IMG/VR virus record: IMGVR_UViG_3300000756_000020
Location: 1 to 40,354 of that record
Length of the DNA: 40,354 nt
Direction: 5' to 3' (one strand)
Source: a virus
Lineage: Duplodnaviria; Caudoviricetes
Shown: positions 1 through 40,354 of the stretch, one piece after another
How positions within the stretch are numbered: the first letter of the stretch is position 1
Layout of the letters: every line of letters starts with the position of its first letter
Notes under the pieces: generated by a model
Told to the model about the DNA's origin: nothing
What the model saw: the letters and a program-made list of their open reading frames with translations, nothing else
Database searches by the model: none
Translations under genes and position numbers: made by a program

Positions 1-2
1 CT

Positions 3-200
3 TTAATTCCAGATCTTGTTCGACCACCCCTACCTCAAGTAAGTCTATTCCCGCCACGATTTGGCTACCGAACTCGTGAGCTTGGTATTTTAGATGTAAT
101 GGATGTAAACAGCCAATTCCAACCAGAGCGTGTAGACTTTACTGGAGAAAAGGGTTCCTACACAGGAACAGCTCGTAATATGTCTGAAAGTATTTGGTAA
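3..200 (+). CDS. 3' end of hypothetical protein (truncated by window edge)
   Basis: Open frame LIPDLVRPPLPQ...MSESIW ending TAA at 198-200, overlapping the next ATG (TAATG). Confidence 0.7.
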   Translation, partial: LIPDLVRPPLPQVSLFPPRFGYRTRELGILDVMDVNSQFQPERVDFTGEKGSYTGTARNMSESIW

Positions 201-361
201 TGGAAGATATTAATACTGAGACTGTATACGAAGGTAGCACCCTTTGCCCAAAGTGTGGGCATTTCTTAACCCCACTTGAGGCTATCTATTCACATAGAGG
301 GCTATGCCCAGACTGTAGAAACGCTAAATATACATACCACGCTAAACGCGGTATGGCTTGA
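200..361 (+). CDS. 53-aa zinc-finger-like protein (not in ORF track)
   Basis: Manual translation MEDINTETVYEGSTLCPKCGHF...LCPDCRNAK...; two CxxC pairs; TAATG coupling. Confidence 0.7.
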   Translation: MEDINTETVYEGSTLCPKCGHFLTPLEAIYSHRGLCPDCRNAKYTYHAKRGMA

Positions 362-392
362 CATTCTAAGGAAATAGGGAGATAATTTATAT
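358..392 (+). promoter_or_regulatory. SigA-type promoter for a leaderless gene
   Basis: TTGACA (358-363), 17 nt spacer, GATAAT (381-386), ATG 6 nt later at 393. Confidence 0.65.
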
Positions 393-542
393 ATGAGTAA
401 ACTTAAAAACCCAGACGGCTCACCAGCTGCCTATAAGGTAAAACCTTTAAAGGTAAAGACTGCAGAGCAAAAGGCTCGAGAAGAAATGCTCAAAAAATCT
501 TCAAATAAGACAGGACCTAAAAAGAAAGCTGGTAAGAAGTAA
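393..542 (+). CDS. 49-aa Lys-rich protein (not in ORF track)
   Basis: MSKLKNPDGSPAAYKVKPLK...GPKKKAGKK; stop overlaps ATG at 542. Confidence 0.7.
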   Translation: MSKLKNPDGSPAAYKVKPLKVKTAEQKAREEMLKKSSNKTGPKKKAGKK

Positions 543-892
543 TGGGACTATTAAGTTATGTTCGTGACCGTAAGCAAGTAAAAGCTTCACGTGCTGGAGG
601 AGGATCAGATACTGTTGCGCAAATTACCGCAATGGCAAAGTCAGGCACACTTCGTGATGCAGGTCCAAAATCTACTCCTGTAGAAAAATTACAAAATCAT
701 TACGACCGTGAGGACGTTAAGTCTGAGGCTCAATATGGCTATTCAGGTCGTGCTGCATCTGGCGAACGCTTACCTAAAAAAGATGCTCAACGTAACGCAG
801 CAAAGAAATTAGATGACACTATTGATAAACAAAAGACAGACCCTAATTATAATAATGGTGTTCGGTCAGCAACCACTTGGGAGAAAAAATAA
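542..892 (+). CDS. hypothetical protein
   Basis: 116-aa ORF with TAATG coupling at both ends. Confidence 0.75.
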   Translation: MGLLSYVRDRKQVKASRAGGGSDTVAQITAMAKSGTLRDAGPKSTPVEKLQNHYDREDVKSEAQYGYSGRAASGERLPKKDAQRNAAKKLDDTIDKQKTDPNYNNGVRSATTWEKK

Positions 893-1173
893 TGGCCGTT
901 AACGAATCAGGATCACTTAATTCAAGCTTATCAGAAGGATCAACAGATGGCAAGTACCGCAAGGTACGCCCTAACACAACTGTTGCTTCAGGCACTGGTG
1001 ACGATATAACCTTAGCTAACCGTCGTGGACTACACCCATTCCAAAACTATGGGTTTATTGACCAAGAGACACCTAACAAAGTAGAGCCAGGCAAAATGGG
1101 CGCAAGCTCAAAGCCACGTTCTTCAATGCCTGTTGCAGACATTGAGAACAATCAAATGGGCGCAAGCTACTAA
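892..1173 (+). CDS. hypothetical protein
   Basis: Start moved to the coupled ATG at 892 (MAVNESGSLN...). Confidence 0.75.
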   Translation: MAVNESGSLNSSLSEGSTDGKYRKVRPNTTVASGTGDDITLANRRGLHPFQNYGFIDQETPNKVEPGKMGASSKPRSSMPVADIENNQMGASY

Positions 1174-1174
1174 G

Positions 1175-1516
1175 ATGGGTAAAAAGGGTTCTGCTAAACG
1201 TTATATGCAGCAGCGAAAAAATATTGCTGACGCAAAAACTAAATTAGTAGACCACGTTAAACAAACCTATATAGACCCTATTAAAAAAGATTTGGCTGCT
1301 CCCAGAGAACCTAGGGCTAAATTTGGTTCTTGGGAAGGCAAAGTATCTACCTATTTAGGTTTAGATCCAGCCTCAAATGAAGACGCTAGCATAGTTCAAT
1401 CGCCTCAAACACAGACACGACCTGAACATTTTGAGGTAGGCGTTACGGAACATCTACCAGATAATGTAGTTTCTATGGAAGATTTTATGGCAAAGAAAAA
1501 GGGCATCAATGAATAA
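1175..1516 (+). CDS. hypothetical protein
   Basis: ATG 1 nt after the upstream stop (MGKKGSAKRY...). Confidence 0.7.
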   Translation: MGKKGSAKRYMQQRKNIADAKTKLVDHVKQTYIDPIKKDLAAPREPRAKFGSWEGKVSTYLGLDPASNEDASIVQSPQTQTRPEHFEVGVTEHLPDNVVSMEDFMAKKKGINE

Positions 1517-1688
1517 AGATGGAAGAAACGCTTCATTTCGCCGTACAGGAATTGTTTCCGCTGAAGAAATTACAAAAAATATAAAAGCTAGTGGCGTTAA
1601 AGATGACGATGAAACCACAGGTACTACTGGTATTCGTGATAACAAAGAACTACGAAAGAACGCAGAGAATCTACGCAAAGGTAAATAA
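1509..1688 (+). CDS. 59-aa hypothetical protein (not in ORF track)
   Basis: MNKDGRNASFRRTG...LRKGK fills the gap between neighbours on the same strand. Confidence 0.65.
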   Translation: MNKDGRNASFRRTGIVSAEEITKNIKASGVKDDDETTGTTGIRDNKELRKNAENLRKGK

Positions 1689-1690
1689 CC

Positions 1691-2470
1691 ATGGCGAAAG
1701 ACGATCTTAATTTAGAAAATAGTACTACTACAAATAATCCTGAGAACAAAGAGTCTACTGTTGTAGACAAGATGACTGGTGATTATGTTATACCGCCATT
1801 TCAAAGCTTACAAAACTATAAAGATGTCGGTAAAAATACTGATCCACAGGTATGTAAGGTAGGGCGTCAACGTCACCCAGCAAACATTCGTGTAAAATTT
1901 GACGGTGAATCTGAGCACAGAAACTATTGTAATGTTCACTGGGCACGGGAAAACTTCGATCCTGAGTCACATGGTACCCCTATGATCATAGGGAATGATC
2001 CAGCAGTCAATAGTGACATTCGTGCATCTGACGCAATTGCCGCAGCTCTTGCACGTGCTAACGCCGCAAAAGATATCCATGAGAGCGGTGGGACTGCGCC
2101 AATTGTACAAAGTCGTGGCCGTCCAGTACGTGGAGAAACTAAACTTACAGATGCTACTTTAACTGATAAAAGAAAAGTAACTGGTAAGGATAAAACTCTT
2201 CAAGAGCAGGCCGATGCAATATTAAACTCAAATCCTGTTGAAGATACTATTAATCTTGCTGCCGAATCAGGTGGGCGCAATCAAGGCCCAGAACATGATT
2301 CTAAAGTTGATATTGCCCACAAAGCAGTCTTACACGGAGTAAAAATTGGTGGAGGAAAGCTAGAAATGTCTGGATATCATTACATGGCTAATAAATTAGG
2401 TATGACAGATGAAGGTGAACGTTTAAAGTATCTTGACTGGGGCATGGGCCGGGCTGCCCGAGGCGATTAG
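1691..2470 (+). CDS. hypothetical protein
   Basis: 259-aa ORF within the operon. Confidence 0.75.
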   Translation: MAKDDLNLENSTTTNNPENKESTVVDKMTGDYVIPPFQSLQNYKDVGKNTDPQVCKVGRQRHPANIRVKFDGESEHRNYCNVHWARENFDPESHGTPMIIGNDPAVNSDIRASDAIAAALARANAAKDIHESGGTAPIVQSRGRPVRGETKLTDATLTDKRKVTGKDKTLQEQADAILNSNPVEDTINLAAESGGRNQGPEHDSKVDIAHKAVLHGVKIGGGKLEMSGYHYMANKLGMTDEGERLKYLDWGMGRAARGD

Positions 2471-2525
2471 CACTTGCGGAGATTATCCGCTATAATTATA
2501 ACAGAAGACAATTTGGAGGAGCTAT

Positions 2526-3107
2526 ATGACTATCCCTATTTTAGGTGGCGGCGCACAGCCTGCTGACGAGGGAACTTACACAGAAATCAAAGATGAAGGT
2601 CCTAAGATTCGCCTGCTTTATTGTTACAATTGTAAGAGCATTGAAGAGTTACCAGATTTTGAGGGTCACCCTGATGACGATGTAACACTTCAAGTGTTGG
2701 TAGACCGCCATGAGTCTGCTGGAATTAAACACACTGGGTTTTTATCTAGCATTGGTGTAAAACTATACTCTCGTCCTGAGGTACGTAAGCAAGTCATTGA
2801 AAACCTACGCAATAAGGTAGGCGGTGGACTTGCTGATATTGACCCAGATTACTACACTACTAAAGCAACATTTTTTGATGATGCGATGAAGTGTTTTAAC
2901 CTGCATTTGCGACCTGTAGAAGGATGCTATGACTGGAAAATTGAGGGCAAACGACTTATACCTAAGAGCACAGCAGAGGCAAGAAAAGAATTAGGTTTAG
3001 AGACTGCAGCAAAATCAGGTGGCACAAAAGTATACTTGTGCGACTTTTGCCCAGCAAAAACCTATGTGGTAGAACAAAATCGTAAAAAATTAGGCCTATA
3101 CGAATAG
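2526..3107 (+). CDS. putative metal-binding phage protein
   Basis: GGAGGA RBS; CYNC and CDFC motifs plus CxxxH and C. Confidence 0.75.
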   Translation: MTIPILGGGAQPADEGTYTEIKDEGPKIRLLYCYNCKSIEELPDFEGHPDDDVTLQVLVDRHESAGIKHTGFLSSIGVKLYSRPEVRKQVIENLRNKVGGGLADIDPDYYTTKATFFDDAMKCFNLHLRPVEGCYDWKIEGKRLIPKSTAEARKELGLETAAKSGGTKVYLCDFCPAKTYVVEQNRKKLGLYE

Positions 3108-3114
3108 AGGAAAC

Positions 3115-3408
3115 ATGTCAAAAGAAACAACACCACAAGACGAAACAACACCAGCAATCCCAGAACTTGCGTTTGGCTTTGCAGTAGTTGTTGACAAGGG
3201 CGGAAATGTATTTGTAGAGCGTAATACATCTGTTCTAGCAATTCCGGTAGAGCGCGAGGCTACACTTCTAGAAGTGCGCCGATATGTCTCAGAAATCCTA
3301 ATTGATCTACAAGCGCAGTCCGCTGCAGAATACGTAGCAATTAAGCTTTCTGGCATGAAGCCAGAGGTAGACTCAGCAAATCAGGGAGATTCAACAGCAT
3401 CTAAGTAA
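3115..3408 (+). CDS. hypothetical protein
   Basis: GAGGA RBS; 97 aa. Confidence 0.75.
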   Translation: MSKETTPQDETTPAIPELAFGFAVVVDKGGNVFVERNTSVLAIPVEREATLLEVRRYVSEILIDLQAQSAAEYVAIKLSGMKPEVDSANQGDSTASK

Positions 3409-3462
3409 ATTTATATGCTTCAAGCCGAGACGTAAGCACGACTAGGATGAAAGAATAGGCGT

Positions 3463-4380
3463 ATGAATTTTGAAAACTTTGACTATGAGGCCCCGGAGAT
3501 CACTCCGGGGTCTACTTCCTATTTTAGTGAGCCGTCTTCAGAATTAGATCCAAAGTTATTTCAAGAACAGCAGCTTCTACCTTGGGTACGTACTGGCGTA
3601 CTCTCTATGCTCTTTGACTACTTAGGTAAAAACTACACCAGTCCAAACACCTGGACACATGTTTGGTTAGCTGGTTCCGGTGTATCTTACCAATGGGCAG
3701 CCGCAAGACAGCCAGGTGACCTTGATTGTTTAATTGGTATCGACTACATTAAGTTTAGACAGGACAATCCAGAATTTGCTGGGTATTCCGATAAAGAAAT
3801 TGCACAGACATTTAATGAAGGATTTAGTGCTGAGCTCATGCCTAACACCCGTAACTGGGAAGGATATGAACTAACGTATTATGTAAATCCACAGTCAAAT
3901 ATTAAAGACATCAACCCATATGCTGCCTATGATCTTACAACAGACTCATGGACAGTTAAGCCTGATGTGAACCCACAACCTCCTTACAGTCGTGCTTGGG
4001 AACAAAGAACTCTTCGTGATGAGGCTAATGCAAAAGAGTTAATAAATCGCTACTCTTCAGCGTTATCCGAAGTACGTAACGCAACTAACCCTGCACATCG
4101 TCGCAATGCAGAAACAAAAATGCAACTAGCTGCAGAACAGGCTATTGCTCATTTTGATGATATTCACGGTGGTAGAAAAATAGCGTTTAGTGCAATCGGT
4201 TCAGGGTATTCTGATTTTAATAACTATCGTTGGCAAGCTGGTAAACGTTCTGGTGTAATACAGGCATTGAAGACTATCAAAGACCATAAAGCAGACCAGG
4301 ATGCGGGTTTACAAAAGAACGTATATGGTGTAGAATTACCTGACGCCTCCACATTGATTCGTAGAACCTTGCGTGGCTAA
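3463..4380 (+). CDS. Pol-beta-superfamily nucleotidyltransferase
   Basis: WLAGSGVSYQW...PGDLDCLIG matches the hG[GS]x9-13DhD signature, with a plausible third carboxylate in YELTYY. Confidence 0.75.
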   Translation: MNFENFDYEAPEITPGSTSYFSEPSSELDPKLFQEQQLLPWVRTGVLSMLFDYLGKNYTSPNTWTHVWLAGSGVSYQWAAARQPGDLDCLIGIDYIKFRQDNPEFAGYSDKEIAQTFNEGFSAELMPNTRNWEGYELTYYVNPQSNIKDINPYAAYDLTTDSWTVKPDVNPQPPYSRAWEQRTLRDEANAKELINRYSSALSEVRNATNPAHRRNAETKMQLAAEQAIAHFDDIHGGRKIAFSAIGSGYSDFNNYRWQAGKRSGVIQALKTIKDHKADQDAGLQKNVYGVELPDASTLIRRTLRG

Positions 4381-4474
4381 TTGTATATTGTGTAAACACC
4401 GAATGGATTTCAGTGTGTGTGAGATAGATGATTGTAAATGTATTTGCGCAAGACAAGGAACCCCGGAGGATTAA
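4373..4474 (+). CDS. 33-aa Cys-rich micro-protein (not in ORF track)
   Basis: GTG start; MANCILCKHRMDFSVCEIDDCKCICARQGTPED fills the NTase-HAD gap. Confidence 0.5.
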   Translation: MANCILCKHRMDFSVCEIDDCKCICARQGTPED

Positions 4475-4477
4475 AAA

Positions 4478-4942
4478 TTGGCTACAGCACTTATTGCATT
4501 AGAAGGCGTATTAAAAACTGAAACTGGGGATCCAATCCCAGAGGGTGTAAAACTATATAGAATTCTCTCAGAACATTATAGAGTTGTTATTGCCTCAGAT
4601 CTTACATATGATCAAACAGAGCACTGGTTACGTGCCAACCTAATTATTGGCTACGGCGATATCTATGATGATAGATACTTCTTTGAGGGCCAAGATTTAA
4701 GATCTCGCCAGCTATCTATAGCTAGATCCAAAGGACGCGTCGAGCTCTTTGTAGATCCAGATGCAGACCGATGTGCAGAGGCATTATCTTTGGGAGTGCC
4801 TGTAATTATGTTTGCCTCACCTAGATTTGTACGCACATCGCGTAAAGTAAAGCCATGGGATGATCTAAAAAGTGAGGTAGAAAAACAAAAGCTAGCTCTT
4901 CTAGACGCCCACCTCGGAAGTAGGGTTAACCGCTACGAATGA
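4478..4942 (+). CDS. HAD-fold protein with degenerate catalytic motif
   Basis: ALIALEGVL at the DxDGVL position; VVIAS as motif II; LFVDPD as motif IV; GGAGGA RBS and TTG start. Confidence 0.6.
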   Translation: MATALIALEGVLKTETGDPIPEGVKLYRILSEHYRVVIASDLTYDQTEHWLRANLIIGYGDIYDDRYFFEGQDLRSRQLSIARSKGRVELFVDPDADRCAEALSLGVPVIMFASPRFVRTSRKVKPWDDLKSEVEKQKLALLDAHLGSRVNRYE

Positions 4943-6408
4943 ACATAGTCTTCATGGGCGGAGAGGTACCCTCACACAGAAACCTTCTGGCAGCTGCCGG
5001 AGCTAAACACATCAGCATTAACTACTTCAGACTAGTAAAGCGCGGTCTCCCAAAGACCAAAGACTATTTATTATCTGAACGTTTCCCGGATGACATCAAG
5101 ATCTACATAGATGGTGGCGGGCATCAGATCAATGATCTGAACATGACAGAACGTGAGATTGAAGAATACACCGCCTCTTACCAGGATTGGCTTGTTCTCA
5201 ATGAGGATAGGATTACCCTAGCCACAGAAGTAGATGCTAGAGTCATGGGACAAAACTGGATCAATCATCAACGTCGCACCTTTGGTGAGGACTTTGGCTT
5301 AGATAAATTTTCAGTTGTTTGGCATCAAGAACTAGGGCACACTGCATTGTTTGGGCTTGCTGAGCGATACAAGAACGTTGGCCTACTTGGAGAGTCACTA
5401 GAGGATGATACGAGCCTCTCAGCCCGCTCCAGGGCCTTGTTAAGCCAGTTCCCTGACCTTCAGTTCCACGGCATAGCATGCGCTAAGCCAGACAACCTAC
5501 GACAGGTACCATTGGCTACAGCAAGTTCATTATCTTGGTTAAGTCCAATGATGAGAGGTGAGACAATTGTCTGGGATGGCACTAGACTGGTCCGCTATCA
5601 GAAGAAGCAGAAAGATCAAGCTCGTCCTCGCTACAAGGCGATCATCGAGAGGGCCGGACTAGACTTCGATAAGATTATTAATGATGATAGTAACGAGGTA
5701 ACTCGCCTCGCTATTTGGTCCTACCTGCAGCTGGAGAATTCGTTGAATAAAAAATACTCACAAGAGAAGTTATCTGATAACAGTGATGAATCGGATAGCG
5801 CAGGTTCTGCGGAAACTAGGGGGTTGGCACCTGATAACAGGAGTATAGAGGTGCGGAAAGATTTCAAGCCTAGAGACCCTGAAGAGATCAGAACTTTGCC
5901 GGTTTTTGGAGTTACAAGCAAAACAATTATTGAGAAAGATGGCACTGGAAGAGACGTAATTAGGGATGCCCCGGTCTTAACAAGTACCACTACTTCCTTC
6001 CGTCAATGCAATACTTGCTTCGTTGCGAGCAACTGCCCTGCGTTCAAACCTAACAATTCTTGTGCGTTTAATCTACCGGTTGAGATTAATACCAAAGAAC
6101 AACTAAAGGGATTATTGAACGCAATTATCGAAATGCAGGCCGCTAGAGTAGGTTTTGCTAGATTTGCAGAAGAATTAAACGGCGGGTACCCCGATCCTAA
6201 CACTGGTCAAGAGATTGACAGACTCTTTAAGATCATAGGAGAAGTTAAAAAATTAGAAGAGAATAAAGAGTTCGTCCGGATGACCGTGGAGCGTCAAACC
6301 TCTGGGGGAGTCTTATCCCAACTCTTTGGAGAGCGTGCAAGAGTCCCGGAAATTGGACTTACTGAGGCAGAATCCAGTAGAATCATTAGTGACAATTTAG
6401 AAGGCTAG
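4939..6408 (+). CDS. tRNA-guanine-transglycosylase (TGT/DpdA)-like barrel fused to a 4-Cys domain and helical tail
   Basis: IYIDGGG, EVD, VVWH, FHGIA, ASSLSW follow the order of the DSGAF, D, PVWH, HGFG, DSSSW motifs of phage TGT-like proteins; CNTC-x5-C-x8-C after a low-complexity linker. Confidence 0.55.
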   Translation: MNIVFMGGEVPSHRNLLAAAGAKHISINYFRLVKRGLPKTKDYLLSERFPDDIKIYIDGGGHQINDLNMTEREIEEYTASYQDWLVLNEDRITLATEVDARVMGQNWINHQRRTFGEDFGLDKFSVVWHQELGHTALFGLAERYKNVGLLGESLEDDTSLSARSRALLSQFPDLQFHGIACAKPDNLRQVPLATASSLSWLSPMMRGETIVWDGTRLVRYQKKQKDQARPRYKAIIERAGLDFDKIINDDSNEVTRLAIWSYLQLENSLNKKYSQEKLSDNSDESDSAGSAETRGLAPDNRSIEVRKDFKPRDPEEIRTLPVFGVTSKTIIEKDGTGRDVIRDAPVLTSTTTSFRQCNTCFVASNCPAFKPNNSCAFNLPVEINTKEQLKGLLNAIIEMQAARVGFARFAEELNGGYPDPNTGQEIDRLFKIIGEVKKLEENKEFVRMTVERQTSGGVLSQLFGERARVPEIGLTEAESSRIISDNLEG

Positions 6409-6450
6409 TACCTGATAACAGTAACCAATTAACAGAAAAGAGAGAGTATC

Positions 6451-8499
6451 TTGTTTTCATTCAAGTTGACAGAAGAATACGTAAATTCATATCGGGGAAA
6501 GCCAGTTCCATGGGGGTATAAAGATGCTGCCGGCAATGCAGTAGGTGAGATTATTTTTCTTAGAACCTACTCTCGTCTTAAAGAGGATGGGACCAAGGAG
6601 ACTTGGGTAGATGTATGTGAGCGTGTAATCAACGGCATGTATTCCCTACAAAAGGACCACGCTAAATCTCAACGTCTTCCTTGGTCAGACTCAAAAGCCG
6701 CTGCTTCAGCCAAAGAGGCATTTGATCGCCTATTCCAATTAAAGTGGACACCACCTGGCCGTGGACTTTGGATGATGGGAACACCCCTCATTAACATTCA
6801 GAGAAACTCTGCAGCACTTCAGAATTGTTCTTTTGTATCTACAAACTCAATGACCAAGCTCGATCCAGCTAAACCATTTGCCTTCCTAATGGAGGCCTCT
6901 ATGCTGGGAGTGGGCGTTGGCTTTGACGACAAGGGCGCCGATAAAGAATTTACAATCTACGAACCACAGAAAGGGGAAGAATATGTCATCCCAGACACCC
7001 GAGAAGGATGGGTCGAATCCACATCCGCTCTCATCAATGCTTACCTACGACCAGATACAAAGGCTCCAGTATTTCGTTACGAAGAAATTAGACCAGAAGG
7101 CACGCCAATCAAAACCTTCGGAGGAACAGCCGCAGGAGCCGACCCACTAATCAAACTACACAACTATGTCTCTAAGATCTTTGATGGACGTGCAGGAGAA
7201 AAACTAACACGCCGCGACATTGCAGATCTTGGTAATCTTATTGGTGTATGTGTAGTATCCGGTAACGTACGCCGCTCAGCTGAGCTACTAATTGGCCGTA
7301 TTGAAGACGATGAGTTTCTCAACTTAAAGAATGCTTCAGTATTTCCAGAGCGCAATAGCTACGATCCGGCAGCTCCAGGTTGGGGTTGGATGTCAAACAA
7401 CTCAGTTGAAGCCAGTGTAGGTACAGATCTCTCTAAGATCATTGACGGCATTGCCCGTAACGGTGAGCCTGGAGTAGTCTGGATGGATGTAACCCGTAAG
7501 TACGGAAGACTAGCAGATCCGGAAAACAACAAAGACTGGCGTGCAGCAGGATACAATCCTTGCGCAGAACAATCATTGGAATCAATGGAGTGCTGTACTT
7601 TGGTAGAAACCTATCTCAATCGTCACGAGAACTTAGATGATTACAAACGCACTCTCAAGTTTGCCTATCTCTATGCCAAGACTGTAACTCTTCTGCCAAC
7701 CCACTGGGAAGAAACTAACGCAATCATGCAGCGCAACCGCCGTATTGGTACTTCTATGTCAGGTGTTGCAAACTTTGCAGACCTACGTGGGTTGCCGGTA
7801 TTGCGTAACTGGATGGATGAGGGGTACAAAACTGTTCAATCATACGATAAGTCTTACTCAGAGTGGTTAGGTATCCGCGAGTCGATCAAAACTACAACGG
7901 TAAAGCCTTCCGGCACTGTATCTATTTTGGCAGGGGAGTCACCTGGAGTACATTGGACACCAGGCGGTAAGTATTTCCTTAGAACTATTCGCTTTGGGAA
8001 TAGCGATCCAATGTTGCCGCTCTTTAAGATGGCAAACTACCGGGTAGAGCCTGCATCTGAATCGCCAGCTACAACATCGGTGGTATTCTTTCCCGTGAAG
8101 TCTAACTCTCTAAGATCAGAGAGAGAAGTATCTATCTATGAAAAGATGGCACTTGCAGCTACAGCTCAACGCTATTGGTCAGACAATTCTGTGTCTGTCA
8201 CTATTAGTTTTGACCCTGAGAGTGAAGCAAAGGCTATTGGAACTGCGCTCCATATGTACGACGGACAGTTAAAAACTGTGTCATTCTTGCCCATGGATCC
8301 AACCAGTTACCCACAAATGCCTTACACTCAAAGTACTGAAGAAGAGTATGAAGGCGGAAAAATGACACTATTCCCTATTGACTTTACAGGAGTTTATGAG
8401 GGATTAGGTACAGAGGCAATTGGTGAAGCCTACTGCACCACAGACGCATGCGAAGTAAAACTAATTAGAGACAACACTCAAGGAGAAACCAATGACTGA
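6451..8499 (+). CDS. nrdJ: adenosylcobalamin-dependent (class II) ribonucleotide reductase
   Basis: PPGRGLW, LQNC, GNVRRSA, NPCAEQ active-site loop, TTVKPSGTVS and C-terminal CTTDAC. Confidence 0.95.
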   Translation: MFSFKLTEEYVNSYRGKPVPWGYKDAAGNAVGEIIFLRTYSRLKEDGTKETWVDVCERVINGMYSLQKDHAKSQRLPWSDSKAAASAKEAFDRLFQLKWTPPGRGLWMMGTPLINIQRNSAALQNCSFVSTNSMTKLDPAKPFAFLMEASMLGVGVGFDDKGADKEFTIYEPQKGEEYVIPDTREGWVESTSALINAYLRPDTKAPVFRYEEIRPEGTPIKTFGGTAAGADPLIKLHNYVSKIFDGRAGEKLTRRDIADLGNLIGVCVVSGNVRRSAELLIGRIEDDEFLNLKNASVFPERNSYDPAAPGWGWMSNNSVEASVGTDLSKIIDGIARNGEPGVVWMDVTRKYGRLADPENNKDWRAAGYNPCAEQSLESMECCTLVETYLNRHENLDDYKRTLKFAYLYAKTVTLLPTHWEETNAIMQRNRRIGTSMSGVANFADLRGLPVLRNWMDEGYKTVQSYDKSYSEWLGIRESIKTTTVKPSGTVSILAGESPGVHWTPGGKYFLRTIRFGNSDPMLPLFKMANYRVEPASESPATTSVVFFPVKSNSLRSEREVSIYEKMALAATAQRYWSDNSVSVTISFDPESEAKAIGTALHMYDGQLKTVSFLPMDPTSYPQMPYTQSTEEEYEGGKMTLFPIDFTGVYEGLGTEAIGEAYCTTDACEVKLIRDNTQGETND

Positions 8500-8638
8500 A
8501 TATGAAATCAATCCAGACCTGTTTGATGAAGACTTTGAAGAGGACATGGAAGACGGATTCGAAGACTTTGACTTCGATGAAGATGAGTTAGATGAGTTGG
8601 AAAATGACATCTCAGAAGATGATGATCTAGAAGGCTAG
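8492..8638 (+). CDS. 48-aa hyper-acidic protein (not in ORF track)
   Basis: AGGAG RBS; MTEYEINPDLFDEDFEEDMEDGFEDFDFDEDELDELENDISEDDDLEG. Confidence 0.75.
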   Translation: MTEYEINPDLFDEDFEEDMEDGFEDFDFDEDELDELENDISEDDDLEG

Positions 8639-8664
8639 ACTTACCGCCCGCCCAACACAAACAT

Positions 8665-8698
8665 TTGGCCCCGACTCAATTAAGAGCCGGGGCCATTT
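8665..8698. terminator. hairpin between convergent blocks
   Basis: TGGCCCCGACTC-AATTAA-GAGCCGGGGCCA flanked by ATTT on both sides. Confidence 0.75.
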
Positions 8699-8706
8699 GC
8701 TTGCGG

Positions 8707-8919
8707 TCAGTCTGCTAGCAGCTTACCTGTCGGGGATCTAAGGTCATAGAACTGTAAATCAGAATCATTTACACGCTCACTGACATCATCCAGATCATCT
8801 GAATATATAAGCCCCGTCATTAAGTTTTCGTATATGTCTTCAGCATCGAGATCATTTTCTGCTGTGAAACTAAGTTCACCATTTCTTTCAGAAGAAAACA
8901 TTACTGTGTATTTAGGCAT
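8707..8919 (-). CDS. small acidic hypothetical protein
   Basis: 70 aa; GGAG RBS. Confidence 0.7.
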   Translation of the reverse strand: MPKYTVMFSSERNGELSFTAENDLDAEDIYENLMTGLIYSDDLDDVSERVNDSDLQFYDLRSPTGKLLAD

Positions 8920-9044
8920 TAACTTTCTCCCTCTGTAGGTTTACATTGGCAGTTTTCGCAATCACAGCCTCCTGGATTGCCTTCATTAAGTTCTTTCATT
9001 AAGTCATTGATTGTTTTAAATGGACCAACTGTTTCCATATCCAT
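8919..9044 (-). CDS. 41-aa Cys-containing micro-protein (not in ORF track)
   Basis: MDMETVGPFK...GCDCENCQCKPTEGES; coupled to both neighbours. Confidence 0.55.
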   Translation of the reverse strand: MDMETVGPFKTINDLMKELNEGNPGGCDCENCQCKPTEGES

Positions 9045-9331
9045 CATGACTCCCTCTTGAATGTAACCGCCCCTGCAAATACAACAGGCTTTTGCTTGAT
9101 GTCTAGTTCAGAGCCAGGTAACATCTTTACAGACTTACGTGTGGTGGTTGCTAAAAGCACCTCTTTGATCCATCGTTTTGCGGCCGAAGCATTAGCCCAT
9201 GCTGCTTGGTATGAATCGTATGGTACATCTATGCCTTCATCAGTTAGCACAATAGTTGCCAACCATGCCCCACCTTTTGTTTGGTTCTTAACGATACTCG
9301 CACTGAATAAACTACTTACTTTTTTAGCCAT
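9044..9331 (-). CDS. hypothetical protein
   Basis: 95 aa; AGGAG RBS. Confidence 0.75.
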   Translation of the reverse strand: MAKKVSSLFSASIVKNQTKGGAWLATIVLTDEGIDVPYDSYQAAWANASAAKRWIKEVLLATTTRKSVKMLPGSELDIKQKPVVFAGAVTFKRES

Positions 9332-9342
9332 TTATTTGCTCC

Positions 9343-9579
9343 TTATGAGTTGATGTTGCCATGGAACCCTACTTTTTTAAGATCCCTTAGTATATTTTTG
9401 GATGCTCTACGGTCTCCTAATGATTGGGGTCCAAAGAACACTGTCTGTTTTGTTTTAGGATTTACGACCTTTACATGATGTTTACCGTTGGTTATGCTGA
9501 CTTTTAGGCCCGCATCCTCCAAAGCATCCACTAATTTTCGTATTTCCTTAGTTTTTATATTGAGATTTGCAAATTGCAT
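9343..9579 (-). CDS. HicA-like mRNA interferase fold protein
   Basis: KEIRKLVDALEDAGLKV...GKHHVKV...SLGDRRASKNILRDLKKVG; alpha-beta-beta-beta-alpha pattern with G-x-H motif. Confidence 0.65.
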   Translation of the reverse strand: MQFANLNIKTKEIRKLVDALEDAGLKVSITNGKHHVKVVNPKTKQTVFFGPQSLGDRRASKNILRDLKKVGFHGNINS

Positions 9580-9647
9580 TTCACAACATTCTCCTTTCTA
9601 GTGTATGATTAGAGTGTTAGCTCTCATAGAACAGAGTTCACACCCTC

Positions 9648-9680
9648 AAGTCCCCCGGATTGCGCTCCGGGGGACTTTTA
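9648..9680. terminator. GC-rich hairpin, probable terminator
   Basis: AAGTCCCCCGGA-TTGCGC-TCCGGGGGACTT directly after the stop of the 9678-9878 ORF. Confidence 0.65.
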
Positions 9681-9878
9681 TATTTCCTCAATTGATTCGA
9701 TGTACGCGTTCTCTCCAGGCCTATTGAGTTGACCTACGTTAACCCACTGCTGTAGGTTTCTGTCGTACACCACTACATTCCATTCCCTGTTATCTTCATT
9801 AGATTGGTCATCAATACGCCATCTCTTAATGTTTACACGGAATACTACTCGTAGTTCATACATATCTTCATTAGCCAT
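9678..9878 (-). CDS. hypothetical protein
   Basis: 66 aa; AGGAGAGG RBS. Confidence 0.7.
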   Translation of the reverse strand: MANEDMYELRVVFRVNIKRWRIDDQSNEDNREWNVVVYDRNLQQWVNVGQLNRPGENAYIESIEEI

Positions 9879-9923
9879 ACATATACCTCTCCTTTACTAT
9901 TCTAGCCGATTGTTTGTGTTGGG

Positions 9924-10118
9924 TCAAACTTCCTCATCCATATCGTTATAGATTTCCCCAATTTCAGTCCAACCTGCTTCCATATCTTGGCGCCATAGAT
10001 GAGACTCCTCATTCATGATGCTTTCTTCAGCTCGTGCCTCAGCTTCCTGCCGGCTGTCTGCCTCAATCTCATAGTCATAGATTATATGATCATGGATTGT
10101 TACTGTGTATGTTGCCAT
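9924..10118 (-). CDS. small acidic hypothetical protein
   Basis: 64 aa; AGGAG RBS; YEIEADSRQEAE pattern resembles FTAENDLDAE in 8707-8919. Confidence 0.7.
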   Translation of the reverse strand: MATYTVTIHDHIIYDYEIEADSRQEAEARAEESIMNEESHLWRQDMEAGWTEIGEIYNDMDEEV

Positions 10119-10582
10119 GCTTTGTCTCCTTTTTGAATTGGTTGCTGACCTTCCTCACTAAAACACTCTGCAACAATTTTTGGGTGGACAGAGTCTCGCA
10201 TTGGTTTAAATGCGCTTTCCGGCCATCCAGCGTCAATTACTCGTCTGACTAATAAAGCCAATGAGTACTTACTGTCCATGTGTAGTGCGTAATTGAGGCA
10301 TTGGATAGCTTTTTCATGTTCACTTAGTTCATAGTAGAAAATGGCTTGTACTGTAATGAACGGAACTGAGTCTTGCGCCGTTGTATGCACAGACATGTAT
10401 TGCAGGAATTTGATACTTTCTTCTAATGACCACTTGATTGGTAAGCCCATCATCCAATCTCGTACTTGAAGGTCTTCATTGACAGCAAAGATAACTTTTT
10501 CAAGTTCTTCACCTTCCAAGTTGATGTCATTGTTGAGCATACCTGCCATCAACTCAACTGCTTCTTTACGTGATACTATCAT
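10100..10582 (-). CDS. DUF4192-like protein
   Basis: DLQVRD...ALHMDSKYSLALLVRRVIDAGWP resembles the actinobacterial DUF4192 C-terminus; start moved to the ATG after AGGAG. Confidence 0.65.
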   Translation of the reverse strand: MIVSRKEAVELMAGMLNNDINLEGEELEKVIFAVNEDLQVRDWMMGLPIKWSLEESIKFLQYMSVHTTAQDSVPFITVQAIFYYELSEHEKAIQCLNYALHMDSKYSLALLVRRVIDAGWPESAFKPMRDSVHPKIVAECFSEEGQQPIQKGDKAWQHTQ

Positions 10583-11034
10583 TTCTTCTCCTTTTTTATT
10601 ACTACACGAAACAATTTGTCTGGTGTAGGCCATTTGTATGGAAGATCACCACGTACACGAAACCGGTACCAAACCGGATCTTTACGCTTTAGGTTAGAGC
10701 GATGTGATTTATGGATCTCATCATTGCCCCACCACCAGGGTGGATCCCAACCTTGTAGGTCATGCTCCGCATAGATTTCCTGCAGTCGTGCTTGCACGTT
10801 GTCTTCATAGCCACGTTGTCTCCACTCTATGCACATAGCATTTGTATACATATAGAGATAGCCTTCGTGACCACGCCACATTACGGCTGCGGGGTGATTT
10901 CTCCATCCACTAGTTAGACCTAAGTTAGCCCTCAGAATCTGCAATGCTTCTACGCGTTGCTTGCCGAGTCTCTTATTGTCTAAGGATTTAGCTGTACGTG
11001 TTATGTCTGGCCAAGGTAAAAAGGTATTAACCAT
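10579..11034 (-). CDS. pyrimidine-dimer DNA glycosylase / T4 endonuclease V-like (MSMEG_6728 family)
   Basis: NTFLPW...LDNKRLGKQRVEALQIL...GWRNHPAAVMWRG...HKSHRSNLKRKDP. Confidence 0.85.
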   Translation of the reverse strand: MVNTFLPWPDITRTAKSLDNKRLGKQRVEALQILRANLGLTSGWRNHPAAVMWRGHEGYLYMYTNAMCIEWRQRGYEDNVQARLQEIYAEHDLQGWDPPWWWGNDEIHKSHRSNLKRKDPVWYRFRVRGDLPYKWPTPDKLFRVVIKKEKK

Positions 11035-11186
11035 TAGTCCTCCAGTAGCATAGGTATTAGATCTTCAGCTTCGTGTTTAGTTAGCAACGACCTAACTATT
11101 TCTTTATTTGCACTATATCTTTCTTCTTCACGTTGTTTAAGCATTTCGCTCATCCATATGTCAGGACGATCCTCGCGTAAACTCAT
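11034..11186 (-). CDS. hypothetical protein
   Basis: ATGA-coupled start MSLREDRP. Confidence 0.6.
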   Translation of the reverse strand: MSLREDRPDIWMSEMLKQREEERYSANKEIVRSLLTKHEAEDLIPMLLED

Positions 11187-11374
11187 ACTAACGCCGATAG
11201 TACAATACAGTTGTTCTGTGCCCACTCCTGTGCTGTAGAGATAGGCTCAATGGTTAGGTTTGCACCACCATCAGGTATCTCATCAGAGATGTGTAACAAG
11301 AACATTTGAGCAGAGTCGTAATCATTGAAGATTTCGATGTTCTCCTCGTTTAGGCTATCCCATATTGTGTACAT
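11183..11374 (-). CDS. hypothetical protein
   Basis: 63 aa; AAGGAG RBS. Confidence 0.65.
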   Translation of the reverse strand: MYTIWDSLNEENIEIFNDYDSAQMFLLHISDEIPDGGANLTIEPISTAQEWAQNNCIVLSALV

Positions 11375-11398
11375 GTTTGCTCCTTTGTTTGTGTTGGA

Positions 11399-13273
11399 TT
11401 AACGGCCGCCACGCTTTTTGATTGCTCCCATTACTACTGCCTTGGCAAATGGCAATAGGTCTCGTGCATTGTTGATGCGACCAAAGATCTCAGCACCATG
11501 TCTGAATTCTTTCTCGGTCATACCACGATCTTCGTAGTACTGGGCATCATCATTAGCCATGATTAGTGTCATGGCTGTGAGTACGCCACGCTTAGCAATA
11601 CGCTCAATGACCTCATCGTTCTTGGATGCGTCAAACGCACCATCAGTAACTATGAATAGCATTTTGTTTTTGCGTCGTGACGATATGAATAGTTGCTCTG
11701 CAGCAAGTAAAGTGGTATATGGATTAGTACCACCATTGCCGTAGATGAACTTGTATTTTGTACGGTGAGCTAGCTCGGTACGCTTGTACGCAACCTCAGC
11801 CTTATCATCAAAGGCATAGACTGTGACTGGCGCACCAATTTGCTCAAGTGCACGCTTGATTGTCCAACACGCTTCAGATGCTCTGCGGTCATTCTGACCA
11901 CTAGCCATACTGCCAGAACGGTCAATCATGATTACCGCTTCTACATCGGCACCATCATTGCCTTCATCCCAGCGATCAAAGGCTTCGTCAATCTCACAGC
12001 CTCTGAACACACGTTGCATATTTAGACGGCCACTAGCTTCTTCACGATGCCATGCGGGTTCGCATTCATCACGAAGACGCTCAAGTTCACGGGCAAACTT
12101 ACGATATAACAACACTGATTCATTAGGAACAGATGTCATATCGAACTTACCTGACTTGATTGTGTCGTCATGCTTACCATCACCACCGACAATTACTTTC
12201 TGCTTCGTCTTAACATCCTGCTGAACGTCTTTACGTTCTAGCACTGTCTGGATGGTATCCTCAAGCATTTCCTTGACGTTGTCTGGTATACCGCCAACAC
12301 TTTCGTGATGACCTGAGCCTGCTGATAAGTTACCAGGTTGTTTTTGTTCCTGGTTTCTAGCACGCATGTCAAGTGCTTCACTAGATGTTTGCGGTGCACT
12401 TACCGCAGCCGTGCTTTGTCCTTCGGTTGGGTTTGTGTTGGACTTAAGGTTTGGCTTACGACCACCACCTATTGGTTCAGCGGTACCCATGTTGCAACCT
12501 TTAGCTGCGTCCTTCTCCTGTGCTCTACCAGGTTCGGGACGACCTTTAGTAATGGGGTCACGTGACGTACAGCCATTGATACCTTGCGGTAGTTGTGGCA
12601 TGTCAAGATTACTTAAGACCTCATCATTGAATCGCTTGATGAGTTTCTGTGCCTTCTCATAGTCACGTGGGAATGCCAGCGTACGATACTGATCTACAAT
12701 ATCTACGATGGCTGGTAGTAAATCAGGGAAAGCAAACAAATCTCTGAATGATTGTCTGATTTCCAATGGAAGATACCTACGGCCACGCACCAGCATATAG
12801 TTACCTATAGCATGCTCGGGTGTGTTGCCTAGCCACCTAGCAACTGTGGCTGTTAGATACGGAATGATACTTGGATAGCGTGCTGTAAGTAGAGTCTCGA
12901 TACGCTGATCCTCTAGTATATTTGCAGCCTCTAAGTATTGATTCTCCATAACCCACTTCATGAATGTTGTTCCACGACGTGGTGTATAGAGATGGTGAGC
13001 CAACTCGTGATAGTTCAGGCCGTTGATCTGTGTCAATGCTTCCAAGTCAAGGTCATTGATCTCGTCTGCATTGAATGTAATAGATGCTCCATCGGACCAC
13101 GCTGGTGCGCTTCCTCCGGCAACAACATTCACAATCACAGGGTCACCACTTAGAACACGGTCTGCTTGCTCGTACACACGGCACAGAGCATTCAGCCTAA
13201 CAGAACGTAATTGAGATTCCTCATCACGTTCTTGTTGGTACCACGGTTCGGATGATAAATCATCGTTATACAT
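11399..13273 (-). CDS. VWA-domain protein with N-terminal HExxH metallopeptidase-like domain (CobT-like MoxR partner)
   Basis: HELAH and NILEDQRIE; flexible linker; MIDAS motif IDRSGSM, GGT, VTDG. Confidence 0.85.
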   Translation of the reverse strand: MYNDDLSSEPWYQQERDEESQLRSVRLNALCRVYEQADRVLSGDPVIVNVVAGGSAPAWSDGASITFNADEINDLDLEALTQINGLNYHELAHHLYTPRRGTTFMKWVMENQYLEAANILEDQRIETLLTARYPSIIPYLTATVARWLGNTPEHAIGNYMLVRGRRYLPLEIRQSFRDLFAFPDLLPAIVDIVDQYRTLAFPRDYEKAQKLIKRFNDEVLSNLDMPQLPQGINGCTSRDPITKGRPEPGRAQEKDAAKGCNMGTAEPIGGGRKPNLKSNTNPTEGQSTAAVSAPQTSSEALDMRARNQEQKQPGNLSAGSGHHESVGGIPDNVKEMLEDTIQTVLERKDVQQDVKTKQKVIVGGDGKHDDTIKSGKFDMTSVPNESVLLYRKFARELERLRDECEPAWHREEASGRLNMQRVFRGCEIDEAFDRWDEGNDGADVEAVIMIDRSGSMASGQNDRRASEACWTIKRALEQIGAPVTVYAFDDKAEVAYKRTELAHRTKYKFIYGNGGTNPYTTLLAAEQLFISSRRKNKMLFIVTDGAFDASKNDEVIERIAKRGVLTAMTLIMANDDAQYYEDRGMTEKEFRHGAEIFGRINNARDLLPFAKAVVMGAIKKRGGR

Positions 13274-13285
13274 ATGGTTCCTAAC

Positions 13286-14692
13286 TTAGTTCGGTTGTAG
13301 TTGACGTGCTGCTACCCATTGGGATAGTTGTTCATCAATAGTTACTGTAGCAGCTTGTTCCATTGTTATTGGAACTTCGATGCCGAAGTCTGTCTTGATG
13401 TTGTGTTCGTGTGTCTGGAAGACTAGACGAACAGATGCTTGCTCCTCCGCACTGAAGTGAGCAATGAAGTTCTCAACCGCAAACTCGTAGCCAAGATCAG
13501 CATCCTTAATGAACGCTTCAACTTCGATGAGCATGTTAGTTGAGATTGGTGTCTCGTACTGACCCTTAGCAGCTTCAGCACGAAGTTGCTTAGTTACTAG
13601 CAAGAGAGCCTTAGATGAAACCAGCTTAGCCTCTACTGCGTCATCGTAATCCCACGACAATTGAATGTCAAAGCGATTGCGCATAGCAAAGTTAAGCGGT
13701 GTTGTACCGATGTAGTCTGGGTTCATGGTTGCAAAGATTGTTAAGTCTTTGTGTGCCACGATTGTTTCACCCATGTGATCGAGCAATGTAATGCATCGAC
13801 GACCATCTGTTAGCGGATACAATGTAGTGTAAATCTTAGGGCTGATGAAGTTCATCTCATCGAGCAATAAGACGCCACCGTTACGTACAACGTCAGTTAC
13901 TGGACCATCGATCCAACCGTAACCTCCGATGCCATCAGGAATGAAACCACCGAATAGCTGGCGAGATTCCATAGATGCGTTACCTGATACTGTAGCCATA
14001 CGTAGACCGCGAGATGCTGCCCACGCTTCTACAGCTGTAGTCTTACCTGGACCTGTAGGGCCATAGATAAGAACGTTGATATTGTTAGATCGTGCTTTGT
14101 CGAAGGCTTTGAAGTCTTCAACACCGTATACTTTACGGTGCACATAACGTTCCGCCAACTTCATTGGGGGAACTGTTGCTAACGATACATTGAATGATGG
14201 TGCCGATTGTGCTGGTACTAGATCATCCATTGTTTGTGTTGGTACAGCAACTACTAAAGGAACTGTAGTGCCTGTACTTGAACGGTTATCCGTCACGTAT
14301 TTCTCCAGACTGTCGTCTCCGACATTGACTTGTTCGTAGAAATCACAAATGATATCTACAACTGGTGTGGTATCTGTTGTTGTCATTGCCCTACCATGCT
14401 TGTCGCATGCTTTGGTACCCAACACTGGTGAATAACCTTTTGAATCCATCGCACGATTATCTGCTGGAGTTACATACACTCCAACAGGTGTTCGTGTCAA
14501 TGTTTCTTTGTCCGATATCTCTTGTGAGATATCTTCTAGGTTAGTCTCTTCCCACTTGCTGTTGTGGCCTTTAGTGCCATCAGTCAAGCGAGAATAGATA
14601 CGCACAGCCCCATCATGTGGGACAACAAGGACTTGACGTCGCTTGTTACCCATGTTTGGTTCGTACGATTCAGTGAACATTGCGATATCCAT
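13286..14692 (-). CDS. MoxR/CbbQ/CobS-like AAA+ ATPase
   Basis: GPTGPGKT Walker A, LLLDEMN Walker B, ATMNPDYIGT sensor 1, AMRNRF arginine finger. Confidence 0.9.
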   Translation of the reverse strand: MDIAMFTESYEPNMGNKRRQVLVVPHDGAVRIYSRLTDGTKGHNSKWEETNLEDISQEISDKETLTRTPVGVYVTPADNRAMDSKGYSPVLGTKACDKHGRAMTTTDTTPVVDIICDFYEQVNVGDDSLEKYVTDNRSSTGTTVPLVVAVPTQTMDDLVPAQSAPSFNVSLATVPPMKLAERYVHRKVYGVEDFKAFDKARSNNINVLIYGPTGPGKTTAVEAWAASRGLRMATVSGNASMESRQLFGGFIPDGIGGYGWIDGPVTDVVRNGGVLLLDEMNFISPKIYTTLYPLTDGRRCITLLDHMGETIVAHKDLTIFATMNPDYIGTTPLNFAMRNRFDIQLSWDYDDAVEAKLVSSKALLLVTKQLRAEAAKGQYETPISTNMLIEVEAFIKDADLGYEFAVENFIAHFSAEEQASVRLVFQTHEHNIKTDFGIEVPITMEQAATVTIDEQLSQWVAARQLQPN

Positions 14693-14747
14693 ATATCATA
14701 CCCCTTCTCTGGTATTGGTATCGTTCCCTTACGTTGTGTAAGGAAAA

Positions 14748-14987
14748 TTAATCGTCACCCAGAAGCTTATCTTCCATGATGGTGGCGAAAGTAAACATGG
14801 CCTGCTTATGTTCAGGCCATTCTGTTATTAGATTAAACAGGATGTCATGCTGTACTGCTTTTTCTATAACTTTATGAAACTTCTCAACAGCATAGTCTAA
14901 GAACTCTTCACGTTCCTCTTCAGGAATCATGTTGATACTAAACTCTTCGTCTGGCATTGAGTCGTCATCATCACATTCATAACACAT
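14748..14987 (-). CDS. acidic hypothetical protein
   Basis: 79 aa; GGAG RBS. Confidence 0.7.
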   Translation of the reverse strand: MCYECDDDDSMPDEEFSINMIPEEEREEFLDYAVEKFHKVIEKAVQHDILFNLITEWPEHKQAMFTFATIMEDKLLGDD

Positions 14988-15233
14988 GTGCTCTCCAATC
15001 TATTTAAGTAGTCTGGTTGGCTTACCCCCGTTGCGCACAGGGACTGGATGTCTCCGCACCTTGTCTTCTCATCTCCCATACAGTTAGTTACTTCGTACTA
15101 CTAATGCGTGAGCGTATAAATTATTCGGGTCTAGGGTCTATCAAGTATGCTTGAGGTTGGCTTAGCCAACCAGACTAGGGGAATAACTTATCAGTGGAAT
15201 TTGGTTTTCTGACGCGTAGGTCATCCCGCCCGA

Positions 15234-15554
15234 TTACTGATCTAAGTTAGTCCAGTGTGTAGGCTCTGGAGTGTAAACGTCACTTAATACGTTTTGCATC
15301 CAGGGCTTATAACGATGCGACAGTCGAACCTTACCACTTGGCCGTGTAGATTCATAACAACCTACATAGCTTTCGTGGTAATGTTCATAGCTTTTGTATC
15401 GTGTGTTGTACACATCCAAGCTTTTTTGACTTGGTTGTATACGGCGACCACAGTTACCGCAACTGAGCAAGTCAGCAACGGTTTCTTTTTCGGTAGTGAT
15501 ACTGGTTAACCATGCTTCAGTATCAGGCCCTTCGTTTGTCCAACTTTTTGACAT
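15234..15554 (-). CDS. hypothetical protein (CxxC)
   Basis: 106 aa; AAGGA RBS. Confidence 0.7.
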   Translation of the reverse strand: MSKSWTNEGPDTEAWLTSITTEKETVADLLSCGNCGRRIQPSQKSLDVYNTRYKSYEHYHESYVGCYESTRPSGKVRLSHRYKPWMQNVLSDVYTPEPTHWTNLDQ

Positions 15555-15576
15555 GTGGTTCCTTTGTTTGTGTTGG

Positions 15577-16092
15577 TTAGACTGTTGGATATAGTTGTGG
15601 GGACTCTAGCATTTCCCACCTGTGTGGTGCTGATGATGTTGTGTTATGTAGCAAGGTATTAAAACCCTCGTGGTCCATCTGCTTATCTAAAGCGGTAGCC
15701 ACGGTGGATAAAAATCTACCCGCCTTTTCTGGTTTGTTGCGTAAGACCGCACGTTTTGCAACTTCGGTCTCTCCCCATGCGTATGAAAGCGCAGCTAAGT
15801 ATTCACTATAAATACGTAGCATTGTTTCATTGTCATCGGGACAGGTTGACACAGCAGCAGCAAGCAATTCAATTGCTTGCTGTTGTTGTGGTTGATTGAT
15901 TCTTCCATCGGTGAGCATGTGATGAATCACAGCATCACGAAAAGTCTCTGACTTTTCAGTTATCTCGATGAGTGTGGTGGGCATCAAACCCCCCGCTAAC
16001 ATGTCGCCTGTAATCTTATGGTCTGGTAAACCATGAGTCATATGATTACGGAGCGAGATGTTTGGATCATACTGTAGGTGTAGGTCCAGCAT
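15577..16092 (-). CDS. divergent DUF4192-like helical protein
   Basis: TFRDAVI...YLAALSYAWGETEVAKRAV resembles the RD...LLAxxAWxxG pattern. Confidence 0.5.
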   Translation of the reverse strand: MLDLHLQYDPNISLRNHMTHGLPDHKITGDMLAGGLMPTTLIEITEKSETFRDAVIHHMLTDGRINQPQQQQAIELLAAAVSTCPDDNETMLRIYSEYLAALSYAWGETEVAKRAVLRNKPEKAGRFLSTVATALDKQMDHEGFNTLLHNTTSSAPHRWEMLESPQLYPTV

Positions 16093-16804
16093 AGCTAGCC
16101 ACGATCCTTTCTAGATCAGTTAGTGGTTGTTTGTATATCTTTCTATCCTTTACTCTGATTGGGGAACCGTCCCAAAGTAAAGAAACTCGTTTGCTACCAT
16201 AGTCACGCTTGCCTGTGCCACTACATGAGTAGCATTCGTATCCGCGTGGTACTTTGTGGCTTAACAACTCGTTATGTTCACACAACATGGCGTGTCTACT
16301 TCGTTGTTTCTCCACATCTGATAGTGCTGTATCAGGATGCTTAGGGCATATGCCTGTATTTGTATTTACATCCCAACAAGTATTGCCATTACACCACCCA
16401 TCAACACGTCCAATTTGTTTACACGTACGACAACCTTGTATTTTTGGTGGAGTCAATGCAGCGTCTTGTTCAAATAATCTAAACTTGAACTGGCGTTGAA
16501 CAACTTCTATACCGCAGTATTTCCACAAGGTGTAGCGTGTGCTTTGTGCTTTTAATGGATTGTATGGGTGACCCCACATTGAGGTTGCCTGCTCACCATT
16601 TAAGGTCATGGTGTCATCAGGATGAATAGTAATAAGTGGAAAACGATTTAACCAAGGTATTACTATTTGAATATCACCGCCACGTTTGAATTTATTGGCG
16701 TGTTGTATACGTAACTCACGGTCATACAATGTGCGTTCGTATTTTTTGCGTCCACTGGCTAAATAGGCTTCCCATTCAGCGTATGTGAACATACGGTTTG
16801 TCAT
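16067..16804 (-). CDS. hypothetical protein with DnaJ-type CxxCxxxG zinc-finger motifs
   Basis: CRTCKQIG and CYSCSGTG with further Cys/His between them. Confidence 0.7.
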   Translation of the reverse strand: MTNRMFTYAEWEAYLASGRKKYERTLYDRELRIQHANKFKRGGDIQIVIPWLNRFPLITIHPDDTMTLNGEQATSMWGHPYNPLKAQSTRYTLWKYCGIEVVQRQFKFRLFEQDAALTPPKIQGCRTCKQIGRVDGWCNGNTCWDVNTNTGICPKHPDTALSDVEKQRSRHAMLCEHNELLSHKVPRGYECYSCSGTGKRDYGSKRVSLLWDGSPIRVKDRKIYKQPLTDLERIVASYAGPTPTV

Positions 16805-17115
16805 TCTGCCTCCGATGTTTCAAATAAGCCTGCGTAACAGATTACAGGCTCTGGGTCCTCCATGTCAACAAATTGAAGCTCGATGACACGTTCGCGGTCC
16901 CGTTCGAGTGTTTGTGTTGGCTCATCATCTGTATACCATACGGATGTGAGTGATATCACAGAGGATGTTGGCTTTAACATCTTAAGCGCAAAGCCTAAGC
17001 CATCCATCATCCCACTGTAATAGGCGCGGGCATTTTGTTGTTCAATGCCGTGTAGTTCAGCGTGTTCTTCTAGTATTTGCTGCTCAATGGCAGCAATAAC
17101 TTTCTTCTTACGCAT
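16801..17115 (-). CDS. hypothetical protein
   Basis: 104 aa; overlaps neighbours as in an operon. Confidence 0.7.
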   Translation of the reverse strand: MRKKKVIAAIEQQILEEHAELHGIEQQNARAYYSGMMDGLGFALKMLKPTSSVISLTSVWYTDDEPTQTLERDRERVIELQFVDMEDPEPVICYAGLFETSEAE

Positions 17116-17383
17116 TTAATAGTTCCTGTAACTTCTCAGGATCAAATGCTGGTGCGATGTTTGATGGTTGGTACACTTTGCCAGTCTTCCAATGTGGAAT
17201 TGACTTGTGATTCCAACGACCACCTGCTTTCTTCCAAGCCTCACGCTTGGCATCATTGGCAGGGCTTCGTCCATTAATATGTTCGAAGTTAGTCTTTGGT
17301 GGTTGAGCAGGGCCTGGATTCTTCTTGGCGGCCTTGCCATTTGGTCGGTTATCATTACGATTACCTTTTGATTTTGTAGCCAT
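17108..17383 (-). CDS. basic hypothetical protein
   Basis: 91 aa; Lys/Asn/Pro-rich. Confidence 0.7.
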   Translation of the reverse strand: MATKSKGNRNDNRPNGKAAKKNPGPAQPPKTNFEHINGRSPANDAKREAWKKAGGRWNHKSIPHWKTGKVYQPSNIAPAFDPEKLQELLNA

Positions 17384-17626
17384 TTACTTGTCCATCCTTT
17401 CGGCTTGGTTTGTTTGTGTTGAGACGCTGTCATACAGCGTATCGATGCCATCATCCCATAGCATCAATGCTTCTTTGCGGGTGCAGCCATGAAATAGCAC
17501 TGCTTCTATTAAGAATAGTAGTTTACTTGTCGTGTTGTCAAACGTTGGGGAAGGTACTTCTTGTTCTTGCCATACATACTGAACTCCGTCTGGAGTCTGT
17601 ACATATTTACCTACTAGCTCTGTCAT
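17384..17626 (-). CDS. hypothetical protein
   Basis: 80 aa; abuts the next gene. Confidence 0.65.
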   Translation of the reverse strand: MTELVGKYVQTPDGVQYVWQEQEVPSPTFDNTTSKLLFLIEAVLFHGCTRKEALMLWDDGIDTLYDSVSTQTNQAERMDK

Positions 17627-17740
17627 TAGTTACCCCTATCTGCATGATATTCATCACACGTTTTGTCAGTGCAAGTGCACGGACACTCACAAGAAAAGGC
17701 ATTGCGATGACACACTTCGCAAGGCTCTATATCAAACACG

Positions 17741-18028
17741 CTAGTCATTATCGTCAAAGATCATACGATAACTTGTGCCCCATCTACGATAGGGTGCGTC
17801 TATTAAGTTGTACAACTTCCACCACATGCGACCTACTCTGGATATTTCTCCATAGTAGTATTCATCGGAGTCTTCATGCCATAGTGCTCTGTATAGAACA
17901 GGCGAAGACATGTGGTTACATGCGTTAGCAAACCAACGTAATGGAAGTATGTTGGTCTTGTGTTCAGGTACAGTTTTAAACTGGCTTAGGTCATCATCTT
18001 TGCCTAAGTCTGATGGTTCTAGTTCCAT
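17741..18028 (-). CDS. hypothetical protein
   Basis: 95 aa; GAAAGGA RBS. Confidence 0.7.
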   Translation of the reverse strand: MELEPSDLGKDDDLSQFKTVPEHKTNILPLRWFANACNHMSSPVLYRALWHEDSDEYYYGEISRVGRMWWKLYNLIDAPYRRWGTSYRMIFDDND

Positions 18029-18330
18029 TGCTATCCTTTCTGTAGTGGGCGATGTTTATGTTGGAACACTGTCATAGACAGTAAAAGACACACAGGCAAC
18101 GAGGCGGTGTTAGTTGAATTATCAGTAACCCACTCAACTTTATTTACCATTAGCACCTAACATGGCAACTTAATAATGGGGGACATTACATCCCCCAATC
18201 GCTCTACGCGGCGTGCACTATGCTAACAGGAACAAGTACTCAGATATACATACCTCTCGTTAGTTCAGTATGTGATCCTTGTATCAACTGGGGTATTGCG
18301 AGCTACCTATGTGCCTTTTGCTATCTATGA

Positions 18331-18363
18331 TGAGCAGTTTAGCCTTGTCATGCTCAGGACAGG
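18331..18363 (-). ncRNA. putative H-type pseudoknot motif, copy A
   Basis: RNA CCUGUC-CUGAGCAU-GACAAGG-CUAAAC-UGCUCA. Confidence 0.6.
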
Positions 18364-18422
18364 AGTTCTTTTACCTCAGGAAGAACTATAGAAACCAACC
18401 GCGCTAGGCGTTATTAAGTTGT

Positions 18423-18863
18423 TTAGCGGATGAATGATGCCCATGTTGAAGACGAAGTGATCTTGAATTCAGTATCAGTTGCACCTTCGATTAGAGCGAT
18501 AGCATTTTCCACTTGTTCGTACTCACTAACATTGTTGTTATAGTTAGTGTCTTTGTACTGAGGTTTACGACCTTGATTAGGGCGCTCACCCATTACTGCT
18601 TCGAACGTTGCTTGGTTAAAGAACACAGAGACATAAGGTCCTTTGTATCCTCCAGCATTGAAGTCGAAGTCAATTGCTTTAGACATGTTCTTTTTAGCCC
18701 ATGCTTCAGCTTTCTTATCCCAGGCCTCTTGACGCTTATCGAGAGTTGAGTAGTTTTTATCCCATTCAACTATCTCTGCATCCATACGCTTGAGTGTTGC
18801 TTTCAACTTAGCGACTAGATCTTTCTTAGCCCAAGTTGTTGCAATTACTTTAGTTGTAGCCAT
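18423..18863 (-). CDS. hypothetical coiled-coil protein
   Basis: Start moved to MATTKVI, after AAGGAGGG. Confidence 0.75.
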   Translation of the reverse strand: MATTKVIATTWAKKDLVAKLKATLKRMDAEIVEWDKNYSTLDKRQEAWDKKAEAWAKKNMSKAIDFDFNAGGYKGPYVSVFFNQATFEAVMGERPNQGRKPQYKDTNYNNNVSEYEQVENAIALIEGATDTEFKITSSSTWASFIR

Positions 18864-19298
18864 TGCTGGCCCTCCTTTTGTACGTGGATACGCACCCGGC
18901 TGGGTGTGTATTGTGGTGCGTGTTTGTGTTGGTACATGTTTTATAGACCACATGCTCTGTGTCTTTTGACTGGCACTACCTATTTCTTTTGGTCGCTGTA
19001 CATAGCCATTACAGTGATACACCCACGAAGTTGTATCGAGTGTTAAGGGTCCGGCCGGGGGTTCAGCCTTACAGTAGGGTTACCTATTCTCATAGGGATG
19101 CCTAGTTCAGAGCCTTAGCAGCCTCCATTCCTCGCCTGTTCATTGGTCCAGTAGTGTTCCTTGGATTGTCTATACAATCCGATAGTAACGCGTTACGTTA
19201 CTATCGCATCATATAGAAAAATAGGGTGGGGGAGAGCTCCCTCAAACTCTCAACCCCACCCCGCCTAGTTCCGCATGACTAGGCTCCCTCACATAAGA

Positions 19299-19529
19299 CT
19301 ATTCTTTGTGTGGTGTAACACCGAAGTCGCCAACAACATGTCTGGCTACTTCTAAATAGATCTCTGCGTTAGAGAATAAATCTTCGGGATGATACAAGCC
19401 ATCTGGGTGAACACCCCAGTTGTGCTTGAGGTATTGCTTGAGTCCAGGCACAAGCCTGTCTACAAACTCAGCAGAGGTCATATAACCTGCTGCTCTTAGT
19501 TCTTTGTCTGATTTAACATTTCCTGCCAT
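19299..19529 (-). CDS. hypothetical protein
   Basis: 76 aa; GGAGAGGA RBS. Confidence 0.7.
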   Translation of the reverse strand: MAGNVKSDKELRAAGYMTSAEFVDRLVPGLKQYLKHNWGVHPDGLYHPEDLFSNAEIYLEVARHVVGDFGVTPHKE

Positions 19530-19728
19530 TTGTTCATCCTCTCCATGTTGCGTAGTTTTAATCTGTAATTAAGTAGCACCATGCTTAGTTGTTCTTCCAG
19601 ATACTGTAGTTCTTCGTCTTTAGACATTGTCAACATCTTTTAGTAGCGTGTTCTCTAACCTTAGTGTATGTACTGTGATTTTTAGGTCAATCAGTTCATC
19701 TTGTAGTCGTTTGTGTGCTTCTCGTAGT

Positions 19729-19911
19729 TCAGCTAACTTTGCTAGAGCATCGACATCCGGCATTCTTCTTCCTTTCATCACGTAAGGCTGCCTGTAGGCC
19801 GCGGATTTGTTTGTGTTGGTTGATGTTTTCTTTCCAGAATAGACACATGACTGTTACTGAACCCAGCAGAGCAATCATTATGGCTAGTGTTGTTCCATTA
19901 TCTAGTACCAT
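19729..19911 (-). CDS. small membrane protein
   Basis: Hydrophobic segment LAIMIALLGSVTVMCLFW followed by a basic tail. Confidence 0.6.
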   Translation of the reverse strand: MVLDNGTTLAIMIALLGSVTVMCLFWKENINQHKQIRGLQAALRDERKKNAGCRCSSKVS

Positions 19912-20180
19912 TACGCTACCTTTCTGTTAGTTGTTACATATGGTGCTTGAGATACAAAGCCTGCTCCGTCATACCATTTACCAGCCCACACACCATAGAG
20001 TCCGGGGAATGATTTGGCATAGACATCACAAGCCTTGAACATTGGACATTGAGCACAGATAGTTTTAGCCTGTGCTATGTTTGACTTCCATTCTTTCCGA
20101 TCTTCAGGGAAGAAAAGCTCGGAATCAACTTGAGCACACAACTGTGTGCCATCATAGACACTCACTCTGAGTATGTCCAT
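19911..20180 (-). CDS. whiB: WhiB-family Fe-S transcriptional regulator
   Basis: CAQVDSELFFPE...AKTICAQCPMFKAC...GVWAG (four Cys plus G[VI]W[GA]G turn). Confidence 0.9.
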   Translation of the reverse strand: MDILRVSVYDGTQLCAQVDSELFFPEDRKEWKSNIAQAKTICAQCPMFKACDVYAKSFPGLYGVWAGKWYDGAGFVSQAPYVTTNRKVA

Positions 20181-20368
20181 AGCATTTTGCCATCACACTC
20201 TTGCTTGTATAACTTACCTTCGTCAATCATCGCAAGTGTCTCATCTTGCCCCTCGTCATAGAAGTAATCAGCGATACCCGCTATGATGAAGTACTTTGTT
20301 GCCTTGTATGTGATGATGATCAGAAGGATGTCAATCAATAGATTGAACCCATTGTAGAACATGATCAT
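20162..20368 (-). CDS. small membrane protein
   Basis: N-terminal hydrophobic stretch; GAAAGG RBS. Confidence 0.65.
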   Translation of the reverse strand: MIMFYNGFNLLIDILLIIITYKATKYFIIAGIADYFYDEGQDETLAMIDEGKLYKQECDGKMLWTYSE

Positions 20369-20508
20369 TTGTTACCTTTCTGTTGTAGGATGCCCAATAC
20401 AGGGCGGGAGGTACACAGGGCAATATGACTTACTTGATGCGTCGATCTTCACCCATATTCCTGTGTACCCGCCGACTCATACTGGAGCGGGGGGAATGTT
20501 TGTGTTGG

Positions 20509-20715
20509 CTATCTACCTGATGACCTACCATGCTTGAGGTCAGGACTATCTACTGTTACATATGTAAAGCCTTGCTTGGGCATAAGAACAAGGCGATAGT
20601 TAGCCATAGCACCTGCTATGCCCTTGGATACACACACCTTGTCCATACACCAGTCATAACCACACTTTTGTCGTGCTATTGAATACTCAGTACCACAGTA
20701 AATACATGTAGCCAT
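20509..20715 (-). CDS. small Cys-rich protein
   Basis: CIYC...WCMDKVC; GGAGG RBS. Confidence 0.7.
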   Translation of the reverse strand: MATCIYCGTEYSIARQKCGYDWCMDKVCVSKGIAGAMANYRLVLMPKQGFTYVTVDSPDLKHGRSSGR

Positions 20716-20915
20716 TACTCCTCCAATACATCTTCTAGGAACCTGTTTATTTCTTTATGAATGACGGGGTCAATGTATTGATCCATCTGCCAGTCACTCA
20801 AATTCATCTCATTTGTAAAAACTAAACAGCCATTACTCAGGCTTATCTCTTGCCTAGGGGTAGGCCAATAGCCCATATACCAGCGATGAAGTATTGCTTG
20901 CCATAGATATTTCAT
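20715..20915 (-). CDS. hypothetical protein
   Basis: 66 aa; coupled to the next gene. Confidence 0.6.
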   Translation of the reverse strand: MKYLWQAILHRWYMGYWPTPRQEISLSNGCLVFTNEMNLSDWQMDQYIDPVIHKEINRFLEDVLEE

Positions 20916-21063
20916 CTTCCTAACCTCCTTCCTACTAATACCATCTTGAAATCAAAATAGGTGCTACACCTGCGGCAATACACAGGCTCAGCGTTATTGT
21001 ATAGATAATCATCTAGACGCTTGTTGAAGCACACCTTGTGATGCTTTTTTTCTTCACGACGAC

Positions 21064-21210
21064 TCATACTAATTGCTCCGTTCCATGGTAGTACTCAGTC
21101 TTAATAGCGGGTGCTAGTAGTGCGAAGTGTCGTTCACACACATGTTGTGGGAATAAGCCTCTAATTTCAATCGTGCGAGTTGCTCTCTCCTTACATAGCA
21201 TACACATCAT
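21064..21210 (-). CDS. 48-aa CxxC/CxxH micro-protein (not in ORF track)
   Basis: MMCMLCKERATR...HVCERHF; AGGAGGAG RBS. Confidence 0.6.
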   Translation of the reverse strand: MMCMLCKERATRTIEIRGLFPQHVCERHFALLAPAIKTEYYHGTEQLV

Positions 21211-21252
21211 AGTTCTCCTCCTTTCTTGGGGGAAATTTTTGCGGGGGACTTT

Positions 21253-21414
21253 TTAGGCATTGATAGCCTTCATTACTTGGTGAATCTGTGCGTAAGCATT
21301 GGCACAGGCATAGCAATACTTCTCGGTGGGGATACCGCCAAGCATGAAAGCAGCAGTACCTGAGTAAACTAACTCAGTTGATGTACAGCTTTGTACAGCA
21401 CATTCTTTTTCCAT
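21253..21414 (-). CDS. 53-aa Cys-containing micro-protein (not in ORF track)
   Basis: MEKECAVQSC...YCYACANAY; AGGAGG RBS. Confidence 0.65.
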   Translation of the reverse strand: MEKECAVQSCTSTELVYSGTAAFMLGGIPTEKYCYACANAYAQIHQVMKAINA

Positions 21415-21487
21415 AGCAACCTCCTAGTTATTACTCTCAGATAGAGAGTGAGGGACAGACAGGGGTTACCTATCTGCCTTTCACCCC

Positions 21488-21721
21488 CTACCGAAGTAGG
21501 AACTCATCTAATAGGTCAGAGGCAAGGTCATAGGTATAACCATCTGATGTACCGCCTTTCAGCAGTTTTAAGTGCCGAATAAGACGCTCATAGGCTACGC
21601 CCTGTGCGAGAACAGTATTTACTACTGCTTCTTTTTCAGCAGGCGAGCAATTACACTCGCCATTTAACATGTCCGCCAAATGTATTGACGGAGAGATAAC
21701 CTTCATGTTGAACTCAGACAT
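21488..21721 (-). CDS. hypothetical protein
   Basis: Start MSEFNM after AAGGAGG. Confidence 0.7.
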   Translation of the reverse strand: MSEFNMKVISPSIHLADMLNGECNCSPAEKEAVVNTVLAQGVAYERLIRHLKLLKGGTSDGYTYDLASDLLDEFLLR

Positions 21722-22221
21722 AGCAACCTCCTTAGGGTGCGATTGTTTGTGTTGGAACACTCTCAGGTAGAGAGTGAGCGATACATAGAGATAGACGCAG
21801 TCACGGATTGGTTACCGTCGTGATGGCATGCCAAAGAGACCGTAATCTCTATGACTTGTATGCTCTAGTCATACGCCCGGAATACTGCGAATCTTGCCTC
21901 CCTATGTATCTATCACCAACTACCTGATAACAGACCAAGCCACTAGTGTCAGACCTGGTCTTGTTGATACACGGCTACCAGCCATACAGACCAGTAGCCT
22001 AAGAGCCCCCAGCCCACTTATGAAGGGGTCGGCTGGGGGCTTGTTAGACATTTAGTTGGAATCGGACTCTCTCCCTACTGCTAAGTGTGGTTCTACACTC
22101 GGTTTCCAACAATGCGATTGCTGGCTTGCTCTCCGTGTAGCACTTAGCCCTTCTCTACGCACATAGATGTCTATGTACATAGAGAAAGGCTGGGACATAA
22201 GCCCCAGCCTTCCCACCTAGG

Positions 22222-22252
22222 TAAGCAGTTTAACGACATGCTTAGGTCGTAA
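22222..22252 (-). ncRNA. putative H-type pseudoknot motif, copy B
   Basis: RNA ACGAC-CUAAGCAU-GUCGU-UAAAC-UGCUUA, a few nt after the stop at 22260. Confidence 0.6.
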
Positions 22253-22259
22253 AGAAAAC

Positions 22260-22811
22260 CTAGACTAGGCTTCCTTCCTTAATTGTCTGAACATTGAGAG
22301 CCATTGCCTCAAGGTCAGCCAATGATGCCTTAGCAAGGGCGAGTTTAGCCATAAATGGCGCTCCCCCTACTAGAGGCAGATTCTTAACAGCCGTGATGGC
22401 ATTGTTAAGTTCTGTGATTGCGTCGATAGACGCCTTACCAGATGCGTTGTTAGAGGCTGTTAAGGCTTTTGCTGTAGCCCTAACCTCTTTATACACGCGC
22501 AAGATTTCATCCTTCTGCTCTTTAGCAGTTGGCATAACCTTGATGTCGTCATAGTGATTAGCAATGAACAACACATTGAGGTCACCAGCAGCAATGCCAG
22601 ACTTATGGCATAGCCATGCTCCACGAGCACGACCTACGAAAGACTTGCTGTCTTTCGAGTCATAGCCCGCAGTCACCATTGCTGGTGTGGCAGTTGGATG
22701 AGCCTTAAACAAGGCAACTATCGCCTCGATAAGGTTGATTTTCAGGGACTCGTTAGTGCCCTGATGTAACTGTACAGCGGAGATGGCTTGCGCCATTATC
22801 TCTTTTGACAT
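22260..22811 (-). CDS. Ala-rich helical hypothetical protein, first gene of the leftward block
   Basis: Start MSKEIM after GGAGGG. Confidence 0.75.
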   Translation of the reverse strand: MSKEIMAQAISAVQLHQGTNESLKINLIEAIVALFKAHPTATPAMVTAGYDSKDSKSFVGRARGAWLCHKSGIAAGDLNVLFIANHYDDIKVMPTAKEQKDEILRVYKEVRATAKALTASNNASGKASIDAITELNNAITAVKNLPLVGGAPFMAKLALAKASLADLEAMALNVQTIKEGSLV

Positions 22812-23161
22812 GTTTCCCTCCTGGTATGTGGTACTTCCGTTTCCCACACCCACTCCCTATCGCAGACCCGAAAGCCTGCGATAGAGCGAAGGTGTAGGAA
22901 GAAAGTCCTATCCGATTTACGAATTGCCCCTCATGGGTTACACGCTGGTAAATAATGCGTTGACCCCCCCTACCCTTAAGACCCAAGCCACCCAACAAAC
23001 GGTCAGGTAATGCAAGCTGTTGGGACTAAGGATGAAATACAGTGGCCCAGATCACAAATGTGTAATTTGGGGGCGGGGGAAGCTCTCCCTATGATCATAG
23101 AGTTGTTGAAGCAAAATTTTTCAAGGGTGCGGGTAATTCCAGGCAGTGGTAAGATACCCCT

Positions 23162-23698
23162 ATGGCATACGAGGATATTAATAGACGAAAGCGTGGACCA
23201 GGTAAGTTTGGTCCAAGTGATGATGAGCTGCAAAAAAAGCAGGCTTATGGAATAGCCATGTATGGAACTGCTGAAGAGTATCGTGATATCGAAGCTGAGG
23301 GCGATGAGGCAGAAGAAGATCTATTTGACTCCGGTACCTTTGGTCCAGGGTGGGAGGAGCGGACAGCCCCAACTACTACCTCTGGTTACCCTAGAGCCTG
23401 GAGAATTGGCTACCATAGAAAAACTAACTCGTTAGTCATAGAGTTTAGAGAACCTGGTAGTAAGAAGACGGGCCTAACTGGTATTAGGCCTTGGGTACTC
23501 TATTACGATGTAGAACTTGATATGTGGGAATCTTTATGCAACTGTGGCTCCACAGGTAAATGGTTAAAGTCATCCGGTGTCGAGATGGGCAACTATGATC
23601 GATTAGGTGAGCCTAATAAGGCCTTCTTAGCAAAGATGATTCAAAACTATACTGGTATGCAAGTTGAGGATCTATCAATGTCTCAAAATACGCTATAA
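23162..23698 (+). CDS. KTSC-like domain protein
   Basis: IGYHRKTNSLVIEF...YYDVELDMWESL...STGKWL matches the KTSC pattern. Confidence 0.65.
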   Translation: MAYEDINRRKRGPGKFGPSDDELQKKQAYGIAMYGTAEEYRDIEAEGDEAEEDLFDSGTFGPGWEERTAPTTTSGYPRAWRIGYHRKTNSLVIEFREPGSKKTGLTGIRPWVLYYDVELDMWESLCNCGSTGKWLKSSGVEMGNYDRLGEPNKAFLAKMIQNYTGMQVEDLSMSQNTL

Positions 23699-23756
23699 TT
23701 ATAATAGAGGAGCCAAATGGTCCTCTATTAACTTATATCGTCTAAGGAGATATATT

Positions 23757-24284
23757 ATGGCACTACCAATGAACCCAGGATCTCAATTCTCAAATCCTAA
23801 AGATCCATATCGATCATCGTCAATTTGGGAAGAACCAAAGCAATACCCAAAGATCCCAAAGCTAGACTCGCAAGTAACGATCACATCCCTATTCCCACAG
23901 TTTGATAGATGGGCAATCGGATTTGATCCACTCTTTGATACATTCAAGCATGTCTCTGCAAATACTAAGACAGCAGGGTATCCTCCATACAACATCTATA
24001 AGTCAAAGGACAACTATGTCCTTGAGATTGCTGTAGCAGGATTCTCTAAGGAAGATATCAAAATCTCTGTACAAGAGCTCACATTAACTGTAGAAGGCTC
24101 CGCACTACCATCTGTAGACAGTTATGTACATAAAGGTATCGCTACCCGCGACTTCAAGCAAGACTTCGTCTTAGCTGAGTACGTTGTAGTCGATAGTGCA
24201 GAGATGAAGGATGGCATGCTTCGTATTCTCTTGAAGCAAGAACTACCAGAAGAGAAGAAAGCAAAGACTATCGAAATCTCATAG
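23757..24284 (+). CDS. small heat-shock protein (Hsp20/IbpA-like)
   Basis: YPPYNI...LEIAVAGFSKEDI...HKGIATRDF...AEMKDGMLRI; start after AAGGAG. Confidence 0.92.
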   Translation: MALPMNPGSQFSNPKDPYRSSSIWEEPKQYPKIPKLDSQVTITSLFPQFDRWAIGFDPLFDTFKHVSANTKTAGYPPYNIYKSKDNYVLEIAVAGFSKEDIKISVQELTLTVEGSALPSVDSYVHKGIATRDFKQDFVLAEYVVVDSAEMKDGMLRILLKQELPEEKKAKTIEIS

Positions 24285-24296
24285 TCTGTTACAATT

Positions 24297-24322
24297 GACC
24301 TGAGTACGTCTTTAAACTGCTC
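24297..24322 (+). ncRNA. putative H-type pseudoknot motif, copy C
   Basis: RNA GAC-CUGAGUAC-GUC-UUUAAAC-UGCUC, 12 nt after the hsp20 stop. Confidence 0.55.
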
Positions 24323-24367
24323 TATTATTGTAAGTACAAAGGCTTCCCGCCAAAAGTTTGGAAAATT

Positions 24368-24475
24368 ATGGAAAAATTAAAATTAGATGTGTTATGTTTC
24401 AATTGTGGGGTGATGTTTACTACACCTGTAGGAACTAAGAATCCGACTGCAAGATGTAAGGAGTGCATTGACTAA
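24368..24475 (+). CDS. 35-aa zinc-ribbon micro-protein (not in ORF track)
   Basis: CFNC...CKEC; TAATG coupling. Confidence 0.55.
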   Translation: MEKLKLDVLCFNCGVMFTTPVGTKNPTARCKECID

Positions 24476-24636
24476 TGCCTAACTACGATTACAAATGTGA
24501 TGCATGTGGAATGGTACGAGAGATCTACCGAGAGTTTGGTGAAGATCACGAACCTACCTGTTGTCAAACAACTATGTCACGTGTATGGTCAGCTACCCCT
24601 GCAGTATTTCGTGGTGGTGGTTGGGGCGGAGAGTAG
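24475..24636 (+). CDS. FmdB-family zinc-ribbon protein (not in ORF track)
   Basis: MPNYDYKCDACG...TCCQTTMSRVWSATPAVFRGGGW. Confidence 0.8.
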   Translation: MPNYDYKCDACGMVREIYREFGEDHEPTCCQTTMSRVWSATPAVFRGGGWGGE

Positions 24637-25061
24637 TGTCTGACAAGTACAGGGCTAGTCGATTTCAGCCACAGGTTGACCCAGATAACTACGCATCCGT
24701 TGCAGCGGCCCTGAAGGCCGATAGAGAGCGTAGCAGAGTCTGTGGACCAGGTTATGAGGAGATCTATGCCCCAACGGCTGGAGGACCCCGCCCAAGGGCT
24801 CAGAAGTGCTGTTACAACCAGAACACTGAAACACTTGTAATTGTAATGACAGACCCCGGCTCCGGCGGTAGGGCTAGTTACTCATGGATACAGTATGACG
24901 GTGTTGACTCTGAATTGTGGGAACAACTTAAGATGATGGACTCAACTAATGAATTTGTTACCCAAGTGTTATCTGGCCACCCATGGTTAGATACTTCATA
25001 TGGTCAGCTACCTCGAACTAGGGGCGAGACTTTTGAACTTGGCTTTGGCGAGTATCTGTGA
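24636..25061 (+). CDS. second KTSC-like protein
   Basis: PRAQKCCYNQNTETLVIVM...YDGVDSELWEQLKMMDSTNEF; GTG start coupled to the upstream stop. Confidence 0.6.
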   Translation: MSDKYRASRFQPQVDPDNYASVAAALKADRERSRVCGPGYEEIYAPTAGGPRPRAQKCCYNQNTETLVIVMTDPGSGGRASYSWIQYDGVDSELWEQLKMMDSTNEFVTQVLSGHPWLDTSYGQLPRTRGETFELGFGEYL

Positions 25062-25091
25062 TACTCTAAGGCATTACTAGAGAGGGTTACC

Positions 25092-25658
25092 ATGACCACG
25101 CTTGCAGCAATACAGGGTGATGGCTGGGCCGTTATAGGTTGTGATAGTCGCGCATCAGATGACTCTGGTCGTTACATGGATTTAGCTACACATAAGATTG
25201 TTAATAACAACGGAATCTTAATTGCCGTCTCTGGTGCATCCCGCGGTGGAAATATTGCACAGTTTGGTTGGAAAGCACCAAAACCTAAATTAAATGAAGA
25301 TTTAGATAAATGGATGACAACTATCTTTATTCCCGCACTTCGTAAAGCATTTCAAGATGCAGGCTATGAAGGTAAAGATGATGGTGCGGCTGCAGAGCAT
25401 GACTCAAGTCTTATCATCGCAGTACGTGGCGTAATATACCCAATCTTTGAAGACTACAGCTGGGATAGAGAAGCCCGCAATGTTTACTACTCAGGTAGCG
25501 GTGGGGATATCGCTCTAGGTGCACTTGAGGCTATGAACTTCTCAAAAATAACATCTGCTCAGGTTGCTGAAAAAACTCTTACCAAAGCTATAGGTATAGC
25601 CATCAAACACGATATTTATTCTGGCGGAGAAATACATACATACGTACAAGAGGCATAA
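25092..25658 (+). CDS. HslV / proteasome-beta-like Ntn protease
   Basis: N-terminal MTT nucleophile, DSRAS, KIV, GSGG, DIYSGG. Confidence 0.85.
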   Translation: MTTLAAIQGDGWAVIGCDSRASDDSGRYMDLATHKIVNNNGILIAVSGASRGGNIAQFGWKAPKPKLNEDLDKWMTTIFIPALRKAFQDAGYEGKDDGAAAEHDSSLIIAVRGVIYPIFEDYSWDREARNVYYSGSGGDIALGALEAMNFSKITSAQVAEKTLTKAIGIAIKHDIYSGGEIHTYVQEA

Positions 25659-25721
25659 TTTCTGAGACCATTGTTCCTGTCCAATCCCGGACACTCACAT
25701 TGATCAAGTGAAGGAATACAA

Positions 25722-26777
25722 ATGTCAAGTTACAACGAACCGGCAGCTGTTGGGTCTCCCAGCGGTACCGGAGCAGAAGCAGTAGCAATTGCTGCACAAA
25801 CAGCTGGAGTTAACAACAACGGTAATGCTACCGACTCCGCAGGAAATTTACGCGTCGATTTCGTATGGGGATCACGCCCAGCCCTACCAAATGATGAACG
25901 TGCTGATGGAACTCCAGCAGCAACAGTTGCATACGGTGCAGCACAAAATGCACAGTGGACAACTACAACTACAGTACCTAGTGCACGCTTAAATGCAGCA
26001 CTTGGAAATCACTCAGACATTGAAGCTGAGTGGGCTAATTTTCCAGGATACATCGAAGCAGCAGGTAACTATATGATTACCGCAGCTTCAGGTAACGGAA
26101 CAACTGTTACCTACACATCACAAAATAAACTTGCTGCAGGAGATGTTGTAAACATCACTGGTCTTACAGCTTCAGCTTACAATCTTTCAGCAGCAACTGT
26201 TGCTACAGCTAACAAGCTTGGTTTCACAGTAACTAACGCAGCTAACGCTGGTGAAATTACGGGACAGTGGTACGGAAAAGTTCAGTCAACAACAGCAGCT
26301 TCAGCAGCTGATGGTGCAGGCCTTGGTTACATCGTAGTACCTTCAGTAGTTGGTAAGACAACTGCTCTTGCTCTTGATGCGCTTAAGGATGCTGGTTACG
26401 AAGCAGCTTCAATCACTACAGCTACAGCAGCTACAAACGCAGCTTCAACAATTACAGCAGTTGCACGTACTGGAACAACAGCAACAATCACCTCAACAGG
26501 TGCTGGTGCTAAGTACCCAGTAGGTACACAGATTACAGTTGCAAGCCTTGCGTCACCAGATACAGCGCTCAACGGTACATTCACAGTTACAGCAGTTGCT
26601 ACAAATACTGTCTCTTACACAACCACAACTACAGGAACACTATCAACAGGATCACTTTCTGTTGCTGGTTTGACAGGCGTTGCTGGAACAATCAAGACTC
26701 AGTCAACAGCGGCTGGAACAGCCTCAGTTGCTACAACAGCTACAATTACAGTTACACCGTTTGCGACAGCCTCATAA
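25722..26777 (+). CDS. Ala/Thr-rich putative virion surface protein with split PASTA-like domain
   Basis: VVPSVVGKTTALALDALKDAG and GTIKTQSTAAGT...ITVT; two related beta-rich repeats; strongly biased codons. Confidence 0.6.
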   Translation: MSSYNEPAAVGSPSGTGAEAVAIAAQTAGVNNNGNATDSAGNLRVDFVWGSRPALPNDERADGTPAATVAYGAAQNAQWTTTTTVPSARLNAALGNHSDIEAEWANFPGYIEAAGNYMITAASGNGTTVTYTSQNKLAAGDVVNITGLTASAYNLSAATVATANKLGFTVTNAANAGEITGQWYGKVQSTTAASAADGAGLGYIVVPSVVGKTTALALDALKDAGYEAASITTATAATNAASTITAVARTGTTATITSTGAGAKYPVGTQITVASLASPDTALNGTFTVTAVATNTVSYTTTTTGTLSTGSLSVAGLTGVAGTIKTQSTAAGTASVATTATITVTPFATAS

Positions 26778-26797
26778 GCTTCTCAACACAAACAAAT

Positions 26798-26826
26798 GGC
26801 CGGGAGTTAACGCTCCCGGCTTTTTG
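26798..26826 (+). terminator. intrinsic terminator
   Basis: GCCGGGAG-TTAACG-CTCCCGGC followed by TTTTT. Confidence 0.85.
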
Positions 26827-26847
26827 CTTTAGTGAGACAATATACCT

Positions 26848-27108
26848 ATGACACACATTAGCAGAGAGCATCATCAATTTGCCCTAGGTAGTCGAGGCAC
26901 GGCTACCGTAGGTAGATTGGGAGGCGGGTTCCAAGTGCCCGCTATAGGTTGGGCGCCGTACATGTATGGCCTAGGATATTATGGCGGAGGATCTTATGGC
27001 GGATCTAATACTGGTTCAACATCTAATCAAGGAACGGATAACGATGACACAGCTAGCGGAAATGAATCAACTGGTGGAGAATCAGGGGATGGGTCTGGTT
27101 CAATGTGA
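26848..27108 (+). CDS. Gly/Ser-rich hypothetical protein
   Basis: 86 aa; leaderless-type promoter upstream. Confidence 0.55.
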   Translation: MTHISREHHQFALGSRGTATVGRLGGGFQVPAIGWAPYMYGLGYYGGGSYGGSNTGSTSNQGTDNDDTASGNESTGGESGDGSGSM

Positions 27109-27250
27109 TTCTTGTTCTGCAAAGGCAATATACGAGGTTATTCTCCCATATGGGGATTTAGCCTTCTGCGGACATCATTATAATAAAAATACTGTTGCGC
27201 TTACAAATCAAGGCGGTATTGCTAAAATTCTTTCCATAGACACGGAATAG
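27044..27250 (+). CDS. small zinc-finger protein (CxxC...FCxHH)
   Basis: CDSCSAKA...LAFCGHHY; start uncertain. Confidence 0.65.
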   Translation: MTQLAEMNQLVENQGMGLVQCDSCSAKAIYEVILPYGDLAFCGHHYNKNTVALTNQGGIAKILSIDTE

Positions 27251-28093
27251 GTGGTAATCTCAATGTCCAATTTTCTTACCGGCGGACAAAGCTTTGTTCA
27301 AGCAAGAAATAACCGCGGTAGCGGTGGCATGGGTGGATTAGCAAATCTTGGAAGATGGGCCGGTCAAGTAGCAACACAGAAGTTTTTAATCTCTCACCGT
27401 GCAGACGAACAAATTAGAGTACAAGAAAAAGGAAACGAAAGCCGAGCTAAATGGGGCGTTGTAGGTAACGTAGCCAACGGTCAATTCTTGCGCCAAGAAA
27501 CTCTTGATTCTCATGATGATTATACTAAAAAATACGATGACAATCATCCAGATGTTGTAAGTGGAAAAGTTAAAAAAATTAAAGATGAAAACGGTAATGA
27601 AACTTACCCATACTTACGTCCAGAGTTGGCTAAGCAATACATGGAGGGCGGACTGCAAGAAGCAAAAAAAGGCGGCATGACTTTAGGTCCAGTTGCTGGC
27701 CTAAGAGCGACCCAAAACGTTACTGATCGTGATAGAGAACTTTGGGAAAATAGACTTAAGAATAAAAATGACGGCAATAAAACTAAAACTAAAGTACCTA
27801 AGCCCACATTTCAACCAGGACCTATAACTAAAGGTGAAGGTGGTAACCCACTTCTTACTCAACCTAAAGATGGTGAGTTCCAAGGATACACCCCACGCAA
27901 AACTGGTGCGGGCGGCTATGACGAAGCATTAAAGTCTGGCAATATTGATCAAGATACATATAATTCATATATGGAAGAAGGACAAAAACCAGGCAAAGAT
28001 TACATGCCTAAACAAGCATCTCATTCTATAGATGCTCTTGTAAAATCTAGAACAGATAACCTCAACGATGGAAATGATGACGGTAAAAAATAA
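27251..28093 (+). CDS. hypothetical protein
   Basis: 280-aa ORF; true start may be the ATG at 27263. Confidence 0.75.
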   Translation: MVISMSNFLTGGQSFVQARNNRGSGGMGGLANLGRWAGQVATQKFLISHRADEQIRVQEKGNESRAKWGVVGNVANGQFLRQETLDSHDDYTKKYDDNHPDVVSGKVKKIKDENGNETYPYLRPELAKQYMEGGLQEAKKGGMTLGPVAGLRATQNVTDRDRELWENRLKNKNDGNKTKTKVPKPTFQPGPITKGEGGNPLLTQPKDGEFQGYTPRKTGAGGYDEALKSGNIDQDTYNSYMEEGQKPGKDYMPKQASHSIDALVKSRTDNLNDGNDDGKK

Positions 28094-31000
28094 TGGCTGG
28101 ACAATGGGATAAATACTTACAGCAGAATATTATTGATGAAGCTCAAGAAACAGGCGTTATAGAACCAGCTACTAACACACGTGGCGCTTATGTCCCTGTC
28201 GGAGCTACGAGCTACCTTGCTGGCGCAGAAGTACCTGAAGGCAACCCAAACGAAATAATTAAGAACCGTAGAAAAGGTAAGGTTGTTAAAAGAAATCTTC
28301 GTCAGCAACTTGATGCAAGTTTTGGCCTTCCAGCAAAACCAACTCCACCATCTTCAGATTTAATACAGCCTACCCTTGAGCGTCAAGCCCGTGTAGAACA
28401 ATCAAAAATTGAAGGAACTGCAACTGCTGCTAAAGGCAGATCTGATAGAAAAGTTGGTGCGGAAAAGCGCCGTAAAGAAGTTGCCGCAGACATATCAACA
28501 ACTACTATGCGCATGATTAATGGCGTAGCGTTTGATACCGACTACGGTAAGCCAACATCAAACTTGTTATCTAAGGGCTATGTAAAGCCAACAGGGGTAG
28601 ACCCAGAGTTTAAACCATCTCCAACAAGCACTGGTTTTGATCCCGGCCCTGCCTATGCACTTCGAGATGCTGATTATGTATCTGATGAGCAAAAAACATG
28701 GCAAACACGTCACGATATGCTTTCTGGTGAAAATGCGTTTAATAAATCACAGGAAAAATCTGGAGGCAATCTTCGTTCAGTAAACGGAATTACATATGAC
28801 ACCACAGACTTAAATGCACTGAGAGAAACAGCTCTTGCGGCTGGACCTGGCAGCTTTCCAGATAAGTGGAGAGCATATGAAAAAGAAGGCGATATTGTTG
28901 ATTCTATTACAAGCGGCTCAGCTAAATTTGTAGACTCTACAGGCAAGAAAAATATTAAAAAGGATACAAAAAATGCACAGGCAAACGGAGTCACTGAAAC
29001 TTCAGTTATTCCAAAATTACCTGAAAAGCCACCCGTAGATCCAGCAAATCAAGATAACTATCGACCATCGTCTATTGTTCCTACAGCACCTCAACTAGAA
29101 GGACTTGGAAATACAGGGGCTGTAGAAAACAGAGATGTAGATAACTATGCTGCTAGCACTAAAGAAGGAACGTTTAAACAAACAAAATCAGAAAACGTAG
29201 ATGTAACAGCAAAAGTAAAACCTGTAGTAGAAAAAGAACCTTTTACAATTGCTGGAAAAAATGACGTTGATACAGATGTAGACGAAGACCTTAGAGCAGC
29301 TGGTGCAGCTGATCTTGCAAAGACACGTTCTGAAAAAGGTCAGCGCAATCCTAAGGCCGCTAAAGTAGATAGCCGCACAGTTCCATTTGATCAACAAGAT
29401 CTTTGGGATAAAGAAGGCAATGTAAGGCCTGAGTACCAAGAAGGTCCTTCAAGCACAACTATGGTTGCAAAAAAGAACTGGGATATTCAACCAATCTACA
29501 AGAGTCCTGAACTTCAAGCTAAGCATGAAAAGCGCCAAAAGTATGCTGACTCAGTAAATAACACTATTGAAACTGAAAGCTTAAAGCATTTAGATACAGA
29601 ATATGCATCTGGGGATGAAAGTAAAGCAGCTTTTGCAAGAATGCAGAAGCGACATGCTAAGCTTCGTTCTGGTGTGGATAAGTACCATCCAGTGCCTGCA
29701 GGTGGATATTTTAACGAAAACGTAGATAAAGACACATCTTCTGAGTCATATGAAGAAATGCCTGGAGTTAAGATCCAACCTAGCCCACAACCACAAATTG
29801 CTAAAGATGATTCAGCTGTAGTTCCAGAACGTTTGATGAATAAGCCTGAAGAAGCCTCAGACGCACAACTTGCTGCAGATGACAGAAGGTTACGAAACAA
29901 TCGTACAGCTGTAACTGGAACACGTCAGTTAACTTTTAACAATATTTCTGCTCGCCCAACAAATGGAAGAACTAGAGAACAAGAACTAGTTGATCTATCT
30001 CAGGCTGCTGCACGAAATCAAAAGCTTGAGGAGTCAGGAAAGAGACTTCAGACCCACTCACCTGAGGTTATGTTACGCGCACGTATTTCCGCAGATAATG
30101 CTGGAGTTTCACCATCAGTTTACAATAGTCCAACTTTCCATCAACATCCTGAAGGACGTATTCACGTTCGTGATGCATATATTCGACATACGGCAACAAT
30201 TGGGGATGATGCAGAGGCACAAGCAAATATGGACAAGTATGCTAGCGGCAACGCAAATGTAGCTGATAGCCGTAAAGAAGCCGCATATAGCTTTATGCAA
30301 AATCGTGAACGCTTTGAAAATTCTAAAGAACCTGGCACAGGTTACCGTTATAATGCCGCCCTAGGAAATCTTGACATTAAGACTGATAAGTTCAGGGCAT
30401 CTAATGGTGAGGCTATCCCTTTCAGCCAAACAGATCATCCTGAGCACCCAGGTTTTGATTTAGAAGGCAGCCATGTAGGATTTAAAGGTTCTGTACCAGT
30501 AGGTGAAAATGAAGACGGTACAACTAAGTATGCAGAATTAAAACATCCTCTAACAGGAGATGATATACATGAAGGCTTTCACCCATACAATACCCATGAG
30601 GGACGTGTATTTGAAAAGCACAGTATTCCTGAAAATGCGATTCACCATGCAGATATTATTGAACAGGGCCTACAAACTGGTGAGTCACCAGTTGCGTCTC
30701 TTCGTAAGTTAATACAAGGAAAAGAATCATCAATTACTGCAAATGGTCTTGCAATCAACAAGCAACCAGCTGCACCTATCAAGGGTGCTGGAGGATTTGA
30801 TCCAAAGCCCCTACCTGCCGGTCCAGATTTCTCTGGAGTACCTATGTCACAAGGCGATCCTGTGCCAAACCCACTTTACGGAGAACATAAGAAACAATAT
30901 CGTCGAGCTGCTGCACACGAAAGACATGAAGAAACCGGAACTATTGCAAGCGGCTGTAGAGCATGTTCAAAAAAGGCATCTCAAGCTTCTCGTGACGAAC

Positions 31001-31380
31001 ACGCAAAGATTGCGGGAACATTTATTCCTCCTAAACCGCGTAGCGGACGTGTTGGTACTGGTGCACCTGTTACTGATGGCGAACTGCCTACACGCCCAAT
31101 TACCAAAGCTGAAAAGGCCAATAAGGCAAAGATCCCTTCAACGGATGATTCTAAGTCTAAAGTATTTTTAAATGGTCCAGTAGCAGATGATACTTCAACT
31201 CTTTCAGAGCGTATGAATGTAGGACCAAAACCTGAATTCCACTACGGACACGGAAGCCTAGAAGACATATCTGCTGCACATGCCGGCGGTCATATTACCG
31301 GTGACGAAGCTTACGAGCTATCTGCTAATGCTGGAGTTCTACCAGGAATTAAACCTAAGTTTACAAAAGATCCAGAGTAA
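28093..31380 (+). CDS. large hydrophilic, probably largely disordered protein
   Basis: 1095 aa; rich in P/K/E/D/S/T; no recognisable motif. Confidence 0.8.
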   Translation: MAGQWDKYLQQNIIDEAQETGVIEPATNTRGAYVPVGATSYLAGAEVPEGNPNEIIKNRRKGKVVKRNLRQQLDASFGLPAKPTPPSSDLIQPTLERQARVEQSKIEGTATAAKGRSDRKVGAEKRRKEVAADISTTTMRMINGVAFDTDYGKPTSNLLSKGYVKPTGVDPEFKPSPTSTGFDPGPAYALRDADYVSDEQKTWQTRHDMLSGENAFNKSQEKSGGNLRSVNGITYDTTDLNALRETALAAGPGSFPDKWRAYEKEGDIVDSITSGSAKFVDSTGKKNIKKDTKNAQANGVTETSVIPKLPEKPPVDPANQDNYRPSSIVPTAPQLEGLGNTGAVENRDVDNYAASTKEGTFKQTKSENVDVTAKVKPVVEKEPFTIAGKNDVDTDVDEDLRAAGAADLAKTRSEKGQRNPKAAKVDSRTVPFDQQDLWDKEGNVRPEYQEGPSSTTMVAKKNWDIQPIYKSPELQAKHEKRQKYADSVNNTIETESLKHLDTEYASGDESKAAFARMQKRHAKLRSGVDKYHPVPAGGYFNENVDKDTSSESYEEMPGVKIQPSPQPQIAKDDSAVVPERLMNKPEEASDAQLAADDRRLRNNRTAVTGTRQLTFNNISARPTNGRTREQELVDLSQAAARNQKLEESGKRLQTHSPEVMLRARISADNAGVSPSVYNSPTFHQHPEGRIHVRDAYIRHTATIGDDAEAQANMDKYASGNANVADSRKEAAYSFMQNRERFENSKEPGTGYRYNAALGNLDIKTDKFRASNGEAIPFSQTDHPEHPGFDLEGSHVGFKGSVPVGENEDGTTKYAELKHPLTGDDIHEGFHPYNTHEGRVFEKHSIPENAIHHADIIEQGLQTGESPVASLRKLIQGKESSITANGLAINKQPAAPIKGAGGFDPKPLPAGPDFSGVPMSQGDPVPNPLYGEHKKQYRRAAAHERHEETGTIASGCRACSKKASQASRDEHAKIAGTFIPPKPRSGRVGTGAPVTDGELPTRPITKAEKANKAKIPSTDDSKSKVFLNGPVADDTSTLSERMNVGPKPEFHYGHGSLEDISAAHAGGHITGDEAYELSANAGVLPGIKPKFTKDPE

Positions 31381-31382
31381 CC

Positions 31383-31562
31383 ATGGCTAGGAATGACGCA
31401 TTCATTGCTAAACCTGACCGTGTACTTTTACCAAAAAACTTACGGTATAACGCCCATGAGTACGCTGATTGGGCTCACGGCTTAGAACCTGACCAAGGTG
31501 GCGATAACGCCATTACAACACAAAGATATGGTCGTGGTGCTAGCGGAGAGTCTAGTACGTAA
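31383..31562 (+). CDS. 59-aa hypothetical protein (not in ORF track)
   Basis: MARNDAFIAKPDRV...GESST; TAATG coupling. Confidence 0.65.
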   Translation: MARNDAFIAKPDRVLLPKNLRYNAHEYADWAHGLEPDQGGDNAITTQRYGRGASGESST

Positions 31563-31840
31563 TGGGTCGCAACCGTAAAGAACTTTACTTTGGTTCCAGA
31601 AGCGGAAACGGATCACCACGCATACGTATGTCTGTCTCTGATAGAAGCTCTAAGTCAGCACGTCCGTGGAACCACCCAGATGTAGTAAAGGCGTCTACTT
31701 CTTACGGTGTTACGCTTTCTAGCTATAAACAAGTACATATGCACGAAAATACTTTGCAAGATCAAGGATCCTTAGAAGATAGCGACCGGTTTACCTGTAG
31801 AGATTGTGGTAAGCTTAGGTCAGAACATGAGGAGCACTAA
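31562..31840 (+). CDS. hypothetical protein with C-terminal CxxC...H
   Basis: 92 aa; coupled at both ends. Confidence 0.7.
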   Translation: MGRNRKELYFGSRSGNGSPRIRMSVSDRSSKSARPWNHPDVVKASTSYGVTLSSYKQVHMHENTLQDQGSLEDSDRFTCRDCGKLRSEHEEH

Positions 31841-32097
31841 TGGCTAAATCACCAGCATGGCAACGTAAAGAAGGCAAGAACCCAGAAGGCGGATTAAACG
31901 CTAAGGGTCGAGCTTCTGCTAAGGCGCAAGGTCACAACCTTAAACCACCTGTGTCAGCTAAAGAAGCAAAGAAATCACCTAAGTCTGCAGCACGACGTAA
32001 ATCTTTCTGTGCACGTATGGGTGGTATGCCTGGCCCAATGGAAAAGAATGGCAAGCCAACACGTAAAGCGTTAGCTCTACGAAAGTGGGACTGCTAA
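31840..32097 (+). CDS. conserved basic phage protein
   Basis: MAKSPAWQRKEGKNPEGGLNAKGRAS...RRKSFCARM...ALRKWDC, a pattern I recall from aquatic phages. Confidence 0.8.
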   Translation: MAKSPAWQRKEGKNPEGGLNAKGRASAKAQGHNLKPPVSAKEAKKSPKSAARRKSFCARMGGMPGPMEKNGKPTRKALALRKWDC

Positions 32098-32258
32098 TGG
32101 CTAAAAAAGAAGTTTGGGATACACCAGACCCAAGTAAAAAAGATAAGAAGCTTTCTACTAAGAAGAAGTCTGCAGCTAAGGCACGTGCCAAAGCTGCAGG
32201 TCGCCCTTACCCTAATCTAGTAGACAATATGGCTGCCGCAAAGAAAAAAGGCAAGTAA
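32097..32258 (+). CDS. 53-aa Lys/Ala-rich protein (not in ORF track)
   Basis: MAKKEVWDTPDP...AKARAKAAGRPYPNLVDNMAAAKKKGK. Confidence 0.75.
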   Translation: MAKKEVWDTPDPSKKDKKLSTKKKSAAKARAKAAGRPYPNLVDNMAAAKKKGK

Positions 32259-32548
32259 TGGCTGAGACAAAGAAGTTTGGTCCGTATAAGGGCTCTAAAG
32301 AGAACGGTGGGCGTCCTATCTATGTCTATAAGACAAAAGGTAAAGATGGCAAATGGCACACCACTTCTAAGAACAAAGCTCGCGCAGATTATGAAGACAA
32401 GCACGGAAAGTTATCTAAAGATACTGACGTAGATCACAAAGACAATGGTGGCCGTAAGGGTCACGACAAAATGTCTAACCTACAAGCTATGAGTCATTCT
32501 AAAAACGTAGGTAAAGAAAACAAGCGTAGAGCTGGGAAGAAGAAATAA
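32258..32548 (+). CDS. HNH-like endonuclease
   Basis: DVDHKDNGG...SNLQAMSHSKN. Confidence 0.65.
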   Translation: MAETKKFGPYKGSKENGGRPIYVYKTKGKDGKWHTTSKNKARADYEDKHGKLSKDTDVDHKDNGGRKGHDKMSNLQAMSHSKNVGKENKRRAGKKK

Positions 32549-32691
32549 TGGGACAGTTTGATACGTTCATTCCTCAAATAGGACTACCTACAGAAGGTAA
32601 TCGGGCATCTGGTGAAAGCGTAGTTGTTAAGAAACCTAAAATTAAAGCAGCGGCTGCCGGAAGTCCTCCACCTAAACCACCAAAAAAATAA
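32548..32691 (+). CDS. 47-aa basic protein (not in ORF track)
   Basis: MGQFDTFIPQ...SPPPKPPKK; TAATG coupling. Confidence 0.55.
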   Translation: MGQFDTFIPQIGLPTEGNRASGESVVVKKPKIKAAAAGSPPPKPPKK

Positions 32692-32693
32692 TT

Positions 32694-33347
32694 ATGGCAG
32701 ACTTTAACGATTCCGATCTTTTTCCTAAACAACAAACAAAAGAAGTTGTTAAAACTCCACCTAAGTTTTTAGGTATGCCCTTACCTTCACATCTTGGCCC
32801 ACAGTTCATACGTGTATACAGAGGGCTTCATGCAAGCCACCTCGGTGACCAAAGCATGGAAAGCTTAGACTTAGAAGATGTGGGCGGTCACTGGAGCCGG
32901 GATAGAGACGTAGCTATGGGAATGGCATCAGGAAATGCAACAAGAGATTTTCATGGAAAAACGTATCTTGACTCAACTTCTACTAGAAACAAAGGTTTAC
33001 ATGCCTTATTAGTAGAAGGATATGTACATAAAGATGATAAAGAAACAGACCAAGATATTTTAAAAGAAGCAGATGTTTATGATGAAGATAATCATGAAAA
33101 AGAGTTTCCTGTAAAAGCCGGTGGAAAGGTACATATAACTAAAGTATCTAAATACAAAATACATCCCCGTGCATTGCCAGTAGAAGGAGGTACCGAAGAT
33201 GCCGTTTCTCAGCCAGAGTTTAAAGAAAGCCAAGAATTTGACAGCCCTTTAGAAGTAACTCCAAAACCTCTGGACAGAGTTGGATACGTTGGAAGAAAAA
33301 TAAAAGCAGGAAGATTAGCAAATTTTAAGACGACAGGGCATAGGTAG
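32694..33347 (+). CDS. ADP-ribosyltransferase-like protein (R-S-E type)
   Basis: RVYRGL, HWSRDRDVA and HEKEF in the canonical order. Confidence 0.6.
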   Translation: MADFNDSDLFPKQQTKEVVKTPPKFLGMPLPSHLGPQFIRVYRGLHASHLGDQSMESLDLEDVGGHWSRDRDVAMGMASGNATRDFHGKTYLDSTSTRNKGLHALLVEGYVHKDDKETDQDILKEADVYDEDNHEKEFPVKAGGKVHITKVSKYKIHPRALPVEGGTEDAVSQPEFKESQEFDSPLEVTPKPLDRVGYVGRKIKAGRLANFKTTGHR

Positions 33348-33351
33348 GTAA

Positions 33352-33380
33352 TAAAAAAGGCCCCTCTCGGGGCCTTTTCT
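33352..33380. terminator. bidirectional intrinsic terminator
   Basis: AAAAAAGGCCCC-TCTC-GGGGCCTTTT between convergent genes. Confidence 0.85.
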
Positions 33381-33382
33381 AT

Positions 33383-33931
33383 TTACTTAGGAAAGTCATC
33401 AAACCAGTCAGTAACTGCTGATTCAGAACTTGTACCGTCATATGCATTAGGTCCTAGACCCCAAGACGCAAAGTCTTTTCCACGACCTGTCATGTAAAAG
33501 GCTGCTTGTGCGTTTGTAACTGGGTCTAATAGTTCAGCATTAGATTTAATACCAAATTTTTCTCTTCGATCTTCTCCTAGGCTACCCAGCATATTTATCT
33601 GGAATAGTCCATAGGAGTTATCTCCTGTTGAAGACATCTTATTGTGGGAACCTGAGTTGCCTCTGGACTCTCGCATAACTACTGCCCAAGCTAGCTTTAG
33701 GGAGTAACCCTTAAAACCAACCTGTTCAAGCATGTCTGCTAGGTCCGTAGGACTAAACTTAGTCATTTCCCGATACTTATCTAGAGGATCAACTATAACT
33801 TCGATAGTGCTCACAGTGGGCGTATCAACCCGGTTGTAGACCGCGTAGGCCTGATTTGTCGTAACTATGAGTAGCATTGCTGCCATCAAAGTAACCTTTA
33901 TTTTTACAATTGTTTCTTCATTAATAATCAC
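33383..33931 (-). CDS. exported lysozyme-like / SLT transglycosylase
   Basis: N-terminal hydrophobic signal ending AYA; VVMRESRG catalytic Glu; SYGLFQIN; LLDPVTNAQAA. GTG start after AGGAG. Confidence 0.85.
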   Translation of the reverse strand: MIINEETIVKIKVTLMAAMLLIVTTNQAYAVYNRVDTPTVSTIEVIVDPLDKYREMTKFSPTDLADMLEQVGFKGYSLKLAWAVVMRESRGNSGSHNKMSSTGDNSYGLFQINMLGSLGEDRREKFGIKSNAELLDPVTNAQAAFYMTGRGKDFASWGLGPNAYDGTSSESAVTDWFDDFPK

Positions 33932-34070
33932 ACTATCTCCTAGGCTAGAAAGCCAACCCGAACCTTTGACTGCCTGTCACCCAGTCTAGGGTAGCTCGGC
34001 GTCTGTCTGCCAAGCTAGTTGCAACTCTTTTGTTACGTAGTTAGTGTTGAGGTTTGACCCTCTATATACA

Positions 34071-34100
34071 ATCTTACCAGTAAATACAGGGTTGATGCAA
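34071..34100 (-). promoter_or_regulatory. SigA-type promoter for the SLT gene
   Basis: Minus strand TTGCAT-18 nt-TAAGAT with a TGG extended -10. Confidence 0.55.
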
Positions 34101-34149
34101 CACGGAACAAGATATAAGATATGATAAGACCTTCGAAAGGACCATAAAT

Positions 34150-34374
34150 ATGGCATTATGCATAAATTGTTACAATAAATCTACCTATATTGTAGAAAAT
34201 TTAGGTACTCCTACACAAACTTTCTGTGACGAACATCTCCCTAAGTTTTACCATAAAAATAGACTTCCTTACAATGTTAGGCCTATTGAAGAAGATGTTG
34301 TTGAAGAGGTTGTTGTAGAAAAGCTTAAGCCCGCCAGAAAGAAAAAATCTACGGCACCAGCTGAGTCAGCTTAA
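34150..34374 (+). CDS. small CxxC...CxxH protein
   Basis: 74 aa; GAAAGGA RBS. Confidence 0.7.
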   Translation: MALCINCYNKSTYIVENLGTPTQTFCDEHLPKFYHKNRLPYNVRPIEEDVVEEVVVEKLKPARKKKSTAPAESA

Positions 34375-34376
34375 TA

Positions 34377-34655
34377 ATGAGAGTAACGAGGGTAATAACA
34401 AAGCAGGGGCACCCAATCCCCTCATCAGCGTATTCAGCTCGTGGGCCATTTCCACCAGAGCTTTTTGTAGCCACAGAGATTATTTCTGACTACACACCAA
34501 TTGATGCAGACGTACCTATTGGTGGTACAGCTCAGAATAACTTTACTGCTCCAAAGCTGTTCAAGTGTTCTGTCTGTTCTATGCTAGTATTAGAACAAGA
34601 AATTCCAAACCATGTTTGCCCGGAGGCGGAGGAAGACAGTGGCCAAGACACGTGA
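34377..34655 (+). CDS. hypothetical protein with C-terminal zinc finger
   Basis: CSVC...HVC. Confidence 0.7.
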   Translation: MRVTRVITKQGHPIPSSAYSARGPFPPELFVATEIISDYTPIDADVPIGGTAQNNFTAPKLFKCSVCSMLVLEQEIPNHVCPEAEEDSGQDT

Positions 34656-34929
34656 TGTAGGTAAGTTCTACTGGCATCCCATGACTTATCCAGTAAAACC
34701 ACCAGTCCTAGTAGAAAAAGCAAACACTCAAGAAATTGATGAGCCTTACCGCTTTGGTATAGGAATATGCATAAGGTTTCCGTTTACAAGAAAATCTTTG
34801 GTTGTAGGTAAGTGGATTAAATCGTATACCGAGAGTCAAGCATTAACTAATGCAGTGGCCGGACGGCCGTTAAAGCAAGATGAAGTTGATTGGGATCTTA
34901 TTAGAGATGGGGCGGAAAATGATATTTAA
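34639..34929 (+). CDS. hypothetical protein
   Basis: Probable GTG start (VAKTRDVG) after GGAGG. Confidence 0.65.
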   Translation: MAKTRDVGKFYWHPMTYPVKPPVLVEKANTQEIDEPYRFGIGICIRFPFTRKSLVVGKWIKSYTESQALTNAVAGRPLKQDEVDWDLIRDGAENDI

Positions 34930-35152
34930 GAAAAAAACAGAAACAAAAACAAAGACTAAAGTTGAAAAAAGAGTTGCTACTCTTTCTACGGCAGAACTAC
35001 TTACTTGGACAGATCAAGTTCTTTATTCTGTTGGTAGAAATGTATCTGCTTGGCAAAAAAGCCAAGACAAGTACTCTCTGGAAGAAGCCCGCATGGGGGC
35101 AGAAGCCCTGCATGCAATCATGAATGCACTTACAGAAAGAACTTTAAAGTGA
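34919..35152 (+). CDS. small helical protein upstream of terminase
   Basis: MIFKKKTE...; stop overlaps the terminase GTG. Confidence 0.65.
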   Translation: MIFKKKTETKTKTKVEKRVATLSTAELLTWTDQVLYSVGRNVSAWQKSQDKYSLEEARMGAEALHAIMNALTERTLK

Positions 35153-36732
35153 ATGAAGAAGAAGATCTTGACAAACTAGACTTAGAGTACATGGACGAAG
35201 GCAGTGGCCCATTACCTGAGGACGAAGACGAAGATGAGCTTGATGAGCTGTCAAAAGAGTTTGTAAAAGCGCTTATAGATAAGATCATGCAGTTTATGGA
35301 AATGCTTGTAGGCCACGAGCTGCACCCATATCAAAAACCTCTTGCACGTAGAATTATTGAATCCATCATTATTAACGATGGCGAAGAAATCACAGCTCTT
35401 GCTTCACGTCAGTCAGGAAAGTCAGAGACCATTGCTAATACAGTGGCCACACTTATGGTTATCCTTCCACGCTTAGCACGCATGTACCCTGACCTATTGG
35501 CTAAGTTTGGTGATGGAATTTGGGTAGGAATGTTTGCGCCAGTTCAAAACCAGGTAGAAACATTGTACGCAAGAACAGTGTCCCGCCTTACTTCTGAACG
35601 TGCTATGGAACTGTTTGGTGATCCAGAGCTTGACGATATGCCTGCTAAAAATCCAGGGGTAACTAGAAACATTAAGCTTAAAAAATCTGGTTCTACACTG
35701 ATGATGATGACAGCAAACCCTAGAGCTAAGATTGAATCTAAGTCTTTCCACCTTATCATTATTGATGAGTGCCAAGAAGCGGACGACTTTGTAGTATCTA
35801 AGTCTATTGCCCCGATGGGTGCGTACTATAACGCAACTATGGTAAAAACTGGTACACCTACTACACACAAGAATAACTTTTATAGGGCAATCCAACTCAA
35901 CAAGCGTAGAGTTGCAGGCGGTAGAAACGTAAAACAAAACCATTTTCAATGGGATTGGAAAGATGTAGCTAAAGTTCAAGTTAACTATGAAAAGTTTATT
36001 AAGAAAGAGATGTTAAGAATTGGAGAAGACTCGGATGAATTCCAACTTTCGTACAACTGTAAGTGGCTTTTGGAACGAGGTATGTTCGTCACTTCTAACA
36101 TTATGGATGATTTGGGCGATACGTCCCAAGAAATTGTTAAAAGTTGGCATAGGTCTCCCGTCGTTGTTGGCGTTGACCCGGCTAGAAAAATGGATTCTAC
36201 GGTTGTTACTGTTGTGTGGGTTGACTGGGATCGTCCTGATGAGTTTGGCTATTATGATCATCGTGTCTTAAACTGGCTTGAGATTCAAGGAGATGACTGG
36301 GAAGAACAATATTTCCAAATACAGCAGTTTTTATCTAACTACGACGTACTTGCTATTGGTGTAGATGCCAACGGTGTAGGCGATGCAGTGGCCGGACGCT
36401 TAAAAGTATTAATACCAAGATCTGAAGTTATCTCAGTTACTTCAAGCCCATCAGAACAATCTAGACGTTGGAAGCACCTACAGGCACTTATTCAACGACA
36501 AATGGTATCTTGGCCTGCCCATGCTAAAACTCGTAGACTTCGTCTTTGGAAAAAGTTCTATCAGCAGATGACAGATGCTGAAGTAAAATACAAAGGGCCA
36601 AACTTTACAGTGGCCGCCCCTGATGAGGCCCATGCACATGACGATTTTGTTGATTCTTTAGCCCTAGCGTGCTCTTTAACCCAAGAGATGGTTATGCCTA
36701 CAGTAGAGGTTTCAGCTAGCCCGTTCTTTTAA
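35149..36732 (+). CDS. terL: terminase large subunit
   Basis: LHPYQ adenine-binding motif, SRQSGKSE Walker A, IIIDECQ Walker B, KTGTP, VGVDPA and HDDFVDS nuclease motifs. Confidence 0.93.
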   Translation: MNEEEDLDKLDLEYMDEGSGPLPEDEDEDELDELSKEFVKALIDKIMQFMEMLVGHELHPYQKPLARRIIESIIINDGEEITALASRQSGKSETIANTVATLMVILPRLARMYPDLLAKFGDGIWVGMFAPVQNQVETLYARTVSRLTSERAMELFGDPELDDMPAKNPGVTRNIKLKKSGSTLMMMTANPRAKIESKSFHLIIIDECQEADDFVVSKSIAPMGAYYNATMVKTGTPTTHKNNFYRAIQLNKRRVAGGRNVKQNHFQWDWKDVAKVQVNYEKFIKKEMLRIGEDSDEFQLSYNCKWLLERGMFVTSNIMDDLGDTSQEIVKSWHRSPVVVGVDPARKMDSTVVTVVWVDWDRPDEFGYYDHRVLNWLEIQGDDWEEQYFQIQQFLSNYDVLAIGVDANGVGDAVAGRLKVLIPRSEVISVTSSPSEQSRRWKHLQALIQRQMVSWPAHAKTRRLRLWKKFYQQMTDAEVKYKGPNFTVAAPDEAHAHDDFVDSLALACSLTQEMVMPTVEVSASPFF

Positions 36733-36822
36733 AAAATATACTTTAGGCCGACAAATGACTAAATAAAAGCGAGAATTATCCGTGAGGACCCTCAATCTCT
36801 AATCCTATAGGAGAAGCAAAAA

Positions 36823-37230
36823 ATGGCAGTAGAAAATATCGCACCAACACCTCAGTTCCCTGAGAAAGTTGGCGCAACTTACGAACGCAAGATGACACCT
36901 GCAACACCAGGACTTCGTGGTCCACTTCGCTTTGAAGAAGGTATTGCAACAGATACAGATGTCCCAAATGATTTTCAAGTTGGACTAGACCAGGGCTATG
37001 ACACTCCAGAAGGTCGTCCAAACCATAACGTAAATGTTATGGAGAAGTATGCTGATGAAACTATGCAGCAACGCGCACACGTAGGCTCAGCATCATGGGT
37101 AGAGGCACCAACTTACCTAAATGAGTTTGCTCAAGGCAACTTCGGAGATCATTCTGAGATTGTAATTGAAGAAGTAGTTCGTTCAGGTGGTCGTTATAGC
37201 CGCATGAACCCCGCTTCAGTGCTTGACTAA
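36823..37230 (+). CDS. hypothetical head-region protein
   Basis: 135 aa; AGGAG RBS; between terminase and portal. Confidence 0.8.
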   Translation: MAVENIAPTPQFPEKVGATYERKMTPATPGLRGPLRFEEGIATDTDVPNDFQVGLDQGYDTPEGRPNHNVNVMEKYADETMQQRAHVGSASWVEAPTYLNEFAQGNFGDHSEIVIEEVVRSGGRYSRMNPASVLD

Positions 37231-37306
37231 AAGTACGCTAGAATATACTGGTCTCCAGCTCTGTTACCCTTTCTCCAGAGCTGGAGACCTACTAGAAGGG
37301 TAGATC

Positions 37307-37573
37307 ATGGCACAGCCTAGCGATCCAGAGATGTACAACGCTCTCAGTAGAACAGCGCGTGCAAAGTATCCTTCACAAAGAACAAAGGGATTAAGCTATC
37401 AAGCAGCAAAATGGTTATCAGCAGAGTATGCACGCAATGGCGGAGGATACGTTGATTCTATTAAGCAAGTTGATCCTAAGAAAAGGGATTACAAGCAAGA
37501 AGCTTTAGATAAAGAAAAACGCAAAAAGCAAGAGCATAAGCGTGAAATGAAAAAACGAAACCTAGTAGTTTAA
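37307..37573 (+). CDS. basic hypothetical protein
   Basis: 88 aa; ARAKYPS...AKWLSAEYARNGGGY. Confidence 0.7.
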   Translation: MAQPSDPEMYNALSRTARAKYPSQRTKGLSYQAAKWLSAEYARNGGGYVDSIKQVDPKKRDYKQEALDKEKRKKQEHKREMKKRNLVV

Positions 37574-37606
37574 GTTGGGGGCAACTATGAAGTCAGGATG
37601 TAATCA

Positions 37607-39325
37607 ATGAGCGGTGGTATGGATTTTTCTCCTCCCAGTTATAGGGCGGCGTCGTCTGACTTAACCATCTCCATTTCACCACTAGGTTTAGTGGAACTTG
37701 CTGATGAAGAATTTGAAGTACACGGTCCACGTCTAAACCGTTACTCTATGAACTGGGCTATGTACCTAGGTCACCACTGGTCTTATCGCCGTGAAATTGG
37801 CGAAGCACAATTAGTATTTAATTATTACCGGGCATTTACAGATTTTATTTGTAACTTTACATTTAACCGCGGCGCACAATTCAGAAGCCCACTATCAACT
37901 GAGGCAGTGGTCCCAGACGTATTAAAGCGTGTGTGGGAAATTGATAACGATAAGCACGGTACTCTTTGGGAAATGGGCCAACAAGGCGGGGTATCCGGTG
38001 ACTGTTTTGTTAAGGTTGCATACGAAGAGGGCTTTGTAGACTCAGTAGGTCGACCACACGCAGGGCGTGTACGCGTACTACCACTTAACTCTTCTTTTTG
38101 TTTTCCAGAGTTCCACCCACACGACCGCTCACGCCTAATTCGTTTTAAGCTGAAGTATCGTTTCTGGGGTACTTCTGTAGAGGGCACACGTATGGTCTAC
38201 ACATACACTGAAATTTTGACTGATGACCGCATTGAAGAATATATCAATGACGAGCTTATTGACTCACGTCCTAACCCAATTGGCGTAGTGCCAGTTATCC
38301 ATATTCCTAACGTGCGTATTTCTGGATCCCCATGGGGACTTTCAGATTGCCACGACATCATTGCCCTTAATCGTAACTATAACGAGGTTGCAACAGATGT
38401 TGCAGACATTGTTAACTACCACGCAGCACCAGTTACAGTTATTACAGGAGCTAAGGCTTCAAGCCTCGAGAAGGGCCCTAAGAAGGTCTGGGGAGGCTTA
38501 CCCAAGGAAGCACAGGTATTCAACCTAGAAGGCGGCGGACAGGGCCTCCAGGGGGCTCTGGAGTACCTTAAAACGATCAAGGTATCAATGCATGAAATGG
38601 TTGGCGTACCTGAGTCAGCTCTAGGACAAGTTCAACCTATTTCTAATACCTCTGGCGTAGCTTTGGCTATTCAGTACCAGCCATTGATGGCACGTTACCA
38701 ACAAAAGACAATTCAATACGGAGAAGGAATTCAACGTATCAATGAACTTGTTCTTCTTACACTCGCATTTAAAGAACCAGAAGTATTTACATATAACCCA
38801 GAAGTTAATGGAAATATCAAGGCGGGTCAACTTCCTCAACTAGACCTATTGGATCCTATTACCTACCAATCAGTAGTTCATTTCCCACCTCCTTTGCCAC
38901 TAGATAAGCTCATCGTGCTGAATGAAATTCAACAAAAAATGAATTTGCAGCTTGAGAGCCGTGAAGGTGCGCTTCGCCAACTTGGCGAAGAATTTCCACA
39001 TGAAAAGCTGGAAGAGATTAGAGCAGAGCTTATTGCCGATGCTAAGTCTGATGGTGCACTTAACCTCATCAAACAACAGATCAACTCAGCTATCACTTCT
39101 TTAACTGGTATGATGCCGGATGGAACCCTACCTCCTGGAGCAGCTCCTGGAGATGGAATTGGTCCTGGACCTCTTGGGCAACCTGGAGTTATTACACCAT
39201 TTGAAGAGCAGACGTTAGCGCAGATGCAAACCGAGTTAGTTACTCAAGCGTACGGCACAAAACTTGCCCCACGTGACGTTTCAGGTGAGCAAGAAGATAG
39301 CCCTAACTCTGAGGAAAATAAGTAA
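37607..39325 (+). CDS. portal protein (SPP1 gp6-like)
   Basis: NYYRAFTD, GVSGDCFV, NPIGVVPVIHIPN...WGLSD, SNTSGVAL; position after terminase. Confidence 0.88.
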   Translation: MSGGMDFSPPSYRAASSDLTISISPLGLVELADEEFEVHGPRLNRYSMNWAMYLGHHWSYRREIGEAQLVFNYYRAFTDFICNFTFNRGAQFRSPLSTEAVVPDVLKRVWEIDNDKHGTLWEMGQQGGVSGDCFVKVAYEEGFVDSVGRPHAGRVRVLPLNSSFCFPEFHPHDRSRLIRFKLKYRFWGTSVEGTRMVYTYTEILTDDRIEEYINDELIDSRPNPIGVVPVIHIPNVRISGSPWGLSDCHDIIALNRNYNEVATDVADIVNYHAAPVTVITGAKASSLEKGPKKVWGGLPKEAQVFNLEGGGQGLQGALEYLKTIKVSMHEMVGVPESALGQVQPISNTSGVALAIQYQPLMARYQQKTIQYGEGIQRINELVLLTLAFKEPEVFTYNPEVNGNIKAGQLPQLDLLDPITYQSVVHFPPPLPLDKLIVLNEIQQKMNLQLESREGALRQLGEEFPHEKLEEIRAELIADAKSDGALNLIKQQINSAITSLTGMMPDGTLPPGAAPGDGIGPGPLGQPGVITPFEEQTLAQMQTELVTQAYGTKLAPRDVSGEQEDSPNSEENK

Positions 39326-39433
39326 TTTAGGCTGACAAATTAGCAATAATTTGAAAGGCTTATCCCAAACAATAACCGTAGGTCATCGTGGCATTAAATC
39401 GGACAACGACCTCTTAAACCTAAGGAATAACGC

Positions 39434-40210
39434 ATGTCAGAAACATCTAATCTAGTTGATAGTGCAGTGGCCCAAGAAGCATTTTTATCAGAAGCTAACC
39501 CAACACAAACAACTAACACAGTGCCCCAGACAAATCAATTTATTGAACAAAAGGGTTACTCAGAGCAAGACTTACAGCGAGTACGTGAACAAGAAAAATC
39601 TAAGCTTTATCCTCAAATCGATTCTCTTAAAGAAGAAATTAATCTTCTAAAGAAAGATCGTGAAGATCGCTTAGCTGAAGTTAACCGTATGGCTGAAGAA
39701 AAAGCAGCAGAAGCTAAAGCCGCAGCAGAAGCTGATATGGATGTTCGTTCTCTTCTTGAACAGAAGGAAAAAGAATGGGCAGAAAAATTAGCAGAAGAAA
39801 AGGCAGAGCGTGAGCGTGCTTTTACTCTTCTAGAACGTGAACGTCAATACTCAGAAGTTACTGCGTATCGTACACAGCGTTTAGAAGAAGAACGGGATAA
39901 TATTATCCCTGAGCTTGTAGATCTAATCTCAGGAAATAATCCCGAAGAGATAGAAGAAAGTATTACAGGACTACGTGAGCGCAGCTCACGAATCTTGGAA
40001 TCGGCGCAATCTGCAATGCAGAACGCTAGAAAAGAAATGACAGGCAGTAGAGTAACATCTCCTGCATCCGGACCTATGGACACTAACTCGGACCAACAAT
40101 CGTTTACATCGGAGCAGATTGCTTCTATGTCGGTTACTGAATACGCAAAATATCGAGAGAAGCTACTTGGAAGAGCAGCCTCTAATCGTAATAAGGGAAT
40201 CTTCGGGTAA
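39434..40210 (+). CDS. capsid scaffolding protein
   Basis: E/K/R/A-rich coiled coil between portal and capsid; C-terminal IASMSVTEYAKYREKLL. Confidence 0.8.
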   Translation: MSETSNLVDSAVAQEAFLSEANPTQTTNTVPQTNQFIEQKGYSEQDLQRVREQEKSKLYPQIDSLKEEINLLKKDREDRLAEVNRMAEEKAAEAKAAAEADMDVRSLLEQKEKEWAEKLAEEKAERERAFTLLERERQYSEVTAYRTQRLEEERDNIIPELVDLISGNNPEEIEESITGLRERSSRILESAQSAMQNARKEMTGSRVTSPASGPMDTNSDQQSFTSEQIASMSVTEYAKYREKLLGRAASNRNKGIFG

Positions 40211-40262
40211 AAGTTTACCTATTAAACCAACCTAACATATATGAACAAGGAGTAACACCGAC

Positions 40263-40354
40263 ATGGCATCAGCCGTAACAGGTACCGGCAATTTAGCCGC
40301 AGCACCTACAGCATACTCTGGCTCCAATAGCCAGCTAACACAAGCAATTCAGAC
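40263..40354 (+). CDS. 5' end of probable major capsid protein (truncated)
   Basis: AAGGAG RBS; MASAVTGTGNLAAAPTAYSGSNSQLTQAIQT; follows the scaffold gene. Confidence 0.7.
   Translation, partial: MASAVTGTGNLAAAPTAYSGSNSQLTQAIQ

Follow-up and report, generated by a model that had tools for sequence, protein, structure and literature searches.

Why a short asymmetric word should recur along a phage genome in step with the direction of its genes is the question raised by the 40,354-nt stretch of phage DNA analysed here (the window). The original prediction had counted 15 copies of the 12-mer YCRACAYAAACH, 11 exact and 4 with one mismatch, and each was recovered at the same coordinate and on the same strand. 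With up to two mismatches allowed, the window yielded 19 matches relative to 4.76 ± 2.26 in 100 shuffles, none of which reached 19, confirming that the repeat exceeds chance; furthermore, this word and its sub-words rank first among the window's 9- to 12-mers. Twelve copies lie on the minus strand and three on the plus strand, in every case (15/15) the strand of the surrounding genes. An Rfam search of the window returned no family at the gathering level and three weak chance matches. The copies and the early gene block are as follows.

8652..8663, plus strand: word copy where the RNR operon ends, 3 nt ahead of the convergent terminator, in opposite orientation to the early block; retained in nearly all relatives
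8707..22853, minus strand: early gene block, holding 12 word copies; the sole long opposite-strand block in complete relatives
9911..9922, minus strand: word copy 1 nt past a stop codon; it takes up the spacer of a sigma-70-type promoter (9927..9899)
11386..11397, minus strand: word copy past the vWA stop codon and ahead of the following ribosome-binding site; an X3 contig starts within it (11391)
12430..12441, minus strand: word copy (A12C) inside the vWA gene, in a linker; X3 contig end at word letter 5 (12437)
14231..14242, minus strand: word copy inside the MoxR/CobS-type ATPase gene, in a linker; X3 contig end at letter 5 (14238)
15565..15576, minus strand: word copy immediately past a stop codon, ahead of a ribosome-binding site; spanned by one X4 contig
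16909..16920, minus strand: word copy inside a 104-aa gene
17411..17422, minus strand: word copy (C1T) close to the end of an 80-aa gene
18053..18064, minus strand: intergenic word copy (C7T); X3 contig end at letter 5 (18060)
18921..18932, minus strand: word copy in the leader of a 146-aa gene
19808..19819, minus strand: word copy downstream of whiB
20497..20508, minus strand: word copy immediately past a stop codon; X3 and X4 contigs start within it (20502 and 20501)
21744..21755, minus strand: first word copy of the early block; spanned by one X3 contig
26783..26794, plus strand: word copy (C1T) between a stop codon and a terminator hairpin; spanned by one X3 contig
39500..39511, plus strand: word copy within the gene following the portal gene

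The placement described earlier was borne out for the copies at 9911, 11386, 15565 and 20497, which begin 0–1 nt past a stop codon, and for those at 8652 and 26783, which have a stop codon on one side and a hairpin with a terminator-like score on the other. The further statement that in-gene copies occupy different frames fails for the copies at 12430, 14231, 16909, 17411 and 39500, which share one frame (P/S-T-Q-T). Protein coding is nevertheless not the explanation, as had been argued: at synonymous sites, the word codons are fixed in 30 of 30 distinct ATPase genes, whereas the mean top-codon share at 85 conserved four-fold columns is 0.65. The word is under nucleotide-level selection.

The same signal was found in 39 of 39 related loci, from a family whose related terminase occurs, by our estimate, in about 1,300 stored stretches. 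Complete relatives carry 3 to about 19 copies, mostly in one block, and the spacing is even (median 1,210 bp, CV 0.35, P=0.00075). The early block holds the concentration in the window (12 of 15), in agreement with the predicted phage-wide, selected signal, and in most genomes, with a wider spread in G450, G452, G453 and G461. The word is kept even by phages that have just one early-block gene in common, that for the 95-aa protein (G006), and in G451 it is replaced by 10 copies of YCRCAACAAACH, altered at letters 3–5 and occupying the same site classes. In the distant relative BRock, a word that shares ACAAACA occurs four times in the early region, and the block matching the early gene block sits at the left genome end (PMC7453282); the ACAAACA-containing word is not repeated in 22–23 kb stretches of LuckySocke, GiJojo and pSt2308. 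Two readings of the genomes themselves were rejected: G007, taken as a word-less relative, is a fragment without the early block, and a long terminal repeat across the early block is at odds with a depth that is not doubled in run X1 and with a BRock repeat of 221 bp.

Invariance across distant phages and a position near the probable genome end would also suit a Chi- or KOPS-like signal of the host chromosome copied by the phage. Against this, 401 Actinomycetes genomes contained 81 word matches compared with 66, summed by hand, for the reversed control, which is no enrichment; 58 of the 401 had any match, which is the control level, and the sole cluster fell in NRPS repeats. Moreover, in G451 the word was altered as one block, and both orientations occur. 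For the genomes searched, a host signal is largely refuted, and we consider it extremely improbable.

The original prediction held the word to be always on the transcribed strand, which is true of the window and its close group but not of the whole family. Across long ORFs of 11 genomes, 26 copies are sense and 6 antisense; at one locus (L291), seven of seven copies are reversed relative to transcription, and in a sister group the word, lying between terminator and promoter, points either way and forms inverted pairs 40–100 bp apart. The word tolerates the same changes in both orientations, and only three of its five C positions and one A position vary.

A polar operator that acts without cutting could produce much of this pattern: a phage protein, perhaps a catalytically quiet form of the 96-aa HNH protein described below, would bind the word, repress early promoters and block elongating polymerase in one orientation, thereby shutting the early block. 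The word is asymmetric and tied to transcription in the window; as in an operator within a promoter, copy 9911 occupies a promoter spacer and is kept there in 10 contexts (the promoter around it is present in 10/207 distinct contexts), and sister-group copies adjoin promoters. L5-type sites have the same traits: Cluster A stoperators (L5 gp71, TipsytheTRex repressor) are likewise asymmetric, 12–13 bp long, oriented with transcription and placed in short gaps and at a promoter (PMC9283540, PMC6550527). These stoperators number 20–30 genome-wide, whereas the present family has 3–19 copies, mostly in one 13-kb block; the word, unlike them, often lies within essential genes, is the same across distant phages and has DNA ends inside it. 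Stoperator words drift with their repressors (PMC6550527), whereas this word is unchanged in phages with one shared early gene. The absence of a repressor or integrase, noted in the original prediction and a further difference from Cluster A phages, holds for the ORFs scanned, 79 from the window and 35 from the core of a complete relative, and BRock is without lysogeny genes (PMC7453282). All seven copies in L291 are oriented opposite to the stoperator expectation. Contig ends that fall at a single letter are not something an elongation block would predict, and we regard a stoperator as unlikely.

Such ends were found in assembled contigs, which, in place of reads, supply all our evidence for breaks. 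For X3 and X4, shallow lake metagenomes of one study with 16 of 82 pieces listed, 6 of the 32 listed contig ends fell inside word copies where 0.37 were expected (P=1.6e-6). Three of the six prompted the test; the other three came from 22 later ends, for which about 0.25 were expected (P about 0.002, calculated by hand). Among the ends listed, 3 of 16 right ends lie at the same word letter. Independently, at protein-anchored loci, 2 of an estimated 204 true contig ends begin at letter 5 and none elsewhere in the word (0.03 expected, P=4e-4); with a further contig that starts there in L342, three unrelated viral contigs begin at the same word letter as the X3 ends. The coding-strand ends, six in all, have the sequence CCAA^CACAAACA, which puts the break between letters 4 and 5, whereas opposite-strand ends vary (word letters 7, 7 and 8), and left and right contig ends overlap by 3–4 nt. 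In three other runs, X1 (deep) and X2 and X18 (both RNA), 16 ends each were listed and none was inside a copy. Loci from pattern scans, which were too unspecific, held a full word copy in 35 of 241 cases, with no contig end in any. Three copies (15565, 21744 and 26783) are bridged by contigs in X3/X4, and contig depth in RNA run X2 is flat and uninformative on expression.

The finding of breaks in DNA runs and none in RNA runs, among the ends listed, bears on the idea that the word acts in mRNA, bound by a protein or paired by an antisense copy as a processing stem, antitermination element or decay signal. Its sense orientation in the window would suit such a role, as would inverted pairs whose hairpins are more stable on the sense strand (several modules, G006 and L245), tolerated changes that are transitions permitting G.U pairs, and a T-poor 3′ flank. 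Yet changes are tolerated alike in either orientation and confined to the few C and A positions given above; accessibility of the word is 0.75 compared with 0.71 for a planted control (P=0.17), indicating no extra unpairing; and one copy fills the spacer of a promoter and others sit in DNA that is not transcribed. The RNA-reader candidates, a basic 91-aa protein and a 95-aa protein, are present in word-less phages as well. An RNA-level signal is therefore highly unlikely in our judgement. Ideas of an antisense-guide RNA and of a terminator U-tract were also dropped: hairpins are not in excess on the 3′ side of the word, and its variants are identical whichever way it points. The elongation block and the RNA signal, the mechanisms put forward in the original prediction, are thus both less supported than one that it did not contain.

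That mechanism is a programmed single-strand nick: the 12-mer is probably a nick site in phage DNA of the T5/tf type, likely cut by a candidate 96-aa HNH protein. We infer both the nick and its purpose, the former from the contig ends. The break would be a nick in the CCAA-strand, since end repair makes a fragment end report the 5′ end there and the six ends are identical, and the varying opposite-strand ends (7, 7 and 8) are expected if the intact strand breaks across from a nick. The contig ends are equally compatible with a double-strand cut, staggered to leave a 3-nt 5′ overhang, and in the sister group the inverted pairs, if both members were nicked, would bring the DNA near to a double-strand break, which speaks against nicking.

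The 3–4 nt overlap of left and right ends also suits a replication or recombination site, nicked or cut in the cell with a short 5′ overhang, whose 3′ ends would prime synthesis or invade homologous DNA; origins would then be the sister-group inverted pairs, which have palindromic cores and DnaA boxes. Modules of that group do carry clusters of DnaA boxes next to the word, together with perfect palindromes whose energy is the same on either strand, and relatives encode a UvsX-like recombinase. No DnaA box lies near any copy in the window, however, the range of 3 to about 19 copies among complete genomes counts against such a site, and transient intermediates would seldom dominate contig ends; we judge this explanation quite improbable.

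Phages with site-specific nicks have been recognised since the 1960s, and in 2012 what these nicks do had yet to be explained (PMC3517423). In such systems a short asymmetric consensus recurs about 5–14 times. According to that study, phage tf carries 14 nicks, each placed after letter 4 of its 9-bp consensus (TACT/RTGMC), with 11 in the early half; the nicking genes of T5 lie in its late region, and nicking genes are named for T5 only (sciA and sciB). The window resembles tf, phiKMV-like phages and T5 in having a short, fixed, asymmetric word in 14–15 copies, clustered in the early part and tolerating two or three substitutions, tf in the break after the fourth letter, and T5 in the late location of the candidate enzyme. 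Those phages use one strand only, whereas the present word occurs on both (12 minus, 3 plus) in keeping with the direction of the genes, and the sister group has inverted pairs; it is an unrelated 12-bp word with even 1.2-kb spacing in an actinobacterial myophage-like family. Unlike a mapped nick, the present one is predicted from contig ends.

The candidate enzyme is encoded in the late region.

32258..32548, plus strand: 96-aa cysteine-free HNH protein, a beta-sheet followed by VDH..N..D..NL..N..EN

The protein matches PHROG 4590 (E 1.7e-6), and D59, H60, N63, D70, N74, N83 and N88 are invariant in 39 homologs. It has the elements of an HNH core (His general base, structural Asn, metal-binding residue and beta-beta-alpha arrangement) and aligns to residues 72–103 of I-HmuI. 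That enzyme is both its best profile match, a middling one (E 0.37), and its best fold match, through residues 10–109 (also middling, Z 6.0, rmsd 3.5, 86 aligned), and the likeness (PDB 1u3e) spans the N-terminal beta-sheet and the HNH core. I-HmuI has 174 residues, and the window protein is without the C-terminal part; unlike I-HmuI it is free-standing, and it is 70–99% conserved among the homologs aligned. A homing endonuclease gene of the I-HmuI type is mobile, and its own genome lacks an intact target, whereas the window holds 15 presumed targets. I-HmuI nicks one strand of an asymmetric site.

Profile matches to the HNH protein were found in 13 of 13 word- or variant-bearing genomes, 4 of which had been found via the HNH, and in 0 of 6 word-less ones, which are probably one clade plus BRock, so that the co-occurrence rests on few independent losses. 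Fourteen of 15 long contigs found via the HNH carry the word, and the fifteenth is G451 with its changed word; BRock has no detectable homolog. Small HNH genes near terminase may also serve as packaging cofactors. The word is probably recognised and cut by this candidate. A guessed specificity residue (K82D) was rejected as the switch, having failed to predict the variant word in three fragments.

Other potential readers fared worse. WhiB and the KTSC-like protein, proposed in the original prediction, occur in word-less genomes, as does the wHTH replication initiator, in diverged form. The basic 91-aa protein (17108–17383), which has no PDB or atlas match, was found in 21 loci of other phages without a word copy; the 95-aa protein (9044–9331; best fold match Z 5.8, ambiguous) had no word copy at 62 of 80 loci and is present in word-less genomes; and the HicA-like ORF and the ATPase/vWA pair are missing from G006.

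By analogy with T5, tf and phiKMV-like phages, the nicks may be made late and be present in virions. Within transcribed DNA, the orientation retained would be the one that leaves the template strand whole, so that early genes could be read before ligation, and both orientations would be tolerated in untranscribed DNA between terminator and promoter. Least certain is their use: nicks every 1.2 kb by the genome end might serve as swivels or flexible joints for DNA that is first packaged or that is entering and being transcribed. In a more specific version, which we put forward tentatively and hold to be doubtful, the 96-residue HNH protein would make a non-template-strand nick every 1.2 kb over the first 13 kb of virion DNA, so that host RNA polymerase could both transcribe and reel in capsid-anchored DNA with no accumulation of twist. 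Were this correct, transcription direction and not the packaging strand would set the nick strand, a few residues could retune the enzyme–word pair (as in G451), and such systems would be findable family-wide by contig ends alone.

In the literature covered, mostly freely available papers, the word and its complement appeared only in unrelated work among the entries listed, and no listed paper dealt with repeats or nicks in this phage family. New here are the DNA breaks inside the word. If the nick reading is true, it adds a large uncultured freshwater phage family to the site-specific nick systems, together with a minimal candidate enzyme that has a natural specificity variant. To our knowledge this 96-residue HNH protein, if a nickase, would be the smallest sequence-specific phage nickase, and with its 12-bp site it would be a useful tool enzyme. 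Two rules would be new relative to the known cases, a strand that follows transcription and an even spacing; these separate the idea of packaging flexibility from that of a swivel for early transcription, and the nick reading would open a fresh route to the question of why certain phages introduce nicks into their genomes.

The word copies reported from the window in the original prediction were confirmed in full, and conservation in related phages was borne out, with the word present in all 39 loci fetched through the ATPase gene (2–13 copies each at ≤1 mismatch) and, among 30 additional records, in 29. With letters numbered along the strand that starts CCAA (CCAA-strand), the 62 distinct one-mismatch contexts comprised C1T (34), C7T (17), a changed A12 (9) and other changes (2). 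Synonymous-site conservation of copies inside genes, which had been proposed as a check, was evident in the ATPase gene, where the four codons of the word, lying within a gappy linker, were unchanged in 30 of 30 distinct sequences versus a mean top-codon share of 0.65 over 85 conserved four-fold columns. Copies are evenly spaced in the window (CV 0.35; P=0.00075 versus random placement), and the overall median was 1,210 bp for 205 mutually non-independent spacings. BRock carries in its early region four copies of GGTACAAACAT(C/T)GGC (L040:2541, 5016, 12574 and 12758), with ACAAACA in common with the word. No excess over control was found in host chromosomes (matches in 58 of 401 genomes; 81 matches versus a manually added control total of 66). 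Two of these matches lie in the unpublished genomes G280 and G024, on which none of the conclusions rests. Our literature search, which covered search listings and the papers cited here, found none on the word or on nicks in this phage family.

The window, 40 kb from the genome of a freshwater phage that is uncultured, encodes WhiB, Hsp20, an HslV-like peptidase, class II RNR, a MoxR-type ATPase/vWA pair, portal and terminase. The terminase shares 52% identity with its counterpart in BRock, a Streptomyces phage described as a virulent myovirus whose terminal repeat is 221 bp long and which lacks lysogeny genes (PMC7453282). WhiB, a marker for actinobacterial hosts in PMC10914622, indicates that the host is probably actinobacterial. 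Complete relatives are ~100 kb with nearly all genes in one direction, except for a 12–14 kb opposite-strand block of mostly small genes, which we term early by analogy with the left end of BRock. Other features of the window are:

4939–6408 (+): queuine tRNA-ribosyltransferase-like gene; the GiJojo counterpart is annotated dpdA-like
9044–9331 (−): 95-aa protein with a confident predicted model, located where the early block ends
9343–9579 (−): conserved HicA-like gene (Pfam E 0.0012; H35 invariant)
17108–17383 (−): 91-aa basic protein, likely disordered, with an H/W/R-rich invariant core
18087–18096 and 18959–18975 (−): arms, ~870 nt apart, of a 10-bp inverted repeat that flanks the 146-aa gene together with a non-coding, structured segment (18050–18420)
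22193–23319: raised contig depth in the deep run X1, and G-run sequence like the left end of BRock
5829, 6410 and 21922 (+): second-rank repeat ACCTGATAACAG, three copies
1980 and 23089: palindrome CTATGATCATAG, two copies

The first gene suggests 7-deazaguanine DNA modification; the CCAA-strand contains no G. A PDB search with the 95-aa protein gave no clear match, and in the word-less genomes G011–G014 it sits between the replication initiator and a DnaC-like loader. No antitoxin was recognised adjoining the HicA-like gene, which is preceded by the promoter holding copy 9911. The 91-aa protein also occurs in smaller word-less phages; it has no more than 17 representatives at 50% identity, and no known relative was found. 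One contig of DNA run X4 omits 17627–18330. A genome end, carrying a short terminal repeat, is likely at 22193–23319.

The word probably acts as a DNA rather than an RNA signal. Copy 9911 (9911–9922, −) forms the spacer of a TTGACC-N17-TAGAAT promoter, an arrangement found in 10 of 207 distinct contexts, and early-block modules of the sister group run in the order terminator, inverted copy, 40–100 bp, forward copy, promoter. An RNA-level reading draws on several inverted pairs that fold better on the sense strand, whereas other pairs fold equally on both; predicted mRNA showed no unusual single-strandedness of the word. Strict copies within long ORFs, counted over 11 genomes, were sense in 26 cases and antisense in 6. 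In locus L291 all 7 of 7 copies were antisense, and 13 selected sister-group loci were mixed (33 distinct copies sense, 44 antisense, with the same changes tolerated in both); orientation is therefore constrained mainly where the DNA is transcribed.

Further elements adjoin the word in related loci. Inverted pairs close perfect 20–27 bp palindromes or Y-shaped twin mini-palindromes (L245:1601–1662 and 2792–2859; L344:857–925; L314; L341). Clusters of DnaA boxes (consensus TTATCCACA) lie between the word and sigma-70-type promoters in sister-group early modules (L216:4980–8330 of member G006; L314; L341; L320) and are possibly DnaA-titrating sites or origins. GGG(T/A)GGG runs, G-quadruplex-capable, adjoin the word (L333:117–176; L340:3001–3062; L291 modules; L216:6340–6420), and promoters of L285 and L291 are preceded by CGACACGCCG, which contains the WhiA motif GACAC.

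Public contigs were aligned to the window, and a first comparison with the shallow DNA run X3 placed three ends inside copies. A second, with X3 and X4, both from one study, placed 6 of 32 ends inside copies (expected 0.37; P=1.6 × 10−6; 16 of 82 pieces listed), three of them new among 22 new ends. The right-hand ends (12437, 14238 and 18060) all fall at letter 5, and the left-hand ends (11391, 20502 and 20501) at letters 7, 7 and 8. Because these contigs match the window over their whole length, a 12-mer cannot branch the assembly graph, being too short (Logan assembly uses k=31), and letter 4 is invariant among one-mismatch copies, the simplest cause is physical DNA ends. As independent evidence, L079, L239 and L342, IMG/VR contigs that each come from a different sample, start exactly with CACAAACA, and among protein-anchored loci 2 of 204 estimated true ends fell at the letter of that start (expected 0.03; P=4 × 10−4) and none at other letters. 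X1 and the RNA runs X2 and X18 had no in-copy end among 16 listed ends each, three copies were bridged by X3/X4 contigs, and two pattern scans found no contig end inside any of 35 full copies; breakage is therefore partial. Since a fragment end marks, with ordinary end repair, the 5′ end on its side, the CCAA-strand would have been broken at one place in six of six cases, with the other strand 3–4 nt off. This pattern is the one expected from a nick followed by shearing, and a cut leaving a 3-nt 5′ overhang also fits.

When seven genomes with the word were compared with five lacking it, a handful of genes went undetected in the latter. The initiator was set aside, being present there in diverged form; three others are uncharacterised, and the remaining gene (32258–32548, +) encodes a 96-aa late HNH protein with invariant D59, H60, N63, D70, N74, N83 and N88. 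Its best match, middling both by profile against the PDB (E 0.37) and by fold of the predicted model (pLDDT 82; Z 6.0, rmsd 3.5, 86 aligned; next I-PpoI, 4.8), is I-HmuI. The HNH profile matched all 13 sequences that carry the word or its variant, but none of six without the word (the G007 fragment, G011–G014 and the first 100 kb of BRock, which has the related word), a co-occurrence that rests on few independent losses and includes four genomes chosen through the HNH gene. Long contigs found via HNH carried the word in 14 of 15 cases; the exception, G451, has HNH and 10 copies of YCRCAACAAACH, sited in the vWA linker, past the vWA stop, ahead of a ribosome-binding site and ahead of a terminator. 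YCRCAACAAACH differs from the word as a unit at letters 3–5, around the break, and this sequence change therefore points to a putative single phage-encoded reader. A guessed HNH specificity residue failed on testing.

In its probable working the system resembles the localized nicks described for tf, phiKMV-like phages and T5 (PMC3517423), but it breaks their one-strand rule, and we therefore file it as a variant rather than a member. The likeness to stoperators (PMC9283540, PMC6550527) is one of layout only. The data show that the word is under selection and evenly spaced, that contig ends fall at letter 5 and that HNH co-occurs with it. The coding strand is probably nicked at the word; granted such a nick, HNH is probably the enzyme that cuts it. 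By analogy, virions would carry the nicks, and orientation may plausibly be maintained to keep the template strand intact; nicks at both copies of an inverted pair would come close to a double break, a difficulty for the nick reading. Near the genome end the nicks might, more speculatively, serve as a swivel or hinge, flexibility for packaging being the purpose suggested for localized nicks in PMC3517423.
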